Origin: Candidatus Bathyarchaeota archaeon
GTDB taxonomy: Archaea > Thermoproteota > Bathyarchaeia > Bathyarchaeales > Bathycorpusculaceae
DNA: 64,000 bases
Assembly (NCBI GenBank): GCA_963702095.1
Contig: OY969706.1
Coordinates: 2,368,001 to 2,432,000 of the forward strand
Direction: 5' to 3'
Shown here: in pieces, positions 1 to 64,000 of the stretch
Numbering within the stretch: the first letter of the stretch is position 1
Layout of the letters: each line of letters starts with the position of its first letter
Position numbers and translations under genes: made by a program
The notes under the pieces: generated by a model
What the model was told of the DNA's origin: nothing
What the model saw: only the letters and a program-made list of their open reading frames with translations
The model's database searches: none

Positions 1-458
1 AGGTCGGCGGCTTTTTCAGATGCGATGGCTGCGGCGTCTGTTCGGCTTTGTTCTTTGACTATTTTGACTGCGCCGGCGGTGTCGTAGGCGGGGATGACGT
101 CCCAGTTGTGTTTTTCGAGGTATTTGCGGCATTGCGCCAGCGCTTGGGGGTGCGAATAGACGGTTTTGATGTTGTCGATTTTGGTGTCGGGGTTGCCGAT
201 TAAGACATGGGCGAGTTTGACTGCGACTTCCCCGCAGACTTTGAGGTCGTAAGACAGAAAAAGGTCGTAGTTTTGGTTGATGCTGCCCTCAATGCTGTTC
301 TCAATGGGAACCACACCATGGGGCACAGCCTCGGTTTTGACGGATTCGAAAACATCGCGGAAGTCTTTGCAGGGCACCGGCTCAACTTTGCCGCCGAAAA
401 ACTTGTAGACCGCCATCTCACTGTAGGCGCCGGTTTCACCCTGATAAGTTACCTTCAT
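1..458 (-). CDS. pheA: Prephenate dehydratase (5' part; runs off the window edge)
   Basis: Manual translation [14 protein letters not shown]...GVVPIENSIEGS...VYSHPQALAQC...DTAGAV; ATGA overlap with the leuA stop. Confidence 0.93.
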   Translation of the reverse strand, partial: MKVTYQGETGAYSEMAVYKFFGGKVEPVPCKDFRDVFESVKTEAVPHGVVPIENSIEGSINQNYDLFLSYDLKVCGEVAVKLAHVLIGNPDTKIDNIKTVYSHPQALAQCRKYLEKHNWDVIPAYDTAGAVKIVKEQSRTDAAAIASEKAAD

Positions 459-1981
459 TGTTTCTTGCCTTGACTACGATTCTTTAGTAAGCACTTGTTT
501 ATACCGTTTATCATTGCTTCCACAGATGCCATGACGATGTCTTCTCTGGCAGCACGGGCGCTGACTATGTTGCCTTTTTCGTCTTCGACTTTTATGACTA
601 CTTCAGCGACTGCGTTGGAGCCGCCGGTGATGGCTTCCAATCTGTATTCGCTTAGGCGGATTTTTTCGAGGTTGCTGGTTAATTTCTGGATGGCTTTGAG
701 TGCTGCATCGACGGGGCCGACACCGGTTTCTGCGGCAACGTATTCTTTGCCGTCCAGCGTCAGGCGTACCGAAGCGGTTGGGATGACTTTTATGCCTGTG
801 ACGACTGCCATGTCGCAGAGGTCAACGATTTTTTCTTCGCCAATCACCTCACCCATGACTGCGGATGTTAAGGCTATTAGGTCGGCGTCGGTTACCATTT
901 TACCTTTGTCGCCCAATTCTTTGACGCGTTTGACGATTTCGGATAGTTGCTCTTCGTTGGGGTGAATGCCGATATCTTTCAGTTCTGCTTGGATGCCTCT
1001 TGTGCCTGCAAGTTTGCCCGCGACGAGTTTGCGGGTTCTGCCCACGAGTTCAGGGCTGATGGGCTCAAAGGTCAACGGTTGCTCTGTGACGCCTCTGGTG
1101 TGAATACCGCTTTCGTGAGCAAAGGCATTTTCGCCGACAATTGCCTTGTTAACCTGCACGTTTATTCCTGTTAAAGAGGCTACCATGCGGCTGGTGCTGT
1201 AGAGCAAGCGTGTGTTAATGTTGGTTTTGTACTTGTAGACCACATGCAGGGTGGTGGCGACTTCTTCTAGGGCTGCGTTGCCTGCGCGTTCGCCAAGACC
1301 GTTTACGGCAGTGTGGACTTGGGCTGCGCCTGCTTCAACGGCGGCTAAGCTGTTGGCGACTGCTAAGCCGAAGTCGTTGTGGCAGTGGGCGCTAAGTGGA
1401 ACCTTGATGTAGCTTTTAAGTTCCTTAAAAAACTCAAAAGTTGTTCTTGGTATCATGCAGCCGACGGTGTCTGGCGTGTTTAAGCTGTCCATGCCTGCGT
1501 CCTGTGCTGCTAGGCAAATTTGTTTTAGGAAGGGCGGTTCGGTACGAGTGGCATCCATTGGGGAGAATTCACATTTTACGCCATGCTTCTTTACGTATTG
1601 AATTGAGTCTACAGCGGACGCTAAAACCTGTTCAGGGGTCATGTTAACGGCGTATTTCATCTGTACAGGCGAAGTGGGGATGAACACGTGGATTAAGTCA
1701 ACGTCGCAGTCTAGTGCGGCGTCGATGTCTTTTTTTGTACAGCGGGATAGGGCACAGATTTCTGAGGTTAAGCCCAGTTTGGCGATGTCTCTGACGACTC
1801 TTTTTTCGCCTTCAGAACTGCTTGGAAAACCAGCTTCGATAACGTCTACGCCGAGTTTGCTTAGTTGGCGTGCAATCTCGATTTTGTCGTCGGTTGTTAG
1901 GGAAACGCCGGGGGTTTGTTCCCCGTCCCTCAACGTTGTATCTAAAATGCGGATGGTTCGGGTTTCAGTTTGTTGTGTCAT
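455..1981 (-). CDS. leuA: 2-isopropylmalate synthase (LeuA/CimA family)
   Basis: [35 protein letters not shown] motifs; C-terminal regulatory domain (GVGPVDA); leu operon context. Confidence 0.88.
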
Positions 1982-1986
1982 ATGGG

Positions 1987-3024
1987 TCAGCTTTTCGCAG
2001 CGGTTAAGGCTGCGGCGATGGCTTCTGCCATGCCCACGGTGGTGGTTTTGCCGCCGCAGTCAGGAACACATTGCCCATTCTTCAACGCGTAGATGGTGCC
2101 GTTTTCTATGGCTGCCGCTGCCTTAATGCATTTGGGATCATTGTATTTTTCACCCAGCCAATCCAGCATCATCTTTGCAGACAGGATCATGCTGATGGGA
2201 TTGGCGGTGTGTTTGCCTGCACGGTTGGGTGCGGAGCCATGGATGGGTTCGAATAAACCAAAGTTGTCGCCGATGTTTGCGCCGGGAGCCATGCCTAAGC
2301 CTCCGATGAGTTGCGCTGCTTCGTCAGAAAGGATGTCGCCGAACATGTTGCAGGTGCAGAAGACATCGAAGAATTCGGGTTCTTTGATTAGGCGCATGGA
2401 GGCGGCGTCAACGTAGAGTTCGTTGAACGCGATGTCTGGATAGCCTTTGGCGACTTCGCGGCATACGTCGCGGAATAAGCCGTCGGTTACACGCATGACG
2501 TTGGCTTTGTGGATGGCGGTAACGCGTTTTTTGCCATTACGTAGGCGGGCGACCTCGAATGCTTTTTTGGCGATGCGCGTGCTGTTTTGGCGTGTGATAA
2601 CTCGTAGGCACAGGGCTGTGTCGTTGCCTATCATGAATTCTAAGCCTTTGTAGACGTCCTCGGTGTTTTCGCGGACAAAAAACATGTCGATGTTTGGCCG
2701 TGCAGCCTGTACGCCCGGGTAAGTTTTCAGGGGGCGCAAGTTGGCATATAAGTCGAACATGCAGCGTAGTTTAACGATGACATCAGCTGCGGATTCGCCG
2801 ACTGGACCCTTCATGCAGGCGTGGCTGTTCTTGATTTTCTCCACAGTGTCCGCTGGTAGGGCGGCGCCGAGGGTTTCAAGGGCGATGTCGCCTGCTGGGG
2901 CTTCGATGATTTTTAGTTTCAATTCAAACTTTTTTTGGACTGCATCTAGGACTTTTAGGGTAGCTTCAGATAATTCGGGTCCGATGCCGTCGCCTGGAAT
3001 TAGGGATATTTTGTATTCAGTCAT
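1987..3024 (-). CDS. leuB: 3-isopropylmalate dehydrogenase (beta-decarboxylating dehydrogenase family)
   Basis: PGDGIGPE, RENTE, NMFGDILSD, EPIHGSAP motifs. Confidence 0.88.
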   Translation of the reverse strand: MTEYKISLIPGDGIGPELSEATLKVLDAVQKKFELKLKIIEAPAGDIALETLGAALPADTVEKIKNSHACMKGPVGESAADVIVKLRCMFDLYANLRPLKTYPGVQAARPNIDMFFVRENTEDVYKGLEFMIGNDTALCLRVITRQNSTRIAKKAFEVARLRNGKKRVTAIHKANVMRVTDGLFRDVCREVAKGYPDIAFNELYVDAASMRLIKEPEFFDVFCTCNMFGDILSDEAAQLIGGLGMAPGANIGDNFGLFEPIHGSAPNRAGKHTANPISMILSAKMMLDWLGEKYNDPKCIKAAAAIENGTIYALKNGQCVPDCGGKTTTVGMAEAIAAALTAAKS

Positions 3025-3524
3025 TTCTTGTTCATTCTCCTTCGTAAGTTCTCAATTAATCCGCCGTCCGCCAAAATCTCTAAGATGAAAGGCGGCAGTT
3101 TCTCCACTTGGAACTTTTTGCCATTGGAAACATTTTCAATCTTGCCGGCTACAAAGTCCACGGCTAATTCGTCGCCAGTCTTAACCGAAGTTGATATGCC
3201 TTTGCATTCAATTACGGGCAAACCGATGTTGATTGCGTTGCGGAAGAATATTCGGGCAAACGACTCAGCAATGACGCATTTGACGCCGCTGTACTTTAGC
3301 GCTAATGGTGCCTGTTCGCGGCTGGAGCCGCAGCCGAAGTTTTTGCCTCCGACCAAGATTACGCCTGGTTTGGCTTTTTTTACGAAGTCTGTGTCTAAGC
3401 CTTCCAAAGCGTGTTGGGCTAAGTCGTGGGGGTCCACTAAGATTAGGTATTTACCTGGTAAGATGACGTCGGTGTCAATGTTGTTTCCGAAGACTACTGC
3501 TTTGGCTTTGATTTTGCTCTCCAT
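3021..3524 (-). CDS. leuD: 3-isopropylmalate dehydratase small subunit
   Basis: NIDTDVI, NFGCGSSREQA, SFARIFFRNAINIGLP; start placed at ATG 3524, coupled to the leuC stop. Confidence 0.92.
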   Translation of the reverse strand: MESKIKAKAVVFGNNIDTDVILPGKYLILVDPHDLAQHALEGLDTDFVKKAKPGVILVGGKNFGCGSSREQAPLALKYSGVKCVIAESFARIFFRNAINIGLPVIECKGISTSVKTGDELAVDFVAGKIENVSNGKKFQVEKLPPFILEILADGGLIENLRRRMNKK

Positions 3525-4786
3525 TAAGTCACTACCTCCAGTGGACTCACTATTCTGCCAGCTATCGCCGAAGCCGCTACAGTGGCGGGCGAGGCTAAGT
3601 AGACGCTGGCTTGGGGGCTGCCCATTCGTCCGATGAAGTTGCGGTTGCTTGACGAAACACATGATTCGCCCGCTGCCAACAAGCCGATGTGGCCGCCTAA
3701 GCAGGGCCCGCATGCGCTGCCGCAGACGATTGCGCCTGCATCGGTAAAGATTTCCAGCAAACCCTCTTGAGCCGCTTCCTTCCATACCTCCTGAGAGGCA
3801 GGGATGACCAAGGCGCGGACGCCGTCTTTGACTTTTTTGCCCTTCATAACTTGGGCTGCTAAACGCAAATCTTCCAGTCTGCCGTTGGTGCAGCTACCGA
3901 TGAAAGCCTGCTCAATTGGAACGTTACCGACTTCTGAGACGGGTTTAACGTTGTCCACTGAACTGGGGCACGCGATTTGGGGCTCCAACTTTGCAGCGTC
4001 GAATTCAACTGTGCGCTCGTATTCGGCGTCTTTGTCGCTTTGCAATGCCGCTAAGTCGGGCATTTTGGAGATTCTGCCCTGCAAGAAGTCCTCGGTGGTT
4101 TCGTCAGGTGCGATTATGCCGTTTTTGGCGCCCATCTCAACCGCCATGTTGCAGACGGTCATTCTGCCCGCTACGCTCATAGCTTTGATGGTTGGACCAG
4201 TGAATTCTGCGGCTCGGTATATGGCGCCATCTACGCTTAGTGTGCCGATGATGTTTAGGATCAGGTCTTTGGGGGCGACGTATTTTTTGAATTTTCCTTT
4301 GACGTTGACTTTGATGGTTGGGGGTACTTTGAACCAGATTTTGCCGGTTGCCATGACTGCGGCTGCTTCTGTGGAGCCAATGCCCGTGGCGAAGGCTCCG
4401 AAGGCTCCGTAAGTGCAGGTGTGGCTGTCTGCGCCGACGACAACTGTACCGGGGGTGACGTGGCCTTTTTCGGGCATAACTTGGTGACAGATGCCTCCTC
4501 TGCCGACTTCGTAGAACTGGAGGTTCTGGGTTTTGGCAAAGTTGCGCATGGTTTTGTGTAGTTCCGCTGCTTTCACGGATTCAGCGGGAACCTGATGGTC
4601 CAGAATCACTACTACTTTTTTGTTATCCCAAACTTTTGGGGTTCCGATTTTGTTGAATGCTTCCACAGCTAAAGGTCCAGTTAAGTCATGCACCATAACC
4701 ATGTCGACGTTGGCGTCGACGATTTCGCCTGGATGCACGGCTTTTTTGCCTGCGGCTTTAGCCAAGATTTTTTCTGTAATGTTCAT
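3524..4786 (-). CDS. leuC: 3-isopropylmalate dehydratase large subunit
   Basis: DSHTCTYGA, IGSCTNGR, CGPCLG, NRNFIGRMG aconitase-family motifs. Confidence 0.93.
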   Translation of the reverse strand: MNITEKILAKAAGKKAVHPGEIVDANVDMVMVHDLTGPLAVEAFNKIGTPKVWDNKKVVVILDHQVPAESVKAAELHKTMRNFAKTQNLQFYEVGRGGICHQVMPEKGHVTPGTVVVGADSHTCTYGAFGAFATGIGSTEAAAVMATGKIWFKVPPTIKVNVKGKFKKYVAPKDLILNIIGTLSVDGAIYRAAEFTGPTIKAMSVAGRMTVCNMAVEMGAKNGIIAPDETTEDFLQGRISKMPDLAALQSDKDAEYERTVEFDAAKLEPQIACPSSVDNVKPVSEVGNVPIEQAFIGSCTNGRLEDLRLAAQVMKGKKVKDGVRALVIPASQEVWKEAAQEGLLEIFTDAGAIVCGSACGPCLGGHIGLLAAGESCVSSSNRNFIGRMGSPQASVYLASPATVAASAIAGRIVSPLEVVT

Positions 4787-4883
4787 TGCATTTTCTTTTC
4801 CTTTTAATTAAACTGCTTAACCATAGGATAATGGCAAATTCTAAAGAAGGGACGTTTAAGTATTTGGGCTTTGGACATGCAGT

Positions 4884-5395
4884 TTAATCGTCGATTCTTA
4901 TGGATTTAGCGCCCCGCGCCAATGCAGTGATGCCAGTGCGTGCAAGCTCGATAATGCCAAACGTTTTCATGAGGTTGAGGAAAGCGTCGATTTTGTCGGG
5001 AGCTCCGGTGATTTCTACGGTTATGTTGTCAGGGAGACATCGATGATTCTGCCTCGGAAGACTTCGACGAAGTTAATGATGTCACTGCGTTCCTTTGAAT
5101 CTTTAACTGCGACTTTAATCAGCGAGAGCTCTCTCATAACGTAGTTGCCGAATTCGAGTTCACCGACTTTTAAGACGTCGATTTGTTTTTCCACTTGCTT
5201 GACAACTTGGTCCAAGGTTTTCTCATCGCCGTTAACTGTTATGGTCATGCGTGCAATGTCGGATTTTTCTGTTGGGCCGACGGTGATGGATTCGATGTTG
5301 AAGTTTCGGCGTCTGAACAAGTTGGCAATCATGTGCAAGACACCTGGCTTGTTTTCGACTAGCACAGATATAACTTTGAGTTTTTCCGCTTGCAT
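4884..5395 (-). CDS. ilvN: Acetolactate synthase small (regulatory) subunit, one-base frameshift near 5033
   Basis: VENKPGVL...[14 protein letters not shown]; reading continues in another frame as [17 protein letters not shown]...[13 protein letters not shown] to the stop at 4884. Confidence 0.9.
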
Positions 5396-7100
5396 TAGTA
5401 GTCACCTCTCTGTTGGGGTAAACCGCAGCCCGGCGGCACAAACGGAACCACATCCGTCTCTGAACCGATAGGCACATCGATTACCGTAGTAACTTTACTG
5501 GTTAGTGCCTGCTTAACTGCTTTGCGGAATTCTTCTATGCTGTTGATGCGTACGCCGTTTGCCCCGTAAGCTTCTGCCAGCTTAACCATGTCGGGGTACT
5601 TGCCCAAGTTGACTGCCATGTAGCGACGGTTGTAAAGGGTGCGTTGCCACTGAGCCACCATGCCCAACACACTGTTGTTTAAGACGATGACTGTGACTGG
5701 GATGTTTTCGCTGACGCTGCATGCCAGTTCCTGCTCAGTCATGACGAAGCTGCCGTCTCCTGCAACGTCCACAACTGGACGGTCGGGACACGCGACTTTG
5801 GCGCCTATAGCTGCTGGGAAACCAAAGCCCATAGTTCCAAGCCCACCGCTGCTGATGAAGGTACGGGGTTTTAGTGCTCGGAAGTATAGTGCGGACCACA
5901 TCTGGTTCTGGCCGACTTCTGTGGTGATGATGCCGTTTTCAGGCAGCAACTCACGCAGTGCAAACAGCAAATGCTTTGGGACGATGTCTTTGGGTCTATC
6001 CTTTAGTAGGGGACTTAGTTGTTCTTTGGCTTCTTTGACGCGTTTAGTCCATGCGGTGCCTTCGCCCTTCCTTAGTTTATTGGAGGTGGCTTTTAGCAGC
6101 ATCTGCAGCGATGCCTTGGCGTCGGCAACGATGGGCACATCTATCTCTATGTTTTTGTTGATTTCCGCGTTGTCAACTTCGATTTGGATTTTCTTGGCTT
6201 CAGACGCGAAAGAGTCAAGGTTGGCGGTTGCGCGGTCACTGAACCTTGTTCCAACTGCCAACAACACGTCGGCTTCACCCATCAGCCTGTTTGCCGCGGG
6301 GTTGCCGTGCATGCCAATACTGCCCAAAGACAAGGGGTGGGTTTCTGGGAAAGCGCCTTTACCCATAAACGTGGTTGCAACCGGCGCCATCAACAGGTCT
6401 GACATCTGCACTATTTCGTCACTTGCACCTGCGATTATGGCTCCGCCTCCAACCAAGATAAGGGGGCGCTCGGCTTTGGAGAGCAGCTTGGCGGCTTCGC
6501 TGATCCGTGCGGGGTCCGGTTCGCCGGGCAGTTTGTAGCCTCGGGCGTCGATTTTATCGGTGAATTCGACTTCGGCGACTTCTGCTTGGATGTTTTTGGG
6601 CAAGTCGATCAGGACGGGTCCGGGTCTGCCGGTTGTGGCTATGTAGAAGGCGCTTTTGACGGCGACGGGGATGTCGTTAACGCGGCGGGGTTGGTAGCTG
6701 TATTTTGTGATGGCGGTTGTGATGCCTATGATGTCGGCTTCTTGGAAGGCGTCTCTGCCGATCATGTAGGTGGTATTGACTCCGCTGGACGGTACTTGCC
6801 CTGTTAAGGCGACTATGGGGGAGGAGTCCATGTAGGCGTTGGCGATGCCTGTTACGAGGTTGGTGGCTCCGGGCCGCTTGTTGCCATGCATACGCCTGCG
6901 CGTCCGCTGGCTTTAGCGTATCCTTCAGCTTCATGGGCTGCGCATTGTTCGTGTCGTGCGAGGATGTGGCGGATTTTTTTGTTGCCGCAGAGTGCATCGT
7001 ATACGGGTAGGATAGCGCCGCCTAAGATACCGAAGATTGTGTCAACTTTTTCTCGTTCAAGGGATTCTAAAAGTGCCTGAGCACCGCTCATTTCAGTCAT
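5395..7100 (-). CDS. ilvB: Acetolactate synthase large subunit, one-base frameshift near 6870
   Basis: [19 protein letters not shown] / GATNLVTG split across two frames; TPP motif GDGSF...N. Confidence 0.92.
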
Positions 7101-7200
7101 ATCTTACATGGTCTCCTGTTGTTTATGATTTATACTCTTGTCTGGTTGAAAAATTGTTTGCGAGAATTTTATGGATGATTCAGAGGGTTGCCTGGGTGAA

Positions 7201-7251
7201 TTAGTTGAAGTGTACCCGTCGATCCCAGCTATTGAGGTGACGATCCCTCAT
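7201..7251 (-). other. Possible 16-codon upstream ORF in the ilvB leader
   Basis: ATG..TAA encoding MRDRHLNSWDRRVHFN, preceded by purine-rich GAGGCAGGA and downstream of a TATA-like TTTTTATTTA. Confidence 0.3.
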
Positions 7252-7535
7252 GGTTCCTGCCTCTATATCTCCAGTTCTTAAAAACTAAGCTGCAAATAAA
7301 TAAAAAGATTGTGGTGTCAATAGCGACTGTTACAGCAAGCAGTGCACAGTACCAGAGGCTTGGACGTATTTGGATCCTAATGTCCAAGGCATGCAGAAAA
7401 CCTATGGAGGGAAGTGTTCTCTAATTGGGAAGGTTTTATGAGAGATATTCCCTCAGCAATAGTGGCGGACCTTTTTTTGTAGGTATGGAACGGCAGGTTG
7501 ATATTTGATCGTGCCATGAACCGCTTCAGACAAAG

Positions 7536-7622
7536 GAAGCTTTTCAGAGCCAAATGCAATACCTAAAAGACAACGGCTTCACAATAAGAACAATGAGCCA
7601 AGAGTTCCTCAAACAAGAATAA
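7536..7622 (+). pseudogene. C-terminal remnant resembling a polysaccharide deacetylase
   Basis: Translates EAFQSQMQYLKDNGFTIRTMSQEFLKQE*; in-frame stop shortly upstream and no start. Confidence 0.5.
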
Positions 7623-7728
7623 TTAGTACTGATGACCTAGTTTTCCAAGCGCGCTGTAGTTACATCACTGTTGATACATACTCTAAAATTCCGCAGAATA
7701 CTTCCACTGTTTAGAATGAGGTATTTTA

Positions 7729-8592
7729 TTGGCAAAACTCGTTGTAAACGGAGCCGAATTATTCTACAAAGAATGGGGCAACGGTCAACCAGTCGTTTTT
7801 AGCCATGGCTGGCCACTAAATTCAGATGCGTTTGAAGATCAGATGTTCTTTTTAGCTTCCCACGGATACCGCTGCATTGCGCATGACCGCCGTGGACACG
7901 GACGCTCAAGCCAACCCTGGGGTGGCAACGACATGGACACTTACGCCGACGACCTAGCAGAAGTAATTGAGAAAACCCATGCGGAAAACGCAATTCTCGT
8001 CGGACACTCAACGGGCGGCGGCGAAGTTGCCCGCTACATCGGAAGGCATGGAACAAGCCGAGTCTCAAAAGTCGTGTTGATTAGCGCAGTACCTCCAGTA
8101 ATGCTTAAGTCATCCAATAACCCCGGGGGATTGCCGATGTCTGCTTTTGACCAGATCCGCGCCGCTGTCTTAGCTGATCGCTCACAGTTCTGGATGGACC
8201 TCTCCATGCAGTTCTATGGCTACAACCGCCCAGGCGCAAATGTCTCCAAAGGTGTTCGGGACGAGTTCTGGCGTGAAGGCATGATGTGCAGCCTGCCAGC
8301 GGCGTATTTCTGTATCAAAGCGTTTTCGGAAACTGACTTCAACGACGACCTCAAAAAAATCGATGTTCCAACCCTGATTCTCCATGGTGACGACGACCAA
8401 ATTGTTCCCTTTGCGGATTCAGGTATGCTTTCGTCAAAGATAATCAAAAATGCCACTTTGAAGGTCTACAAGGGCGCACCACACGGTATGTGTACCACGC
8501 TTAAGCAGCAGGTCAACAATGACCTTTTAGCATTCATTAAAGGCGAAATGGCGCCTAGCAGCAGAGAGACTATGCCGATGCAACCTGCTTAG
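7729..8592 (+). CDS. Alpha/beta hydrolase, non-heme chloroperoxidase/arylesterase type
   Basis: [38 protein letters not shown] catalytic motifs. Confidence 0.92.
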
Positions 8593-8640
8593 CCCCTTTT
8601 TTCTTTGTTTAGAACCAAAAAGGAAGAAGATAGCTTAGAG

Positions 8641-11600
8641 CTACCATTTTTTCCAAGGCAAATCATCCATGTACTCGTTTAAGGAGCGGATGCTGTTGCC
8701 GTTCTGGTTTTTCTGTTTCATAACATCCACCAACGCCTGCGCTAACTGGAGATTGGTGATGACGGGGATGTTGAATTCTACTGCTTGGCGTCGGATTGTG
8801 TAGCCGTCGGTTATGATCTCGTTTATGTTGCTGCGGCGGTTGGCAATGGGCACGTTGATAACGAGGTCGATTTTGCGTTCTTGAAGAAAGTCGAGAATGT
8901 TGGGTGTTACGTCGGGGTCTTTGACTTTATGCAGCACCGTCGCTGCTACGCCATGGGCACTTAAGACTTTGGCTGTGTTTGCGGTAGAGTAAATTTTGAA
9001 GCCCATATCTGCAAACGCCTGTGCGATTGGGACCACGCGGGCTTTACGTTCGACATCGCCGCCAACGCTGATAAGCACTGAGCCGCCTCTGGGAGGAATC
9101 GTAAACTCCGCAGACTGCAACGCCTTGGTAAAAGCATCTGCAAAACTTTCGCCGAGACACGCCACTTCGCCAGTGCTAAGCATCTCCACGCCTAAAACGG
9201 GGTCGGCACCGCTGAGCCGCATGAAACTGAACTGAGGCACTTTGACGCCCACGTGAGGTGCAACCTGCATGGGGGAGAGTTGAACGCCGTCGATTTTTTT
9301 GCCCAGCATCGCCAAAGTTGCGAGGTCAATGAGGTTTATGCCTCTGCATTTGCTTACAAAGGGCATTGAGCGGGAGGCGCGGAGGTTGCATTCGATGACG
9401 TTGACGACGTCGTCTTTGACGAGGTATTGGATGTTGTAGGGTCCGTGGATTCGCAGCGCTTTAACGATTTTTATGGTTGCGGTTTCGATGTCTTTCTGCA
9501 CTTCTGGTTTGAGTGCTTGCGGCGGGATAGTCATGGTTGCGTCGCCGCTGTGGACGCCTGCGTTTTCAACGTGTTCCATGATGGCGCCGATGAAAACGTT
9601 ATCGCCGTCTGAGACACCGTCAACTTCGACTTCTTTGGCTCGGGTGATGAATTTGCTGATAACCACCGGGTGGTCACGGGAAACCTTCGCAGCCAAATTA
9701 AGGAAGTTCTCGAGTGCGACTTCGTTGTAGGCGACACGCATCGCTGACCCTGAGAGCACATAGCTGGGTCGCACCAGTACAGGGAAGCCGATTTTTGTTG
9801 CAAACCGTTTGGCTTCTTCAATGCTCTGGAGCTTGCTCCAGCTGGGCTGGTGGATGTCAAGTTGATCGAGTAGCGCGCTGAATTTGCTGCGGTCTTCTGC
9901 CAAATCCACGTCCTGCGCAGATGTGCCCAATATGTTTGCGCCTGCCTCGCAGAGGGGCATGGAAAGGTTGTTGGGGATTTGTCCGCCGACGCTGGTGATG
10001 ACGCCCATGGGGTTTTCTTTGTCGTAGATGTCTAGGATACGTTCAACTGTGAGTTCTTCAAAGTAGAGTTTGTCAGAGATGTCGTAGTCTGTGCTGACGG
10101 TTTCAGGGTTGTAGTTGACCATTATGGCTTCTTTTATGCCGTTTTTCTTGAGTGCCCAAACCGTGTTGACGCCGCACCAGTCGAATTCCACGCTGCTGCC
10201 GATGCGGAAAACGCCTGCGCCCAAGACAATGACTTTGCTTTGGGTTTTGCTGAACTCTATGTCGTCTTCGTCTCCGCCATAGGTCATGTAGAGATAGTTG
10301 GTTTTCGCCGGCCACTCTGCCGCTAAAGTGTCAATTTGTTTTACGACTGGGAGGATTTTGTTGTTTTTGCGGTAGGTGCGGATGGTGGCTTCGTCGGTTT
10401 TTTGGCACACTGCGATTTGCTGGTCGCTGAAGCCGATACGTTTGGCTTCGCGGATGACTTCGGCTGCTTCGGAAGTGGCTAAGTTGAGGGTTTTTAGCTC
10501 CTGTTCCATGTTGAGGATGTTTTGGATTTTGTATAGGAAGAAGGGGTCGACGCCGCTTATACGGTAAATCTCCGTGATGGGGATTCCGATTTTTAGGGCT
10601 TTGCCGATTTTGTAGAGTCGCTCATCAGTTGGGTGCGCCATTTCGTCTCTGAGGCGCTCTTCAGATTCGGGTTCGTTATCTTCAGGGTTGCAGACTAAAC
10701 CGATTTTGCCTGTGTCCAGCATGCGCACGGCTTTTTGCAGTGCCTCTTCGAAGCATCTGCCAATAGCCATGACTTCGCCGACACTACGCATCTGTGGTCC
10801 AACGTGGCGGTCGGCGTTGCGGAATTTCTGGAGGTCCCAGCGGGGGATTTTAACGGTTATGTAGTCCAGTGCGGGTTCGAAGCATGCGGTTGTGACTTCG
10901 GTGACTTTGTTGATGAGTTCAGGCAGCGTGTAGCCTAAAGTGAGTTTGGTTGCGATGTAGGCAAGCGGATAACCTGTGACTTTGCTGGCTAAGGCGCTGC
11001 TACGTGACATTCGGCTGTTGACTTCGATGACACGGCATTCCTCTGATTTGGGATGCAGCGCCCACTGTATGTTGCATTCTCCGACTATGCCTAAAGCTCG
11101 GATAGCGTTAATGGAGATGGAGCGGATCTGGTGATATTCGCGGTTAGTCATGGTCTGCGAAGGCGCCACAACTATGCTGTCGCCAGTGTGGATGCCCATG
11201 GGATCAAAGTTTTCCATGTTACAAACGGTTAAACAGTTATCAGCGTAGTCACGCATAACTTCGTACTCAACTTCTTTCCAGTGCCCCACGTACTCTTCGA
11301 CGAGGACTTGGCGGATGCGACTCTGGGCGATGCCGATGGTAGCGATCTCTTTGAGTTCCTTCTGGTTATGGGCAACGCCTGCGCCTTTACCGCCCAACGT
11401 GTAAGCAACTCGGACCATGACGGGGTAGCCGATTTCGTCGGCGATTTCGAGCGCCTGTTTGACGCTGGTGGCGGTTCTGCTCTTTAGGTATGGGATACCT
11501 GCTTTCTGCATGGCTTGGCGGAACCGTTCACGGTCGCCTGTGTCTTCGATGGCTTGGACAGGGGTGCCTAAAACTTTAACGTTGTATTTTTGGAGGATGC

Positions 11601-11916
11601 CTGTTTTTTCGAGTTCTAAGCCGCAGTTAAGCGCGGTTTGCCCGCCGAAGCCTAAGAGGATGCCGTCGGGGCGTTCTTTAGCGATGACTTTTTCAACGTA
11701 TTCTGGGGTGACGGGGAGAAGGTAGACTTTGCCGCTGAGGCGGGGGTCGGTTTGGATGGTGGCGATGTTTGGGTTGATGATGACGGTTTCTATGCCGTCT
11801 TCTCGCAGCGCTTTTAGGCATTGGCTGCCGCTGTAGTCGAATTCGGCTGCTTCACCGATTTTGATGGCGCCGCTGCCTAGAACAAGGACTTTTTTGATCC
11901 AGTCGAACTTGGGCAT
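8641..11916 (-). CDS. carB: Carbamoyl-phosphate synthase large subunit
   Basis: 1091 aa; EFDYSGSQ, two ATP-grasp halves, NPETVSTDYD, C-terminal MGS domain. Confidence 0.97.
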   Translation of the reverse strand: MPKFDWIKKVLVLGSGAIKIGEAAEFDYSGSQCLKALREDGIETVIINPNIATIQTDPRLSGKVYLLPVTPEYVEKVIAKERPDGILLGFGGQTALNCGLELEKTGILQKYNVKVLGTPVQAIEDTGDRERFRQAMQKAGIPYLKSRTATSVKQALEIADEIGYPVMVRVAYTLGGKGAGVAHNQKELKEIATIGIAQSRIRQVLVEEYVGHWKEVEYEVMRDYADNCLTVCNMENFDPMGIHTGDSIVVAPSQTMTNREYHQIRSISINAIRALGIVGECNIQWALHPKSEECRVIEVNSRMSRSSALASKVTGYPLAYIATKLTLGYTLPELINKVTEVTTACFEPALDYITVKIPRWDLQKFRNADRHVGPQMRSVGEVMAIGRCFEEALQKAVRMLDTGKIGLVCNPEDNEPESEERLRDEMAHPTDERLYKIGKALKIGIPITEIYRISGVDPFFLYKIQNILNMEQELKTLNLATSEAAEVIREAKRIGFSDQQIAVCQKTDEATIRTYRKNNKILPVVKQIDTLAAEWPAKTNYLYMTYGGDEDDIEFSKTQSKVIVLGAGVFRIGSSVEFDWCGVNTVWALKKNGIKEAIMVNYNPETVSTDYDISDKLYFEELTVERILDIYDKENPMGVITSVGGQIPNNLSMPLCEAGANILGTSAQDVDLAEDRSKFSALLDQLDIHQPSWSKLQSIEEAKRFATKIGFPVLVRPSYVLSGSAMRVAYNEVALENFLNLAAKVSRDHPVVISKFITRAKEVEVDGVSDGDNVFIGAIMEHVENAGVHSGDATMTIPPQALKPEVQKDIETATIKIVKALRIHGPYNIQYLVKDDVVNVIECNLRASRSMPFVSKCRGINLIDLATLAMLGKKIDGVQLSPMQVAPHVGVKVPQFSFMRLSGADPVLGVEMLSTGEVACLGESFADAFTKALQSAEFTIPPRGGSVLISVGGDVERKARVVPIAQAFADMGFKIYSTANTAKVLSAHGVAATVLHKVKDPDVTPNILDFLQERKIDLVINVPIANRRSNINEIITDGYTIRRQAVEFNIPVITNLQLAQALVDVMKQKNQNGNSIRSLNEYMDDLPWKKW

Positions 11917-13061
11917 TAGTTGACCTCCAAGGTTTTAGCGAATTTGTCAAACAAGAGTTCAGTGTCGTAGGGTCCCGGCGACGCTTCAGGATGCCACTGC
12001 ACGGCGAAAACAGGCTTGTTTTTGCAGCGGATGCCCTCGGTGGTTTTGTCGTTGGGGTTGATGAACCAGGGTTCGAGACAGGTGTTTTTGAGTGAATCCA
12101 GGTTTATGGCGTAACCGTGGTTTTGGGTGGTGATGTAGCATCGGTTGTTGTATAAGTCTAGTGCCGGCTGGTTTTGGGCGCGGTGGCCAAATTTGAGTTT
12201 GTATGTGTCTCCGCCTAAGGCTAAGGCGAGGATTTGGGCTCCGAGGCAGATGCCCATTAGCGGGGTTTTCTCGCTGAGTTCCCGGATGGCGTCGATGGTT
12301 TTGACACATTTTTTGGGGTCGCCTGGACCGTTGCTTATGAATACGCCGTCTGGGTGGTAATCCAAGATTTCTTTAGCTGAGGTGTCATAGGGGACGCGGA
12401 CGACGTTTATGCCTCGTTTGAGGAGGTTGCGGATGATGCTGTACTTGACTCCGCAGTCGATTAATACAACGGTTTTTTTGCCATCTACACTGTAGGATAT
12501 GGGTTTCTTCACGGATACTTCTTTAACGAGGTCGGTTTGGTTGGGGTCAGCGATGTTTTGGCTGCTTTTAAGCATCGATTCTAAGTCTGGTTCAACGTCT
12601 TCTTCGAAAACCTGCAGGACCCCCAGCATGACACCGTGGGTTCGCAGTTTCTTTGTGAGGCGTCTGGTGTCTACGCCGTAGATGCCGGGGACGCCTTCGT
12701 CGGCAAGCCACTGATCTAGGGTGCGTGTGGATGCCCAGTGGAAAGGTTCCAGACATAACTCGTGAATAATTAAGCCTTGAGGCTGAATGTGATCGGATTC
12801 GAAAAAGAGCGGCAGCCCACGATCCATAACTTTGTCTGGGACGCCGTAGTTGCCAACCATGGGATAAGTGAAAGTTAAAACCTGCCCCTTATATGACGGG
12901 TCAGTTAAGGCTTCAGGGTACCCCACCATCTGCGTGGAGAAAACAACTTCGCCTGAAATTTTTGCTGTTGCGCCAAAACCTTTACCGGTAAATGACGTTC
13001 CGTCTTCGAGAAGCAGAACCGCTTTTTTATTATTCTTCAACGTGCTATGTTGTGGAGCCAA
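11916..13061 (-). CDS. carA: Carbamoyl-phosphate synthase small subunit
   Basis: LTDPSY, SNGPGDP, GICLG, QWHPEASPGP. Confidence 0.96.
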   Translation of the reverse strand: MAPQHSTLKNNKKAVLLLEDGTSFTGKGFGATAKISGEVVFSTQMVGYPEALTDPSYKGQVLTFTYPMVGNYGVPDKVMDRGLPLFFESDHIQPQGLIIHELCLEPFHWASTRTLDQWLADEGVPGIYGVDTRRLTKKLRTHGVMLGVLQVFEEDVEPDLESMLKSSQNIADPNQTDLVKEVSVKKPISYSVDGKKTVVLIDCGVKYSIIRNLLKRGINVVRVPYDTSAKEILDYHPDGVFISNGPGDPKKCVKTIDAIRELSEKTPLMGICLGAQILALALGGDTYKLKFGHRAQNQPALDLYNNRCYITTQNHGYAINLDSLKNTCLEPWFINPNDKTTEGIRCKNKPVFAVQWHPEASPGPYDTELLFDKFAKTLEVN

Positions 13062-13097
13062 AGCCCTATTACACCTATCAGTCTGAATTTTTAAGTT

Positions 13098-14588
13098 TTA
13101 CGTTTTCTTGCTCGTTGAGCGAGTGTATTCTTTAACAGTACAGTTGAGTGCGGTTTCGGCGGCGGCGAGGTCTGCTTTGAGTTTGGCGATGCCGGCTTTG
13201 CTTTCGGCGACGGCTTTTGTTTTTGTCTTGAGTGCCCTTTGAACTTCCGCGGGTGAAGGTCCGCCTTGCACTTTATATGTTTCGATTATTTTGCGTAAAT
13301 TTGTGCATGAAACTATGTCTTCGCCTCTAACCGCCAGCTTGATTCCCGCCGTTTCCAGGGCAACGTTAGCCAAGAGTTGAGGCGTGACATCGCTGAGCGT
13401 CTTGTTTTCGTCAATTAATGCCTTGACGAGTGCCCCAACGATCTTGTGTGAGGTGCGGAAAGCCACATCGTACTTGCCGACCAGCATGTTGGCGACTTCG
13501 GTGGCGGCGACAAAGCCCTTTGCAGCTTTCTCCTCAACTTTTTCTGTCTTGACTTTTATGTTGGGTACAAGCGCCCCAAAGATGTGCAGCGACGCTTCCA
13601 AGTTGTCAGTCACTGCCCAAAGCTTCGGCGTAACCTCTTGAAAATCCAAGTTGTACGTTGTCGGCAAACTCTTCACAATGGCAGCAGCAGCAACGAAATC
13701 GCCCAAAGCATAGCTTGCCCGTGCCCGGATGACTTCGAGGACTTCAGGGTTCTTTTTCTGGGGCATGATGCTGCTGGTCGAGGTGAATTCGTCGGGTAAC
13801 TCTATGGTGCCGAATTCGGTGGAGCTCCAGATGATGAGGTCTTCGGCGAAGCGGCTTAGGTTAATTGCCAACAGCGCCAGAGTTGCTTGGGTTTCGATGA
13901 TGAAGTCTCGGCTGCCCACTGCGTCAAGCGAGTTCTCCAAGACATCACCGAAGCCTAGGAGCCACGCGGTTTTTTTGCGGTTAATCGGGAAACTCGTAGT
14001 TGCCAAAGCACCCGCACCCAAGGGGCACAGGTTTACCCGTTCGTAGGCGCTTTGTAGCCGTTGCAGGTCGCGTCCCAACGCGTCGAAATGGAACAGCAAG
14101 TAGTGCGCGTAGGTTACGGGTTGCGCGGCTTGCAGGTGAGTGTACTGGAGGATGATTGTGTCGGTGTGTTTGGCAGCGGTTTCGAGGAGCGCCTGCTGCA
14201 TGCTAAGGATTTCCTGCATGATGCAAAGCATTTCTGTGCGCAGAGCCATGCGGATGGCGGTTGCGGTTTGGTCGTTGCGGCTTTTGGCGATGTGGAGGTT
14301 CCCGCCGACTTCAGGACCCGTCTCCGCCAAGACGGCTTCTTCGACTGCCATGTGCACGTCTTCGGCGTTGGGGTCAAGTTGGGCACTGCTGAGTTTCTGG
14401 AGGGCACACAGGAGTTTTACGCCGTCTTGCTGCTCTATGATTTTTTGTTCGAGGAGCATGGCGACGTGGGCTTTGTTGATGGCTAAAACAGCGTCGGCTA
14501 AGCGTGCGTCGTCTTTGCGGGACGAGCAGTATTTTGCTACATCCCCTCGGACATCGCCTAGTCTTCCGCCATGCAGCATCTTTGACAC
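13098..14588 (-). CDS. argH: Argininosuccinate lyase
   Basis: SRNDQ, YTHLQAAQP, SSIMPQKKNP. Confidence 0.96.
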   Translation of the reverse strand: MSKMLHGGRLGDVRGDVAKYCSSRKDDARLADAVLAINKAHVAMLLEQKIIEQQDGVKLLCALQKLSSAQLDPNAEDVHMAVEEAVLAETGPEVGGNLHIAKSRNDQTATAIRMALRTEMLCIMQEILSMQQALLETAAKHTDTIILQYTHLQAAQPVTYAHYLLFHFDALGRDLQRLQSAYERVNLCPLGAGALATTSFPINRKKTAWLLGFGDVLENSLDAVGSRDFIIETQATLALLAINLSRFAEDLIIWSSTEFGTIELPDEFTSTSSIMPQKKNPEVLEVIRARASYALGDFVAAAAIVKSLPTTYNLDFQEVTPKLWAVTDNLEASLHIFGALVPNIKVKTEKVEEKAAKGFVAATEVANMLVGKYDVAFRTSHKIVGALVKALIDENKTLSDVTPQLLANVALETAGIKLAVRGEDIVSCTNLRKIIETYKVQGGPSPAEVQRALKTKTKAVAESKAGIAKLKADLAAAETALNCTVKEYTRSTSKKT

Positions 14589-14612
14589 GTCTTAGCCTCC
14601 ATACAAGAAAAG

Positions 14613-15852
14613 TTAAGGTTTTTTGGCTTTAGCTTTGGGCTTCTTGCTTGCGGCTTTAAGCGAATTATACATCCGCGTCTGCAGCCCCCAGAGTTCAATG
14701 AAGCCTTTGCTGTAGCTTTGGTTGAAGCTGGTTTTGATGTTGTAGTTGGCGAGGTTTTTGTCGTATAGGCTGTTGGGTGAACTGCGTCCGATGACGATTA
14801 GGCTGCCCTTGAAGAGTTTGAGTTTGACTTCGCCGGTGACGTTTTCCTGTGAGTGGTTAATGTAGGCGTCTAAGTCGTCTTTGAGCGGGTCAACCCACAA
14901 CCCCGCATACGCCAAAAACACCCATTCTGCGTCGATTTGCTGTTTAAAGAGCACTTGATGTCGGGTCATAACCATCTTTTCAAGGTCCTTGTGGGCTTCC
15001 AAAATAACCAGCGCCGCTGGGCACTCGTAGACTTCGCGTGATTTTAAGCCGACGATGCGGTCTTCGATGTGGTCGATTCTGCCGACGCCATTTCGCCCAG
15101 CGACCTTGTTCATTTCTTCGATGAGCGCGAGGGGCTTCATTTTTTTGCCATTAACCGAGACGGGCACGCCTGCTTCGAAGCCGATGGTAACCACTTCCGG
15201 GGTGTTCGGCGCCTTCTCAGGCGAAGAAGTCCACTCATAAGCGTCCTCAGGCGGCTCATTGTTTGCGTCCTCAAGTAGTCCGCATTCGATGGCGCGTCCC
15301 CAAACAGAAGCATCTATGCTGTATTTTTTAGCGTTTTCACAGATGGGAATGCCTTTGGTTTTGGCGTACTCGATTTCTTCGTCACGTGTTAAACCCCATT
15401 CACGGACGGGGGCGAGGATTTGTTTGTCTGTTGCTAAAGACCCCAATGTGATGTCGAAGCGGACTTGGTCGTTTCCGCGTCCCGTGCAGCCATGCGCTAA
15501 GCCGTTTGCGCCTTCTTTCTCTGCGATTTCCACCATCTTTTTGGCGATGAGGGGGCGGCTTAGGCTGGTGCTGATGGGGTATTTGCCTTCGTAGAGGGCG
15601 TTGGCTTTGATAGCGGGGAAAATGTAGTCTTTGCAGAACTCTTCTTTGGCGTCGATGCTGAAGTGTTTTAGGACGCCGAGTTTATGTGCTTTTTCCTCTG
15701 CTGCTTCTAAGTCTTCGCCTTGACCTACATCGACTGTGACTGTGATGACTTGGGCGCCAAGTTTCTCTTGGAGGTACTTGATTAACACGGATGTGTCTAA
15801 TCCGCCGCTGTATGCTAATACGTATTTGTCGGTTATTTGCTTGTTCCCCCAT
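14613..15852 (-). CDS. argG: Argininosuccinate synthase (start uncertain; ATG at 15852 is out of frame by one G)
   Basis: VLAYSGGLDTS lies upstream of the annotated GTG; HGCTGRGNDQVRF, KSREVYE. Confidence 0.94.
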
Positions 15853-15891
15853 TTTTTGTTTGGAACTGTTTTCCTAACCTCAGGGGCTGTA

Positions 15892-15951
15892 TTTTTAAAG
15901 GTTGCGACTTTTTTGTTACTTAATAAGCTTTAAATGTCTTATTTGGGACAT
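15892..15951 (-). promoter_or_regulatory. argG promoter: two 18-bp boxes 30 bp apart followed by TATA (TTTAAAAA)
   Basis: Perfect palindrome TAAATGTC-N8-GACATTTA at 15931-15954; 44/60 ungapped identity to the lysW upstream region. Confidence 0.75.
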
Positions 15952-16045
15952 TTATCAGAAGAGTTTACGGTTCATTTCCTTAGTATTTAGTGGCTGCTCA
16001 ACCCTGTTTTTCCAAACAAAAGAATTTGAAGAAAAAGAAACTGGA

Positions 16046-16189
16046 TTACTGCTCTTTTGATTCAGATTTCATATCCCTCGGTTTCTTTCTCTCGGAAATT
16101 AGACCTACTGGATTCTTAGCTTTCCTTTCCAAATAAGCAGCATATTGCTCTGGCGTAAAGTCTTTCCTAAACTTATGTTCTTTACCCAA
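16046..16189 (-). CDS. Small charged hypothetical protein (47 aa)
   Basis: TTG start with AGGAG upstream; MGKEHKFRKDFTPEQYAAYLERKAKNPVGLISERKKPRDMKSESKEQ*. Confidence 0.5.
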   Translation of the reverse strand: MGKEHKFRKDFTPEQYAAYLERKAKNPVGLISERKKPRDMKSESKEQ

Positions 16190-16224
16190 ATTTTGTTTCT
16201 CCTGCGCCGCTGCCACCTAAATGC

Positions 16225-16401
16225 TCAAACTAGGGATGATGTCTTGCTATATCTAAATTTTACCGCAATAAACAGCGTCGCAACAAGCAAAGGCACAATA
16301 GCCAACCAAGATAACTCTGGAACGGAAGGAGATGGATTCGATATTAAGGTTGGATTAGGTAATATATTAGCGGTCGGGATAATGATGCTCTGAGTAGTTC
16401 T
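16225..16401 (-). pseudogene. Orphan C-terminal anchor fragment (VPEL motif, TM helix, basic tail)
   Basis: Translates RTTQSIIIP...SPSVPELSWLAIVPLLVATLFIAVKFRYSKTSSLV* with no start codon. Confidence 0.6.
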
Positions 16402-17218
16402 AAGGTGGTGGGGGCGGAGGAAAAGGTCGTCCGTTAATCAAACTATCGGTCTTTCGCCGTTTTATAATTAATAAACAAATAACAATAATCAAAACTGCAA
16501 AGATTAGGAAAGCTAAAATCAATAGAAAAATTATATCCGATGAAAAGAGACTTGCCCACCCTAATGTTAATGTCTGAGTGTCACTCCAACCGCTATCTGC
16601 ATATGAGACAAAATCCACTCCTGTTGGATACAGGAAAGCATAAGTTGTATATTGATAGCCAAAACTTGCTTCAACTTGAAAGTCTTCTTGACCGCCTGCT
16701 GGAATATAGACGTCAGCATACCCCATAATTATGTCGTTTGGGGAGCCTATAACTAAAGTCACAACTGTGTAATCGGAAGTTGATGCAAATACTCGAGTGA
16801 AAGAATTACCACCTTCATAAGTCGCTGTTGAAGTCCAAGGAACATTAGACGACCACCAATAATCCGAAAAGTGTCCCTTGGTGCGGATTGTATAGTACAT
16901 TTTCTCCACAGTACCGTTTGCCAAAGTAACAGATGTTAACGGGGGATTTACTATCTTTATGTCAACAGTTTCGTTTTTCACATACTGACCGCCACTTGTG
17001 TGGGTTAGTTGTTGACCTGAGAAAGGGTCTGTTGTTTGCGTTGTAGTAATTGGAGCCGTGTAAGAACGGTCGACAAATGTAACCGTAAACTCAGGAACAG
17101 ATGGTTTAGGTATTGTTTGAGCATTTGTAGGTTTAACTGTTAACAGGGTCAGACATGACATAGCGATGATTAAAGTTAGTAGTAATGCGAGAGTCTTGCT
17201 GATTTTACCCATATCCAA
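16400..17218 (-). CDS. Secreted, membrane-anchored hypothetical protein (PKPSVPEFT-type N-terminus)
   Basis: Signal peptide, Thr/Tyr-rich beta domain, C-terminal TM helix plus KRRK; AT-rich relative to flanks. Confidence 0.8.
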   Translation of the reverse strand: MDMGKISKTLALLLTLIIAMSCLTLLTVKPTNAQTIPKPSVPEFTVTFVDRSYTAPITTTQTTDPFSGQQLTHTSGGQYVKNETVDIKIVNPPLTSVTLANGTVEKMYYTIRTKGHFSDYWWSSNVPWTSTATYEGGNSFTRVFASTSDYTVVTLVIGSPNDIIMGYADVYIPAGGQEDFQVEASFGYQYTTYAFLYPTGVDFVSYADSGWSDTQTLTLGWASLFSSDIIFLLILAFLIFAVLIIVICLLIIKRRKTDSLINGRPFPPPPPP

Positions 17219-17289
17219 TTATTGACTATAGAAGCGATTAATAGTTTACTCAAATGGCTGCCTTTGAAGGCGACTCAACCGGGGCATTA

Positions 17290-17319
17290 AATAAGCTTTA
17301 AATGTTCCAATTGATACAT
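17290..17319 (+). promoter_or_regulatory. BRE/TATA of the ACT-domain gene followed directly by an ATGT-N10-ACAT box
   Basis: AATAAGCTTTAAATGTTCCAATTGATACAT; first 16 nt identical to 15922-15937. Confidence 0.65.
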
Positions 17320-17331
17320 CAAAGAAACATT

Positions 17332-17910
17332 ATGACAGTCGCCCAAAACGTCCGAAACCACCTCAGAAACAAGCCGTATCTTCTCGAAGCACTAGAAAAG
17401 GGCATCGTTAACCTAAGTGAGCTTTCAAGGCAGCTGCAGACGGAACTAAAAAGTGAAGATACAAGCGCCATAAAAGCCGCCCTGCGCCGCTACAGCGAAG
17501 AACTCCAGAAGCACCGCCAAAAGAGAGAGGAAAAAGTTTTGGCGCTCCTTAGACGTAGCGGCATAGCAGTCTACGACCGCAAATCAGTAATGATAACTGG
17601 AAAAGAGCTCGAAACCAAAACAGGCATGAAAGTGGATTTGCTCGACAAGTACGTTTACCTCTTGGACCGAAGCGATTTGCCCGAGCGAATTTCTTCGTTG
17701 GTTAAGCATGAGAACTGCACGATGATTGTGGTGCATTCCCCCGAGGAGTTGGAGAATACACCGGGGGTCGTCGCTTTTCTGGCTACGCTATTGGCGGAGC
17801 AGAACGTGAACATCGTCGAGTTCATTTCCTGCTGGACAGAAACCATAATGGTGGTTGAGAAGAAGGATAGCCTCAAAACCTACGAGGTACTATCAAACCT
17901 AGTCGGCTAA
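17332..17910 (+). CDS. Archaeal ACT-domain protein with helical (HTH-like) N-terminus; putative amino-acid-responsive regulator
   Basis: IVNLSELSR..AIKAALRRY N-terminus; TPGVVAFLATLLAEQNVNIVEFISCWTE ACT signature; start placed at ATG 17332, about 30 nt after TATA. Confidence 0.8.
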   Translation: MTVAQNVRNHLRNKPYLLEALEKGIVNLSELSRQLQTELKSEDTSAIKAALRRYSEELQKHRQKREEKVLALLRRSGIAVYDRKSVMITGKELETKTGMKVDLLDKYVYLLDRSDLPERISSLVKHENCTMIVVHSPEELENTPGVVAFLATLLAEQNVNIVEFISCWTETIMVVEKKDSLKTYEVLSNLVG

Positions 17911-17923
17911 GGGTAATGAGCGT

Positions 17924-18331
17924 TTAGTGGATTCTTTCAGTTAAACCGTCGAAGCCATGGTCAAAGCTCATTATCTGTTTTATGCCTCGACTCTCCATCA
18001 ATGCTAAAGAGTTACAGTCGGTAAAGCTAAGGGGTTTATCTTTAAAGTCCCTGAATTTTTTCCATGTATGATTAAATGCATCCTCTGTTACCCATATTTT
18101 AGTGATGCGAGGAGATTCAATGATGTATTTTCCTAAGTCGATGGCTAAATCTTTTCGTTTTGTTCGAGCTAAAGCGGTAGTTACTGCTTCATCGATGATG
18201 TAGTCGGATGTGAATATTGCCCCAAAATCGCCATTTAGGGCTTGCTTGAAGAGTTCTCTGGCTCTTGAGTGATGGTTGTCAACGCTGTTGTTTAATGCAA
18301 CAAAAATGCCGGTATCAACAAAAACAGCCAT
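17924..18331 (-). CDS. vapC: PIN-domain toxin (VapC family)
   Basis: VFVDTG, IIDEAVT, LSFTDC, SFDHGF acidic PIN residues. Confidence 0.92.
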   Translation of the reverse strand: MAVFVDTGIFVALNNSVDNHHSRARELFKQALNGDFGAIFTSDYIIDEAVTTALARTKRKDLAIDLGKYIIESPRITKIWVTEDAFNHTWKKFRDFKDKPLSFTDCNSLALMESRGIKQIMSFDHGFDGLTERIH

Positions 18332-18340
18332 GGTTATCTA

Positions 18341-18613
18341 TCAACCGTAGAGTACTTCGTCGATTTTTTCTGACGCGTCTTTTACGCCCCAGTTTTTGGG
18401 TTTCTCAAGTAAGTTCCAGGCGGGGTCTTCTTCTAAGGGGGGAAGTGCTTGGAACTGTTGCATGAATTCCTCTTCGTCTTCTAGCGCGTGGTCTATCATT
18501 GCGCCGACGGCTTCTTGTATGGTTACTTTTTTGCCTTCACGGAGGTATAGTTTTGCTAAGAAGCGGTCAAGCTTTTGTTTTTTGCAGTCGTCGATTTTTA
18601 TTGTAAGTGTCAT
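18341..18613 (-). CDS. Putative antitoxin upstream of vapC
   Basis: MTLTIKIDD RHH-like N-terminus; DASEKIDEVLYG C-terminus typical of archaeal VapB-like antitoxins; adjacent to PIN gene. Confidence 0.75.
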   Translation of the reverse strand: MTLTIKIDDCKKQKLDRFLAKLYLREGKKVTIQEAVGAMIDHALEDEEEFMQQFQALPPLEEDPAWNLLEKPKNWGVKDASEKIDEVLYG

Positions 18614-18620
18614 AGTGGAA

Positions 18621-18638
18621 TAGTGTAAAATAACACTA
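18621..18638. promoter_or_regulatory. Palindromic operator upstream of the TA module
   Basis: TAGTGT-N6-ACACTA just before the antitoxin start. Confidence 0.5.
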
Positions 18639-18812
18639 AAATACCTTTGCGAGAATACAAATCGGAAGCCCTTGAACTGCCAACCGAATTCCACCAATTT
18701 TAGCTAATAACTAAACTCCTCAATAGCATCCTTGAATGTAGGCATCTTTGCCGGAGCTCATTGCTTCGTTGGTTATCTAACGGAGCAGAACTGCTTTATC
18801 TTACCTCTGGAA

Positions 18813-18945
18813 CAGCTTGCCTAAATCGCCACAACCAATCTACAACTAGGCACAGATGCAGAAACTGAAACGCAATGTTAACCTGAGCCTGTTGGTTGTT
18901 GTTGTGTATAGGGGGTTTTTCCCTACTACTAACAATAGAAAAAAA
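18813..18945 (+). repeat. Dispersed ~130-bp intergenic element, copy A1
   Basis: GCTTG-N10-CACAACCA..CAAC-N11-GCAGA...GTTGTTGTTGTGTATAG...TAGAAAA. Confidence 0.85.
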
Positions 18946-18971
18946 TTGAAGCGGCTTAAGCGGAACTGCAT

Positions 18972-19085
18972 CTGCTTGAGGAAACCGCCACAACCAGCCA
19001 GCAACCCAACCCAGACGCAGATACCAAAAAGCAACCTCCAGATGATGAGCAAGGGCGGAACTCTCTTCTTCTAATACTAGAAAAA
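18972..19085 (+). repeat. Dispersed element, copy A2 (internally shortened, tandem with A1)
   Basis: GCTTG-N10-CACAACCAGCCAGCAAC-N11-GCAGA...GATGATGAG...CTTCTTCT...TAGAAAAA. Confidence 0.85.
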
Positions 19086-19199
19086 TGGAAAACAGGTTGC
19101 TGCTTAATCTTAGGCTACACCAAAATTATTAATTCCACCGCTGATACTTCTCTGACTATACCCCTAATCTAGTCGCAAGTCCAATGGAGATGCAACAGT

Positions 19200-20444
19200 T
19201 TGGTACATCAAGAATGCATAAACTGCAAAACCGCCTACGACATAGATGAGATACTGTATTTCTGCAGAAAATGCGGAGACATCCTAGAAGTCAAGTTTGA
19301 ACATGGCGAGTTAGCCGAAGCTGCCAAAGCAAGCGACTGGAAAACCAAGCCGCTCTCTGTTTGGCGGTACCGCCCGTTTATGCCCATCCATGAATCCACA
19401 AAACTCGTAACCCTCGGCGAAGGCGGCACTGGACTACACCGCTCGGAACGCCTGGGCAACGAGTTAGGCATCAAAAGCCTCTACATCAAAAACGAGGGCG
19501 AAAACCCCACAGGCAGCTTCAAAGACCGAGGCATGACAGTGGGCGTCACCAAAGCCGTCGAACTCGGCGCACGCCACGTAATCTGTGCATCCACAGGCAA
19601 CACCAGCGCAGCCCTCGCCGCATACGCCGCCAGAGCAGGCATCCGCTGCACAGTCCTCATCCCATCAGGCAAAATCGCCTACGGCAAACTCAGCCAAGCC
19701 ATGATCCACGGCGCCAAAGTGCTGCAAGTCAAAGGCAACTTCGACGAAGCACTGGAATTCGTGCTTAAACTCGCCGAGAAACACAAAGACATTTACCTGC
19801 TTAACTCAATCAACCCCTTCCGAATCGAAGGGCAGAAATCGTTGGGCTATGAAATCTGTGAACAACTAAACAACGAAGCCCCTGATCGTATCGTCATCCC
19901 CGTGGGCAACGCGGGCAACATCAGCGCCGTCTGGAAAGGTCTCAAAGAATTCAAGGAACTGGGATTAATCAATAAACTGCCCAAAATGACCGGCATCCAA
20001 GCCGCAGGCTCCGCACCCATCGCACAAGCCATCAAAGCGGGCAGCGACAAAATCACCCCAGTGGAAAACCCCGAAACCATAGCCACAGCCATCCGCATAG
20101 GCGCACCTGTAAGCTGGAAAAAAGCCGTCCACGCCATCCGCGAATCCCAAGGCACAGCCGAAACCGTAACCGACGACGAAATCCTCGATGCACAGAAGAC
20201 GTTGGCGAGGGTTGAGGGCATCTTTGTGGAGCCCGCTTCAGCTTCATCCATTGCTGGCCTCAAGAAGCTAATCCACAAAGGCATCATAATGGCAGATGAA
20301 AAAGTTGTCTGCATCACTACGGGTCACGGCTTAAAAGACCCAGATACAGCGATTAAGCAAAGCGAGAAACCCATCGAAGTTGACGCTGAAATAGGGGCGA
20401 TTGAAGCTGCCCTGGGCTTAAAACAGGCAATCCTTGCACGGTGA
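19200..20444 (+). CDS. thrC: Threonine synthase
   Basis: ENPTGSFKDRG, ASTGNTS, PVGNAGN, TGHGLKD. Confidence 0.95.
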   Translation: MVHQECINCKTAYDIDEILYFCRKCGDILEVKFEHGELAEAAKASDWKTKPLSVWRYRPFMPIHESTKLVTLGEGGTGLHRSERLGNELGIKSLYIKNEGENPTGSFKDRGMTVGVTKAVELGARHVICASTGNTSAALAAYAARAGIRCTVLIPSGKIAYGKLSQAMIHGAKVLQVKGNFDEALEFVLKLAEKHKDIYLLNSINPFRIEGQKSLGYEICEQLNNEAPDRIVIPVGNAGNISAVWKGLKEFKELGLINKLPKMTGIQAAGSAPIAQAIKAGSDKITPVENPETIATAIRIGAPVSWKKAVHAIRESQGTAETVTDDEILDAQKTLARVEGIFVEPASASSIAGLKKLIHKGIIMADEKVVCITTGHGLKDPDTAIKQSEKPIEVDAEIGAIEAALGLKQAILAR

Positions 20445-20451
20445 ATTATCG

Positions 20452-21482
20452 ATGAGAATTATACTTGTGGGATACGGCGTTGTCGGTAAAGGTGTATCGA
20501 CGATTCTGGCTAAGCGGACAGTCGAGAAAGGCAAAGACTACGGGTTTAACCCCAAAATCGTCGCCATCGCAGACATCGACGGCGCAGTCATCAACCCCCG
20601 GGGGTTTAGCCCTGAGAAGCTCGAGGCGATAAAGCAGAAGGGGTACCCGATTTCTGGTGACCCAGAATATGGGCATAAAGGCATTAAGGCACTTGACGTG
20701 ATTGAATCCGTTGAAGCCGAAGTCGTCGTCGAAGTCACCCCGGTCAACATCCAAACCGCAGAGCCTGCGCTTTCGCATATCACAACAGCTTTCAAAACAG
20801 GCAAACACGTCGTTACAACCAACAAAGGCCCCTCGCCCTTGCCATGCCAGCCCTCACAGAACTCGCCGAGTACAACAACGTGTATTTCCGTTTCAGCGGC
20901 ACAGTCGGCGGCGGCACCCCCATGCTGGAATTCGCCAAACGCTGCCTAGCAGGCGACCGCATCCTCGGAGTCAAAGGCATCCTAAACGGCACCACCAACT
21001 ACATCCTCACTGAGATGGGGCAGAACCGCGTCACCTTCCAAGACGCCCTCTCAAACGCCCAGAAACTCGGCTACGCGGAAAGGGAACCATCCATGGACAT
21101 CGACGGCTTCGACACCGCATGCAAAACCGTCATCTTAGCAAACTGGATACTTAACCAGAAAATCACTCTAAAAGATGTGGACCGCGTGGGCATCCGCGGC
21201 GTCACCTTAGACAGGCTTGACGAAGCCGCAAAACGGGGCAACACTGTCAAACTCATCGGCGCCTTAGACGGCACCAGCAAACCAGTTGTGAAACCTACGG
21301 AAATCCCCAAAACCAATCCGCTCTGCGTCAGCGGAGTTTTAAACGCCGTCACCTACCAATGTGAATTCGCCGCTGAACAAACCATCATCGGCAGAGGCGC
21401 AGGCTCAATAGAGACGGCTGGCGCTGTTTTGAGGGACCTCTTAGACATAAGACATAAGTTAGCAACTAAACTACTAACGTAG
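20452..21482 (+). CDS. hom: Homoserine dehydrogenase, one-base frameshift near 20830
   Basis: GYGVVG, HVVTTNKGP / TVGGGTP, GILNGTTNYIL, GRGAG split over two frames. Confidence 0.92.
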
Positions 21483-21501
21483 ACGAAAAGTGATTTGAGC
21501 C

Positions 21502-22911
21502 ATGAAAATCGTGATGAAGTTCGGTGGAACCAGTGTTGGCACAGGCGACAGCATCCGCCACGTAGCCGAGTTAGTTACCCAATACGCCAAAAAAAACAAC
21601 AGCGTAGCAGTAGTTGTTTCTGCGTTGGCAGGCGTCACTAACGAGTTAATCGAGACAGGGTGCAAAGCAAAAAAAAGCGATGAGAAACACATCCAAGCAT
21701 TCACCGCCAACCTCCTAAAGAAACACAAAGAAGCCATTGCAACCGCCATAACTAGCAAAACCATTCAAAAAGAAGTCACAGAAAACACGGAGAAAACCAT
21801 CGCTGAACTCGAAAAAGTCTTAACAGGCATCTGCTACGTCGGCGAACTCACACCTAAAAGCAAAGACTACGTGATGTCTTTTGGCGAACGCCTCTCTGCG
21901 CCGATTGTTTCAGGAGCCATAAGAGACCAAGAGGCAAAAAGCCAATTCTTCACAGGCAAAGACGCAGGCATCGTGACTGACAGCAACTTCGGCGACGCAG
22001 ACCCACTTATGAATTACACCACGCATTTAATCCGCGAACGGCTTGGACCAATAATGGAGGGTGGAGTCATCCCAGTTGTCACAGGCTTCATAGCTGCAAA
22101 CCAAGACGGAGTAGTCACCACCGTCGGACGCGGAGGCTCAGACTACACCGCCACTATCCTGGGCGTAGCGTTGCAAGCCGACGAAGTTTGGATTTGGACA
22201 GACGTGGACGGCATAATGACCACTGACCCCAAACTGGTGCCAGCCGCCCGCATGCTACCGCAACTCAGTTATCAGGAAGCCGCGGAAATGGCGATTTTCG
22301 GAGCCAAAGCCATGCATCCCCGTGCACTCGGACCCGTAAGCAAAGCCAACATTCCAGTGAGAATCCGCAGCACCGCCAACCCCCAAAACACGGGCACACT
22401 CATCACTAAAGAACCAGCGCAAAACCAAAACAAACCAGTCAAAGCAGTCGCCATGATAAAAGACGTAGCCATGCTAAACGTGTACGGAGCCGCCATGGTC
22501 GGTGCACCGGGCAGCTATGCCAGAGTCTTCGATGTTTTGGGCAAAAACGGCATCAACGTCATGATGCTGTCTGCAGCCGCGTCAGAAGCCAACATTTCAA
22601 TGATAATCAAACGTGGACTGCTGGGCAGAGCCATCAGCAACCTTGAAATCGCCTTGCAAGAGCGCGGCGGCATCGTAAGCGAAGTTTCCGCCGAAGACGA
22701 CGTCGCAGTCATCGCAGTTATGGGCGCCTATATGAAGGGCACCTTGGGTGTAGCCTCAAAAATCTTTGAGACAGTTGCCAAGAAAAGCATAAACATCCGC
22801 ATGATTGCACAGGGTAGTTCAGAACTCAACATCAGTTTCGTCGTGAAAGAGAAAGACGGGCAAGCTGTTGTCCGAGCGATTCATGAAGAATTCAACTTAG
22901 ACAAAGCTTGA
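21502..22911 (+). CDS. lysC: Aspartate kinase
   Basis: MKFGGTS, GRGGSDYTA, DVDG, two C-terminal ACT domains. Confidence 0.95.
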   Translation: MKIVMKFGGTSVGTGDSIRHVAELVTQYAKKNNSVAVVVSALAGVTNELIETGCKAKKSDEKHIQAFTANLLKKHKEAIATAITSKTIQKEVTENTEKTIAELEKVLTGICYVGELTPKSKDYVMSFGERLSAPIVSGAIRDQEAKSQFFTGKDAGIVTDSNFGDADPLMNYTTHLIRERLGPIMEGGVIPVVTGFIAANQDGVVTTVGRGGSDYTATILGVALQADEVWIWTDVDGIMTTDPKLVPAARMLPQLSYQEAAEMAIFGAKAMHPRALGPVSKANIPVRIRSTANPQNTGTLITKEPAQNQNKPVKAVAMIKDVAMLNVYGAAMVGAPGSYARVFDVLGKNGINVMMLSAAASEANISMIIKRGLLGRAISNLEIALQERGGIVSEVSAEDDVAVIAVMGAYMKGTLGVASKIFETVAKKSINIRMIAQGSSELNISFVVKEKDGQAVVRAIHEEFNLDKA

Positions 22912-23013
22912 AGTAAATACTGAGATAAAAAGCCCTAAACTTTTTGTTCTAATTTTCTATTTTGCAGTTTTGAAAAAGAAAAAAGGAAAGGGGATTTTGT
23001 TGCGGTTGCTTTT

Positions 23014-25736
23014 TTAGTGTTTTCTTAGCACTAGCACGCCGACTATGGCAATTGCAATTACGATGATGATTACGCCGATTGCCATGTAGGTTATCAGGTC
23101 AGTGGTTGTTGCTACGCCAGGGGCGGTGTCGTTGAGGGACCAGAAGTGGCAGCTGCTTCGCTTGCAGTGAAGTGTCCTATAGCAGACGACGGCCAATACG
23201 AGTTAGAACCTGCAAAGCTGGCAACAACTTCGAAGTCGCCTGAAATGTCGGGGGTCCATGTGAAAGAGTATGTTCCGTCGACTGAAGTGGTTTGGCCGAT
23301 TTGGCGGTAGTTGCCGTTGCTGTCTACGACGCTGATAATGACTGGAACGCCAGAGGTGTTGCTTGGCAGTGGTTGTTGCTCATAGACGTATTCCATCCAG
23401 AGGCTCTGACTCTCGTCTGAGACACAGGGTAAGCCATTTGGGAACCGTAATGCGACTTCGTTTTGCTTTGTCATTGTTACATCAGGTTGCACTAATGCTC
23501 GTGTGCCAGGAGACACATCCGTTATGGTGCCAGTAATGCTGATTGATGTGGCAGTTGTGACTCCGACACTGGGCGCTGAAATAGTCATAGCAGTGGGTCC
23601 TTTGCCAAAAGCGTACAGCATGTTGTCGTAGGCGTTTAGTGACAGAATGATGCCATATGCGATCGATGTTGAGGTGACTGATGTATCCAGTATCTTCCAT
23701 CCTAGTGAGCCGTCAGTCCAGTTGAGAGCCAGTAGTTGCGCTCCGTGGAATAGCGGCGGGTTGTATTCGTGGCCTACAGTGACATATGCAAAGTCATTGT
23801 CTGCGCATTGACTGCTGAAAACCCATAAGGGCCAAATTGCGTATGGAGTTTCCAAACCGGGGTTGCCTAGAATATCGTTTGTAGTTGTCAGCCATTTTAC
23901 GTTTCCGTTTGCTGTGTCTATACACCAGACTTCTCCGCCGAAGCCTATTAGTGCAATGCTGGCGTTGGGTCCGTTTAAGCTTCTGAGGCCGAATACTGTG
24001 TAGCCGTGTGGAAGATCACCATTTGCATCTCGTAGCTCTTGTGACCAAGCGTGGTTGCCAGTGCGTGCATCAAGTGCGTATACGTCAGCAAATGCCAAGT
24101 TCGCCAGTAAAACCTTGCCGTCCTGTATGTATAAGTTAACTCTTGAGTCTGTGGCTAATGTGTCAGTTTCTGAAGCGGTTACGTTGCGAGCCCATAGTTG
24201 AGCGCCTGTTGTGGCGTCCATTGCACCTATGACTAGCCAGCCGTTCATTTGTCCGCCGAAGCCCTGTCCGAAAGTATAGCCTGCGGTCATTACAACTGCG
24301 TTGTCGGTTATGCCGTTTATTGCCATAACTGGGTTTCCTGAAGCGCCTGTGTTGATGGTGTATCCTCCGGTACTTGTGACGTTGGGTAGGGGTGCAGTCC
24401 ACATGACGCCTGTTTGCCAATCACGAACCGTGTTTCTTGCTGGTTGCCAAGAGCCACCGGTTTGTCCGATAGCCATTGTCATGTTCCAGCATGTCAAGTG
24501 TGGTCCTGTGCTTGTGGTCATGACAGTTTGCCCTGGGACTGGATATGTGGGTTCTGTGCCAGAAGTAGCGTTGATGTAGTAGCCGATTATATCTCCTTGG
24601 TCGTCAGTGGTAAGTGCGGGGGTGGTACCGTTAACGATGCTGAGCATGTATTGTCCAGTTAATCCTTGGTACATGTTCCATTGTACAAATCGATCTGATG
24701 TGCCCATTATACCCAATGTGCCACTAAAGCCATTACTATTGTTGGGTATAGTTCCACCAGTGTCTGCTGCGGGGAGGGTGCCTGTCGTCCAGATGAATGG
24801 ACCGATAACACCGTATTGGTTGATTTGGTGGTATTGTGTATTCATGCCGCATCTCAATGGATTGGTTGTGTTTATGGTCCATAGTGTTTGTCCAGTGTAT
24901 ATGTCAACAGCTTGAATGCCTTGTCCCATGTTAGTTCCCATTGTTGTGGGGAACCACTGAGAATACATGATGCCATTCATTATGACGGGTGCATATTTCG
25001 GTTGGTACTGCGAAGTTGACCAGTAGTTGCTGCTTTCAGTTCCACCTGCGTCTCCTCCAGCTACACCGCCTGAAGCCCAAATCTTTGTCCAGAGGACATG
25101 TCCAGACATTACTGATTGAGTGTAGGGGTTGTAGTTGCCAGTGTAGTTGTAGCCACCTGTTGTTGCGAAAGTAACTGAGCCATAGCCAAGCCATGGTCCA
25201 GTTATTTTATACCAGTTTTGAACGTTTTCAGCGGTAACTGGAGTTTGCCAATATTCTGTCGGGAGTGGAGTAACTGCATAGTAGCCCAGCTGTATGGGTT
25301 CTTCCTGTACTGTAACCACTACTGTGTTACTTGTAGCCGCTAATGCGATGACGCCGTTGGTTAAGGTTTGTTGTCCGAAGTAAGCTACGAATGTATAGTT
25401 TCCTGTAGTTTCCGGAACTATAGTAGTGTACGAGCCTCCGGTAGCATCCGATCTGAACGGTCCGAGGGTGACTTGGGTGCCGTCTGGTTTTGTTTCAACG
25501 ACTGTCCAGTTAGTCGCACTTTCGCTTGTTAACAGCGGTGCGGCGATGAAGAAGTTGAGTGTCAATGTTTGACCGACGCCGATTGGGTTGGGTCCAGCAT
25601 TTATGAAAGCATAGATTGTTTGTGTTTGTCCTGGTGATTTTGGAACCTGACTGTTGATAGGTAGAATAGGGATTGCAATCGATAGGATTAAAAGTAAAGT
25701 AATTGTTGTTGCAAATAGACTTTTCAAAAATTTCAT
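23014..25736 (-). CDS. Large secreted PQQ-like beta-propeller protein; C-terminal TM anchor separated by a frameshift near 23125
   Basis: Signal peptide; repeated (A)xD(A)xTGxxxW motifs; TM segment ITYMAIGVIIIVIAIAIVGVLVLRKH in the adjacent frame. Confidence 0.8.
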
Positions 25737-25944
25737 TTCTTCTTTGTTCCTTTATTTTATAGGCGAAAAGCTTTCTAAAAGTTAGCGTTTCGCCATGTGT
25801 TGATTAAAAAAGATATCGTATTTATATTTTTCCATATACCAAGGTACCGTCAAGGTAAAAAGCGACAGCTAAACTAAAAGTACATAAAAAGCATGGGTAT
25901 CACCCGTGTGTTTATCGCTGGTTAAACCACTAAGAGGTTTGGGT

Positions 25945-26316
25945 TTATAGAAGGAAAGGAAGTTCTTTGTTTCCTTCTCTTTCCTGTTGCCAACCGCTGT
26001 CTTTGCCCACTCGCAGCCTGATTCTGGAGACAAGTGTTGATAGTTTACCGGCGCCGGGTTGATAACCGTATTTTGTTTTTAACATCAGAATAGCTATTGT
26101 CTGCACGAACACCACTGAATTGGATGACACCAGTGGCATGTTAGTGACCAAGACACCGTAGGCTAGCCATAGCACGACAGAGGTGCACATGATGCCACAC
26201 ATCAAAGTGGAGATGTCTTTACCTGATTTTGTTCTCCAGACTCTTATTAGCTGCGGAAGCAAAGAAATAGTGCTTAAGGCAGCAGCTACTAAACCTATCA
26301 TGGTTATAATTTCCAT
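25945..26316 (-). CDS. SemiSWEET/PQ-loop family transporter
   Basis: LPQLIRVWRTKSGKDIS, LWLAYG, PLVSSN; start placed at MEIITMIG. Confidence 0.85.
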   Translation of the reverse strand: MEIITMIGLVAAALSTISLLPQLIRVWRTKSGKDISTLMCGIMCTSVVLWLAYGVLVTNMPLVSSNSVVFVQTIAILMLKTKYGYQPGAGKLSTLVSRIRLRVGKDSGWQQEREGNKELPFLL

Positions 26317-26537
26317 GTTTTTCCCTCTCTCCAAGTTCTCCACTAAATGAATGCATGTCTTATTTAACTTTCGATTTTTTAGACTAAAATACCTACAAAA
26401 AAGTATTAAACGAGAATTAATATGATTGGAATTGAATACGGTAAAATGACTAGTTATCAAAAGTTATTAGGCGTGGAACTCAAAGCACGGCTACTCGATC
26501 TTCGGCGCTTTATCGGTAGATGAAAAATCTGCCTGAA

Positions 26538-26665
26538 CTGCTTGTAGTTTGTTCCAAACCAGCCAGCAACCAGTTTCCGATGCAGAACACAAAACACAGC
26601 CGCCTATACAATCCACAGGAAGAAGAAGAGTAAGGAGCACTCTGCCTTCATCTAACAATAGAAAA
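26538..26665 (+). repeat. Dispersed element, copy B
   Basis: GCTTG-N10-CAAACCAGCCAGCAAC-N11-GCAGA..CAGCCGCC..GAAGAAGAAGAGTAA...CTTCATCT..TAGAAAA. Confidence 0.85.
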
Positions 26666-26734
26666 CAAAAAAGCCCAAAAATTGATCCAATGTTATACAG
26701 GGGGAGGGAGACTTCGGCAGAGCAGCAACAGAAA

Positions 26735-27883
26735 CTAACCCGTCGAGTCCCAATAATAAACCGCCGCACTATACTCCTCCGGAACCGGAAAAGATGGATC
26801 TGCGTAGGCTATGTCCAAAGCGTAACCATACTGGCTCAGCATGGATTCAACACTGCTCCAAACCATCGGCGACACCTCGTCTGGACCCCAGAAACCCCAA
26901 ATCTTATCCTCGGGGTAACGTAACCCGTAACCGTAGTTTTGGGGCAGAACCAAGACGGCTTGTGCAGGGCTGTCGCGGGCGATTTTGCCGGTTGTTATAT
27001 CGGTCCAGAGTTTTTTAAGCGCTTCAAAATGCTCGTCTTCCATGATTCCGTAGGCGCTGCCGTTATAGGGATAGTTGAAGATGGAGATGTATTTGGCTCC
27101 AGCCCGATAAGCGGAGACCATCTGGCTGTAGATTAGGTCGCCGCTTTCCAATTCGGCTGTAGAAGGGCTTTTCCAAGTGACTATGGCACCCCAGTCTTTA
27201 TGCTGAAACGTTGCGGCACCGCGGACTAAGGCGATGTCTTTTGCGGTTGTGTGGTTCCAGCCTAACTCTGCGAAGACGACATCGTAGCCTGAGCGGTAGT
27301 CAAACCAGTAAAGCCCATAGTCAGAGCAGAACATGGGAATGCCTTCATTCTTGAGCAAAATAGTGCCTCCGTCCTGCAACATTTTGCTTTCAAATTCTGC
27401 TGCCACAGAATCGTAGGTTGCATTAGAAGGCAGGGACGGCCAAGCAGTTTTGTCACTGTCAAGGTAGATTCCGCCTCGCTCGTCATAGTAGTACACGCCC
27501 AAGAAATGGTCGCCGTAGGCTTGTTTTGCGTTGCTTACCCATGTGGCACGCCAAGTGAGGTTTTTCTGCGCCAATATGGGTGGGGCGAGGTCGCCGAAGT
27601 AAACGATAATGCTTTGTCCCGAGTTGACGGCGTAGTCGCAGATTTCAGTTGTCGCGGACTCATTGGTGCTGATGGGTCCGGATTGGAGGATAAAGAGGTT
27701 AGTGTAGGCTTTGGTGCGGTCAATGAGCTGTTTTGCCTGCTCCGCGGTGTCTCCGCCGAATGCCGCTCCAACGTAGCATGGGCTGCTTTTGCTGCCGGTA
27801 AGCGATAACTGTTCAAACACTAAAACGCCTACTAAAACAGCTAAGAGCAAAACCGAAAAGCCGATGATCACATGTTTTTTCAA
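26735..27883 (-). CDS. Membrane-anchored/secreted hypothetical protein, possibly glycoside-hydrolase-like fold
   Basis: N-terminal TM helix; GVYYYDE.GG, DYGLYWFDY motifs; aromatic-rich. Confidence 0.7.
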   Translation of the reverse strand: MKKHVIIGFSVLLLAVLVGVLVFEQLSLTGSKSSPCYVGAAFGGDTAEQAKQLIDRTKAYTNLFILQSGPISTNESATTEICDYAVNSGQSIIVYFGDLAPPILAQKNLTWRATWVSNAKQAYGDHFLGVYYYDERGGIYLDSDKTAWPSLPSNATYDSVAAEFESKMLQDGGTILLKNEGIPMFCSDYGLYWFDYRSGYDVVFAELGWNHTTAKDIALVRGAATFQHKDWGAIVTWKSPSTAELESGDLIYSQMVSAYRAGAKYISIFNYPYNGSAYGIMEDEHFEALKKLWTDITTGKIARDSPAQAVLVLPQNYGYGLRYPEDKIWGFWGPDEVSPMVWSSVESMLSQYGYALDIAYADPSFPVPEEYSAAVYYWDSTG

Positions 27884-27940
27884 TGCTCTGTCTCCTAGCC
27901 GTGGCTGTTTTTTGTTATAGATTAATATTGAACTCCACGT

Positions 27941-29032
27941 TTAAAGCGCGTTTGCTTCCTTCTCAACTGTGTAGAGCAACGCGGTTTCCCCCAGAATCAG
28001 CATTGTATCGTCCTCCTGCAAGGTGAAGCTGGGGTCAAAGAGGTTAGTTACCACTTTGCCATCCCTGATTACGCCGATGACTGAGCCGTACTTGGAGATT
28101 TCCTGCAAGCCCTTACCGATTAATGGCGAAGATTTGAAGATGGTGAATTCAGCGATCTCTTTGGCCCCGATTTTCTCGGAGAAAACAATCCCCACCAAGC
28201 CTTTGGTTACGGCTGAGAGAGCCAAAAGATGCCCCACCGTCACTGAGTCGGGGATAACCATACTTGCGCCTGCCTCTTTGGCGGTGTCGACTAAGGTGGG
28301 GTCATGGACGACGGTGATGATACGGACGTCTCTGCGGACTTTTCGTGTGGTTAGAAGGATTAGCATGTTTTCTGCGTCTTGCTCATGTGCGATGACTACC
28401 ATGGAGGCTTGGTCGATGCCGGCTGCTTTTAGGGCTTCTATGGGTTGGGTTTCGTATTCGAGCACAACGAATATGTTTCGTTTGAGCAGTTCGTTGTAGG
28501 TGTTGGGGTCTTTAGTCATGATGACATAGTCGAAGCCTAACTCTTCGAGTTTCTCCGAAACATACTTGCCCAAGTGGCTGTAGCCGAACACGACCACGTG
28601 TTTTCTTAGCCTCTTCATTAGCTGTCTTTGGGCTTCGCTTTTTGCAAGTTTACCATCAACCAACATGCTGACCATACTCTGAACTATCGACGCTAACGCT
28701 CCCACCGATATGATAATCAACACTATTAAAAGCACTGCTTCAGTGGAGTTTATGGTAAAAAAGTTGCCACCGTTAGGAATGAACATGCCGATGGTGGTTA
28801 TCGTAGAAACCGAAGCCAAAAATGCGCCTACAGGAGGCAAATGGTCATAAACGTAGAAGATCCCAGCGCCGAAAACAAACATGGCTGCAAGCACAAGCAC
28901 CTGCCGATAAACAGCTTTTACGAAGGCTATGGGGCCGTAGAAGGCTTGGTAGAAAGCGAAGCTGAATTTTCGGGTTTGCTTGTGTACGCGCCCTTTGGCG
29001 TGGCGCCCGAAAATAACTTCGTCTTCATTCAT
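27941..29032 (-). CDS. Potassium channel / TrkA-family protein (2 TM + RCK_N + RCK_C)
   Basis: STITTIGM pore-like segment; HVVVFGYSHLG Rossmann motif; C-terminal TrkA-C. Confidence 0.85.
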   Translation of the reverse strand: MNEDEVIFGRHAKGRVHKQTRKFSFAFYQAFYGPIAFVKAVYRQVLVLAAMFVFGAGIFYVYDHLPPVGAFLASVSTITTIGMFIPNGGNFFTINSTEAVLLIVLIIISVGALASIVQSMVSMLVDGKLAKSEAQRQLMKRLRKHVVVFGYSHLGKYVSEKLEELGFDYVIMTKDPNTYNELLKRNIFVVLEYETQPIEALKAAGIDQASMVVIAHEQDAENMLILLTTRKVRRDVRIITVVHDPTLVDTAKEAGASMVIPDSVTVGHLLALSAVTKGLVGIVFSEKIGAKEIAEFTIFKSSPLIGKGLQEISKYGSVIGVIRDGKVVTNLFDPSFTLQEDDTMLILGETALLYTVEKEANAL

Positions 29033-29128
29033 CGATTTAACTTCCGCTGTTAGGCTTTTTGGTTTAATTGATTACGCTATTAGATAACGGTTCCTGTTTT
29101 CTGACGCTAAACACGGCTTGTTTGACTT

Positions 29129-32100
29129 TTAAGGTGGCTTTTGGAATTTTACGTAAACTTCGACATTAACAGTTACCGCACTCTGCCCAGTGAAATCCGA
29201 CAAGTTCCCTGCCCATTTAGGGGTAGAATCCGCCGTGAACCCGACAGTTTCTGAGATGCCACGCCACAATAGTGCTTTGTCGTAGTCTCGGGCGTCTTGG
29301 GGCATAAACTCGAAGATGCTGCGGCTGGCGACGATGACAAGTTTCTTCTTCATGCGGCTAATCGCGACGTTGATGCGGTTTAGGTTGAGGAGGAAATCGC
29401 TTTCACTACGCACATAGTCGGGATCGCTAACACAGGAAGAGATTATGATGAAATCGGCTTCTCCGCCCTGATAACGCTCCACAGTGTCAACACGGGCGTT
29501 TTTGCAGCCTTCGCCGAGCCTGTTTTTAAGCAGCCCCTTCTGGGCGTTATGGGGAGTTATGACGCCGATGTTTTCGGCGACAGCGTTTTTGACGAGCGCC
29601 TGCACAATCTCGGCTTCGACAAGGTTAGATTGAAAACTCTCAGCTTCATCATGCACTATTAGGACAAACACGTTTTCAGGCGCCAACGCAGTCGCTAAAC
29701 CATCCGTGCCCGCTTTAGTCGGCGCTAACGTCTGTTTCTGGTCAGAGCGGAAATCAATGCCGTCCTTCTCATACACCCATTCCTTGAGGAAGTCGGCGAC
29801 GACAGAGTGGCAACGGTGGCTTTCACAGAGCCGAACCGCAGGAATATCCGCCTCGTAATCGCGTTTTATGCGTTCGATGCCGAGGTCTTCTTTACGGAGC
29901 AGCCGCAGGAAATCCATTGCTGAGAGAAAAGACGCCATTTCTTCGAGGGTTCGGCGGTCTTCTTTTTCCCAGTTATGCGCCACAATCGGGGGCAGTTGGC
30001 GGTGGTCGCCGGCGACTATGATTTGGCTGTTTTTGGATAGGAAGCTGCCTGAGAGGATGAGTTCGGGAAGCCGCATCATGCTGGCTTCATCAACCACTAG
30101 CAAATCGAAGTAGCCTTCGCCCCACGGAGGCTCCTTGTCGCCGATCTTCTTCATCAACCCGTAGAGTCCCGGCGGGGTGAGGCACAGCACAAGCGGCGCG
30201 GAGGCGGCGGCGCTTGACACCAGCGTTGCCTGATTCATCAAGCAATCCGTCAACTCCTTCACGGTTTCGACGTCTTCGTTGTAGTTGAAGTATTTGACGC
30301 CTTCAAGCGGCGGAGTCAACGCGGCATCACTGCTCAAGACACGGTAGATATGGAGGTCTTTTAAGTCCACTCCGCCCTGCGAAGTGTATTCCTGCAAGCA
30401 CCTTGCGAGTTTAGCAACGAATTCCTGGATGGCTTTATGGGTTGGCGCAACCATCAACACCCGGCAGCGTGAATGGGCTCGGTGAGCGGCAATGTGGGCG
30501 AGGACTGCAAGTTGGAGGGTTTCGGTTTTTCCTGTACCCGGCGGACCCTGCAGCATAACGATGGGTTCTTTGCCAAACACCCGGTCAACTAGGAGTTTCT
30601 GTTCAGCTTTGGGTCTCAGGTGCCTCTTCTCTACCCAGCTGAGGAATGCGGTGGCGCCGTCTTTTGGCAATGCTGTATGTGTTGAGCCGCCGGTTTTACC
30701 TGCCAAAAAATCCGCCAGCAAACAATAAAGCACGTTGTTGGCTGCGTAATCTAGGCATTTGGCTGCGCGGTCAGAAATGATGTCGTCGGCTAAGTCGTCG
30801 AGGATATAGTAACGTCCCGGCTCGAAGAGTTGCATGTACTTGTTTTTGGCTTTCTCTGGGTCAGTGGTTGGGAGGTTATGCCATGCGCTGTATTTACTGC
30901 CCTTGCCCCTTGGCCAACTAATTATTTTAACCACAACTTCAAGCTTAGGCACATCCACCCGCTCAACGATGGCACGCGCCGATTTTTCCACTTCGCCAGG
31001 TGAGCGTTTCTCGGTTTCTTCAAACTGTCCCTGCCCGTTACGCGTCAACTCGGTAACGACCATCCAGTCGCCTGAACTGGAGCCGTCTGAGCCTTTGACT
31101 CTGCAGGCGTTGGCAACGCAGTCAGCCTTAGGCAACCCAATGCCCTCATAGATGAGTTTGCCCCTGACGATGAACTCCTTTTCTAACTCGTCCACTCTGG
31201 TACACTGGAAAATCACTGATCTCCCTGAGGCGACGCGTTGGTAGGGTAGCATAGCGTAATGCTGATACATTTCCTGGCGTTTGGAAAAGTATTCGAGGTC
31301 AAGGAATTCTCGGCAACTGCGCTCCAAGGTGGTGGCGCCGAGGCTAAACTCGCTGATTTTGGGGACCACTATGGGTTTTTTGCCTAGGCGACGGTTGCGG
31401 ATGGTTAGTGACCGCTCGATTTGCTCGAGTGCTATGCAGATTTTTGTGCCCATCAAGTTGAGCTCTTCATCGGTTATTCGACGGGTTTTTTGGGTGTAGT
31501 CGCACCATTTGCGTTTGTCGAGGAGAATTTTGGCTGGACCTTTGACCTGTTCAAAGTTGTCGAGGCGGCCTTTGGCACCCCAGAGGTACTCAATTGGCAG
31601 TTGATTGCCGAAGCGGGCGCGGGCTGGGTAATAGCCGTCGCTGGTTCCCCCTTTGAGAAAGCCTATGGCGCCGTCTGGTTTTCGATGGAAAGGCAATGAG
31701 TAATTGAATAAGCCGTCGCGGAAAACCATGGCTAAATCGACGATTGAACCATCCTTGCGTTTTACCCGCCATTGTCCCCGGTCAAAAAAGCAGGCTTGAT
31801 CCAGAAGCGGCAGCAACCCCGAACTATGATAGCGCAAAGCTTTACGGTGAACTACTTCGTCTTGGAGGATGGAGAACATGGGTTGGTCGATGGCTTGTCG
31901 CAATCCCAAGAGGTCACGGACCGCTTGGGCGCTTATGAGTGAGGGTTGGCGGCAGACGGTTTTCATGAGTACGTCGCGTTCTTGGCGGCTGAAAAAGTAG
32001 AGGTGGAGGGGTGCTTCGTCGGGGCTTCCGACTGCGTTTGCGACTTTGGTTATGGCAGCTGTTAGGTCTTTGAAGAAGGCTTCCATAAGTTTCTGTTCTT

Positions 32101-33474
32101 CGTCAAGGCACAAGTTGCGGTCGTCTGGTAGGCTGCCGATTACGTGGGATATGCAGAGGGGTGCGCCTTTGTAGCGGGTGCAACTGACTTTGGCGCTGAG
32201 CATAGAGACGACGTCGAGCATGTAGTCCCATTCGACAAAGAGGTAAATGCGGATCAAGCCATCCGTGTTATAGAGCAGTGCTGAGTCTGCGCCTGCACTT
32301 GGGCTATCCTCTGGGAGTCCGCCGTATCCTGTGCCCGTGAGCCAAGGCATCCATCGGCTCTTGCTTGAGTAGAGGCTTTTGGGGCGGATGCCACCGAGCA
32401 TGTATTGGGCGCGTTGGATGAGCCAATCGAGTTTGGCGCCGATGATTGGGTCAGTTGAGAGTTCATGGACTTTTTGGGGGTCTTTGGCTTGGATGGTTTT
32501 GAATTCGTAGGGCCGCAAGTAGGCGGTGTCGACTACGGCTTTTAGTTTGGCGAGGTCCTCGAGTTTGGCGACTCCATAATGCCCCAGTGCCTTCTGTTCG
32601 CCACGGCTCAGATTGAGCAGGGCGATGCTTTCGGACTCGACGGCGCAGACGATGCAGCATTCGTTGAAGCCGCAGTTGTCACATCCACAGCAAAGCTGGT
32701 ACTCCACCTGTTCGATGGGTGTGTGGTGGATGCGGTTGAGTTCGCCGTTTTTAGCCAGCAGCCGCTCCACATCTTGGATTAGTGGGCTTAGCTTGAATTT
32801 CGGCAGGTTATCAGCGCTTAGGCTGCCCAGGTTGGTTTCGCGGTTGATCACCCCGCCTTCCAACTCAACACTTGACGCCAACACACCGAGTTCTTGGGTA
32901 AGTAGCAGTATGTAGATGGCGACTTGGATTCGGTGGGCAGTCTGCTCTCTCCATGAGGATTTGAGTTCAAAAATGCGGATTTTGACTTTGCCATCTTTTA
33001 GGGGCCAAACTGCGATTAAGTCGGCGATGCCTTTGACTTCCCACACGCCGATGGGCCCCTTCATGGGCACCTGGTAGAGAAGAATCGGCCTCTGGTCGGC
33101 TTTTTCTCCCTGTGAAAGCTGGTGTTCGATTACGTAGCGGAGGTTATTCATGGAGTCAACAGCTTTTTCCCATCCCCGCTTCCCATATTTGTTAGGGTCG
33201 TAAATGGTGAAGTCCACGTAGTCGGTGGCTTTCTCTTTGAGTTCCGCCACCTTTTTCTCTTCTAAGGCTTTGCCGGTGCCGTAGAGCAGTGGGCTGATGG
33301 GTTTGAAGGCTTCGGCCAAACCCGTTTTTTGACTTCTTTGCCTTCAAATTTGAGTTTGAAGAATCTGGGGCAGCAGTTGAAGCGGATGTACTCGGCGATT
33401 CCCGACGCGGTTAAGCCGCCTTCGTAATCGTCCTCTTCGTCGGGTAATTCTATGCTGAAGTCTTCGCCGCTCAC
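29129..33474 (-). CDS. RecB/Cas4-like PD-(D/E)XK nuclease fused to an SF1B (Dna2/Nam7-type) helicase, ~1450 aa, one-base frameshift near 33315
   Basis: TASGIAEYIRFNCCPR, IADLI, ELKSS, QVAIY, CCGCDNCGFNECC; QGPPGTGKT, VDEASM, GDHRQLPP, TVERYQG, RINVAISR. Confidence 0.85.
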
Positions 33475-33621
33475 TTTAGCCCTCCTCAGGTAAGTCCTAT
33501 GTTGTTGTCTTATTTTGGGCGGAGACTATTGTATTTACCGCTGGTATAGCCGAAAAAACGCTTTTAGAAAACAAGAGGTAGAATGGGGAAAGAGGGGTTG
33601 GAATAAAAAACTGGTTCGGGT

Positions 33622-33753
33622 CTGCTTGCGGCTTATTGCACAACCAGCCTGCAAACGCCAAAACCAGCCAAACCCAAAACACAGCCGCCCACACAGCCCA
33701 CTGGTTGTTGTTGTGTATAGGCGGTTTCCGCCAACAACAACTATAGAGTAAAA
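33622..33753 (+). repeat. Dispersed element, copy C
   Basis: GCTTG-N10-CACAACCAGCCTGCAA..CAGCCGCC..GTTGTTGTTGTGTATAGGCGGTTTCCGCCAACAACAACTATAG. Confidence 0.88.
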
Positions 33754-33835
33754 CAGTACACAGCACTTTAACATGTTTTCTAGGCATAGCAGATATAAGG
33801 AACCCCACCAAATATTTCGGCACAGAAGTGTCAGT

Positions 33836-34015
33836 ATGTCAGAAAAACTGTCATTAGTTACATGTACAAGCTGCGGTAAACCAATTCCGCCGGGCAGCGA
33901 ATCAACAAAGTTCCTCTGCCCCAACTGCGGCGAAATCCAAATTAAACGCGACGGAAAATGCCGCAAATTCGGCAGACTCTACAGATGCCCCAAATGCGGG
34001 TTCCAAGGACCATAA
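33836..34015 (+). CDS. Small double Zn-ribbon protein (DUF1610-like) upstream of aEF-1beta
   Basis: CTSC, FLCPNCG, YRCPKCGFQGP; conserved archaeal synteny with EF-1beta. Confidence 0.88.
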   Translation: MSEKLSLVTCTSCGKPIPPGSESTKFLCPNCGEIQIKRDGKCRKFGRLYRCPKCGFQGP

Positions 34016-34027
34016 GGCGAGTAACCC

Positions 34028-34306
34028 ATGGGCGCAATCCTAGTAGTCTACAAAGTTTTTCCCGAAGACATCGTGGAAGACTTTGAACCCCTAAAGGAAA
34101 AAATCAAAGCAGTTCTGCCACAGTTCAGCTCCATCGAAGGCTGGGGAACAGAAGAGATTGCCTTCGGACTCAAAGCACTGCTTGTCCAAGTCCGCTTCCC
34201 TGAGGACAAAACAGGCATCGTTGAAGAATTCGAAACCGCATTGGCAAAAATCCCCGGTGTAAGCCAAGCTGAAGCCTTCAACATTCGTCGAACAAGCAGA
34301 GACTAA
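34028..34306 (+). CDS. ef1b: Translation elongation factor aEF-1beta
   Basis: EEIAFGLKAL motif; 92 aa. Confidence 0.92.
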   Translation: MGAILVVYKVFPEDIVEDFEPLKEKIKAVLPQFSSIEGWGTEEIAFGLKALLVQVRFPEDKTGIVEEFETALAKIPGVSQAEAFNIRRTSRD

Positions 34307-34374
34307 ACCCTTTTTCAATTAAACCCAAAATTTCTTCTTTAAAGAAGCACCTGAATGTTATTGGCGCTACGCTT

Positions 34375-34390
34375 GAAAGTTTATATATTA
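34375..34390 (+). promoter_or_regulatory. BRE-TATA promoter of cdc48
   Basis: GAAAG-TTTATATA about 55 nt upstream of the ATG. Confidence 0.6.
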
Positions 34391-34445
34391 ATCCGTTCTT
34401 TTTCAAACACACCTAAGTCAGAGAACTTATTTGGAGAACTTGTAG

Positions 34446-36650
34446 ATGAGTGAAGTTCAACTACGCGTCGGAGACGCACGGCAAAGAGATGTTGGCAGAG
34501 GAATCGCCCGCATAGACCAGCGTACCATGCAGAAACTCGGCATAAGCGCTGGAGACGTTATCGAAATTGTTAACAAACGCACAACAAGCGCCATCGCTTG
34601 GCCAGCTTACAGTGAAGACCAAAACCGCGACATCATCCGCATCGACGGCTTCACACGTAAAAACAGCGGAGTAGCCATCAACGAATACGTTGTGATACGC
34701 CCAGCCAAAGTTAAAACCGCGTTGGCACTCACGTTGGCGCCGGTGGATATGCGCCTAAACGTGGACGAAGACTTCACCAACTTCGTCAAAAACCGCCTTA
34801 TGGAACGCACACTCGTCGAAGGCGACACCACCCTAGTCATGATGCTAGGACACGCCATTCCATTCACAGTTTCAAAAACCCGACCCCACGGCATCATAAA
34901 AGTCACAACCGAAACCCGCCTAACAATCCTAAACGAACCCGCACCCGAAGGCAAAGGATTACCCCGCACAACCTACGAGGACATCGGCGGGCTCCACGAG
35001 GAAATACAGCGCGTACGCGAAATGGTCGAGTTGCCGCTGCGTCACCCAGAGTTGTTCCAGCGACTCGGCATCGAACCACCCAAAGGCGTCCTGCTACATG
35101 GTCCACCAGGCTGTGGCAAAACACTCTTAGCCAGAGCAGTCGCCAACGAATCCGAAGCCAACTTCTACAGCATCAACGGACCCGAAATCATGAGTAAATT
35201 CTACGGTGAATCCGAAGCACGCCTCCGAGAGATCTTCCAGCAAGCCCAACAGAACGCACCCAGCATCATATTCGTCGATGAACTCGACGCCATCGCGCCT
35301 AAACGTGAGGAAGTTACAGGTGAAGTGGAAAGACGTGTAGTCGCCCAATTACTGGCGCTTATGGACGGCTTATCTGGCAGAGGCAACGTTATCGTCATCG
35401 GCGCAACTAACCGTCCAGGCGCACTGGATCCGGCGCTTCGAAGACCCGGCAGATTTGACCGTGAAATCGAAATCAGCGTCCCTGACAAGAAGGGAAGATA
35501 CGAAGTGCTGCAAATTCACACCCGCGGCATGCCACTTCATGGGATAGACGTTCCTGAAGACCAAAAAACAGGTGCAGATGTTGACCTCAAGAAACTCGCA
35601 GGCATGACTCACGGCTACACCGGCGCAGACCTCTCCGCGCTCAGCCGAGAAACCGCCATGAAAGCCCTCCGCCGCTACCTCCCCCAGATTAACCTCGAAG
35701 AAGAACGCATCCCACCAGCGGTGCTAGAAAAAATGGAGGTTAACATGGAGGACTTCGTAGGCGCATACAAAGAAGTCACCCCGACAGCCATGCGTGAGGT
35801 CTACATCGAAGTCTCAACGGTCCACTGGGATGATGCAGGCGGATTAGAAGACGTGAAACAGCACCTCAAAGAAGCCGTGGAGTGGCCGCTTAAAAACCCT
35901 GAAATGTTCACTCGACTGGGCATCAGACCGCCTAGAGGCATCTTGCTGTATGGTCCTCCAGGCTGTGGCAAAACACTCTTAGCCAGAGCAGTGGCAACGG
36001 AGAGCGAAGCCAACTTTATCTCCATCAAAGGACCTGAAGTCTTCAGCAAATGGGTCGGCGAATCTGAGAAGGCAATCCGCGAAGTCTTCCGCAAAGCAAG
36101 AATGGCGGCGCCCGCGGTTATTTTCCTCGACGAAATCGACTCGCTCACGCCCCGTCGTGGTATGGGTATGAGTGACAGCGGCGTATCCGAACGCGTCATA
36201 AGCCAGCTTTTGACTGAAATGGACGGTTTAACGGCTTTGCAAGATATCGTTGTGATTGCTGCGACTAACCGTCCTGACATGGTGGATGGCGCAGTCATCC
36301 GCCCCGGCAGATTCGACCGTTTGATCTATGTGCCTGAACCAGATGATAAGAGCCGTCTACAAATCTTTAAGCTCTACACCAAGGGCATGCCAATCGACGC
36401 CGATGTTGATTTGAACCAGTTGACGATAATGACGAAGTACTACAGTGGCGCTGACATTGAATCGTTGTGCCGTGAAGCTGCGATGCACGCGTTACGTGCG
36501 GATGTTAACAGCAGCATTGTCAAGATGAAGGATTTCCAAGACGCTATGAAAGAGATGGGCCCATCGATTACACCTGACATGGAGAAGTGGTATAAGAGTT
36601 TCATGCAGCAACTCCGACAAGTACAAAAGCCACAAACCCCAGTTGCATAG
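34446..36650 (+). CDS. cdc48: AAA ATPase Cdc48/VAT
   Basis: N-domain plus two [11 protein letters not shown] modules, RPGRFDR. Confidence 0.96.
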
Positions 36651-36664
36651 GAAGGAACACTTGT

Positions 36665-36901
36665 ATGCCACAGATGAAAACTTGGAAAACCCGCCCCGCC
36701 TACTTCTTCATATTAGAGATACTGCAGAAGAAAGGCGACATGACCGACGACGACCTCTTTGAACAGCTAAAAGACGAATACGAAGATTTGGGCTTCAAAG
36801 ACTTCAACCAGTTGCTCCTCAACCTTGAAGTCAGCGGGAAAATCCGCGCTTCCTCGATGGCACGGGGCAAACGCCGCGTCGAACTCGTCCACCACCCATA
36901 G
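36665..36901 (+). CDS. Small winged-helix protein downstream of cdc48
   Basis: 78 aa; ILEILQKKG...LLNLEVSGKI pattern. Confidence 0.75.
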   Translation: MPQMKTWKTRPAYFFILEILQKKGDMTDDDLFEQLKDEYEDLGFKDFNQLLLNLEVSGKIRASSMARGKRRVELVHHP

Positions 36902-36971
36902 GGCTTTTTAACCCTTCACTTCTTGATTTTAGTTTTTTCGGTTCTTTTCTCTTTATGTGGGTGTGACAACC

Positions 36972-37121
36972 TTAGAAATGCCACAAGACCGCAATTGGGC
37001 ACGGTTGCTTTTTGCGTTTGCAACGTTTCTCAGCGCCCTTTACGGTGTGAGAAAATCGTTTTCCTCCACACCCCCAACATGCCTCCATGCAGAGCCAGGC
37101 ACGATGTGTATGTGAAACCAT
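36972..37121 (-). CDS. Possible 49-aa Cys-rich basic microprotein
   Basis: MVSHTHRAWLCMEACWGCGGKRFSHTVKGAEKRCKRKKQPCPIAVLWHF*. Confidence 0.35.
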   Translation of the reverse strand: MVSHTHRAWLCMEACWGCGGKRFSHTVKGAEKRCKRKKQPCPIAVLWHF

Positions 37122-37263
37122 GTATCATTTGCTTTCTTAGCGAGAAAGTGAACAGCGACAGAAAGCACAATAAGCGGGCACTATTCATAGAATACTTAAG
37201 GAGTTAGCCCTCTGATTAGATCAAGTAATAAAATTTAACTATGTATGAGTCTCATGCAAGGAT

Positions 37264-37490
37264 ATGGCAACTAAGACGATAAGCATTACACAGGAAGCCC
37301 ACGATGCCTTGCTGCGCGAAAGAATGGGCAAGGAACCTTCTCAGACACAATTCTGCGCTTAACGAAGGAATCAGGAAGACTGGTAGACAGCTTTGGGGTA
37401 TGGAAGATGACAGACCAAGAGGCAAAAAACATTGAAGCTGCCCTTGCCAAAGGTAGGTTGGCGGCAAACAGAAAAAAGAATAACCAGTGA
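37264..37490 (+). pseudogene. Orphan VapB-type antitoxin (DUF217-like), frameshifted, no intact toxin downstream
   Basis: MATKTISITQEAHDALLRER..KE / FSDTILRL..L..SFGVW; 227 nt implies a 1-nt deletion; TGTATGAG-T-CTCATGCA palindrome upstream. Confidence 0.7.
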
Positions 37491-37593
37491 GATGCCGCGG
37501 ACTGATTTAGTTTTGGTAAAACAAAGACCGGTAAAAGTTTTCGCAATCCTCTTTAACTTGTTTTTTTCCTAATCTATTTCGTGGTGTTCTCCT

Positions 37594-38619
37594 TTGGGCG
37601 TTAACTTCAAAGACCTCATCCCTAAAACCCCCGTCAAACTCGAAGACCTCTCAGGCAAAGTCATAGCCATAGATGCGTACAACGCCATCTACCAGTTCCT
37701 AAGCATCATCCGCCAACCCGACGGCACCCCCCTAAAAAACAGCAAAGACCAAATCACCAGCCACCTAAGCGGCTTGTTCTACCGCACCAGCAACCTCATA
37801 GAAATGGGTATAAAACCAATCTATGTTTTTGACGGTAAAGCCCCAGTTTTAAAATCCAAAGAGGTTGAGCGGCGACGTCAGGTTAAGGTTGAGGCGGTTG
37901 TGAGTTATGCAAAGGCAGTGGCAAGCGGCGATACAGAAAAGATGCGGCAGTATGCTCAGGTTGCAACCACTATGAAGCCGTATATGGTGCCGGACAGCAA
38001 AACACTCTTAGAGTTGATGGGGTTGCCTTGGATTCAGGCACCCAGCGAAGGAGAAGCGCAGGCGGCTTACATGAACAAGAAAGGCGACTCAGACTACTGT
38101 GCCAGCCAAGACTACGATAGCCTCCTCTTCGGAGCACCCAAATTGCTCAGAAACGTCACTATCTCAGGGCGACGAAGGCGGGGGAAAGTCTTCATTGAGG
38201 TAGTGCCCGAAGTAGTTGAATTGCGCAAAACACTAAACGAATGCGGACTGAGCCATGAACAGTTGATTGATGTTGGCATCTTGATCGGGACAGACTTCAA
38301 TGACAGCATCAAAGGGCTCGGACCCAAAACTGCGCTTAAACTCATAAAGCAATACGGCACCATAGAAAACGCGTTGCCACACCTTGACGGAGTCACCTAT
38401 GCAGACCAAATAGAGCAAATCCGAAGTATTTTCCTGCATCCTGAGGTTACCGATGACTATAAAATCGAGTGGAGAGAACCCAACGAATCAGGTTTAGTTA
38501 GCTTTCTGTGTAGCGAAAAAGAGTTCGGTGAGGAACGCATCAAGAAATCGATTGAACGCATGACGGCGGGCAGCAAAAAACAGAAGGGCAAGGTTTCGCT
38601 GGAAAAATGGTTTGGCTAA
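37594..38619 (+). CDS. fen: Flap endonuclease 1
   Basis: AIDAYN, EGEAQAA, SQDYDSLLFG, GTDFN, C-terminal PIP-like SLEKWF. Confidence 0.96.
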   Translation: MGVNFKDLIPKTPVKLEDLSGKVIAIDAYNAIYQFLSIIRQPDGTPLKNSKDQITSHLSGLFYRTSNLIEMGIKPIYVFDGKAPVLKSKEVERRRQVKVEAVVSYAKAVASGDTEKMRQYAQVATTMKPYMVPDSKTLLELMGLPWIQAPSEGEAQAAYMNKKGDSDYCASQDYDSLLFGAPKLLRNVTISGRRRRGKVFIEVVPEVVELRKTLNECGLSHEQLIDVGILIGTDFNDSIKGLGPKTALKLIKQYGTIENALPHLDGVTYADQIEQIRSIFLHPEVTDDYKIEWREPNESGLVSFLCSEKEFGEERIKKSIERMTAGSKKQKGKVSLEKWFG

Positions 38620-38620
38620 A

Positions 38621-38764
38621 TTATTGGCTGAACTTTTTGCAGTTGCATCCGAGTACTGTGCATTCGTTGTCGTTTCTGTGGCTGCCTCTTGGGTGGTTAC
38701 AGTTACCGCAGTTTTTGAGCACTGTTTCTGAGAGGATTGCATCTCGGGTAAGCAAGTCACTCAT
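38621..38764 (-). CDS. 47-aa zinc-finger microprotein
   Basis: MSDLLTRDAILSETVLKNCGNCNHPRGSHRNDNECTVLGCNCKKFSQ*: CxxCxHx4H..Cx4CxCxxF; fills the glmS-fen gap. Confidence 0.7.
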   Translation of the reverse strand: MSDLLTRDAILSETVLKNCGNCNHPRGSHRNDNECTVLGCNCKKFSQ

Positions 38765-38810
38765 AACACATACACCCTGCAATGGTTAAGTAAAGTAAGG
38801 GAGAAAAAGG

Positions 38811-40640
38811 TTACTTTACTGTAACCGATTTCGCGAGGTTGCGTGGCATGTCTGGGTTTAATCCCTTCTCTATGGCAACGTGGTACGCAAGCAGTTGCAG
38901 GGGTACCGCGTAGGGGATCGGCGAGAGCACTGGCGGGATGCCTTTTGGGACTTCTATGTAGTCGTCGGCTAAGCTTTTGACTTCTTCGTCGCCTTCTTCG
39001 ACTACGGCGATTATGTGGGCGCCTCGGGCTTTCATCTCCATAATGTTGCCTATAACGGTTCTATGGGTGTCGTCTCTGGGGCACACGAAAACGACGGGGA
39101 AGCCGTCTTCGACGAGGCTGATTGGGCCGTGTTTGCTTTCGCCCGCGGGGAACGCTATGCTGGGGATGTAGGCGATTTCCATGAGTTTGAGCCTGCCTTC
39201 AAAGGCGGTGGCGGTGCTTATGCCTCTGCCTAAGAAAAAGAACACTTTGCTGCTAGCGTATTTTTTGGCGATGTCTTTGATTTTGTCTTCTTGTGTGGCA
39301 ACGATGTATTGGACGTATTCGGGGAGTTTTTCAAGTTTTTCTTCTAGGGCGTCGATTTCGTCTTGGGATACTTTGCCTCGTTTCTTAGCCAGTTTAAGCG
39401 CAAGCTGCGCCAGCACTGAAAGTTGGGAGGTGAAGGTTTTGGTTGCTGCGACGCCGATTTCTGGTCCTGCCTGAGTGCCAATGTAGACTCGGCTGACACG
39501 GGTCAAGGTGGAGCCGATTACGTTGGTTAAGCTCAAAATTGTGGCGGCGCGTTGCTGGGCACAGCTGACGGCGGCTATGGTGTCGGCGGTTTCTCCTGAT
39601 TGGCTCACGGCAAGGATGGTGCTGTCAATGTTTACGGATTTGCCGCATTGCTCCAAAAACTCTGAGGCATACACGGGGTAAGTGGGCAGAAACGCCAGTT
39701 TGCTGAACATGTATGAGGCTGCGAGGCAGGCGTGGTAGCTTGTGCCGCATGCGACGAGGAATACTTCGTTGGCGCGGTCCAAGAAGGTGGAGAGTAAATC
39801 CAAATAGTGGTCTTGTATGCGGAGTGTGTTGCGTAGGGTTTCGGGTTGCTCGTTGATTTCTTTGATCATGAAGTGTGGATAGCCTTTTTTTACCGCCATC
39901 TCCGAGGTCCATTCAATGGTGATTGGTTCACGTTCGATTGGGACGCCGTCGGGGATCCGTTTGATTTGGTAGCCGTCAGCGGTTAAGATAACAAGTTCCA
40001 TGTTGTTGATCATGACGGCTTTGTTTGTTATTTCCAGAAAAGCAGGAATGTCGCTGGCGCAGAACACTCCTCTGCCGTTTATACCCAAAACCAAAGGACT
40101 CTCGTTTCTGGCACAGACGATTTTGTGGGGTTCACGGCTGGAGAGGATGGCGAATGCGTAGGAACCCTCTATACGCCTGAGGCTATCCATAACCACCTGC
40201 TCAAAAGATAGTTTGGGATTCTGCTTCCATGTTTCCTCGATTAAGTGTGCCATGACTTCAGTGTCGGTTTTGGAGACAAAGGTGTGGCCGAGGTTTTGGA
40301 GTTCGGATTTGAGGTCGAGGAAGTTTTCGATGATGCCGTTGTGGACGACGACGATGTCGCCTTTGCAGTCGGTGTGGGGGTGACTGTTAACTTTTAGGGG
40401 GGCGCCGTGTGTGGCCCATCTGGTGTGGCCGATGCCTATGGGTCCAGGCATGTCGTCGAGGTTGAGGAGTTTGTCGACTTCGTCAATTTTGCCTTGGTCC
40501 TTTTTTATGTTGATTTTACCTTCGTTTATGGTAGCGATGCCGACTGAGTCGTAACCGCGGTATTCGAGTCGTTTAAGCAAAGAATGGATTAGGGGTGCAG
40601 CGTTGCCTTCTTTTAAAACACAACCAAATATTCCACACAT
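38811..40640 (-). CDS. glmS: Glutamine-fructose-6-phosphate transaminase
   Basis: MCGIFG, GHTRWATHG, SQSGET, PRNLAKSVT. Confidence 0.97.
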   Translation of the reverse strand: MCGIFGCVLKEGNAAPLIHSLLKRLEYRGYDSVGIATINEGKINIKKDQGKIDEVDKLLNLDDMPGPIGIGHTRWATHGAPLKVNSHPHTDCKGDIVVVHNGIIENFLDLKSELQNLGHTFVSKTDTEVMAHLIEETWKQNPKLSFEQVVMDSLRRIEGSYAFAILSSREPHKIVCARNESPLVLGINGRGVFCASDIPAFLEITNKAVMINNMELVILTADGYQIKRIPDGVPIEREPITIEWTSEMAVKKGYPHFMIKEINEQPETLRNTLRIQDHYLDLLSTFLDRANEVFLVACGTSYHACLAASYMFSKLAFLPTYPVYASEFLEQCGKSVNIDSTILAVSQSGETADTIAAVSCAQQRAATILSLTNVIGSTLTRVSRVYIGTQAGPEIGVAATKTFTSQLSVLAQLALKLAKKRGKVSQDEIDALEEKLEKLPEYVQYIVATQEDKIKDIAKKYASSKVFFFLGRGISTATAFEGRLKLMEIAYIPSIAFPAGESKHGPISLVEDGFPVVFVCPRDDTHRTVIGNIMEMKARGAHIIAVVEEGDEEVKSLADDYIEVPKGIPPVLSPIPYAVPLQLLAYHVAIEKGLNPDMPRNLAKSVTVK

Positions 40641-40863
40641 TATCTATGACCTTCAACTTACTGTATATGACTAGCTTATGGAAGGCTGAATATCGGTTAT
40701 AAGCATTTTTAACATTTATGTTTGGTTGCTAACACTTTTTTTATAGCGGTATCTGCGGTGTTTATAAGCAATCGGCTGCTAAACGGCTGCTTTCCAAGCG
40801 TCACATGTAACTATTATAAACAAATTTTTTATAGTACCTCCGAGCTATTGCCATGACCACAAC

Positions 40864-41826
40864 ATGGGCAAAAAACTGCTTCTCCAAGACAACGGCACAA
40901 CCCAGCAAATCAAAGAAATCAGCATCCTAAACGACTCCCAAGAACTAAAAAATATGCTCGGCAACCTCAGCTGGAAAATCCTCACCCTTCTCTCCAAAAA
41001 AGAAATGTACCCCATAGAAATCGCCAAACACATAGGCATGCATGAACAAAAAGTCTACTACCACATCCGCAAACTCGCCAAAGCCGGCGCCATAAGCGTA
41101 GCCAAAGAAGAAAAAAAGAAAGGCGCCACAGCAAAATACTACAAAACCACTTCCCCAGCGTTCGGCATAGAGTTTCCCGGAGGATACATGCCCATCCAGA
41201 ACTTCTGCACCATAGGCATTGATGAGCAACTGCAGACGTTCTTCAAAGAATTCATCTTTGACGGCACCTTCGACGGGAAAATCGTCGTCGGCAGCCCCCA
41301 GCCTCATGGACCCTTCAAGACAAGCGCCCGAGACGGCCACTATGCTGCGCACTTGGCGTTGTTTTTGGGGCAATTTGCCAAGTTGCCTGTAGAGTTCGCG
41401 GTTAAGCTTGACGTGGACGTTAAGGTAGAGAAGGAAGAGAAGAATAATCTCATTTTAGTCGGTGGACCAGGCACCAACCTGTTAACGCAGGAAATCAACG
41501 AGTACCTTCCGATTAAATTTATCATGCAATCCTCTGAGCAGGGTTTTATGCTTGGCGGCTTATCAGCTAAGAAGACGGGGCAGGTTTACACCTCAGATGT
41601 GTCTGGGCTTGTAGCTAAAATAGTGAATCCTTGGGATCCCTCTAAACGCATAATCGTTTTAGCTGGCAACAAGGCCGTGGGAACCAAAGCATGTGTTATT
41701 GCGTTGACGAATTTGTGGCAGAAGACCCTACAGAAATATAAGGGTGAAGACACGTTTGCGGTTGTTATTGTCGGTTTTGACTTGGACGGCGACGGCAAAG
41801 TAGATTCAATCGAGGTACGAGAATAA
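40864..41826 (+). CDS. ArsR-like HTH protein fused to a C-terminal alpha/beta domain
   Basis: YPIEIAK..EQKVYYHIRKL..AG wHTH; NLILVGGPGTN; terminal DLDGDGKVD. Confidence 0.8.
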   Translation: MGKKLLLQDNGTTQQIKEISILNDSQELKNMLGNLSWKILTLLSKKEMYPIEIAKHIGMHEQKVYYHIRKLAKAGAISVAKEEKKKGATAKYYKTTSPAFGIEFPGGYMPIQNFCTIGIDEQLQTFFKEFIFDGTFDGKIVVGSPQPHGPFKTSARDGHYAAHLALFLGQFAKLPVEFAVKLDVDVKVEKEEKNNLILVGGPGTNLLTQEINEYLPIKFIMQSSEQGFMLGGLSAKKTGQVYTSDVSGLVAKIVNPWDPSKRIIVLAGNKAVGTKACVIALTNLWQKTLQKYKGEDTFAVVIVGFDLDGDGKVDSIEVRE

Positions 41827-42260
41827 TGGCGCCAAAAAAAATGGTTGAAGTCATCCATGCGTTTGGGCACCCAAACATCCGGTCAAGTCACCCAACCACG
41901 ATTATGTTCACTAAAGAGCGGCAGGTAACCCAACGCGGCGACTGCGTGGTGGCGGTAGCAGCGGACAAGGCGGTGGCTGATTTAAGCACAGAATTCAAGG
42001 AAGCACTACGGCAGCCCAATGCTAAATTAACTATAGAACTGGAAGTGGACGGTTTAGTGGGGCAAATAAACGCTTCTGGCTCCCCTGAGTTGACGCTAAA
42101 CCACCCAGACGATTTGGTGATACGGACAAGCGAGTTTGTTTCAGACAGAACCTTAGCCGTGAAAGCGGACAAATCATCTGGCGACCTCTCAAGAGCAGTT
42201 GTGGAAAAACTGAAAAACCCAAAACAACAAGTCACCTTAACCCTAACTGTAGAAACCTAA
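41826..42260 (+). CDS. DUF371-like conserved archaeal protein
   Basis: GHPNI...HPTT, T.RGDC, VIRTS.F.S.RT motifs. Confidence 0.82.
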   Translation: MAPKKMVEVIHAFGHPNIRSSHPTTIMFTKERQVTQRGDCVVAVAADKAVADLSTEFKEALRQPNAKLTIELEVDGLVGQINASGSPELTLNHPDDLVIRTSEFVSDRTLAVKADKSSGDLSRAVVEKLKNPKQQVTLTLTVET

Positions 42261-42293
42261 CGATTTCGGCGTAGCCCCAACCGTTAAGCCCAT

Positions 42294-42494
42294 TCAGGGT
42301 TGCGTAAGCACCATGTAGTAGGTTATTGCGGCAGCAGCAGCCGTGAAGCACAGCAAACCAGCAATTGTCACTATGTTATTGCTCAATATTTGACCTAACC
42401 CTAAAAGGGAAGCAAACAACGCGATAAAGCAGAAAATCGCCAATTTCAACTCCACTATTTGCTTACTGTTTTGCTCTTGCTGAATGATATCCAT
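42294..42494 (-). CDS. Small two-TM membrane protein
   Basis: 66 aa with two hydrophobic segments. Confidence 0.55.
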   Translation of the reverse strand: MDIIQQEQNSKQIVELKLAIFCFIALFASLLGLGQILSNNIVTIAGLLCFTAAAAAITYYMVLTQP

Positions 42495-42603
42495 TGATTC
42501 TCACCGTATAGCAGTACAGTGGCGTGCGGATTATAGCCCTACCATTTAGAACCACAAATCTAAACCTTAGAGCTTTTACATCTAAAACGGCGAACAGAAT
42601 TAT

Positions 42604-43671
42604 TTACCGAATTTCTGCATCTAAGACAATCTGAGATTCAAACGGCGCCGTCTCGCGGATGCTTCGGGAATAGAGGAAGGATTCGACTTTTCTGCCGTTT
42701 AGCTCAACTGCCTCAGTGAAGCGCTGCTTGAGGTTCTCGATTGTGTCAGGCATGCGGACGAACCCATAGAAATGCACCACTCCACCCACAGGCTTGATTG
42801 CATTGCAGGCTGCATCGACAAAATCAATGGCTGTCTCGGGCAAATTCATAATGACTCGGTCGGCGACGCCACAGAGTTTGTCCTTGGCAATTTCGCGTGC
42901 ATCCGCCAAGATTGGGAAAACCCGGTTGTCAACTCGGTTGACGCTCACATTGATTTTGAGCAATTCCACCGCGTTGGGGTTTAAGTCAACAGCGTAAACC
43001 TTCACCTCAGGGCACCGCTTGCCGATGAGCACCGAAAACGGGCCGACCCCCGCAAACAAATCTGCCACCACTTCCCCCGGTTGCACCAGCAAAGCCACCC
43101 GCTCATGCTCATGGCTGAGGCGAGGCGAAAAATACGCTTTAGCCACATCCACATGGTAACTGCAGCCGAATTCACGGTGGACCGTGCTGGTTTTGTCTTC
43201 ACCCGCGATAAGGGTGTAGTCGCGGATGCGGTAGATGCCGCTTATGCCTCCTGCTTTGGCTAGGACGGTTTTGATATTTGGGTGGGTTTGGAGGATGGCT
43301 TCTCCGATTTGGTTTTGGTGGGGTTTGAGTGGGGGTGGGATGTCGATTATGACTATGTCGCCTACTGTGTCGAAGGCTTGGGGCAGAACCGCAAATAACT
43401 CAGGCGGCAACTTACCGTGTAGCGCTTGCTGGAGGGTTTCTTGCGGCTGCTTCTTCTCCTCAAAATCGCCCTTTTCAACTTGGAGGTTGAGTTCCTGCTG
43501 CAACTTTTCCAGCTCCATCTGTTCTGGTTGCCTCAGCAACGGGATAAACAGATAATCGGTTTCTCTGCCAATGCCCAATCCCTTATCGAGTAAGCCGATT
43601 TTGGCTGCTAAGGCAATCGCTTTTTCCCCCTCTTTCTTGGGGACTTTGAGGCAAACCGCGGTTCTGGCCAT
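42604..43671 (-). CDS. trm5: tRNA (guanine37-N1) methyltransferase, Trm5/Met-10+ family
   Basis: YFSPRL, DLFAGVGPF, IMNLP. Confidence 0.88.
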   Translation of the reverse strand: MARTAVCLKVPKKEGEKAIALAAKIGLLDKGLGIGRETDYLFIPLLRQPEQMELEKLQQELNLQVEKGDFEEKKQPQETLQQALHGKLPPELFAVLPQAFDTVGDIVIIDIPPPLKPHQNQIGEAILQTHPNIKTVLAKAGGISGIYRIRDYTLIAGEDKTSTVHREFGCSYHVDVAKAYFSPRLSHEHERVALLVQPGEVVADLFAGVGPFSVLIGKRCPEVKVYAVDLNPNAVELLKINVSVNRVDNRVFPILADAREIAKDKLCGVADRVIMNLPETAIDFVDAACNAIKPVGGVVHFYGFVRMPDTIENLKQRFTEAVELNGRKVESFLYSRSIRETAPFESQIVLDAEIR

Positions 43672-43678
43672 GGCAACT

Positions 43679-44713
43679 TCAGCTTTTCTCTATTCGGTAG
43701 AGGCTGTTTACTTTGGTGACGGTGAATTTAACGTTTAACATTTTTTCCATAAGCCAAATGTTGGATTCGATGTGCTCGCTTACGGTTCTGGTGAGCAAGG
43801 AGGATTTGCCTTCTATCAGCGCCATGTAGGGGACGAGCATATCCGCCAAGAACACATCCGCCGTGGGCTGTACAGCCAACTCTGCGATGAGTGTTTGGGC
43901 GGCTTCTTTGCCCACATCCTCTGCCATCTTTCTGAGTTGCCCAATGGAGTCGGCGCCCAAAATTACACCGCTGTCGGTTTGTGCCCAAAGCGCTATGGAG
44001 CTGCCCTTCTGGATTGGGTTGGACTGGTCGTTTACGATTTCGATGTTGGCTCTGTAGCCGCTTTGGCTGAGTTGGGTTTGAGCGGCTTTGGTTTGACGCT
44101 CTGCCACCTGCCTATCTGCAAGGAAGGTACAGACAGAAACGCCCTTGATGCTTTGGAGTTTGCCGAAGCTTTCAAGCTTGACGGGTTTGAGGTTAGGGTT
44201 AGGTTTAACCGTCAGGGTTGCTTCGCCCATGCCTTTAGGGTAATACCCATACCTCTGAACTGAAATTTCCGCTTCCACACCCATTTGCCTAAGCGCAGGC
44301 AGCAGCACGTTTCGGAGGTAGTTGACGGTTGGGGCGTGGGTGGTGTCTGTTCCGCCCTTTGCCGCATGTAGGTGGACGGGTGTTTGGCCGAAAACGCAGA
44401 TTGGCAGTGTGGAGAGGAACAGCACGGGGATGCTTCCAGCGGTTTCGATGGTGGCTTCTATGTTGCCGCCGCAGATTTCCTTGGGTGTAAACCAGAGTTC
44501 CCTTGAACCCAACGCTGCGCCTTTGACTTCGGCGTTGCAGAGTTTAGCCGCCGTCAACACCGATTCCAAATGCTGGTGTTTCAAGCCTGGCTGGGGGCGG
44601 TTCTCTCGGATGTTGGTGATGTGCAGCGGTTGCCCTTTGATGGCGGCGACGGCTATTGAGAGGCGAAGTATGGTGCCGCTTCCGCTTTTCTGGCTTCCAT
44701 CGATTTCTATCAT
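43679..44713 (-). CDS. rtcA: RNA 3'-terminal phosphate cyclase
   Basis: IDGS..GSG.ILR, RP.PGLK.QH, GGTD, GYYPKG.G. Confidence 0.9.
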   Translation of the reverse strand: MIEIDGSQKSGSGTILRLSIAVAAIKGQPLHITNIRENRPQPGLKHQHLESVLTAAKLCNAEVKGAALGSRELWFTPKEICGGNIEATIETAGSIPVLFLSTLPICVFGQTPVHLHAAKGGTDTTHAPTVNYLRNVLLPALRQMGVEAEISVQRYGYYPKGMGEATLTVKPNPNLKPVKLESFGKLQSIKGVSVCTFLADRQVAERQTKAAQTQLSQSGYRANIEIVNDQSNPIQKGSSIALWAQTDSGVILGADSIGQLRKMAEDVGKEAAQTLIAELAVQPTADVFLADMLVPYMALIEGKSSLLTRTVSEHIESNIWLMEKMLNVKFTVTKVNSLYRIEKS

Positions 44714-44778
44714 ACGCTTTGGCTTATGTGAAATCCAATTTAAAAATAGGTTCTATAACCGCTCGTTTATGAAAGAGC

Positions 44779-45417
44779 TTATCGTAGCGGCGAGAGCGCC
44801 TTTTGACGTCTCCTATAGAGTAACAAGCTAACGATTATGGCAACGATGAGTATTACTGCGGCTGAAATCGCGACTACTAACAAGGTTGGAAAGGTCTCCT
44901 CAGCGGGGGAAGCTTGAACGGTGAAATTTAGCGTACTAGAGCTATTGGCAGAAGATGTGTAGTAGGTGTTGCCTCCCCATATGATTCCGCCGCCAACTAC
45001 AGTGACTTCTAACTGCTGAGAACCAGACGGTATGTCTGTGAAGTTGTAAGAAAACATTCCCTGACCGGTCGGAACATCCGTCAAGATGGCAGGAGTATCG
45101 ATTGTCGAATTGTAAAGGGTGATTGATTGGTTGCCAAGCCAACTTGCTTTGTAAGAAACTGAGGTTAGGGCAGTCATTAGTGTTTGCAGACCCGGGGGAT
45201 AACCTATTGCCGCTGAAAACCAAACTGTCATATTTGGGTTATTGGGCACTGCAGAGTTGTTTGCGGTGGAGTAGACAATTGTGGGGGAATCATTTAGATC
45301 GTGGTAGGGATAATTTCCGCCATATGAAAAAGAAAATCCCTGAGCGGCAGCAAACAGCGGCATTACTAAACAAACGATGCTCAGAGTTACGATGGCTGCT
45401 ACAAATTTCTTGTTCAC
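44779..45417 (-). CDS. Secreted protein with C-terminal TM anchor
   Basis: Signal peptide, Ig-like beta-rich region, TM helix plus RRRQK. Confidence 0.75.
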   Translation of the reverse strand: MNKKFVAAIVTLSIVCLVMPLFAAAQGFSFSYGGNYPYHDLNDSPTIVYSTANNSAVPNNPNMTVWFSAAIGYPPGLQTLMTALTSVSYKASWLGNQSITLYNSTIDTPAILTDVPTGQGMFSYNFTDIPSGSQQLEVTVVGGGIIWGGNTYYTSSANSSSTLNFTVQASPAEETFPTLLVVAISAAVILIVAIIVSLLLYRRRQKALSPLR

Positions 45418-45600
45418 GTTTGTCGCTCCTTCTCCTGACCCATGGATATTATAAAAAGGTATAGCCGTATGCCGTTTTGAAGGAATTGATCAGGCAACAG
45501 CAACATGGTTGATTAAAGCACATACAAACGGAAAACGGGAGATTACGCGGGTTAGCTTAGGGGTAAACCCTATTATGGTCCCTTGTTATCTGGTGTTGTT

Positions 45601-46053
45601 ATGCGCATCGTCAGTGCCTGTCTACTGGGTGTTAGGTGCAATTTTGAAGGCAAATGCTGGCTCAACCCCCAACTGCTCAAAGAATTTAAGGCAGGCAAGT
45701 TGTTTCCGGTCTGCGCTGAAGTGATGGGCGGCTTGCTGGTTCCGCGGGTGCCTTCGGAAATCGTTGGCGGCGACGGCTACGGTGTTTTGGATAGCAAAGC
45801 CAAAGTGATGAACATTGAGGGCGTAGACGTTACAGCCCAGTTTCTCAAAGGCGCCCAAGATGTCCTAAACATAGCGAAAGCTGTCGGCGCAGAGGAAGCG
45901 TTGCTCATCGAGAAAAGCCCTTCGTGTGGCTGCGGCAGAATCTTCGACGGCACCTTCACCGAACGGTTCAAAGAGGGCGACGGCGTGACGGCGGCGCTGC
46001 TTAAGCGAAACGGCATAAAAGTCACCTGCATACCCGCCCACAAACAAAGCTAG
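45601..46053 (+). CDS. DUF523 family (2-thiouracil desulfurase-like Fe-S protein)
   Basis: VSACLLG..C, PVCAE..GGL..PR, KSPSCG, G.GVTA. Confidence 0.88.
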   Translation: MRIVSACLLGVRCNFEGKCWLNPQLLKEFKAGKLFPVCAEVMGGLLVPRVPSEIVGGDGYGVLDSKAKVMNIEGVDVTAQFLKGAQDVLNIAKAVGAEEALLIEKSPSCGCGRIFDGTFTERFKEGDGVTAALLKRNGIKVTCIPAHKQS

Positions 46054-46100
46054 CCTGCTGAGACCTCCCTCTCCCATCATCAACTTGGCAGTTTCCTGTT

Positions 46101-46227
46101 CTGCTTGAAGATTACGCCACAACCAACAAGCAACTCACAGCAATTGCAGAAACAAAAAAACAGCCGCCTGCCAAACTCACAGGAAGAAGAGTAAAGGGGA
46201 CTCTGCCTTCTTCTTAAACTAGAAAAA
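46101..46227 (+). repeat. Dispersed element, copy D
   Basis: GCTTG-N10-CACAACCAACAAGCAAC-N11-GCAGA..CAGCCGCC..GAAGAAGAGTAA...CTTCTTCT..TAGAAAAA. Confidence 0.87.
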
Positions 46228-46236
46228 CAAAACTGA

Positions 46237-46647
46237 CTACCAGTTGCGCAGTACGACCATGGTGTTGGTTTTCATTATGCCTTCGACGCGGCGGATTTTT
46301 TCTATGCATTCGTTTACTTCGGTAACATTCATGCCGGTGATGACCGCGACTATGTCGTATTCGCCTGTGACTTCGTAGATGGTTTCCACGTTGGGTATGG
46401 CTTGGATTTTCTTGGAAACTTCTAAGGTGGGTTGGGAGGGGTTGGTGGCGAGGAGGGTGATTGCTTGGGCACCTTCGGCGACGCCGACTTTTACGGTGAA
46501 TTTGCGGATGACGCCTTCGTCGGTTAGGGTTTTGATGCGTTTGCGGACTGCGCCTTCGGAGAGTCCGATTTTGCTGCCGATGTCAGCGTAGCCGGCTCGG
46601 GAGTCGTCTTTGAGGTTTTTTATGATTTGTTTATCTTTTTCGTCCAT
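46237..46647 (-). CDS. Lrp/AsnC family regulator (LysM-like), divergent from lysW
   Basis: MDEKDKQI, LSEGAVRKRI, YEVTGEYD. Confidence 0.9.
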   Translation of the reverse strand: MDEKDKQIIKNLKDDSRAGYADIGSKIGLSEGAVRKRIKTLTDEGVIRKFTVKVGVAEGAQAITLLATNPSQPTLEVSKKIQAIPNVETIYEVTGEYDIVAVITGMNVTEVNECIEKIRRVEGIMKTNTMVVLRNW

Positions 46648-46777
46648 ACGTTTGCCCCGTCTTATGTTGCGGTAAAATAATTTAACGTTTTCCATACTTG
46701 AGTTTGGGAGTTGTTGCGGTTTTCGTTGTGGTGGAGTGGGCAGGATGTTGTTTTCGGTTGGGTTTTGACTGTAAAAT

Positions 46778-46837
46778 GCGTATCAAATAGGACATTAGAA
46801 CCCCATAAAGTAACAGATAAGTCACAATGTTTAAAAA
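46778..46837 (+). promoter_or_regulatory. lysW promoter: two 18-bp boxes 30 bp apart followed by TATA (TTTAAAAA)
   Basis: 44/60 ungapped identity to the argG upstream region. Confidence 0.75.
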
Positions 46838-46892
46838 CTTCTGGAAATATTCAAAATGCATTTCCTATTAAAAAAATAAGTGACGAACAAAA

Positions 46893-47102
46893 ATGATTAA
46901 ACAAGCAAATCAACCTGAAGTAAAAGCCTTCACGGCAAAATGTCCAGACTGCGACGCACAACTCGACGTACCAGCAGACACTGAAAAAGGCGAAATCCTA
47001 AGTTGCCCCAGCTGTGGACTTGAACTCGAAGTCAAACAGGTCAAAGGCGGTTGCGTAGACCTTCAAGAACTCACCATTGAAGGCGAAGACTGGGGCGAAT
47101 AA
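46893..47102 (+). CDS. lysW: Amino-group carrier protein LysW
   Basis: CPDC..CPSC Zn ribbon and C-terminal EDWGE. Confidence 0.96.
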   Translation: MIKQANQPEVKAFTAKCPDCDAQLDVPADTEKGEILSCPSCGLELEVKQVKGGCVDLQELTIEGEDWGE

Positions 47103-47175
47103 GCAGTATCCACCAAACTCTTCTTTTAAACCACCCTTTTAAGGATAAACCTTTTTTCACGGACGGCACCAAGCG

Positions 47176-48357
47176 ATGAGTATTGCACTTCTCTACGAAC
47201 GCTCGGAAAACGACGAAAACGGCATAAAACTCACCGCAGAGCAACTTGGCATCGACCTCACCTTTATTCCCTTCCGAAAAATCGCGCTCTCCATCAGCAA
47301 AGACGGGTTCCACGCTAAAACCAAAGGCAAAGACTACACCCAGACCTTCCAAGACACCAAAGTCGTGCTTAACCGGGCGCAGAGCAAGAACCGCCGTCTC
47401 CAAGCCTCCTACATCATGGAGATGCTGGGCAAAAAAACGCTTAACTCATCGCAAATCGAGTTTTTATGTTACAGTAAACTCCGCACACTCCTCAACCTGT
47501 ACAAAGAGGGGTTGCCGATTCCCAAAACCGTTTTTGTACCCTGCGACGCCACGGACGTCATGAAAAACGGCAGAGAAATCCACAACCAAAAAGACATCGC
47601 TGACCTCTTTGAGGCAGAGTTTCCACTCAGCGAGGGCATTGTGATTAAGGCGGATGCGGGGACACATGGCAAAATGATTATGCTCTCCAAGAACCGTGAG
47701 GAGTTGGAAGCTAACATCAAAGAAACCAAGCCGGGCATCATCAACCCCATCGGCGTAGTGGCACAGGAATTGGTGCAGAAATGGTTCTACGACCTGCGCA
47801 TAATCGTCTTTAAGGAAAAAGGCAAACAGCCCACATGTTACCACACCGCGATGGCTCGGGCAGGCTTCAAAGATTTCCGCACCAACACTTTCCTAGGCAA
47901 CCTCGTATTCCACTCAAAATTACCCACACCCATCCAAGAATTGGCGGTAAAATGCGGCGAAACCCTGGGCAAAGGCAGTGACGCCTACATATTCGCCTTA
48001 GACGCCATGGTCAATGTAGGCGACCATAAAAACGTTGACGAAGCCTATCTCAAACAGCAGCTGGATATGGCGGCGCAGGCTTGGCTCAACGTGCAGAAGG
48101 TTAAGCAGGACGAAACCCGCCTCACTGACTTCAAAGCGTGGAACAGCAAACTGGAAGCTGCCTTCAAATCTTATAAGGCGACGGCTGCATACGAGAACAT
48201 TAACCGCATAATAGAGGAGAGCGTGGCGCAGAATCAGAAGGCACTGGTGTTTCATGAATCCAACAGTTGCCCTGAATTCTGGGAAAACACGCGACTCGCA
48301 ACAGGCTTAAACGTGGCAGAGCCCCTGCTTAAAATGGCGGCAAGTTTAACACAGTAA
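47176..48357 (+). CDS. Divergent LysX/ArgX-like ATP-grasp ligase
   Basis: SKLRT, LPIPKT, QELV..DLR, FRTN, HESNSCPEF; directly follows lysW. Confidence 0.8.
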   Translation: MSIALLYERSENDENGIKLTAEQLGIDLTFIPFRKIALSISKDGFHAKTKGKDYTQTFQDTKVVLNRAQSKNRRLQASYIMEMLGKKTLNSSQIEFLCYSKLRTLLNLYKEGLPIPKTVFVPCDATDVMKNGREIHNQKDIADLFEAEFPLSEGIVIKADAGTHGKMIMLSKNREELEANIKETKPGIINPIGVVAQELVQKWFYDLRIIVFKEKGKQPTCYHTAMARAGFKDFRTNTFLGNLVFHSKLPTPIQELAVKCGETLGKGSDAYIFALDAMVNVGDHKNVDEAYLKQQLDMAAQAWLNVQKVKQDETRLTDFKAWNSKLEAAFKSYKATAAYENINRIIEESVAQNQKALVFHESNSCPEFWENTRLATGLNVAEPLLKMAASLTQ

Positions 48358-48387
48358 CACTAACATAACAGAGGAGAGAAAACAGAA

Positions 48388-49437
48388 ATGCGAATTGGAA
48401 TAATCGGTGGTTCAGGATACGTTGGCAGCGAACTCTTGCGGCTGCTCCTTATGCACCCACAGGTCGAGGTAACAATGGTTACTTCACGACAGCAAGCAGG
48501 AGAATTCGTCTTCAACGCCCACCCAAACCTAAGAGGCATAACACAACTCAAATTTGTCCCCCAAGACATGACTGAACTCCAGAAAAACTGTGACCTCGTA
48601 TTCACAGCCACCCCACACGGCGGCTCACAGAACCTCGTGCCCAAACTGTTGGAGGCTGGACTCAAAGTCATTGATATGAGCGCCGATTTCCGCTTAAAAA
48701 ACCCAGTTGACTATGAGACCTACTACGGCTGGAAACACGTCCACCCCGAAATGCTAAAAGACGCTGCCTACGGCTTGCCCGAGTTGCATCGGGAAGAAAT
48801 CAAGAAGGCAAAGCTGGTCGCGTGTCCAGGATGTGAAGCAACAGCGGCGATTTTGGGCTTAGCACCCATCGTGAAAGCTGGGTTGATTGACAAAGACCAT
48901 GTCGTCGTTGACCTTAAAGTGGGTTCGTCAGGCAGCGGCAGCAAACCCACCCCCGCCAGCCACCACCCTGAACGCTCCAGCGGTGTACGCCCCTACAAAG
49001 TCGTTGGGCACCGCCACATCGCCGAAGTCGAACAGGAACTTGCTCCCCTTGGCCAACCAGTCAAAATCAGCTTCACCCCACACGCCGTAAACATAATCCG
49101 CGGCATACTCGCCACCATACACACTTTCCCCCAAAAAAAAATCGAAAACAAAGACCTCTGGAAAGCATTCCGCGGCATGTACGGCAACGAACCATTTATA
49201 CGCATAGTCAAGTACCTCAAGGGACCCTACCAGCTGCCAGACCCCAAAACTACCATGGGCACCAACTATTGTGATGTCGGCTTCGAAATCGACGAACACG
49301 CCAACCGCCTCATCCTATTCTCCGCCCTAGACAACATGGTGAAGGGCGCAGCGGGACAGGGCGTCCAATGCCTCAACTTAGTCATGGGTATCGATGAGAC
49401 CACAGGCCTCAAGAGCACCGGGTTCCACCCCATATAG
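48388..49437 (+). CDS. lysY: LysW-aminoadipyl/glutamyl-phosphate reductase (LysY/ArgC)
   Basis: GGSGYVG, DMSADFRL, ACPGC, DNMVKGAAGQ. Confidence 0.92.
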   Translation: MRIGIIGGSGYVGSELLRLLLMHPQVEVTMVTSRQQAGEFVFNAHPNLRGITQLKFVPQDMTELQKNCDLVFTATPHGGSQNLVPKLLEAGLKVIDMSADFRLKNPVDYETYYGWKHVHPEMLKDAAYGLPELHREEIKKAKLVACPGCEATAAILGLAPIVKAGLIDKDHVVVDLKVGSSGSGSKPTPASHHPERSSGVRPYKVVGHRHIAEVEQELAPLGQPVKISFTPHAVNIIRGILATIHTFPQKKIENKDLWKAFRGMYGNEPFIRIVKYLKGPYQLPDPKTTMGTNYCDVGFEIDEHANRLILFSALDNMVKGAAGQGVQCLNLVMGIDETTGLKSTGFHPI

Positions 49438-50256
49438 GTGACTGATATGTTGCTCGTAATCAAAATGGGCGGATCCATCCTCAAAGAAGGCGCATCCAAC
49501 GAACTCGTAGAGGACCTCAAAGAAGTCTCCAAACAACACAAAATTGTCCTTGTCCACGGAGGCGGAGCCGAAGTCACCGAAATCGCTTCTAAATTAGGCA
49601 AAGAGCAGAAATTCATCATATCACCCGAAGGGTTCCGCAGCCGCTACACAGACAAAGAAACCATCGAAATCTACACTATGGTTATGGCGGGCAAAATGAA
49701 CAAGCAAATTGTCCTCGCCCTAGAAGCCCAGGGCATACCTGCCGTTGGACTCAGCGGATTAGACGCGGCGATTCTTAGGGCCGAGCGCAAACTAAAGCTC
49801 ATCGCGGTGGACGAGCGAGGACGAAAAAAAGTCATCGACGGCGGCTACACTGGCAAAATCACCCAAGTCAACGCCGAATTACTCAACCTGCTCCTCGAAA
49901 AAGGCTACTTGCCCATCGTTACTCCGATTGCGCTGAGCCAAGACAACGAACCGCTAAACGTGGACGGTGACCGCACCGCAGCCATCATTGCAGGTGCATT
50001 AAAAGCCGACACACTCATCATGCTCACCGACGTAGAGGGCTTAATACTTAAAGGCGAACGGGTCCCCAAAATCGCTGCTACAGAAGTCAAAGAAATCGTA
50101 TCCAAGATCGGCGGCGGCATGAGCACCAAAATTCACGCGGGCTTAGAAGCGCTCAATCAGGGCGTCGGAGAAGTCCTCGTTACATCCGGAACCGTCAAGC
50201 AACCGATAACTTCAGTGTTAAATCATCAAGTTGGGACTGTGATAACTAGTGAATGA
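49438..50256 (+). CDS. lysZ: LysW-aminoadipate/glutamate kinase (LysZ/ArgB)
   Basis: KMGGS, VHGGG, SPEG..SRYTD, LNVDGDR. Confidence 0.92.
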   Translation: MTDMLLVIKMGGSILKEGASNELVEDLKEVSKQHKIVLVHGGGAEVTEIASKLGKEQKFIISPEGFRSRYTDKETIEIYTMVMAGKMNKQIVLALEAQGIPAVGLSGLDAAILRAERKLKLIAVDERGRKKVIDGGYTGKITQVNAELLNLLLEKGYLPIVTPIALSQDNEPLNVDGDRTAAIIAGALKADTLIMLTDVEGLILKGERVPKIAATEVKEIVSKIGGGMSTKIHAGLEALNQGVGEVLVTSGTVKQPITSVLNHQVGTVITSE

Positions 50257-51466
50257 TAAAGAAATAATGGAAGCCGAAGATCATTATTTAGCAAACGTAT
50301 TTTCCAAAAAACCAGTCGTCATCACTAACGGCAAAGGCGCTCTGGTATGGGACATCAACGGCAAAGAATACGTGGATTGCTCAAGCAGTTACGGTGTCGC
50401 AGCGTTGGGGCACTGTCACCCAAAAATTGTGGAAGCCGTCAAAGCCCAAGCTGAACAGCTTATCACCTGCCATGGCTGCTACTATAACGACAAACGCGCA
50501 GAATTCATCGATAAACTCCTTAAAATCACCCCCAAAAGCCTCAACAAAGCCTTCCTAAGCAACAGCGGAGCCGAAAGCGTCGAATGCGCACTTAAACTGG
50601 CGCGTAAAGCCACGGGCAAAACAGAAATCATCGCGTTAATGGGTGCTTACCATGGCAAAACCATGGGTGCCTTGTCGGTGACATGGGATAAAAAATACCG
50701 TGAACCCTTCATGCCGCTTATCCCCGACATCAAACATGTCTCACCTGAGGGCTCAGCGAAAGTCCGCGAAGCCATCACCGAGAAAACCGCCGCAATCATT
50801 ATGGAACCCATCCGTGGCGAAGGCGGCATCCGCGTTCCACCAGACGGTTACTTACAAGAAGTCCGCGAAATCTGCAACCGACGCGGCGTCCTTTTAATCT
50901 TTGATGAAGTACAAACCAGTTTTGGACGCACCGGCAAGGTGTTTGGCTGCGAAAACTGGGGCGTCACACCAGACATAATGTGCCTTGCTAAACCCTTTGC
51001 AGGCGGCTTGCCCATCGGCATAACCGTCGCACGAGAAGATCTCATGTCCACCCTAAAAGTCGGCGAACACTCCACCACTTTTAGCGGAAGCCCCTTAGTC
51101 TGTGCTGCAGGATGCGCCGCCATCGACGCATTGATTGATGAGAAACTGGCTGATAAAGCCGCCTCAAACGGCAAATACTTCAAAACCCAACTTGAAGGAT
51201 TAGCGGCAAAACATAGAATCGTCAAAGAAGTCCGTGGCTTAGGTTTGATGTTGGGTATGGAGTTGCGTTTTGACGTTTACGGCGTCATCAAGAAGACACT
51301 TGACAGGGGTGTGCTTATTATCGACGCAGGCAGAACCGTCGTGCGTATTCTGCCGCCGCTTGTTATTACTAGACCGCAGATTGACCGAGCCATAACCGCC
51401 TTAGATGAAGCATTGGAGGAAGAAGAAACTGAGCGAGCAAACAGCAGCGGTACGGTTCCTAACTAA
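50249..51466 (+). CDS. lysJ: LysW-semialdehyde aminotransferase (LysJ/ArgD)
   Basis: NSGAES, EPIRGEGG, FDEVQT, LAKP. Confidence 0.9.
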   Translation: MNDKEIMEAEDHYLANVFSKKPVVITNGKGALVWDINGKEYVDCSSSYGVAALGHCHPKIVEAVKAQAEQLITCHGCYYNDKRAEFIDKLLKITPKSLNKAFLSNSGAESVECALKLARKATGKTEIIALMGAYHGKTMGALSVTWDKKYREPFMPLIPDIKHVSPEGSAKVREAITEKTAAIIMEPIRGEGGIRVPPDGYLQEVREICNRRGVLLIFDEVQTSFGRTGKVFGCENWGVTPDIMCLAKPFAGGLPIGITVAREDLMSTLKVGEHSTTFSGSPLVCAAGCAAIDALIDEKLADKAASNGKYFKTQLEGLAAKHRIVKEVRGLGLMLGMELRFDVYGVIKKTLDRGVLIIDAGRTVVRILPPLVITRPQIDRAITALDEALEEEETERANSSGTVPN

Positions 51467-52565
51467 CCTGTTGGGTATCTATAGCCCATCGGGTCAAGAA
51501 CAGAGTATAGCCAACTTTTTAGCGCAGCGAATGGAAAAAATGGGTTTCGAAGTAGGCGTAGATGCAATAAGCAATGTCATCGGAGTCGTCGGCGAAGGCG
51601 AACCCGTAATCTTGCTCTGCGGACACATGGATACCGTTTCGGGTCATTTGCCACTGCGGATTGAGGAGGGCAAAATCTATGCTCGAGGCGCAGTAGACGC
51701 CAAAGGTCCCCTAGCAGCAATGGTCATGGCGGCGTTAGCGGCAAGCAAAGACCCCCATTTTCAAGGAAAAATCCTCGTCGCCTCCGTTGTTGAGGAAGAA
51801 GCCACCAGCAAAGGAGTACGTCACCTTATAACTCAGGGTATCAAAGCTGACTACGCCATCTTCGGGGAGCCAAGCGGCGTCGAAAACGTTACTATCGGCT
51901 ACAAAGGCCAAATCCAACTTAAAATCACCATTACAACCGAAACAGGGCATGCATCCACACCTTGGATGTACGATAACGCGTTGGAGAAGGCGTATGAGTT
52001 GTGGGAGCAAATTCGGATGCACTCGTCTTACCCGTCTTTGGATCCCTCAGTTAGTCCCTATAAAGCCGTCACCGCATGTCTTGTACGTCTCATCGGCGGG
52101 GAAGCCACCTCGGTTATTCCTTTCGAAGCGGAATTGAACCTTGACATCCGCGTTCCCATACAGTTCTCAACAGCCAAAGTCAATGAGCAACTAGACAAAA
52201 TCATCGCCAAATACCAAGAGGCTAACCCGAAAATCGGGGTCAAACACCAAGTCATGGACACGGTGGAACCATTTGAAGTTGACAAGTCCTCTCCGCTGGT
52301 GCATGTGATGTCTTCTTCAGTGCGCAAAGTCCTAGGTAAACCCGCTACACTGCTGCATAAAACTGGCACAGGAGACATGAACATCCTAGGCAAATCCATG
52401 AACCTGCCCATAGTAACCTACGGACCCGGCGACAGCCACCTTGACCACACAATCGACGAACACATAGAAATTAGCGAGTACCTCCAAGCCATCGAAGTTT
52501 ATAAAGAAACCTTACTGCGTCTATCTGAGTTGTATAACATCAAGAATGAAAAACAGGCAACCTGA
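51405..52565 (+). CDS. lysK: LysW-lysine/ornithine carboxypeptidase (LysK/ArgE, M20); real start possibly CTG at 51429
   Basis: GHMDTV, GRGAVDAKG-like ARGAVDAKGP, VEEE, GEPS, YGPGDSHLDHT. Confidence 0.9.
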   Translation: MKHWRKKKLSEQTAAVRFLTNLLGIYSPSGQEQSIANFLAQRMEKMGFEVGVDAISNVIGVVGEGEPVILLCGHMDTVSGHLPLRIEEGKIYARGAVDAKGPLAAMVMAALAASKDPHFQGKILVASVVEEEATSKGVRHLITQGIKADYAIFGEPSGVENVTIGYKGQIQLKITITTETGHASTPWMYDNALEKAYELWEQIRMHSSYPSLDPSVSPYKAVTACLVRLIGGEATSVIPFEAELNLDIRVPIQFSTAKVNEQLDKIIAKYQEANPKIGVKHQVMDTVEPFEVDKSSPLVHVMSSSVRKVLGKPATLLHKTGTGDMNILGKSMNLPIVTYGPGDSHLDHTIDEHIEISEYLQAIEVYKETLLRLSELYNIKNEKQAT

Positions 52566-52769
52566 CCTTTTCCCTGTCTTTCCTAATATTTCTCAAAGAT
52601 CAACCGTAGCTGTGCAATCAGGCTAGAATTTTGAGCTAATTTAGAGGAAAAGCTTTTCTGATTAAACCACGATTCAAAATGTCACAAGCAGTACCTCTGC
52701 ATGCAAATACTAAACTGAAATGGGGTAAAAAAGACGGCAGCAAATATAGAGTTAATCATTGCTGTTTTC

Positions 52770-54299
52770 TTGCTAATCACTTTCGTAGCCGCCCTAATAT
52801 CAATTAGGCTAAAAACACCCTACACACTTGTGCTGGTCCTAATCGGCGTCGGCATAACCGCCATAGCCAGCCTACTAGCCGTCGGAGATACCCCCATCCA
52901 TGGCTTTGCACAGGCAATAATTGAGCAAATTAAAACATTTGACAACCTCCTGCTTGAGGGAGGCGGAAGCGGCTTTTTCGTTGGAATAGTTGTGCCTCCA
53001 CTTGTTTTCGAGTCCATGATGCATATTCGCGCTGGCGATTTACGTGCAGTCATCAGACCCTCTTTGGTATTAGCTACCGTCGGCGTAGTCATAGCTACCT
53101 TAGTCGGCGGCTTATTGCTATGGCTCGTCGGGTTACCCCCCTACGTTGCGCTACTGTTTGCGGCTTTGATAGCGCCCACCGATGTCGTTACAATTCTTGA
53201 GGTGTTTCGCAGAGTAAAAGTGCCGCCTAAACTAACCATTCTCCTAAACACTGAAGCCGCATTCAACGATGCAACCGCCATCGTGGTCTTCACAATAATC
53301 CTCTCATCCACCGCTCTAACCCAAAGCGGCTTGCTAGGTGCAACAGCAAGTTTTAGCTACACACTCTTGGGCGGTATACTGGTTGGCTTAGGCATCGGCT
53401 TCCTATCCGAACTATTACTAAGCCTAATCGAGGACAAAACATCCGAATGCATACTTACCGTCGCAGCAGTCTATGGCTCCTTTGCACTCGCCACAGGCAT
53501 AGGTGCTTCAGGAATAATCGCGGTTGCGGTGACGGGTTTGTACTTCGGCAACTTCACTATACGTACAGCGCTCGTTTCAACTACTCGGAACACCATTAGG
53601 GTGTTTTGGGAAGTAATAGCGTTTCTAGCTAACTCTATTGCTTTTCTCTTCATCGGCTTCCAAACTGACCTCCTTACTCTCTACCAGTCAGTAGGACTCA
53701 TCATTCTGGCGTTCATTGCCGTCACCATTGCCCGGGCAGCCACGGTTTTCCCGATTTTTGCCTTCTTCAGCAAACGAGGAGAGAAACTGCCCCGCAAATG
53801 GGGAAACGTTGCTTTGCTGGGGGGCGTTCGAGGTGCCCTATCGATAGTGCTTGCCGCCACAATAACTGTCTCTGCTGTTGTCAGCGCTAGTGACATAACG
53901 ATTATTCGCACGATGGCTTTAGGCGTAGCCTTCTTATCTATAATCTTCCAGGTGCCGCTCTTATCCCGCTACGTAAAACGGGTATTCAAAGGTCAAGAGA
54001 ACGCGCAGGTTGTGAAGACTGAGGAAGAATTGGCTTTGGTTACCGCGGGCATCGAAGAGTCAGTTGACTTAAAGAAAGAAAATAGGATTTCTAATCAAGA
54101 GTTTGTCAGTAAACTGGAGGGGTGCCGAGATCAGCTTGACGAAGCCATCTCTGAGACTTCGGCGATGCTTAGAACAAGACAAATAATTAAGGATCGGGCT
54201 AACATGCTTTACGCGTCTGTGAGGGTCAAAAGTAGTGTTAAGCGTTCTAAGGGCGACCAGAAGGCGAAATCAGCCCAAGATGCGGATGAAATGAAATAG
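52770..54299 (+). CDS. Na+/H+ antiporter, CPA1/NhaP family (start uncertain)
   Basis: Multi-TM; APTDVV, EAAFNDA, GGVRGALS. Confidence 0.88.
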   Translation: MLITFVAALISIRLKTPYTLVLVLIGVGITAIASLLAVGDTPIHGFAQAIIEQIKTFDNLLLEGGGSGFFVGIVVPPLVFESMMHIRAGDLRAVIRPSLVLATVGVVIATLVGGLLLWLVGLPPYVALLFAALIAPTDVVTILEVFRRVKVPPKLTILLNTEAAFNDATAIVVFTIILSSTALTQSGLLGATASFSYTLLGGILVGLGIGFLSELLLSLIEDKTSECILTVAAVYGSFALATGIGASGIIAVAVTGLYFGNFTIRTALVSTTRNTIRVFWEVIAFLANSIAFLFIGFQTDLLTLYQSVGLIILAFIAVTIARAATVFPIFAFFSKRGEKLPRKWGNVALLGGVRGALSIVLAATITVSAVVSASDITIIRTMALGVAFLSIIFQVPLLSRYVKRVFKGQENAQVVKTEEELALVTAGIEESVDLKKENRISNQEFVSKLEGCRDQLDEAISETSAMLRTRQIIKDRANMLYASVRVKSSVKRSKGDQKAKSAQDADEMK

Positions 54300-54462
54300 T
54301 AGGGCACCGCTGGTTTGTTGATGCTTAGCACTTTTAGGTGTTCAGTGTTCGAACGCTTTGAACCAGCTAAAGTATTTACTTTGTTCAAGGCATAACTTAC
54401 AAGGTTCCGCCGAATCCCGATACAATAAAAACTGGAGAAAACAGACCATTGTGCTAAAGGCA

Positions 54463-54777
54463 ATGAAGGATAATTTTGTTTCCAGCATAAAAGAGCGGGA
54501 ACTAGCCGAAGGCAAAATGCGTGCCGTGCGTGTCAAACATGAGCCTGTTTTGCTGGCAAGGGTAGGCGGCGCCGTATTCGGTGTCTCTAACCGTTGTCCA
54601 CACATGGGCTGTGAATTACAGGGTGGCATCCTTAACGGCTACATTCTGATGTGCCCCTGTCACGGCTGGAAATTCGACGTCCGTAACGGGCAATACACCG
54701 AAAATCCCTTAACCGCCCTGACCACCTACAAGTGCAAAGTAGAAGATGGACACGTCTGGGTTGAAATCAAAAAGTAA
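54463..54777 (+). CDS. Rieske [2Fe-2S] ferredoxin
   Basis: CPHMG...CPCHGWKFD. Confidence 0.9.
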   Translation: MKDNFVSSIKERELAEGKMRAVRVKHEPVLLARVGGAVFGVSNRCPHMGCELQGGILNGYILMCPCHGWKFDVRNGQYTENPLTALTTYKCKVEDGHVWVEIKK

Positions 54778-54780
54778 GCG

Positions 54781-54939
54781 CTATTCGCCTCGTGTGTCGT
54801 TGCGGTTGCATTCTGCTTTGGGTCGGTACTCCACTTTTTTGGTGCGGGCTTTGTGGTGCATTTCGCATTCTTTGATTCGGACAAGCATCCATTCGGTTTC
54901 TTCGTAGACGCATCCGCAGAGCAGTGTTTTTGTTGGCAT
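54781..54939 (-). CDS. 52-aa microprotein with CGC...C..H motif
   Basis: MPTKTLLCGCVYEETEWMLVRIKECEMHHKARTKKVEYRPKAECNRNDTRGE*; converges 3 nt from the Rieske stop; host-like codon usage. Confidence 0.55.
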   Translation of the reverse strand: MPTKTLLCGCVYEETEWMLVRIKECEMHHKARTKKVEYRPKAECNRNDTRGE

Positions 54940-55117
54940 GATATTGGATACCTATACGTTCATGGTTGCGTGGTTTGATAAGGGTTTCGAAATTGCACCG
55001 TTAAACTTGATTTGAAGAAAAAAGCCTGTAATGGGTAGATTTGGTTTTTCGGTGGCTAAGTAGGGCAAGGTTTTAGAGGAGGGTACGCTACTTTGATTCC
55101 ATCTATAGGTGCACTGT

Positions 55118-55243
55118 ATGCCTAACATGAAAAAGAAAAACATCAACACCCGCAAAGAACAAGAAAAGAAGGCTCTGCGGGAAAAAGAAGCAAAAAAGAA
55201 AGAATTGCATTCAAATCTTCCGCAGAAAGGAAAGAAAAAATAG
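55118..55243 (+). CDS. 41-aa Lys-rich basic microprotein
   Basis: MPNMKKKNINTRKEQEKKALREKEAKKKELHSNLPQKGKKK*; followed by a T-rich tract. Confidence 0.4.
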   Translation: MPNMKKKNINTRKEQEKKALREKEAKKKELHSNLPQKGKKK

Positions 55244-55554
55244 CTGCTTCGGGATTACTGTTTACTTGATTTTCTTCCTCTTTCGTATTTTCTATCTTGG
55301 ATGCGCTTTCCCCTTGTGTTTTTTACATTTTGTTTAACGTTTTTCCGTTTTTATGAAGGAATGTTAATATAAACCTTCTTTTTACTCTACAAACGCTAAG
55401 CCAAACCCGGAAGTTGCGAATAAATGATTCCGCCTAATCCCCAAATTACCAAACCAGAATTGAAGCACACAACCATGCAACTCACTAAACATACCACTTA
55501 CATTTCAGAATTTACCTCAAAATATGGCTTCTACTCTTTAGGCGGCAAAAGTTA

Positions 55555-57221
55555 ATGTGTGGAATAGTCGGAATCTTTAACATTTCAGAGCCAATCCCTC
55601 AGGCAAGGGACAAAGCACTTCGGATGGCAGCTAAAATCAGGCACAGAGGCCCAGATTGGAGCGGCATCTACAACGACGACAAAGCCATCCTCGCCCACGA
55701 AAGACTCTCTATTGTTGACGTGGAACATGGCGCCCAACCCTTATTCGACAAGTTAAACGGCAACGCGTTAGCTGTGAACGGGGAAATCTACAACCACATT
55801 GCTCTGCGCAGCAAACTTGGAAAGGAGCATCTGTGGCAGACTAAATCGGACTGTGAATGTATTCTCTACCTCTATGACGAATATGGCGCGGACTGCCTTG
55901 ACATGTTAAACGGCATGTTCGCATTCGTGCTCTACGACAAAGCCAAAGGCATCTTCTTTGTAGCTCGCGACCACATAGGCATCATCCCACTCTACGCTGG
56001 CTGGGACGACAGGGGCACCCTCTACGTTGCCAGCGAAATGAAAGCGCTAAACGATTACTGCACAATCATCAAAGAGTTTCCCCCCGGACATTACTTGCTG
56101 GGCAACGGCAGCGAAGACTTCACAAAATGGTACAAGCCCAAATGGGCAGAAGAAATCCCGACCAAGAAACTTGAGCTCACCGAACTCCAGGAAGCACTGG
56201 AGAAATCCGTGAAGGGCGAAATGATGTCTGATGTTCCCTACGGTGTATTGATTTCGGGGGGGTTGGATTCGTCGTTGATTGCATCTATTGCTTCGAAGTA
56301 CCGCAAGAAACGGGTTGAATCCGGCGACCAAGAGGAAGCGTGGTGGCCCAGACTGCATTCGTTTGCTGTTGGCTTGGCTGATTCCCCCGATTTGAAGTAC
56401 GCAAAGAAGGTTGCAGAATACATCGGAACTGTTCACCATGAAATCATATTCACCATACAGGAAGGCTTCGACGCAATAAAAGACGTCATCTACCACCTTG
56501 AAACCTTCGACGTCACCACCATCCGTGCGGCGACGCCTATGTATCTGATGGCACGCAAAATCAAGTCCATGGGCATCAAAATGGTGCTCAGCGGCGAAGG
56601 CGCAGACGAAGTCTTCGGCGGCTACCTGTACTTCCACAAAGCCCCCAACAAACAGGAATTCTACGAGGAAACCGTGCGCAAACTCCAGATGCTAAGCAAA
56701 TACGATTGCCTGCGTGCCAACAAAGCCACCGCCGCCTGGGGTGTGGAAACTCGTGTGCCCTTTTTGGATAGGAGTTCTTGGATTTCGCCATTGGTTTTGA
56801 TCCCGAAGAGAAAATGTGCAGCGGTGACAGGATAGAGAAGTATGTGCTGCGCAAAGCGTTTGAAGGCTACATTCCTGAGGAGATTTTGTGGCGGCAGAAA
56901 GAGCAGTTCAGCGACGGTGTCGGCTACGGCTGGATAGACTACCTCAAACGCCATGCCCAAAGCACGGTCACCGACGAAATGATGAAAAAAGCCAAAACAA
57001 AGTTCCCAGTGCAGACCCCGTCCTCTAAAGAAGAATACTATTACCGCCAAATATTCGACAGTTACTTTTCCTGTCCGTCGGCGGCGTTGACGGTTCCTGT
57101 GGGTCCGACGATTGCCTGTTCGACTCCGACGGCTTTTCGCTGGAGTGAGGAGTTCAAGAAGATGGCTGATCCCTCTGGCAGGTCGGTTAAGGTGCATGAG
57201 CACGCTAAACAAGGTAGCTAG
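55555..57221 (+). CDS. asnB: Glutamine-hydrolysing asparagine synthase B, one-base frameshift near 56770
   Basis: MCGIVG, HRGPDW, SGGLDSS, SGEGADE, RVPFLD / RQKEQFSDGVG. Confidence 0.93.
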
Positions 57222-57258
57222 GTTTGTTGTTCTGGGTGTTTCTGCCCTTTTTTCTGTG

Positions 57259-57389
57259 TTTTTTCTATAGTTGTTGTTGGCAAAAACCTTCTATACACAA
57301 CAACAACCAGCAGGCTGTGCTGCTGATTGCTTTTTGGCGTCTGCGTCTTTGGTGCGTTGCAGGCTGGTTGTGGCTTATTCCGCAAGCGG
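57259..57389 (-). repeat. Dispersed element, copy E
   Basis: Reverse complement: GCTTG-N10-CACAACCAGCCTGCAAC-N11-GCAGA...GTTGTTGTTGTGTATAGAAGGTTTTTGCCAACAACAACTATAGAAAA. Confidence 0.88.
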
Positions 57390-57398
57390 AACAAGGCG

Positions 57399-57797
57399 CT
57401 ATAAACCTACAACTTTTAACTCTTTAACCCTGCCAAAATGAGCATCACACGTAACCATACAATCCACTTTCTCAGCCAACGCCGTCGCCGCATGCAACGC
57501 ATCCCTCGGCGCCAAATGCAACTCCCTAATCAACCCCAGAGCAGACAACGCCAACTCCCTCGTGGCATCGATGATTTCAAGGTTGGGAAAATTCAGCATC
57601 GCCTCCGCAGTCTCCAGCGCCTTCTCCAACCCCCTATTCCGCTTAACCTCCCAGAAAACCTCATCAAAAGTCAAAGCTGACGTAACTGCCTTATCCTCGC
57701 CCGACTGGATTTTAGCCAGCAGAGCCACCGCTTTAGGGCCCTCCTTATCGGTGTTTAAGGCGGCAAAAATAAAGATGTTAGCGTCCAGATAAAGCAC
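57399..57797 (-). CDS. vapC: PIN-domain toxin (VapC family)
   Basis: YLDANIF, TFDEV, PRDALHAATA, TCDAHF. Confidence 0.92.
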   Translation of the reverse strand: MLYLDANIFIFAALNTDKEGPKAVALLAKIQSGEDKAVTSALTFDEVFWEVKRNRGLEKALETAEAMLNFPNLEIIDATRELALSALGLIRELHLAPRDALHAATALAEKVDCMVTCDAHFGRVKELKVVGL

Positions 57798-58041
57798 GTT
57801 TGAATCTCTCGTCTAGTTCTTCTTCGTAAGCATGCGGGTCTACATAGGGAACAGATTTGCCGCTATTGGCGACTCTCTTGAAAACTGCGACAGCATCAAA
57901 AGCTGGCTTCTCCAACACCGCCCTATTGTCCTCCAAGGTTATCTGCACTTTCATGCCCGGCTCGATTTTAAGCGCCTTACGAATAGCCCGCGGGATAACA
58001 ACTTGCCCTTTGGGACCGACTTTCATTTCTTCCCGAATCAA
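57778..58041 (-). CDS. AbrB/MazE-type antitoxin
   Basis: KVGPKGQVVIPRAIRKALKI.PG. Confidence 0.9.
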   Translation of the reverse strand: MIREEMKVGPKGQVVIPRAIRKALKIEPGMKVQITLEDNRAVLEKPAFDAVAVFKRVANSGKSVPYVDPHAYEEELDERFKRALSGR

Positions 58042-58042
58042 A

Positions 58043-58088
58043 GTATAACCACAAGTTATACAAAAGTATAACCATCACTTATACTTTT
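58043..58088. promoter_or_regulatory. Tandem palindromic operators of the AbrB-VapC module
   Basis: Two GTATAA-N7-TTATAC inverted repeats 23 bp apart; the second extends to AAAAGTATAA-N7-TTATACTTTT. Confidence 0.75.
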
Positions 58089-58188
58089 CATGGAGAGAAA
58101 TACCAAAATCACATGGTTTTCTCATGTTTAAGCCAGTTACGGTTTTATATGCAACCAATAGCATAAGACTGCAAAAGAGAGAATCCTC

Positions 58189-59631
58189 ATGTCCGATACT
58201 GGTGTCACCGTCAAGAAAAACGTAGACTTCAGCGAATGGTACGTCGAAGTAGTGTTGAAAGCTGAGTTAGCTGATTACGCGCCTGTGAAGGGCTGCATGA
58301 TTATCCGCCCAGACGCCTATGCGGTTTGGGAGAAAATCCAAGAGGTTGTTAACCAAAAAATTAAAGCGACGGGGCATCGAAACGCCTATTTCCCCATGTT
58401 TATCCCAGAAGGGTTCCTCAAAAAAGAAGCAGAGCACTTTGAAGGGTTCACTCCGGAAGTTGCGTGGATCACTCAGGGCGGCAACACGCCACTAGAGGAG
58501 AAACTTGCTGTTCGCCCCACCAGCGAAACCATCATGTACAGCATGTACGCCAAGTGGATACGCAGTTGGCGCGATCTGCCCCTGAAAATCAACCAGTGGT
58601 GCAACATCGTCCGCTGGGAAACCAAAGCGACGAAGCTGTTTTTGCGTACCCGCGAGTTCCTCTGGCAGGAAGGACACACTGCGCATGCCACCGCTGAAGA
58701 AGGCGAAACCGAAGTCCAATGGGCACTCAACATGTACAAAGACATCGTCGAAAACTACCTTGCCATCCCAGTTGTCCTTGGCACCAAGAGTGAGAGCGAA
58801 AAATTCGCCGGCGCCCTCTACACCACAGCGCTCGAATCCATCATGCCTGATGGTAAAGCCTTGCAGATGGGCACCAGCCACAATTTGGGACAGCACTTCG
58901 CCAAGGTCTTTGACGTGAAATACATCGGTGAAGACAAGGCTGACCACTACGTGTGGCAGACCAGTTGGGGCATCACTACGCGGCTCATCGGCGCCATGAT
59001 TATGGTGCACGGCGACGACAAGGGCTTGATTATGCCGCCTAAAGTTGCGCCTGTGCAGGTGGTCATCGTGCCGATTCCATTCAAGGGACTGGAGGCAGAG
59101 GCGATTGCCGCTAAAACCAAGCAAATCCAAACCGACCTCCAAGGCAGAGGCATCAGCGTAGTCCTCGACGACCGCAGTGAATACACTCCGGGCTGGAAGT
59201 TTAACCAGTGGGAACTCAAAGGCATCCCGCTACGCGTTGAAGTTGGACCCCGAGACATCAAGAACGGCCAGGTAGTTATGGTGCGGCGGGACACTGGTCA
59301 AAAAGCATTCGTTAAAGATGCCGACATACTTGCCACTGCCGAGAAACTGCTCACCGACATCCAAGACAGCATGCTTGCTAAAGCCAGAGCCATCCTCGCA
59401 GACAAAACCACACTCGTCAAGAGCTACGACGAATTCAAACAGGTGCTTGAAGCCAAAGGCGGCTTCCTCAAAGCACCTTGGTGCGGCAACCCAGAGTGCG
59501 AAGCAAAAATCAAAGACGAAACAGGCGCAACCATCCGCGTCATACCCTTCCAGAAAGAGGCTCCTACTTCGGGCTGCGTGTTCTGCGGCAAAGAAGCAAA
59601 AGACGTTGCATACTTTGCTAGGTCATATTAG
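58189..59631 (+). CDS. proS: Proline-tRNA ligase (archaeal/eukaryotic type)
   Basis: RPTSET, RTREFLWQEGHT, QMGTSH, C-terminal FARSY. Confidence 0.97.
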   Translation: MSDTGVTVKKNVDFSEWYVEVVLKAELADYAPVKGCMIIRPDAYAVWEKIQEVVNQKIKATGHRNAYFPMFIPEGFLKKEAEHFEGFTPEVAWITQGGNTPLEEKLAVRPTSETIMYSMYAKWIRSWRDLPLKINQWCNIVRWETKATKLFLRTREFLWQEGHTAHATAEEGETEVQWALNMYKDIVENYLAIPVVLGTKSESEKFAGALYTTALESIMPDGKALQMGTSHNLGQHFAKVFDVKYIGEDKADHYVWQTSWGITTRLIGAMIMVHGDDKGLIMPPKVAPVQVVIVPIPFKGLEAEAIAAKTKQIQTDLQGRGISVVLDDRSEYTPGWKFNQWELKGIPLRVEVGPRDIKNGQVVMVRRDTGQKAFVKDADILATAEKLLTDIQDSMLAKARAILADKTTLVKSYDEFKQVLEAKGGFLKAPWCGNPECEAKIKDETGATIRVIPFQKEAPTSGCVFCGKEAKDVAYFARSY

Positions 59632-59779
59632 ACCTAACCAAACCCTTTTTTCACTTATTTTTTGAACAATCGGCTTTTGCAAGCCCATATTTGGGGTGCA
59701 AGCGTTTGTTTTGGGGCGGTTGCTGTGGGGAACGTTTATTTTTTGGGTCAGCAAGAGTTGTTGGGTACAGGTAAGGCAA

Positions 59780-61017
59780 TTGTCAGGCATCAAAGTAACT
59801 AAGCGTGCAAGCAGCATCGAATATGCCATTCGCGATGTCATAGTCCACACTAAAGACCTGATTAAGAATGGCAAAAAAATCTACTATCTAAACATCGGTG
59901 ACCCTGCCGCATTCGACTTTAAAACTCCGCCCAGCCTCAAAGAAGCTCTCTGCAACGCCATCGCCCAAGAAGACAACTATTACTCCCCCTCAGAAGGGTT
60001 GCCAGAACTGCGGCAAGCAGTCGCCAACAAGGAGAAGAAAGTTAACGACGTCGACATCACAGCCGACGACGTGCTGGTCACTGAGGGCATCTCGGAAGGC
60101 ATCCAGATGCTACTCGGAGCCATCGTGGAGAGGGGCGACGAAATCCTCTTCCCAGGCCCACTTACCCCCCATACATCAGCTACACTAACTTTTTCGAGGG
60201 CAAACCAGTCAGCTACGAAACCATAGAAGCAGAAGGCTGGCAACCCAACATCGACGACCTACGCAAAAAAGTCACCGATAAAACACGTGCCATAGTCATA
60301 ATCAACCCCAACAACCCCACCGGCGCAGTCTACGACCGAAAAACCATCAAAGAAATCCTCGACATCGCAGGCGAACACAACCTCCCAGTTATCAGCGACG
60401 AAATCTACGACCAACTCACCTACGAAAAACAGTTCGTCAGCGCAGCAAACGTAACCAAAGACGTCCCCGTCATCGGCTTAAACGGGTTCAGCAAAGTTTA
60501 CCAGATGACCGGCTGGCGCTTAGGCTACATGTACTTTAAAGGCGAAGGTAAACAACTTGACGCGCTCAAAGATGGCGTGGAGAAGGAATGCAGAATCCGC
60601 ATCTGCGCAAACACTCCAGTCCAAATCGCTGCGACCGCAGCGCTAAACGGTCCACAGGACTTCGTCAAAGACATCGTCGAGCGACTCCGCGAAAGGCGGG
60701 ATTTCAGCCACAAACGCCTAAACGAACTCGAAGGCATATCCACCACTAAACCCGAGGGCGCCTTCTACATCTTCCCCAAAATCGAAGGCATAGGCAAACG
60801 TTGGAGAAGCGACATGGACTTCGTTGTGGAACTGCTCAAAGAAACAGGCGTTTTAATCGTCAATGGCAGCGGCTTCGACCCAGTGTATGGCAAAGACCAC
60901 GCTAGAATTGTGTTTTTGCCGCCTGTCGACGAGTTAGAGCAAGCCTACAGCGCGTTGGAAGGCTTCATGAAAAAGAAGGTTAGAAAGGACAGCCGCGGCC
61001 ATGTTGGCTACGGCTAA
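59780..61017 (+). CDS. Class I/II PLP aminotransferase (AlaA-like), one-base frameshift near 60160
   Basis: EYAIRD, LNIGDP; IINPNNPTG, SDEIY, NGFSKVYQMTGWRLG in the second frame. Confidence 0.88.
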
Positions 61018-61022
61018 AAACC

Positions 61023-61907
61023 TTAGATTTTTGTTCCGCTGGCTGGGTCTTCGATTACTTTTTGGAACTCAGCCATTAACCGTTTGGTGACGGGTCCAGG
61101 TTTACCGTTGCCGATGACACGCCTGTTTACCTCGCGAATTGGCACCATCTCCATGGCTGTGCCTGTGAAGAAGGCTTCGTCAGCTGTGAAGACCATGAAG
61201 GGCGTTAGGTTTGTGGCGGTGAGTTTGACGTCGAGTTTCTGGCAGAGTTGGGCGACGACTTCTGCGGTGATGCCTGCTAATGCGCCTGTGCTGGTCGGGG
61301 GGGTGAGGAGTTCGCCGCCTTTGACGATGAATATGTTTTCGCCGACGCCTTCAGCTATGCAGCCGCTTGGTTCAAGGCAGATGGCTTCGTCGACTCCGTT
61401 TGCATTGGCTTCAATTTTTGCTAGGACACTGTTGAGGTAGTTGAGTGATTTTATCTCGTGGGTTGTGGCGTCCACGGGGTTTCGTCTGACCCAGCTGAAC
61501 ATGGTGGTTATGCCGACTTCTTTGGCGTTGCCTGCTTTGATGTTGATGGTGTCAGCGATGATTATGATGGTGGGGTTGGGGCATTTGCGGGGGTCTAAGC
61601 CTAAGTCGCCGACGCCTCTTGAGACGATGAGGCGTATGTAGCTGTCTTTCATGTTGTTCTTGCGTAGGGTTTCAACTACGGCTTGGACCATTTCTTCTTT
61701 AGAGAGGGGGATGTTTAGCATTATGGCGTGTGCACTGCGGTAGAGGCGGTCAACGTGCTCTTTGAGTTTGAAGACGACGCCGTTGTAAGCGCGGATTCCT
61801 TCGAACACGCCGTCGCCGTAGAGGAACCCGTGGTCATAGACGCTGATTTTTGCTTCCGACTTCGGATAGTATTTGCCGTCTATGTAGATTTGCAGTTCAC
61901 TGGTCAT
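61023..61907 (-). CDS. ilvE: Branched-chain amino acid aminotransferase
   Basis: LYGDGVFEGIR, IKSLNY, EGVGENIF, LAGIT, TGTA. Confidence 0.95.
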   Translation of the reverse strand: MTSELQIYIDGKYYPKSEAKISVYDHGFLYGDGVFEGIRAYNGVVFKLKEHVDRLYRSAHAIMLNIPLSKEEMVQAVVETLRKNNMKDSYIRLIVSRGVGDLGLDPRKCPNPTIIIIADTINIKAGNAKEVGITTMFSWVRRNPVDATTHEIKSLNYLNSVLAKIEANANGVDEAICLEPSGCIAEGVGENIFIVKGGELLTPPTSTGALAGITAEVVAQLCQKLDVKLTATNLTPFMVFTADEAFFTGTAMEMVPIREVNRRVIGNGKPGPVTKRLMAEFQKVIEDPASGTKI

Positions 61908-62066
61908 TTGTCAATTACTCCTTGGATGGCTGTTTCATATTGTCCAAACGTAGTTATAGGTTGCCACCGTGATACATATGATTCGTATAGAGTGTATTTA
62001 TTAATTATGAAGCTGTCGATGTCCTGTCCCTAAATTTTAGGGGTTTATGGTGTTGCCCTGATTTGC

Positions 62067-62196
62067 TTTTTCTAGATTAAGAAGAAGAAAGTATCGCCCT
62101 TACACATCATCTTCTTGGGGACTTTGTGGGCGGCTGCTTTTTTGGTTCTATGTTTGGTTTTGGTTGCAGATTGATTGTGCAATCCACCACAAGCTT
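62067..62196 (-). repeat. Dispersed element, copy F
   Basis: Reverse complement: GCTTG-N10-CACAATCAATCTGCAAC..CAGCCGCC..GAAGATGATGTGTAA...CTTCTTCTT..TAGAAAAA. Confidence 0.85.
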
Positions 62197-62325
62197 TGCC
62201 AGCGCTCTTGTTTACCAAAAAACGTCAAAACAACAACATATTCTTGCACCCAAAAAAATGATTCAGGCAGCCTATCCGCTTGCAAAGAGAAGAGGAAATT
62301 TAGTGTCAAGCACTGTTTTTTAGCC

Positions 62326-63009
62326 CTACGTTTCCCCCGCTATTTTTCCCTCACTTAAGAACAGCCGTCGTCTCGTATGTACCGCAACCTGCTCATCATG
62401 CGTTACCATCAAGATAGTTGTGCCCTGCTCATAATTGAGGTTTGAGAGTAACTTGACGATTTCCTGCTTGTTGGCAGCATCCAAGTTGCCCGTGGGTTCA
62501 TCAGCTAAGATGATGGTGGGATCGTTTGCCAAAGCTCTGGCGATGGCAACACGCTGCTGTTCACCCTGGCTTAAATGCTGAGGCCGATGCTGCTCCCGCC
62601 CCGACAAGCCAACGGTGCCCAGTAGTTCCAGCGCCCTCAGCTTACGCTGCCCCTTAAACTTACCCGCCAACTCCATAGCCAACTCGACGTTTTCCCGGGT
62701 GTTGAGGTATGACAGGAGGTTGAAGTTTTGGAATACAAAGCCAATCTTGTCGCGTCGTATTTTGTAAAGTTCTGATTCTGGCAGACGCGCGATGTCTATG
62801 CTGTCTATGGCTATTTTGCCTTCTGTGGGTTTGTCAATGCATCCGATGAGATTTAGCAGGGTGGTTTTGCCTGAACCTGAGGGTCCCATGATGGCTGTGA
62901 ATTCGCCTCGTTTAACCTCAAGGTCTAAGCCGGTTAGGGGCTGGATTTTGCGTTTGCCAAGCGTAAACGTCTTGGTTAGGTTTTCTATTTTTAGAACTGG
63001 CTCATTCAT
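62326..63009 (-). CDS. ABC transporter ATP-binding protein (LolD/MacB type)
   Basis: [31 protein letters not shown]. Confidence 0.93.
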
Positions 63010-64000
63010 GACGCATTGCCTCCGCAGGTCGTATTTTTGCCGCTCTCCAAGCCGGGTACAGGCTGCCAAGCGCACCCAGCGCCACTGCAATGCCCAATCC
63101 AGCCAGTATAAGTTGTGGGGTTATGGTTAGAGTGAGGGGAACCGGAACCGTTTGTCCATTCTGTGAAGTTGTAAGATCAACTCCCCACTGGTTTAAGCGA
63201 GGTAGCAGTATTTGCCCTAAAGCTGATGCACCGACTGTACCGATGGCTATACCGATTATGCCAGCGATTAGACTCAGAAGTATGCCTTCAATCATGAATT
63301 GCCCCAGAATCGTTTTGTTGCTTGCGCCCATAGCTTTGAGGGTGCCGATTTCTCTAGTTCGCTCACGCACCGAATACAGCATGACAAGCAGTATTATTGC
63401 GACTTGAGCAGCCACCACAATGCCTATAATCATTATACCCGTGTTTTCTATACTACTCATTTTAGCTTGCGCCGTTTGCAATTGTTCTTCCCAAACATGT
63501 TGACCACTTAAAATGTTGTTTATCAACGCTTTATTAGTCTGAACCTGAAGCTGAGGATATTCAGTTTTGATTTTGCTCTCGACTGTATCTACGTTTTCTA
63601 CAGTGTCAGCAAAGACTATGAGTTTTAGTGCCTGTCCAGTTGTGTTAGTGATGGTTTGGGCATCCTCAAGACTCATGTATGTATCAAAAGTAAAGCCTGA
63701 TCTTCCCGTCCCCTGAATACCCACTACCGTAAAGTTTTGACCCAAAATGTTAACGGTGGCACCAACACTAGCGTTAAAGTAATATGCAGCTACCTCCGTT
63801 AAAACGACGACGCCATGGTTACCAGCCTCTAGGTTTCGACCAGCAGTAATATTCTTCGCCGTGGTTAAAGTCCAATCATTTGTAGGCAAAATTGATGGAA
63901 ACCTTTCGATATAAGAGGCTTCTAAAGGTATCCCATAAATGTACATGTCGCCCGAGTATGTGTATTCATTATAAGTGATGTTGAAAGGATTATTTTTCTC
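63002..64000 (-). CDS. ABC transporter permease (FtsX/MacB type), 5' end outside the window
   Basis: SVRERTREIGTLKAMGA, LYPAWRAA..P.EAMR. Confidence 0.9.
   Translation of the reverse strand, partial: EKNNPFNITYNEYTYSGDMYIYGIPLEASYIERFPSILPTNDWTLTTAKNITAGRNLEAGNHGVVVLTEVAAYYFNASVGATVNILGQNFTVVGIQGTGRSGFTFDTYMSLEDAQTITNTTGQALKLIVFADTVENVDTVESKIKTEYPQLQVQTNKALINNILSGQHVWEEQLQTAQAKMSSIENTGIMIIGIVVAAQVAIILLVMLYSVRERTREIGTLKAMGASNKTILGQFMIEGILLSLIAGIIGIAIGTVGASALGQILLPRLNQWGVDLTTSQNGQTVPVPLTLTITPQLILAGLGIAVALGALGSLYPAWRAAKIRPAEAMRHE

Follow-up and report, generated by a model that had tools for sequence, protein, structure and literature searches.

The stretch of DNA analysed here, the window, comprises 64,000 nucleotides of a Candidatus Bathyarchaeota archaeon and carries two biosynthetic operons and two genes for possible regulators. 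On the minus strand argG (argininosuccinate synthase, positions 14613..15836; Pfam Arginosuc_synth and Arginosuc_syn_C) is accompanied by argH (argininosuccinate lyase, 13098..14588; Lyase_1 and ASL_C2), carA (11916..13061; CPSase_sm_chain and GATase) and carB (8641..11916; CPSase_L domains); judging from the sequence, the argG start codon is probably the ATA at 15834-15836. The second operon, on the plus strand, contains lysW/argW coding for the carrier protein (46893..47102; Zn_ribbon_LysW, NF041070), a LysX/ArgX-like ATP-grasp ligase gene (47176..48357; RimK and LysX_preATP_grasp), lysY/argC (48388..49437; TIGR01850, 435 bits), lysZ/argB (49438..50256; NF010662, 293 bits), lysJ/argD (50249..51466; TIGR00707, 424.7 bits) and lysK/argE (51405..52565; TIGR01902, 299.7 bits). 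Pfam and NCBIfam bore out the gene names of the original prediction at both operons. A LysM-like regulator of the Lrp/AsnC family (46237..46695, minus strand; Pfam) is divergent from lysW, and a gene at 17332..17910 on the plus strand codes for a protein of 192 aa with the domains DUF7523 (PF24367) and ACT_7 (PF13840), a candidate arginine-pathway transcription regulator.

Alignment of the regions upstream of argG (15892..15951, minus strand) and lysW (46778..46837, plus strand) revealed an ungapped match of 44/60 nucleotides, with identity ending at both edges, and confirmed the predicted match together with its coordinates and strands. When the 44 shared positions were used as a query against both strands of the genome (2,937,366 bp), the score of 44/44 was obtained only at these two sites and, since the next best score was 28/44, the match lies far beyond chance. 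Each module consists of a pair of similar imperfect palindromes of 16 bp, named O1 and O2. Their centres are exactly 30 bp from each other, so that both face the same side of the helix; the predicted distance between the boxes was thus upheld while their predicted size of 18 bp was reduced. The genus consensus of O1, TGTATCAAATGGnACA, is a 6-4-6 imperfect palindrome. O2 is followed by CAAnn and then by TTTAAAAA, which leaves a gap of 5 bp between O2 and the TATA box (TTTAAAA).

In the argG module, O1 (TGTCCCAAATAAGACA) is at 15935..15950 and scores 22.6 bits with its position weight matrix (PWM), O2 (AGTAACAAAAAAGTCG) is at 15905..15920, scores 30.5 bits, covers the BRE position and lies immediately 5' of that gap, and the putative TATA box TTTAAAAA (15892..15899), whose role at this operon is assigned from general knowledge of archaeal promoters, ends 56 nt before the argG start; all three are on the minus strand. 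In the lysW module, O1 (CGTATCAAATAGGACA, 46779..46794, 23.7 bits), O2 (AGTAACAGATAAGTCA, 46809..46824, 30.5 bits) and the putative TATA box TTTAAAAA (46830..46837) are on the plus strand, and the distance from the TATA box end to the lysW ATG is likewise 56 nt.

The module was found in register upstream of lysW in all 24 genomes of the genus and upstream of argG in 21 of 23 loci, the remaining two being cut by contig ends, and conservation in orthologous promoters, a check proposed beforehand, was thereby established. Within each promoter class the identity across the genus was 0.81-0.90 for the boxes (0.90 for both O1 and O2 at argG, 0.81 for O1 and 0.87 for O2 at lysW), with 0.97 and 0.88 for the TATA boxes at argG and lysW, and only 0.33-0.36 for the upstream flank; between the two classes it was 0.77-0.79 for the boxes and 0.44 for the spacer. 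The module is also present in sister genera of the family, at lysW in eleven genomes and at argG in eight. These comparisons support the view that the boxes in common form a genuine cis-regulatory module under selection and, since the boxes are conserved while flank and spacer have diverged, give good grounds for taking the lysW cluster and argGH-carAB to be co-regulated. Of the co-activation originally predicted, co-regulation is therefore retained, but the sign of the control cannot be read from sequence.

Scanning of the genome with the O1 and O2 PWMs, built from 90 box instances, indicated that only five boxes exceed the reversed and column-permuted controls. At 20 bits or more, the box 1 matrix gave three real matches versus one with the reversed and a mean of 0.2 with the column-permuted matrices, and the box 2 matrix two versus 0 and 0.2, respectively; O2-type boxes occurred at the two operon promoters only. 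Together with the 44-position query, these scans leave the module unique to these promoters, not equally frequent at unrelated genes. The gene argF had been expected to be a further match, but among 22 argF promoters of the genus none has a box, the highest PWM score being 2.2 bits; as an obvious regulon candidate, it was counted against the main reading given below. That the modules are a relic of promoter duplication or gene conversion, or plain core promoters served by no specific regulator, is highly improbable: TATA box and flanks do contribute to the identity, and box 1 has been duplicated through insertions at least once, yet class-specific differences persist over 24 species while boxes are kept and spacer and flanks diverge, the boxes are absent from the argF promoters and from elsewhere in the genome, and palindromes with a fixed spacing are foreign to core promoters.

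The carrier-protein pathway set (LysW, LysX, LysZ, LysY, LysJ and LysK) is complete in the lysW cluster, LysX being weakly matched (TIGR02144, 92.6 bits, far under the LysX equivalog cut-off of 275.6). The genome also carries the DAP pathway genes dapA, dapF and asd, lysY/argC is its sole argC-type copy above the cut-off, and a search of the genome for ArgJ found none. These three observations and the operator shared with argG give indirect support to the assignment of the cluster to ornithine/arginine synthesis, and the cluster would be the only route to ornithine here. The same function had been put forward originally, and it has a published precedent in a haloarchaeon with an ArgW pathway alongside DAP (PMC10433800, abstract), in which, as predicted here, LysW-type carrier genes serve arginine and DAP serves lysine. 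The abstract of that paper concerns the enzymes, with no word on regulation; the present ligase differs from the haloarchaeal ArgX system in being unusually long (393 aa) and so far under the LysX cut-off.

Analysis of the protein encoded at 17332..17910, of which the genome has one copy, assigned its N-terminal part to DUF7523 (48.2 bits, cut-off 27; 47.7 bits in the genome search) and its C-terminal part to ACT_7 (34.0 bits, cut-off 27). The C-terminal half of the AF2 model has an ACT fold like that of aspartokinase regulatory domains (Foldseek probability 1.0, E about 3e-3). The N-domain model (pLDDT 82) shows three short helices and a long helix, and matched no PDB fold (best E 3.8); residues N27, S29 and R33 are invariant, and profile comparison with the Lrp HTH gave a probability of 0.07. 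DNA binding by the N-terminal part has no homology support, Pfam calling the domain a DUF, and this was also counted against the main reading. A database search at E<=1e-5 gives 2368 proteins of the family, whose records either call them no more than 'hypothetical' or wrongly name them 'aspartokinase', and the genetically tractable Haloferax volcanii has a DUF7523 protein.

A third box, the O1 copy TGTATCAATTGGAACA (17303..17318, minus strand), is situated 13 nt upstream of the DUF7523-ACT ATG; with 30.6 bits it has the top O1 PWM score genome-wide, and it was outside the training set of the matrix. It lies between the ATG and a TATA-like TTTAAAT (17297..17303, plus strand), whose function is suggested by sequence reading. 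Comparison with genus relatives indicated that an insertion of 1338 bp (15952..17289), bordered by imperfect direct repeats of 30 bp (24/30) in which O1 is included, parts this gene from the argG promoter. Among the genus relatives, 19 have the DUF7523-ACT gene directly divergent from argG with O1 at 10-13 nt from its ATG, and the TATA-like element is kept, as TTTAAAG on the opposite strand, in the argG inter-box spacer of relatives; in the pairs split by insertion, in the present genome (G000) and in another, G014, the DUF7523-ACT gene has retained an O1 copy of its own. In a sample covering many families of the phylum, the DUF7523-ACT family adjoins argGH or carAB in 39/50 loci (28/30 in one set of loci and 11/20 in another); that 9/20 distant homologues had no arg gene within 2.5 kb was counted against the main reading. 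In one genome (G356) the gene is divergent from lysW itself.

The operators fall into two types according to the clade of the DUF7523-ACT protein. Proteins 61-100% identical to that of the window go with TGTAyC-N4-GrnACA operators (T-type), while proteins 22-38% identical to it go with TGACCA-N4-TGGTCA operators that overlap their ATG (G-type), and the G-type promoters additionally carry TGACCAAAA upstream of the TATA box at a distance of 3 nt. With regular expressions written post hoc, on data already seen, T-type loci matched the T pattern in 10/13 cases and the G pattern in 0/13, and G-type loci matched the G pattern in 13/17 and the T pattern in 0/17; no cross-type combination of protein and operator was found among the 30 loci. 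This co-variation may represent a single evolutionary switch and so not many independent events.

Both regulators had been named as possible binders of the boxes. In this genome position alone does not separate them, because the Lrp gene, too, is transcribed away from a module and has O1 on its side. Were the LysM-like Lrp the protein that binds both boxes at both promoters, the DUF7523-ACT protein would be no more than a neighbour under regulation or a regulatory subunit of an enzyme. This agrees with the adjacency of the Lrp gene to lysW in 24/24 genus genomes, with its 170.1 bits on the LysM equivalog NF040947 (under the cut-off of 180, thus LysM-like), and with passages of the Sulfolobus LysM study (PMC3597687) describing, on one helix face, a main site 5' of BRE/TATA together with an accessory one, and a ligand response in the order Lys > Arg > Gln. 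The specificity of LysM, however, is stated there to depend on position -4 being C and position -3 being G in a 15-bp palindrome (PMC3597687), and no LysM-type CG was found in the consensus that 45 promoters give for O1 and for O2. The recognition helix LSEGAVRxR is invariant across the operator types (five genomes with TGTAyC, the present one included, and two with TGACCA), five genomes carry lysW boxes without an adjacent Lrp, and in three families Lrp adjoins lysW although the lysW promoter has no operator in common with argG. In three sister-genus genomes a distinct palindrome of the Lrp type, TACGAAATTCGTA, accompanies a second promoter. Binding of the boxes by Lrp is accordingly unlikely, the clade-linked operators making the DUF7523-ACT protein the likelier binder; Lrp probably acts through a different site, and its own gene may be under O1 control.

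We therefore favour, with a probability of about 0.6, the reading that the DUF7523-ACT protein is an arginine-pathway regulator of argGH-carAB, of the LysW/ArgW ornithine operon and of itself, as suggested by gene order and operator sequences. It would bind O1 and O2 as dimers, its ACT domain sensing an arginine-pathway metabolite, our guess being L-arginine. The bound protein would silence its own gene through O1, between TATA and transcription start, and would control both biosynthetic operons through O2, in competition with TFB/TBP. A division of labour, with O1 as the site of the DUF7523-ACT protein and O2 bound by another factor such as Lrp, appears quite improbable: in G000 and G014 the regulator gene has O1 only, the O2-type boxes are restricted to the operon promoters and the right arms of the O1 and O2 consensus sequences differ, but O1 and O2 agree in 11/15 positions at a fixed 30-bp offset, the same half-site recurs in both sites of the TGACCA-type promoters, and the objections to Lrp as binder hold equally.

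As to the sign of control by the DUF7523-ACT protein, we lean, by a narrow preference, to arginine-dependent repression over activation. The same protein could use the same operators as an activator, binding at low arginine, recruiting TBP/TFB like Ptr2 or LysM and being released by arginine, activation having been the original prediction; this we regard as possible but less likely. The boxes upstream of TATA are in the usual place of archaeal activators, and LysM, in passages of the study cited, is an activator with a comparable two-site layout whose accessory site lies over BRE/TATA (PMC3597687). Against it, and none of this is decisive, the TATA box of TGACCA-type promoters replaces the second half of the TATA-nearest site, which suggests competition with TBP, the genus O2 is over the BRE position, and the O1 of the regulator gene has the position of a repressor site.

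The arrangement resembles the LysM-lysWXJK system of Sulfolobus/Saccharolobus (PMC3597687) in that the gene of an amino-acid-responsive regulator (a predicted property here) is next to a LysW operon, a LysM-like Lrp gene adjoins lysW, and two sites on one helix face reach BRE/TATA with the proximal one. It differs from the LysM box described there in its 16-bp 6-4-6 palindromes without a CG core and in a centre spacing of 30 bp instead of 21 (PMC3597687). The boxes are moreover common to argG and the DUF7523-ACT gene, and they follow the clade of the DUF7523-ACT protein, not that of Lrp. Bacterial ARG boxes are tandem palindromes of 18 bp separated by 2-3 bp. The proposed system is like that of bacterial ArgR in having a single regulator for its own gene and for arginine operons at scattered sites, pairs of imperfect palindromes over core-promoter elements and a signal that is probably the end product. 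It is unlike it in the archaeal TATA/BRE promoter, in the exclusion of argF and in the candidate sensor, an ACT domain; ArgR (PF01316) gave no match in this genome, the same search being positive in 9/14 control genomes. One-component regulators with ACT or RAM domains (Lrp/FFRP RAM, TyrR, the NikR C-domain) join a small DNA-binding module to an ACT-like domain that binds ligand and oligomerises, but for DUF7523 neither fold nor profile comparison gave a match to a known DNA-binding domain.

Full-text literature searches returned no account of the control of arginine synthesis in ArgR-less archaea, and neither the DUF7523-ACT family nor an archaeal arginine operator was described ('DUF7523' in 0 papers). 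The present analysis provides a concrete candidate system, with a defined protein family, two operator sequence types and a minimal regulon, and assigns the LysW cluster of a Bathyarchaeia-type lineage to arginine through regulon logic. There is about an even chance that the DUF7523-ACT proteins are, across the phylum, the arginine one-component repressors of ArgR-lacking archaea, with a new DNA-binding domain; the operator would then have drifted with the protein from TGACCA to TGTAyC, and in the present lineage the regulon would have taken in the LysW/ArgW operon and perhaps also the gene of the LysM-like regulator.

Alignment of the 60-bp stretch upstream of argG (15892-15951, minus strand) with that upstream of lysW (46778-46837, plus strand) confirmed the original prediction of a shared promoter architecture: the two sequences are identical at 44 of 60 positions without gaps, and the identity falls to background on either side. 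When the genome, a single contig of 2,937,366 bp, was searched on both strands using the 44 shared positions as probe, the two modules scored 44 while all other places scored 28 or less; the resemblance is therefore genuine and confined to this pair of promoters. The two predicted boxes are present in each module as related 16-bp imperfect palindromes with a 6-4-6 layout, O1 with the genus consensus TGTAyCAAATGGnACA and O2, nearer the TATA box, with the consensus wGTAACAAAwAAGTCA. The offset between equivalent positions of O1 and O2 is exactly 30 bp. After O2 come CAAnn and the TATA box TTTAAAAA, and the distance from the end of the TATA box to the start codon is 56 nt in both operons. An RNA element as a reading of the module was ruled out, since an Rfam search of the whole window returned no families and the 60-mers and 5' UTRs folded no better than their shuffled versions (z -0.99 to +1.01).

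Conservation of the boxes in orthologous promoters was analysed in the genus, represented by 24 relatives and the window's genome. The module is in register at lysW in all 24 genomes having the locus and at argG in 21 of 23 loci; the two exceptions are a locus cut within the module by the contig end, with O2 and the TATA box still visible (L037), and one without the 5' end of the gene (L058). Mean pairwise identities within the genus for the lysW and argG classes, respectively, were 0.81 and 0.90 for O1, 0.87 and 0.90 for O2, 0.88 and 0.97 for the TATA box and 0.33 and 0.36 for the 50 nt upstream, the last being an ungapped comparison lowered by indels. Comparison across the two classes gave identities of 0.77 and 0.79 for the boxes and of 0.44 for the inter-box spacer. 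Seven lysW and seven argG loci from other families of the order retained just 19-24 of the 44 positions. Judged from these alignments, the pattern is a phylogenetic footprint of two operators and not a recent copy.

A genome-wide scan was carried out with position weight matrices built from 90 box instances, with reversed and column-permuted matrices as controls. Five boxes stood out and the remaining matches were no commoner than in the controls. Further matches (e.g. C1:854016 and C1:2202466, C1 being contig OY969706.1, of which the window covers 2368001-2432000) were rejected as regulon members, being at control level and located within ORFs or next to genes for polysaccharide synthesis. 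A third box, an O1 copy at 17303-17318 that was absent from the training set, had the highest O1 score of the whole genome, 30.6 bits. It lies 13 nt before the ATG (17332) of a gene coding for a 192-aa DUF7523+ACT_7 protein (17332-17910, plus strand; hereafter the ACT protein), directly downstream of a TTTAAAT on the strand of that gene.

In 19 relatives of the genus the ACT gene is directly divergent from argG, so that O1 of the argG module doubles as the ACT-gene box, 10-13 nt from the ATG, and a conserved TTTAAAG in the inter-box spacer reads on the other strand as the TATA box of the ACT gene. Here the two genes are parted by a 1338-bp insertion (15952-17289) flanked by 30-bp imperfect direct repeats (24/30 identical); since both repeats contain O1, argG and the ACT gene each retain a copy. 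A different, non-homologous insertion occupies the same site in genome G014, where two O1 copies are retained too. The lysW module has the same layout, with a TTTTAAT-like spacer element on the strand of the divergent Lrp/AsnC gene (46237-46695, minus strand; hereafter Lrp) and O1 toward that gene; the 60 bp thus has the appearance of a bidirectional promoter that combines two putative TATA boxes with two operators.

The 1338-bp insertion carries a 272-aa ORF (16400-17218, minus strand) without a Pfam match, whose product has a hydrophobic segment at the N-terminal end, a membrane segment at the C-terminal end and a poly-proline tail; a paralogous stretch at C1:402567 is 84% identical over 571 nt. 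Just downstream of the ACT gene (17924-18697, minus strand), a gene for a PIN-domain protein (17924-18331) and a small upstream ORF without a Pfam match (18341-18697) look like a VapBC-like toxin-antitoxin pair.

The expectation that argF would be an additional match was not supported. No box was found at argF (C1:2148654-2149562) or in any of the 22 genus argF promoters, the best score being 2.2 bits, and argF was ruled out as a regulon member. These 22 promoters share another conserved element, TTGCATAAAGCTTATAATTGCA, in which TGCA arms flank a TATA-like core (C1:2148560-2148600 in the window's genome; 1430-1470 in locus L064); given this element in place of the arginine boxes, argF may be regulated separately.

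The genes argG, argH, carA and carB lie on the minus strand with gaps of 24 nt and 36 nt followed by an overlap, and this tight spacing points to one operon. On the plus strand lysW is followed by genes for a 393-aa LysX-like ATP-grasp protein, argC/lysY, lysZ, lysJ and lysK. The copy in this cluster is the only argC-type gene above cut-off in the genome and ArgJ was not found there, so the LysW cluster is the only visible route to ornithine; dapA, dapF and asd are present, which gives lysine its own DAP route. The same arrangement, a carrier-protein arginine route together with DAP lysine synthesis, is described as shown genetically in Natrinema gari (PMC10433800). Taken with the shared conserved module, these data support well the proposal that the two operons are co-regulated and that the LysW cluster serves arginine synthesis, a joint claim to which we assign a probability of about 0.9.

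The LysX/ArgX-like ligase (47176-48357, plus strand) extends about 110 aa beyond the 281-position LysX model and scores 92.6 bits on it against a cut-off of 275.6; the long form is kept through the family at 49-94% identity, and a version about 29% identical occurs in other families of the order. As for argG, the stretch preceding its SGGLDTS motif has no in-frame ATG, GTG or TTG. It does have an ATA codon (15834-15836, minus strand) after a Shine-Dalgarno-like GGGGGA run. At this position the relatives L035 and L127 and outgroups carry ATG; 19 distinct genomes have ATA (at 21 loci, two of them the sister-genus loci L103 and L104), two have ATT, one ATC and one TTG. An out-of-frame ATG overlaps the argG Shine-Dalgarno run in many species, not all. 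From these comparisons the ATA looks like a conserved non-canonical start codon, probably a weak one.

The two candidate regulators are the ACT protein and Lrp; ArgR was not found in the genome. In a phylum-wide sample of 301 genomes, 139 had a match to a profile of the ACT family at E<=1e-5. Among the best 30 loci, 17 adjoin argG-argH, 11 adjoin carA and two adjoin neither, one of the latter being the window's genome, parted by the insertion; in a set of 20 full-length homologues that are more distant and come from other families, 11 adjoin argGH or carAB and nine do not. In two loci of the window's genus (L102 in G203, L109 in G289) the regulator gene and module are followed by carA and not by argG-argH, with remnants of the argG 5' region visible in L102; both genomes may have lost argGH or carry it elsewhere.

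The architecture of the module recurs in the intergenic regions with a second operator type, a TGACCA-N4-TGGTCA palindrome overlapping the regulator ATG(GTC), with about 40 bp spacing and TGACCAAAA 3 nt before the TATA box. ACT proteins 61-100% identical to that of the window pair with TGTAyC operators and those 22-38% identical pair with TGACCA operators; no mixed case occurred in 30 loci, seven of which fit neither regular expression, the expressions having been written after inspection. TGACCA operators are found at lysW in three genera of the window's family whose ACT proteins are of the TGACCA type, and in none of them does an Lrp adjoin lysW. The regulator gene of G356 is itself divergent from lysW; G334 and G319 have TGACCA operators at argG as well. 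The lysW promoter of genome G335 has TGTAyC boxes, again with no Lrp next to the gene.

Binding of the boxes by Lrp would agree with its position beside lysW and with its score on the LysM equivalog model, 170.1 bits, below the cut-off of 180. The absence of Lrp was unusable as a discriminating test, because LysM-like orthologues of 50-55% identity occur unlinked to lysW in G319, G334 and G335. The Lrp recognition helix, LSEGAVRxR, is invariant across genomes of both operator types, and no CG occurs in the O1 and O2 boxes. C at -4 and G at -3 are described as the positions that LysM specificity depends on (PMC3597687). Gene linkage, the operator types, the invariant helix and the lack of CG together favour the ACT protein over Lrp as the box binder, and the ACT protein is likely the regulator. 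In three sister-genus loci (L116, L117 and L123) the two-box module is some 200-230 nt away from lysW, on its upstream side. After the module comes a second promoter, TCCGAAAACCTTATAAAA, with a perfect Lrp/FFRP-type palindrome, TACGAAATTCGTA or TACGAATTTCGTA, ahead of it; the separate palindrome TACGAAATTCGTA fits an Lrp site (compare PMC2715240). This suggests tandem promoters with putative separate ACT-protein and Lrp inputs.

In the AlphaFold2 model of the ACT protein (mean pLDDT 76.7), residues 3-75 form three short helices and a long one, followed by a beta-alpha-beta-beta-alpha-beta region, and the modelled C-terminal half matches aspartokinase regulatory ACT domains. Modelled alone, the N-domain reached a pLDDT of 82.3, and its N27, S29 and R33 are invariant among 19 sequences. 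It matched no solved fold (best E 3.8), the family profile found nothing below E 0.078 among PDB sequences, and hhalign against the HTH profile of the Lrp family gave a probability of 0.07; DNA binding is thus predicted from context only. Residues 1-80 retrieved just unnamed or DUF7523 clusters from the protein atlas (scores <=0.87). Records from Candidatus Bathyarchaeota/Bathyarchaeia label homologues either 'hypothetical protein' or, in other cases, 'aspartokinase', and among 14 named control genomes Pfam DUF7523 matched in Haloferax volcanii only.

If the ACT protein is the regulator, its dimers would occupy O1 and O2 on one helix face and its ACT domains would bind an arginine-pathway metabolite. 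The placement of O1 at the ACT gene, after the TATA box and before the start, would subject that gene to negative autoregulation. Here O2 covers the BRE position, and in the TGACCA type the TATA box takes the place of the second half-site of the TATA-proximal site, which argues that binding there would compete with TFB/TBP and repress the operons. On these grounds we lean towards arginine-dependent repression. Activation by the ACT protein is a live alternative. LysM of Sulfolobus is described as an activator and likewise has an accessory site that covers BRE/TATA (PMC3597687).

The regulatory logic resembles that of bacterial ArgR and archaeal LysM, but the ACT protein belongs to neither family and its operator is of neither type. 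A full-text literature search, whose coverage excludes most subscription journals, returned no description of the ACT-protein family or of an archaeal arginine operator. The system would be a one-component regulator that senses an amino acid and acts at an archaeal core promoter, which is a known kind; its new part would be an uncharacterised putative DNA-binding domain.

Follow-up and report, generated by a model that had tools for sequence, protein, structure and literature searches.

A candidate amino-acid-responsive transcription factor and its putative bipartite operator at the argG and lysW promoters of an archaeon

The gene at 17332-17910 of the window (the whole 64,000-nucleotide stretch that was analyzed) encodes a 192-aa ACT protein, and we lean modestly toward identifying it as an amino-acid-responsive transcription factor, most likely responding to arginine, of an uncharacterized family that would read a bipartite operator composed of two elements, Box A and Box B. 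The module formed by these elements is conserved among relatives, is restricted to the promoters described below, is linked to the ACT gene, and changes in step with the subfamily to which the ACT protein belongs. From these patterns, we infer DNA binding by the protein, its ligand, and the sign of control that it may exert at each promoter. Together, they provide a concrete candidate protein, a defined 48-bp putative operator, and a small candidate regulon comprising argG-argH-carAB, the lysW operon, and the gene itself, and they suggest the ACT protein as the best candidate for the arginine regulator of this archaeal group.

Promoter layout and genome-wide occurrence of the module

The 48-bp module consists of Box A (TGTWYCAWWTGGRACA), a 12-nt spacer, and Box B (TGTWACAAAWAAGTC), with boxes of 18 nt each whose first bases lie 30 bp apart. 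The module abuts TATA at both the argG and the lysW promoters. The relevant features around argG and the ACT gene are:

8641-11916, minus strand: carB (Pfam), in the presumed argG operon
11916-13061, minus strand: carA (Pfam), in the presumed argG operon
13098-14588, minus strand: argH (Pfam), in the presumed argG operon
14613-15836, minus strand: argG (Pfam), with an apparent ATA start; first gene of the presumed operon 8641-15836 under the module
15890-15899, minus strand: argG TATA box (minus-strand sequence TTTAAAAATA), separated from Box B by 2 nt
15902-15919, minus strand: argG-promoter Box B (plus-strand sequence TTGCGACTTTTTTGTTAC); best match in the genome (26.3 bits), present in 13/13 family loci
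15933-15952, no strand assigned: argG-promoter copy of Box A, which forms the perfect inverted repeat AATGTC-N8-GACATT and scores 21.9 bits on one strand and 20.0 bits on the other
17297-17302, plus strand: TTTAAA, the TATA-like element of the ACT gene, 35 nt ahead of its ATG
17301-17320, plus strand: Box A of the ACT-gene promoter, with the core TGTTCCAATTGATACA at 17303-17318; present in 34/34 parsed loci
17332-17910, plus strand: candidate regulator gene
21502-22911, within the window: complete aspartokinase with ACT domains (Pfam)

The second operon under the module lies elsewhere in the window:

46237-46647, minus strand: Lrp-family gene, LysM-like (NCBIfam NF040947 LysM, 170.7 bits vs a cut-off of 180), with HTH_AsnC and RAM
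46714-46728, no strand assigned: Lrp/LysM-type semi-palindrome ttGCGGTTTTCGTtg, beside the lysM promoter and apart from Box A and Box B
46777-46796, plus strand: Box A of the lysW promoter (22.2 bits), kept in 12 lysM-lysW loci and in 3 loci without lysM
46809-46836, plus strand: Box B (46809-46826, 23.3 bits) and TATA (TTTAAAA, 46830-46836) of lysW
46893-52565, plus strand: lysW operon, containing lysW, a lysX-like gene, argC, a [LysW]-glutamate/aminoadipate kinase, a transaminase, and a deacylase (NCBIfam)

At argG, the BRE probably coincides with the 3′ part of Box B. We rejected a frameshift at the start of argG, as comparison showed a conserved ATA in the start position. At lysW, the TATA lies 63 nt before the ATG, and the module has spacing equal to that at argG and matches the pattern with 0 mismatches. 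An earlier note made from the sequence alone had pointed out three 20-mers, all of which were found as placed, at 17301-17320 (plus strand), 15933-15952 (plus strand), and 46777-46796 (minus strand). As counted from the sequences, the ACT-gene box agrees with the argG box at 13/20 positions and with the lysW box at 14/20.

The TATA of the ACT gene itself is located within the module, which puts Box A between this TATA and the start codon, a placement that the earlier note had recognized and that holds in 34/34 parsed loci. TATA and ATG lie 31-35 nt apart in 31/34 loci, and the 35 nt seen here imply an ACT-gene mRNA with little or no leader. The ORF finder instead opened the frame at ATG 17302, inside Box A. 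This in-box ATG is unusable in 14/34 related loci (missing in 2 and out of frame or stop-interrupted in 12), so we take ATG 17332 as the real start. For the same reason, conservation of Box A is not due to coding, and we rejected the idea that the box is conserved as a coding N-terminal extension.

In the window, argG and the ACT gene are parted by additional DNA:

15953-17289, no strand assigned: lineage-specific insertion, absent there in 31/34 related loci
16400-17218, minus strand: ORF in the insertion, for a secreted, C-terminally anchored protein with a signal-like N terminus and a hydrophobic tail
17290-17319, plus strand: duplicated promoter segment with its partner at 15922-15951 (local alignment of 30 bp, first 16 identical)

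The ORF had no Pfam or NCBIfam match. The 1.3-kb insertion split an ancestral divergent promoter and duplicated 30 bp in the genome of the window (G000), leaving argG and the regulator gene with one Box A each. An example of the ancestral divergent arrangement is found at locus L081. The argG and ACT-gene boxes are paralogous copies of one ancestral site and therefore count as one site beside that of lysW, not as parts of three independent sites. The three matching sites of the earlier note are all real, but two of them represent a local duplication and so are not independent.

A loose box consensus allowing ≤3 mismatches was not enriched, with 5 matches versus 3.17 expected and 27/100 shuffles reaching 5. 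We also searched with a position matrix derived from 24 modules, all of them from genomes other than that of the window. In the whole 2,937,366-base genome, the top three Box A matches to this relatives-only matrix were the three boxes, at the ACT gene (30.1 bits), lysW (22.2 bits), and argG (21.9 bits); the next match, at 18.9 bits, lay inside an ORF. With the relatives-only matrices, the full module occurs twice in this genome, at argG and lysW, and Box A a third time, at the ACT gene. Among sub-threshold matches, 7/8 further Box A and 3/5 further Box B matches lay inside long ORFs. By eye, neither Box A nor Box B was found upstream of a probable argF (G000:C1:2148630). The genomes G013 and G190 carry a third module before a second lysW-like gene.

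Gene linkage and co-variation among relatives

An orthologue of the ACT gene is present in 23/24 other genomes of the genus. In 31/34 related loci, the gene is the divergent neighbor of argG with the full module and one shared box, which bears out the earlier note's description of the gene as encoded beside the arg operon; the three misses are a locus at a contig end (L003) and two with the gene apart from argG (L013 and L023). Conserved divergent gene pairs are known to predict regulator-target relations, as reportedly described by Korbel et al. in 2004. Phylum-wide, loci of the ACT-protein family had argG within 1.5 kb in 13/26 cases and lysW-lysX in one; L054 and L056 belong to complete genomes. 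The family has roughly 830 members, and Haloferax volcanii, whose arg cluster is HVO_0041-0049, also has a DUF7523 gene. Box A between TATA and the start of the ACT gene is also found in G000, G014, and G006, where the gene has left argG.

Our phyletic sample contained one genome from each of 45 genera of the family. Sixteen of these genera have argG, and the same 16 have an ACT-family match. The Box B-TATA pattern occurred in exactly the 13 genera with a full-length orthologue and in 0/32 others, and reversed-pattern controls yielded none in all 46 genomes. In this sample, the co-occurrence of gene, argG, and module was exact; the earlier note had proposed such a comparison for gene and motif.

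A distant subfamily of 221-246-aa proteins, with a 237-aa member at locus L091, shows homology along the entire length (hhalign probability 99.8 %, E 9e-28, 205 columns). Its loci (7/7) carry a different element, TTTTGGTCA followed after a 23-31-nt gap (25 nt in G319) by TGACCAAAA, placed between TATA and the start of the subfamily gene; in L028, the second half is in direct orientation. In both genomes examined for it, G334 and G319, the same element recurs at the lysW promoter, which is unlinked. Because the own-promoter motif is physically linked to the gene, co-variation there is trivial, which leaves these two lysW promoters as the only unlinked, informative cases of the second motif type. 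Furthermore, the ArgG tree suggests that the change of motif and subfamily may comprise one or two events only (key node support 80/87), and the co-variation is therefore to be read as few events, not many. A loose TGGTCA-N18-32-TGACC pattern was as frequent as its reversed control in five genomes, and we therefore drew no regulon for the second motif type, whose description draws on directly read sites only.

Domain composition of the ACT protein

The 192-aa protein is composed of a DUF7523 four-helix domain (residues 1-76) and a tandem ACT-like domain (residues 77-192). Pfam matched DUF7523 (PF24367) with E 2e-12 and 48.1 bits versus a gathering cut-off of 27, spanning model positions 1-76 of 158 only, and ACT_7 with E 3e-8 and 33.9 bits versus a cut-off of 27. 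Among diverse homologues, DUF7523 was matched in 73/79 and ACT_7 in 76/79. The AF2 model (pLDDT 96.6) contains the beta-alpha-beta-beta-alpha-beta ACT fold, and Foldseek aligned the protein with aspartokinase ACT pairs (probability 1.00, best E 7e-7, TM 0.5). These results agree with the helical N terminus and ACT domain that had been read from the sequence before, except that the ACT part is in fact tandem. Tandem ACT domains are a standard amino-acid-binding module, and from the regulon alone, their amino-acid ligand here would most likely be arginine.

The N-terminal domain is basic and conserved and without a catalytic signature, with 16 K/R versus 10 D/E in the N-terminal 78 residues (counted on the sequence) and V7, N27, K48, A50, and R53 invariant across 19 N-terminal sequences. 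Neither HTH models, including HTH_AsnC with RAM as in Lrp/AsnC and LysM, nor ArgR models matched the protein in Pfam or NCBIfam, and for its N-terminal domain Pfam gave a DUF only. A PDB profile search with the N-terminal domain gave no match under E 0.04, Foldseek on the isolated domain gave no match with E < 3, and a Protein Atlas search with residues 1-78 returned only unnamed or DUF7523 clusters with scores ≤0.87. In a wide VIA search, the best match was a spliceosomal chain (Z 6.3), followed by FF domains (Z 5.8 and 5.5), and about 15 of 50 listed entries were HTH or homeodomain DNA-binding domains (Z 4.2-5.5), all of which the tool counts as noise. The HTH that the earlier note had suggested looking for was thus not detected, nor was any other known DNA-binding fold, in the Pfam, NCBIfam, PDB profile, Foldseek, or VIA searches, and it is for this reason that DNA binding by the ACT protein is something we infer.

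Proposed mechanism, rival explanations, and known systems

In the mechanism that we propose, the regulator would recognize Box A and Box B as an operator that adjoins BRE/TATA at two promoters, those of argG-argH-carAB and of lysW-argCBDE. The TATA of the regulator gene lies inside the spacer, facing the other way from the argG promoter, so that protein on Box A would cover the stretch from TATA to start and shut off its own gene (negative autoregulation), and the same bound complex would sit directly upstream of the BRE/TATA of the biosynthetic operon. Unliganded protein would activate argG and lysW, and an amino acid on the ACT domains would release it; with the alternative sign, the protein would repress through occlusion of TFB/TBP. 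Since the module lies directly upstream of BRE/TATA at argG and lysW, activation fits at least as well as repression. The earlier note had envisaged an autorepressing analogue of ArgR. The arg link and the position in the own promoter support this idea, but no DNA-binding fold was found, and ArgR-like repression is indicated for the own promoter only.

A wider reading, which we advance tentatively and with confidence slightly short of even, would make DUF7523 a previously unrecognized DNA-binding domain that, together with tandem ACT domains, defines a family of amino-acid-responsive transcription factors widespread in archaea. Its argG-linked members would constitute the Thermoproteota arginine regulator, an ArgR analogue without homology; one complex would repress its own gene and activate argG and lysW; and the operator would have been re-specified at least once, with all target promoters following. 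If true, a domain of unknown function would gain a DNA-binding role, archaeal transcription would gain a new one-component sensor family, and one bound complex would serve opposite roles on two back-to-back archaeal promoters. Since two motif types occur at the same three promoters, the system would also be a natural case of a regulator and its operator co-changing specificity. The literature that we searched contained no paper characterizing an arginine-specific regulator in Thermoproteota or any member of the ACT-protein family.

Due to the likeness of the C-terminal half to enzyme-regulatory subunits such as aspartokinase beta, a role without DNA binding is structurally plausible. The ACT protein could be an enzyme-regulating sensor in the style of aspartokinase beta or the AHAS small subunit, with another factor reading the boxes and controlling the ACT gene as a regulon member, although we consider this unlikely. 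The Foldseek match to aspartokinase regulatory domains (E 7e-7, TM 0.5) covers the C-terminal 130 residues, and the best structural matches, over residues ~60-192, are regulatory (beta) subunits or domains of aspartate kinases (3tvi, 3ab4, 2dtj, and 4go5; E 7e-7 to 4e-5). NCBIfam matches of the ACT protein are to aspartate kinases only, its N-terminal domain has no recognized DNA-binding fold, and the GapMind 2026 preprint (Appendix 6) offers a precedent in which Thermoproteota ACT proteins encoded beside a catalytic subunit were reassigned as regulatory subunits. However, aspartate kinase regulatory domains are without the 76-residue helical N-terminal domain and act on an enzyme, not on DNA. 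The ACT gene is divergent from argG, never co-directional, in every lineage examined, the motif type on the unlinked lysW promoter changes with the protein subfamily, the basic, conserved N-terminal domain carries no catalytic signature, and the inspected arg clusters showed no further regulator gene. A complex prediction of ArgG with the ACT protein (score 0.00, mark 0.32) weighs neither for nor against binding.

It is quite improbable that the LysM-like Lrp instead reads Box A and Box B and coordinates argG, lysW, and the ACT gene. In its favor, the Lrp falls just short of the LysM equivalog cut-off, and Box A is a semi-palindrome with an A/T-rich center, like Lrp sites. According to PMC3597687, Sulfolobus LysM binds just upstream of BRE/TATA as an activator that is released by the end product, and it regulates lysWXJK and has many further targets. 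LysM is therefore a likeness to our candidate, as an amino-acid-responsive LysW-pathway regulator acting upstream of BRE/TATA with a LysM-like gene also in the window, but it has an HTH and RAM fold and another 15-bp box, and the LysM-type box here is separate and near lysM. This separate element, TGCGRATTYCGTT, is kept in 12/12 lysM-lysW intergenic regions close to the lysM promoter and is much nearer to the Sulfolobus LysM boxes: the core of ttGCGGTTTTCGTtg matches those boxes as given in Table 1 of PMC3597687, and GTACGAATTTCGTTG in L069 compares with the GTWCG-N5-CGWAC boxes of the same table. Moreover, the module persists on lysW in three genomes (G369, G368, and G335) in which lysM is not adjacent and the Lrp lies beside dapA instead, and in G359 the Lrp is present, whereas argG and the module are both absent. 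The Lrp recognition helix, GLSEGAVRKRIK, is identical in G000, G350, G349, and G319, of which G319 carries the second motif type; G334 and G369 have Lrps that group together (76 % identity). The earlier note had held that a motif tracking the Lrp gene would speak against the ACT protein, and the outcome favors the ACT gene, as the motif follows the ACT subfamily with the Lrp recognition helix unchanged. We give very little credence to the view that no dedicated factor is involved and that the promoters are alike because of duplicated promoter DNA and shared core signals (BRE, TATA, and initiator). Two of the three boxes of the window do belong to a 30-bp duplication, Box B reaches with its 3′ part into the place expected for the BRE, and the module contains TTTAAA. 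On the other hand, about 48 bp upstream of TATA are alike with fixed spacing at the promoters of argG and lysW, which are unlinked, across 13 genera, whereas the flanks diverge; the module is at no other promoter of the genome; and in another lineage the two promoters have jointly changed to an unrelated motif.

ArgR/AhrC is an arginine-sensing, autoregulated protein that controls several arg operons via paired operator boxes, which is the same role as that proposed here for the ACT protein. In contrast, ArgR is a winged helix with a hexamerization/arginine-binding domain that represses with arginine as co-repressor, and it has no sequence or fold relation to the ACT protein. With the module upstream of TATA, activation is suggested for argG and lysW, unlike ArgR repression.

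The proposed system also resembles TrpY in organization, not in descent, with a gene divergent from a biosynthetic operon and boxes in overlapping promoters, including its own. As described in PMC6737238, TrpY of Methanothermobacter thermautotrophicus is a small, tryptophan-responsive protein that binds DNA through its N-terminal part and ends in an ACT domain. It is encoded divergently from the biosynthetic operon under its control, and the overlapping promoters hold the operator boxes. Without ligand, TrpY represses its own gene; with ligand, repression extends to both promoters. The same paper states that almost no Crenarchaeota genome has a TrpY homologue. The protein of the window, however, has tandem ACT domains and is associated with the arginine/LysW pathway. 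A Thermococcus TrpY homologue (L171 and L172; 166 aa) was found with a degenerate form of the published TK1227 primer, which gave 33 loci, the other 31 being chance matches in bacteria and one nanoarchaeon; the exact primer gave none. This homologue has one ACT domain and an ordinary-looking HTH. By hhalign, the 79-sequence family profile aligned with the TK1227 orthologue over 37 ACT columns only (probability 52 %) and not over the N-terminal domains, a comparison whose sensitivity is limited by the single-sequence template. Finally, a protein 90 % identical to the 192-aa protein (P0045) bears a JGI name near-identical to the wording of the TrpY passage in PMC6737238.

Promoter module at argG and lysW

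A gap-free alignment of 13 argG and 12 lysW promoters from different genera defined a module composed of Box A TGTWYCAWWTGGRACA, a 12-nt spacer, Box B TGTWACAAAWAAGTCRCAA, 2 nt, and TTTAAAA. Counted to the 18-nt Box B window the spacer measures 12 nt, and narrower box edges make it 14 nt; the box starts are 30 bp apart. At both argG and lysW, the TATA element lies 63 nt 5' of the start codon. In the window's own genome (G000), the complete module occurs only at these two promoters, and no module was seen at the probable argF. We regard the cis-regulatory module itself as nearly certain. Because the 3' end of Box B coincides with what we take to be the BRE position, its conservation may partly be that of the core promoter.

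Boxes and TATA elements in the window
15951-15890, minus strand: argG module through TATA (promoter alignment)
46779-46836, plus strand: lysW module through TATA (promoter alignment)
15933-15952, plus strand: Box A 20-mer at argG
46777-46796, minus strand: Box A 20-mer at lysW
17301-17320, plus strand: Box A 20-mer at the ACT gene
17297-17302, plus strand: TATA-like TTTAAA of the ACT gene, 35 nt 5' of the ATG

All three 20-mers quoted in an earlier note on this DNA are present where it placed them. A degenerate consensus allowing up to three mismatches showed no enrichment (5 matches versus 3.17 expected), and a looser genome-wide pattern gave fewer matches than its reversed control. Position matrices were therefore derived from the modules of 13 argG and 11 lysW promoters in other genomes (24 in all), with G000 excluded. 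When the 2,937,366 bases of G000 were scanned, the three boxes were the top three Box A matches, at 30.1, 22.2, and 21.9 bits; the next-best match scored 18.9 bits, and seven of the eight further listed matches fell inside long ORFs.

In two related genomes, G013 and G190, a third module precedes a second lysW-like gene, suggesting that some relatives place one LysW operon for arginine and another for lysine under the same control. These Box A/Box B/TATA copies lie at G013:C30:2607-2633 and G190:C4:1585-1611 (loci L191 and L192). One of the genomes belongs to the window's genus and the other to another genus; the second carrier gene encodes MINAINPN...KCPDC and has no counterpart in G000. In loci L066, L069, and L070 (G364, G349, and G360), about 150 extra bases between the module/TATA and lysW hold a second TATA-like element, ccgaaaaccttataaaaa, also found beside dapA in other genomes.

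Motif partner: ACT protein or Lrp

We sampled the family with one genome per genus (45 genera); many of these genomes are incomplete, and a gene not found in them does not equal an absent gene. argG was found in 16 of the 45 genera, and the ACT family was matched in the same 16, by full-length orthologues with 61-86% identity in 13 and by a distant type in 3. The LysM-like Lrp (E ≤ 1e-30), the competing candidate reader of the boxes, was likewise found in 16 of 45, but in a different 16, with Lrp found without argG in G359 and no Lrp found in G356 (53% complete). The Box B-TATA pattern (≤3 mismatches) occurred, usually twice, in exactly the 13 genomes with full-length orthologues and in none of the 32 other genomes of the sample, and a reversed control pattern was found in 0 of 46 genomes. 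In the gene-motif co-occurrence check that the earlier note had proposed, the pattern tracks the full-length ACT orthologue (13/13 versus 0/32).

A separate element, TGCGRATTYCGTT, adjoins the lysM promoter in 12 lysM-lysW intergenic regions. Its version in locus L069, GTACGAATTTCGTTG, closely resembles the LysM boxes of Sulfolobus, GTACGATTAGCGTAC and GTTCGTATGTCGAAC (PMC3597687, Table 1). A second conserved block, GCCGTTTTCGGAAA (gttgttttcggttggg at 46730-46760 in the window), lies between this LysM-type box and Box A in L061-L068 and may be a further Lrp site. In G369, G368, and G335, the lysW neighbour is a homoaconitase-like gene instead of lysM and Lrp adjoins dapA, and the lysW promoters of these genomes retain Box A together with a variant of Box B.

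In G334, G319, G356, and members of four further families of the order (L025, L026, L028, and L029), the ACT protein takes a 221-246-aa form that is homologous to the family over its full length (hhalign probability 99.8%, E 9e-28, 205 columns). At all seven loci, a second motif, TTTTGGTCA and TGACCAAAA separated by 23-31 nt (25 nt in G319), lies between the TATA-like element and the start, with the second half in direct orientation in L028. The gene is divergent from argG in six loci and from lysW in the seventh. The second motif is also found on the lysW promoters of G334 and G319, the latter on a different contig. G000, G350, G349, and G319 share an identical Lrp recognition helix, GLSEGAVRKRIK, and the Lrp of G334 most resembles its G369 counterpart (76% identity). 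These second-type lysW promoters and the unchanged Lrp helix indicate that motif type tracks the ACT-protein subfamily and not Lrp, the reverse of the outcome that the earlier note had named as counting against the ACT protein.

Since a motif in the ACT gene's own promoter is physically linked to that gene, only the lysW promoters are independent witnesses; the first motif type has 15 of them and the second has 2. In the ArgG tree, G319 and G334 fall beside the G369/G368/G335 clade (support 80/87), with the other second-type genomes outside, implying one or two independent motif switches in a co-variation argument for which related genomes are non-independent samples.

ACT gene promoter and the split intergenic region

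The ORF-finder frame of the ACT gene opens at 17302, an ATG within the box, and the DUF7523 Pfam match starts at residue 12 of this form. Of 34 related loci, 14 cannot use the box ATG as a start, 2 because they lack it and 12 because it is out of frame or runs into a stop; we therefore assign the gene to 17332-17910 (192 residues). The box lies, as the earlier note had described, between TATA (17297-17302) and the start codon at 17332. The TATA-to-ATG distance is 31-35 nt in 31 of the 34 loci. Archaeal transcripts start about 25 nt downstream of the TATA box, so the ACT mRNA would have little or no leader, and Box A would occupy the gap between TATA and transcript start. The TTTAAA of the ACT gene sits within the module's spacer on the opposite strand. 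TATA and Box A are retained before the ACT gene in G000, G014, and G006; Box B is not in G000.

Orthologues of the ACT gene were found in 23 of the 24 other genomes of the genus (76-96% identity), with no match in G004 (71% complete). The ACT gene is the divergent neighbour of argG in these genomes, as it is in another 12 genera of the family, and its upstream region in relatives corresponds to the argG upstream region of the window. The full divergent arrangement is present in 31 of 34 loci, the exceptions being L003 (contig end), L013, and L023. In G000, argG and the ACT gene are separated by a 1.3-kb insertion (15953-17289) bearing a gene for a secreted, membrane-anchored protein. A 30-bp segment occurs in two copies, one on each side of the insertion (15922-15951 and 17290-17319), with the first 16 bases identical; the junction is common to G000 and G014, and the break in G006 differs. 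The earlier observation of three matching boxes is real, but the argG and ACT-gene boxes are one site, leaving two independent sites instead of three. The 272-aa product of the insertion ORF matches no family; it combines a signal-like N-terminus with a hydrophobic segment at the C-terminal end and a run of prolines.

Protein fold, proposed mechanism, and neighbouring genes

Pfam assigned DUF7523 (E 2e-12; model positions 1-76 of 158) and ACT_7 (E 3e-8), and NCBIfam gave only sub-threshold aspartate kinase matches. An AF2 model (79 diverse homologues; pLDDT 96.6) has helices at 3-11, 15-23, 28-39, and 44-74 followed by a tandem ACT-like fold, agreeing with the helical N-terminus plus ACT domain described earlier. 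The second part of the protein resembles aspartokinase regulatory domains in Foldseek (3tvi, E 7e-7). The N-terminal 78 residues modelled alone (pLDDT 92.5) had no Foldseek match below E 3. In a wide VIA search with this domain, a spliceosomal chain scored highest (Z 6.3), FF domains reached Z 5.8 and 5.5, and about 15 of the 50 listed entries were HTH or homeodomain DNA-binding domains at Z 4.2-5.5, all of them within the tool's stated noise. A PDB-sequence profile search and the protein Atlas contributed nothing for this domain. By eye, helices 3 and 4 of the model may resemble a stretched form of the helix-turn-helix that the earlier note had proposed to look for by structure prediction. 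The domain is basic (16 K/R versus 10 D/E, counted), with V7, N27, K48, A50, and R53 invariant across 19 N-terminal sequences.

Among described systems, TrpY of Methanothermobacter comes nearest. According to the introduction of PMC6737238, the TrpY gene and the trp operon are divergent, with boxes in the overlapping promoters, and TrpY represses its own gene without ligand and both promoters with tryptophan. The relative P0045, 90% identical to the window's protein, has a JGI name near-identical to one quoted in connection with TrpY. Two Thermococci orthologues of the TrpY-type TK1227, retrieved via a published primer, have 166 residues and a single ACT domain, and hhalign aligned only the ACT domain with the profile of the family of the window's protein. 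The window's protein would therefore be TrpY-like in its working on paper rather than a shown member of the TrpY family. Literature under COG2150 consisted of two phylogenomic lists, with nothing under DUF7523, PF24367, or arCOG00831, and the accessible parts of papers on archaeal arginine regulation with ACT domains described no characterised family member.

We propose that the ACT protein would bind Box A and Box B as two similar sites which, being 30 bp apart, lie on about the same helix face. Occupancy of Box A downstream of the ACT-gene TATA would block polymerase recruitment, resulting in negative autoregulation, which is the step best grounded in position. At argG and lysW, the complex would sit directly upstream of BRE/TATA, the position from which archaeal activators such as LysM act (PMC3597687). 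This match favours activation, and repression of both promoters via TFB occlusion is the alternative. With activation, argG and lysW would be switched on at amino-acid scarcity and released once the ACT domains bind amino acid. The regulon (argG, argH, and carAB) points to arginine as the ligand, and the LysW operon could add lysine. The earlier interpretation of an autorepressing, amino-acid-sensing ArgR analogue is the best available explanation, one to which we give slightly better than even chances, with DNA binding by the ACT protein predicted.

argG apparently begins with a non-canonical codon (15834-15850 on the minus strand of the window; loci L002-L022 and L093-L109). This codon follows a conserved GGGGGA run at a distance of 7-9 nt, in a position homologous to the ATG/GTG start of other genera; no canonical in-frame start occurs upstream of it in the window. 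Across 35 distinct loci, the codon is ATA in 24, ATT in 2, ATC in 2, ATG in 3, and GTG in 2, with an ATG one codon upstream in 2. On the first gene of the arginine operon, such a weak start could be a second, translational layer of control. Homoserine dehydrogenase is divided between overlapping ORFs, with the NAD-binding domain in 20434-20949 and the catalytic domain in 20844-21482; a frameshift or an error in the assembly (one contig, scored 90% complete) may explain the split. The ACT gene is followed directly by a PIN-domain gene (17924-18331, minus strand), which is preceded by a 118-aa ORF without family match (18341-18697, minus strand); the PIN-domain gene and this ORF are probably a VapBC-type toxin-antitoxin pair.

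Follow-up and report, generated by a model that had tools for sequence, protein, structure and literature searches.

Intergenic repeats of a Bathy-6 Bathyarchaeia archaeon as a probable non-autonomous mobile family and recombination substrate

The REP/BIME sequences of proteobacteria are mobilised by RAYT, a Y1 transposase of the IS200/IS605 type, and MITEs are represented by the Correia elements of Neisseria, the ERIC/IRU sequences of enterobacteria and the SM MITEs of Sulfolobus. Intramolecular replicative transposition by the IS6/IS26 family leaves two identical copies in opposite orientation with an inverted segment between them. Prokaryotic MITEs are the subject of PMC10969869 and PMC11602168. 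The element described here is ~140 bp long, non-coding and intergenic. It resembles REP/BIME in being high-copy, intergenic, hairpin-bearing and clade-specific, in lacking TIRs and TSDs, in its sometimes tandem or composite arrangement and in marking rearrangement hot spots; however, the REP/BIME unit is a palindrome of 20-40 nt and the element has three modules, neither this genome nor the seven high-copy genomes hold a Y1 transposase, and the copies show no replication-strand bias (66(+)/54(-) on one replichore and 24(+)/22(-) on the other). With MITEs it shares a size within 100-250 bp, a non-coding, intergenic nature, a copy number that varies between close relatives, possible terminator-like signals and use as a recombination substrate, but its core has no TIR, TSD or parent IS with matching ends. 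The IS200/IS605-derived elements (PATE) are similar in their subterminal hairpins (H1 at the 5' end and H3 near the 3' end of our element) and in lacking TIRs and TSDs, although the orientation of our element is unbiased relative to the direction of replication.

The window, that is, the whole stretch of DNA analysed, comprises 64,000 nucleotides (contig OY969706.1 of assembly GCA_963702095.1, positions 2,368,001 to 2,432,000), in which an initial annotation had placed seven copies. All seven proved to be real; an nhmmer profile made from them scores them at 97-120 bits, and the profile found no eighth copy in the window. The copies, with the parts referred to below, are the following.

18809..18953, + strand: element copy with GTT-type H3, first of a tandem pair (nhmmer, 112 bits)
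18968..19097, + strand: element copy with GAA/GAT-type H3, second of the tandem pair (nhmmer)
26534..26675, + strand: element copy with GAA-type H3, antisense between two minus-strand genes (nhmmer)
26675..26743, + strand: M2 module, AAATTGATCCA..TTATA..GGGGGAGGG..GGCAGAGCAGCAACAG, a 3' extension of copy 26534
33618..33762, + strand: element copy with GTT-type H3, in a divergent gene gap (nhmmer)
33622..33647, + strand: H1 of copy 33618, CTGCTTGCGG-CTTATT-GCACAACCAG, a 10-6-10 palindrome (sequence read directly)
33703..33741, + strand: H3 of copy 33618, outer stem GTTGTTGTT/AACAACAAC, 5' bulge (G)TGTATA, inner stem GGCGG/CCGCC
46097..46236, + strand: element copy with GAA-type H3, in a convergent gene gap (nhmmer)
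57258..57394, - strand: element copy with GTT-type H3 (nhmmer, 120 bits)
62060..62200, - strand: element copy with GAA/GAT-type H3, between two minus-strand genes, same sense (nhmmer, 113 bits)

The expectation of many further copies was borne out, as the profile found 181 in the 2.94-Mb genome at E<=1e-3 (166 of them with at least 55 bits; 154 are nearly full-length), and 1 Mb of shuffled genome sequence yielded no hit. The family makes up 0.8% of the genome. Its copies are spread evenly, at 0-12 per 100 kb, over both strands rather than forming a same-orientation array at intI, and an integron attC array was rejected on this ground. From 5' to 3' the element consists of H1, H2, a CA-rich linker, the H3 hairpin and CTAG followed by an A-run. 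H1 is a 26-bp palindrome (10-6-10) at the 5' end and the most conserved block of the family, with the consensus CTGCTTGnGG-N6-CCnCAACCAG, whose arms, read from the sequence, are complementary at 9/10 positions; H2 is a second, short palindrome. Mean pairwise identity among copies is only 61%, yet some columns are nearly invariant. The fixed spacing that had been claimed holds in that CTGCTTG and TAGAAA lie 121-123 nt apart in 84/108 anchored copies, but three copies of the window depart from it by small deletions (1 nt within CACAACCA in copy 26534, 16 nt inside copy 18968, before the hairpin, and 3 nt in the H3 stem of copy 46097). The spacers described as equal in length and variable do differ in sequence; they are not free, however, being the loops of the two palindromes and occurring as a few recurring variants.

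H3 exists in two versions, GAA-type and GTT-type, which are old alternatives: the hairpin is retained in at least 95% of copies by two wholly different stems (GAA/TTC and GTT/AAC), with a free energy ~5 kcal/mol below that of shuffles, and it ends 8-10 nt ahead of the A-run, which reaches at least five in 108/119 copies. In copy 33618, CTATAG and an A-rich tail directly follow H3. This retention of H3, together with the tightly fixed length and a TATA-like TTATAT read in the sequence ~30 nt upstream of CTGCTTG in a few copies with an upstream inverted M2, could point to a multicopy structured small RNA, each copy being a gene for a small RNA or an RNA module that acts in cis. However, Rfam gave no match in the window at gathering scores, nor did it match an element in any of 10 loci at E<=5, the fold of the whole element does not stand out (z=-1.5 forward, -1.2 reverse) and is consistent only in the 3' hairpin, no Watson-Crick covariation was found in the 5' half, and the element has neither a conserved promoter or terminator nor an orientation that depends on the neighbouring genes. 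Chimeric H3 hairpins with mismatched arms also occur. The multicopy ncRNA offered by the initial annotation therefore finds no support, and we consider an RNA function quite improbable. The element contains no conserved ORF either, its mean overlap with crude ORF calls being 19%.

Within the genomes searched, the family was confined to a single Bathy-6 genus, with detection in 14/24 congeners and in 0/16 genomes from other genera of the order. In a species-representative collection, 35/80 of the pattern matches listed were true elements, and all 35 of these came from records titled Bathyarchaeia/Bathyarchaeota or uncultured archaeon. Copy number per congener genome ranges from 0 to at least 76; 10/24 congeners have no element, others have just 1-3 degenerate copies, and the relics in low-copy genomes are weak and degenerate (21-70 bits). 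In some species the family has thus expanded to ~75-180 or more copies, whereas others lack it or retain decaying relics.

As to gene context, crude ORF calls around 166 copies gave 48 convergent, 41 divergent, 46 tandem same-sense and 31 tandem antisense locations, so that the use of divergent, convergent and tandem gaps seen in the window holds genome-wide on these calls. Convergent gaps are somewhat over-used (48/247 vs 41/357 divergent gaps), and genes converging on the 3' end of the element stop a median of 53-57 nt away from it, where the A-run reads as oligo-T, an archaeal termination signal, on the other strand. As the blocks are conserved by sequence, with no covariation, which suggests recognition by a protein, the copies might be host-selected multi-site protein-binding modules (for nucleoid organisation, as insulators or terminators, or as origin-box-like sites) whose spread is tolerated or favoured. 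Family-conserved columns also remain conserved in orthologues, where the four best pairs differ at 5.7% in these columns vs 25% in variable columns, and this could likewise mean selection on a host function; however, concerted evolution by exchange alone can keep such columns intact. Moreover, no orientation rule relative to genes was found among the 166 copies on crude ORF calls, and because the element is missing or degenerate in so many congeners such a function cannot be general. Host selection seems to us distinctly unlikely.

We have also compared filled and empty orthologous sites, as had been recommended, and both kinds were seen against the closest species, G007. For 41 of its element sites both flanks could be located in this genome: 12 of these sites carry an element in both species, 5 have none here and 24 fall at synteny breaks. 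Among the copies of the window, 33618 is kept at the orthologous G007 site with 87% identity, 46097 is common to both species with 78% identity (its 5' half similar and its hairpin region different), G007 lacks an element at the position that matches 18809, and its orthologous gap for 26534 holds none. The G007 counterpart of 18968 lies on the same side of the gap; it is of the GTT type and 59% identical, and is therefore a mosaic or a replaced copy. G001 and G011 carry copies at places that are empty in this genome, and copy 132123 is missing from G016. These comparisons show that individual element sites are gained and lost between species. Some copies, on the other hand, have kept their orthologous positions through deep divergences within the genus (G016, G010), which counts against a mobile element. 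The boundaries of insertion were not clean in any empty/filled comparison because the intergenic DNA is too diverged.

The absence of TIRs, TSDs and a transposase reported at first essentially stands, with inverted flanks in a subset of copies and two transposase genes as exceptions. The 140-bp core has no terminal inverted repeats, its 5' CTGCTTG.. being unrelated to its 3' ..CTAGAAAAA, and copies that bear M2 show a weak TIR-like match (TCTGCTTG vs TCTGTTGC). A TSD scan over boundary offsets, with k=4-9 and two boundary definitions, gave counts no higher than permuted pairings, and the empty/filled site pairs inspected (5 + 1 + 2) showed no TSD either. Y1 transposases (PF01797) had no match in G000, G005, G007, G008, G014, G015 or G024; they occur in 10/31 genus genomes, all of which have few or no detected copies or were outside the element scan. 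Serine recombinase and RT families were found in none of the seven high-copy genomes, this genome gave no match to TnpB, DDE_Tnp_1 or IS110, and Y2_Tnp had no match here, its search control likewise having no match anywhere. None of the genome repeats of at least 300 bp that were checked encodes a transposase. The two transposase genes of this genome are of the IS240 DDE type (58-59 bits, cut-off 27), and they do not fit the element as its mobilising enzyme: no element-like ends were found at these genes, whose flanks are unrelated to the element, DDE_Tnp_IS240 is missing in four genomes with 21 to at least 76 copies (G014, G024, G015 and G008) and occurs in three that have none (G003, G013 and G019), and the element has no 8-bp TSD.

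Ten pairs of copies are near-identical (at least 90%); seven of these pairs lie within 60 kb and all seven are inverted. Between the two copies of the 100% identical pair 1119579(+)/1128032(-) lies an 8.4-kb segment whose orientation is opposite to that in G007, and G007 lacks an element at the left junction. This is the arrangement produced by IS6/IS26, and replicative transposition of that kind would explain why the nearby pairs are all inverted, but the 8-bp duplication, the element-like transposase ends and the matching transposase distribution are missing. The failure to find TSD, TIR or transposase could instead suggest that the element was never mobile and that segmental duplication and ectopic homologous recombination alone multiplied an ancient intergenic sequence; element fragments bound a 2.9-kb duplicated gene cassette, and recombination between copies is demonstrably frequent. 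However, the flanks of near-identical copies are unrelated right up to the element edges, segmental duplication is rare, as just 15 pairs of repeats in the genome reach 300 bp, and lone elements turn up in otherwise collinear orthologous gaps. We regard this explanation as extremely improbable.

The 24 synteny breaks at the 41 G007 element sites compare with 2/37 in control element-free intergenic gaps of the same loci (Fisher p=5e-7). The strand is inverted at 18/24 of the breaks, and an element of this genome adjoins both junctions in 10/24 and one junction in 8 more. The copies are thus preferred breakpoints of chromosomal inversions. They also exchange sequence: a copy of G016/G020 is split here, its 5' flank corresponding to 133160 and its body and 3' flank to 2689196, and orthologous G000/G007 copies are mosaics in which middle or hairpin segments have been replaced. 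Because copies exchange sequence blocks, the family evolves in concert.

The element was proposed earlier as a recombination site, which is upheld in the sense of a substrate (inversion breakpoints and segment exchange) and fails in the sense of a fixed crossover point. Programmed site-specific recombination would make H1 the core of an Xer-like or integrase-like tyrosine recombinase, driving the inversions and perhaps the spread. The 10-6-10 architecture of this best-conserved block, with inverted arms around a short spacer as in dif/Xer or invertase sites, speaks for it, as do the dominance of inversions among the rearrangements, the G016 exchange point and the e13/e20 identity boundary, both located at H1, and the tyrosine recombinase genes of 30/31 genus genomes, of which this genome has seven matches, two within 100 nt of an element. 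On the other hand, exchange is not confined to a core as in those systems, since the switch points in three-way comparisons are spread over H1, mid-element, H3 and the 3' end; partner elements at inversion junctions mostly have different H1 spacers, and integrase counts do not track element counts (G024 combines 34 elements with 0 matches, and G003 0 elements with 9 matches). We find this possibility highly doubtful.

The best explanation, to which we assign a probability of roughly 0.6, is that the copies form an orphan, non-autonomous mobile repeat family acting as a recombination substrate in its Bathy-6 Bathyarchaeia host. Variable presence, filled and empty sites in both directions, and relics make the old non-autonomous mobile element of the initial annotation the proposal that fits best. 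The element would be selfish mobile DNA whose conserved blocks H1, H2, H3 and CTAG-A5 may be recognised by a trans-acting enzyme, and new copies would arise mostly nearby and inverted, as intramolecular replicative transposition leaves them. Ectopic recombination would then use the conserved blocks as short homologies and flip the DNA between copies. It is unlikely, in our opinion, that the element is the substrate of an unrecognised archaeal transposition/recombination system, in which a tyrosine recombinase or an unannotated protein would recognise the 26-bp 10-6-10 palindrome and the 3' hairpin, with local inverted copying without target duplication driving most inversions in the genus.

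Few uncultured archaea are as abundant as the Bathyarchaeia, whose closed genomes have only begun to appear. The family explains the many-contig assemblies in the genus, the strong gene-order differences between species at ~87% nucleotide identity and where inversions happen, and its profile can be used for repeat masking and annotation and for flagging misassemblies in Bathy-6 genomes. The persistence of ~180 copies without a recognisable mobilising enzyme makes this genome a place to seek a new archaeal transposition or recombination activity.

Finally, M2 is an optional 3' extension whose outer motif is present in 15/161 copies (~9%), and in a subset of copies M2 forms long, imperfect inverted flanks, on both sides in 10 copies when a loose motif is used. 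In the window, the M2 of copy 26534 abuts the stop codon of a convergent gene, 26735..27883(-), and its inner part has a weak inverted copy just upstream of the element, at ~26500-26530.

A profile HMM built from the seven copies of the window and run on the whole genome under study (G000; a single contig, C1, of 2,937,366 bases, of which the window is 2368001-2432000) gave 181 matches at E<=1e-3, 166 of them at 55 bits or above and 154 near full length, and the same profile gave none on 1 Mb of shuffled genome, in agreement with the many genome-wide copies that the initial annotation had expected. Its observation of a repeat family is confirmed: the shared blocks are seen in the alignment of the reported stretches, their spacing is fixed as had been claimed (in 84 of the 108 copies that could be anchored, CTGCTTG and TAGAAA are 121-123 nt apart), and the window contains exactly the following copies:

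18809, plus strand, element copy
18968, plus strand, element copy
26534, plus strand, element copy
33618, plus strand, element copy
46097, plus strand, element copy
57258, minus strand, element copy
62060, minus strand, element copy

All these copies probably belong (we would put it at roughly 60%) to an orphan non-autonomous mobile repeat family that is kept by turnover and exchange between copies and is the main inversion substrate in the genus; how the element moves is something that we infer.

The consensus of 166 copies, in which some columns are almost invariant, is gttCTGCTTG.gGatt.ctCCaCAACCAgCCtGCAAccca...c..a.gCagAa.ccAAAAcacA..cgcC..C.aAgcCC.ctgGaaGatGaTGaGtAagGGcg.ctcTc.CttCatCtaa.A.tagAAAAA, and it is organized in these modules:

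H1, 10-6-10 palindrome CTGCTTGnGG-N6-CCnCAACCAG, previously described as GCTTG-N10-CACAACCA
H2, CTGCAAC-N8-10-GTTGCAG, often imperfect, previously described as GCAAC-N11-GCAGA
linker, CA-rich, with an invariant AAAA
H3, hairpin in two versions (GAA type and GTT type)
3' end, CTAG or ATAG followed by an A-run

The GAA type of H3 has the arms GAAGA(A/T)GA.. / ..TCTTCTTC (102/166 copies) and the GTT type the arms GTTGTTGTTG / CAACAACAAC (61/166), both with an inner GC stem and a bulge on the 5' side, and some copies are chimeric, combining a GTT arm on the 5' side with a TTC arm on the 3' side. At least 10 pairs form in 95-96% of copies and the free energy lies ∼5 kcal/mol below that of shuffles (n=80 and n=47). 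As both versions are found in other species of the genus, they must be old. The rest of the element folds unremarkably (119 copies; z=-1.5 for the given and -1.2 for the opposite strand), and mutual information revealed no Watson-Crick covariation in H1 or H2, the arms of which are conserved as sequence. An RNA structure of the whole element was considered and discarded, as RNAalifold on the 7 copies found almost nothing and the two hairpin types accounted for most of the mutual information, with no Watson-Crick covariation in the 5' half. The initial annotation had placed the element in no known family, which holds for Rfam, with no match over the window at gathering scores or over ten loci at E<=5. 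A coding reading was also rejected: long open frames exist on both strands because the composition is CA-rich/GT-rich, they have no conserved start codon and never continue into neighbouring genes, and no frame of the element behaves as coding. The 5' flank is slightly T-rich, mirroring the A-rich 3' tail.

Gain, loss and rearrangement were examined against the closest species (G007), whose genes are ∼87% identical to those of G000. We fetched 42 element loci of G007 and placed their flanks in G000, which succeeded for both flanks at 41 sites. In 12 of the 41 an element is present at the orthologous G000 site, and 5 more are collinear yet empty in G000; filled and empty orthologous sites, which the initial annotation had proposed to compare, do therefore exist, but their alignments are too diverged to fix the element boundaries. 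At the remaining 24 sites the two flanks lie at separate G000 places, 18 of them on opposite strands; both junctions are within ∼330 nt of a G000 element in 10 of these split sites, and one junction in 8 more. Breaks were found at only 4/74 arbitrary split points within the flanks of the same loci and at 2/37 intergenic gaps that have no element and measure 40 nt or more (9 further gaps were unplaced), so that the contrast between elements and gaps (24/17 vs 2/35) has a Fisher odds ratio of ∼25 (p=5e-7). In element-bearing metagenome contigs from more distant relatives, flanks map apart in 20 of the 22 cases with both placed, a figure that has no control at that distance. Sites have also been gained in G000: in the window, copies 18809 and 26534 are unmatched in the G007 region, which is collinear; moreover, the sites of copies in two other congeners (G001 and G011) are empty in G000, and a third (G016) does not have the 132123 copy of G000.

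Ten pairs of G000 copies are at least 90% identical, and seven of these are 2.7-57 kb apart, all seven inverted. The pair 1119579(+)/1128032(-) is 100% identical and encloses a segment of 8.4 kb whose orientation is the reverse of that in G007. At the left junction of this segment G007 has no element, with the two flanks only 2 nt apart, and at the right junction it has a dissimilar and differently oriented element. The product of an intramolecular replicative transposition is A-[E>]-M'-[<E]-C, and the arrangement fits an insertion that would have been followed by such a transposition; two insertions and then a homologous inversion also fit. In the case of the pair 1169659/1183153, a plain inversion relative to G007 is seen.

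The mean pairwise identity of copies is 61%, with a nearest-neighbour median of 78%. When the G000/G007 pairs were compared by column class, the following identities were obtained:

Identity between G000 and G007 copies by class of alignment column
14 orthologous pairs: family-conserved 0.915, intermediate 0.709, variable 0.504
Non-orthologous pairs: family-conserved 0.897, intermediate 0.572, variable 0.397

According to these values, many positional 'orthologues' have had parts replaced. The G000/G007 alignments are block-wise mosaics; copy 2498336, for example, is identical as far as the end of H1 and once more at the 3' end, with an unrelated stretch in between. Furthermore, a single copy common to two congeners (G016 and G020) is split in G000, its 5' flank and first bases matching 133160 and the sequence from H1 onward, with the 3' flank, matching 2689196, which is a reciprocal exchange inside the element. 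In three-way comparisons of ten inversion junctions, the switch point was located at H1, in H3, in the middle of the element or at its 3' end. Exchange is therefore not limited to a single core and looks like recombination at any conserved block that provides short homology. In G016, in G020 and at one G000 site, the element is followed by a sequence that resembles a tRNA 3' half, with T-arm, acceptor and CCA lying on the opposite strand:

L047:1638-1665, tRNA-like sequence in a fetched locus
L050:1639-1665, tRNA-like sequence in a fetched locus
G000:C1:~2689330-2689351, tRNA-like sequence

ARAGORN called no tRNA at it; a split tRNA gene and the scar of an old integration are possible readings.

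When a covariance model of 47 copies, based on sequence only, was run on related genomes, the family was detected in 14 of the 24 congeners searched and in none of 16 genomes belonging to other genera of this order.

Copies per congener genome
G007: at least 76
G014: at least 76
G005: 73
G024: 34
G015: 25
G008: 21
Eight other congeners: 1-3 each
Ten other congeners (G003, G012, G013, G006, G017 and G019 among the zero-copy genomes): 0

In the low-copy genomes the copies are weak, scoring 21-70 bits, and have clearly decayed. When species-representative genomes were scanned with a pattern, 35 of 80 loci among the matches listed were true elements, all of them in records with the title Bathyarchaeia/Bathyarchaeota or uncultured archaeon, and the remaining 45, with bacterial titles, are chance matches. 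None of 43 pattern matches in viral contigs is a real element. Metagenome contigs carried elements at all 41 loci, and since their flanks are only 66-89% identical to G000 they provide no strain-level empty sites.

No cognate mobilising enzyme was identified among the families searched. Y1_Tnp, serine recombinase and reverse transcriptase were not found in the seven high-copy genomes, G000 included, and are present in 10/31, 7/31 and 3/31 genomes of the genus, respectively; among the element-scanned genomes, only those with few copies or none have them. TnpB, DDE_Tnp_1 and IS110 were not found in G000, and the Y2_Tnp search gave 0 matches there, which carries no weight, its control having matched nowhere. 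Tyrosine recombinase is present in 30/31 genomes with no relation to copy number, and a link to integrases was discarded (2 of 5 located integrase genes adjoin elements, as chance alone could give, and integrases and elements are not co-distributed). A weak rve match led to two paralogous proteins of 376 and 385 residues, 53% identical, both with a SWIM zinc finger at the N terminus and a DDE_Tnp_IS240 domain (58-59 bits):

G000:C1:1962820-1963947 (locus L320), intact IS240/IS6-type DDE transposase gene
G000:C1:1161831-1162919 (locus L321), intact IS240/IS6-type DDE transposase gene

Their flanks contain other palindromes, with nothing element-like and no recognisable inverted ends, and the family is absent from the high-copy genomes G014, G024, G015 and G008 and present in the zero-copy G003, G013 and G019. 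A palindrome lies just upstream of the start of each gene, and four shorter or more distant matches exist elsewhere in G000.

When the genome was compared with itself, no more than 15 pairs of repeats reached 300 bp, and the two largest contain surface-protein or PQQ-protein genes. As to an autonomous parent, partial matches (5'-only and 3'-only) led to a duplicated cassette without transposase:

G000:C1:197822-200718 (L233), 2.9-kb two-gene cassette
G000:C1:988056-990947 (L232), second copy, 87% identity

Each cassette copy begins with the first 86 positions of the element and stops just before another element, and one is broken into shorter ORFs; the proteins, of 381 residues (signal peptide and C-terminal anchor) and 520 residues (secreted), have no Pfam match. 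A second 2.9-kb repeat was likewise rejected as parent, since it codes for a protein with PQQ repeats and has another ORF that lacks a Pfam match. Target duplications, looked for over many boundary offsets, were no more frequent than in permuted controls.

A minority of the copies are extended on their 3' side by a module called M2 (AAATTTTGATCCAC.GTTATA..GGGGAGGGG..GGCAGAGCA(G)CAACAG). Its HMM has 27 genome matches, 14 of the 16 strongest adjoining an element, and its outer motif lies downstream of 15/161 copies vs 31/2004 control gap strands. Inverted M2 upstream of some copies creates long imperfect inverted flanks. The M2 outer end and the element 5' end share TCTG..TTG, but a reading as an IS6-derived MITE was rejected because M2 accompanies only 15/161 copies and there is no TSD. 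The family thus departs from MITEs in their defining TIR, TSD and parent IS, and from REP/RAYT in the tests that define that system, and it is therefore filed among the 'small dispersed intergenic repeats'. No description of it was found in the literature searched, including PMC11697101 and PMC11602168; a TIR-based MITE catalogue that goes with these papers may list Bathyarchaeia repeats.

Divergent, convergent and tandem gaps had been reported as occupied in the window, and this extends genome-wide (41, 48 and 77 of 166 copies; crude ORF calls).

Gene-gap classes of 166 copies, from crude ORF calls
Convergent: 48
Divergent: 41
Tandem, same sense: 46
Tandem, antisense: 31

This split indicates no orientation rule relative to genes. 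There is no replichore bias either (66/54 on one replichore and 24/22 on the other, as inferred from GC skew), and copies are evenly spread (0-12 per 100 kb). In same-strand tandem pairs the GTT-type copy is always first, with the GAA-type copy 160-230 bp downstream, and two of the pairs have M2 in between:

window 18809-19097, tandem pair
G000:C1:1430483/1430688, tandem pair
G000:C1:2462493/2462287, tandem pair
G000:C1:474681/474481, tandem pair

Finally, two Orc1/Cdc6 genes are located outside the window (G000:C1:835530-836717 and 2779792-2781174), at the cumulative GC skew minimum (∼830 kb) and maximum (∼2.77 Mb), each with an element copy within ∼1 kb. The 647-bp gap 2781174-2781821 is a candidate replication origin because it has an AT-rich stretch between outward-facing boxes GACTGGAAAC..GGGG. 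M2 (..GATCCACTG-TTATA-GGGGAGGGG..GGCAGAGCAACAG), at window 26675-26743 and ∼25 other genome places, loosely resembles these boxes, presenting their pattern of TC.ACTG, a few bases and then a G-string, and around some elements it forms an outward-facing inverted pair of variable spacing.
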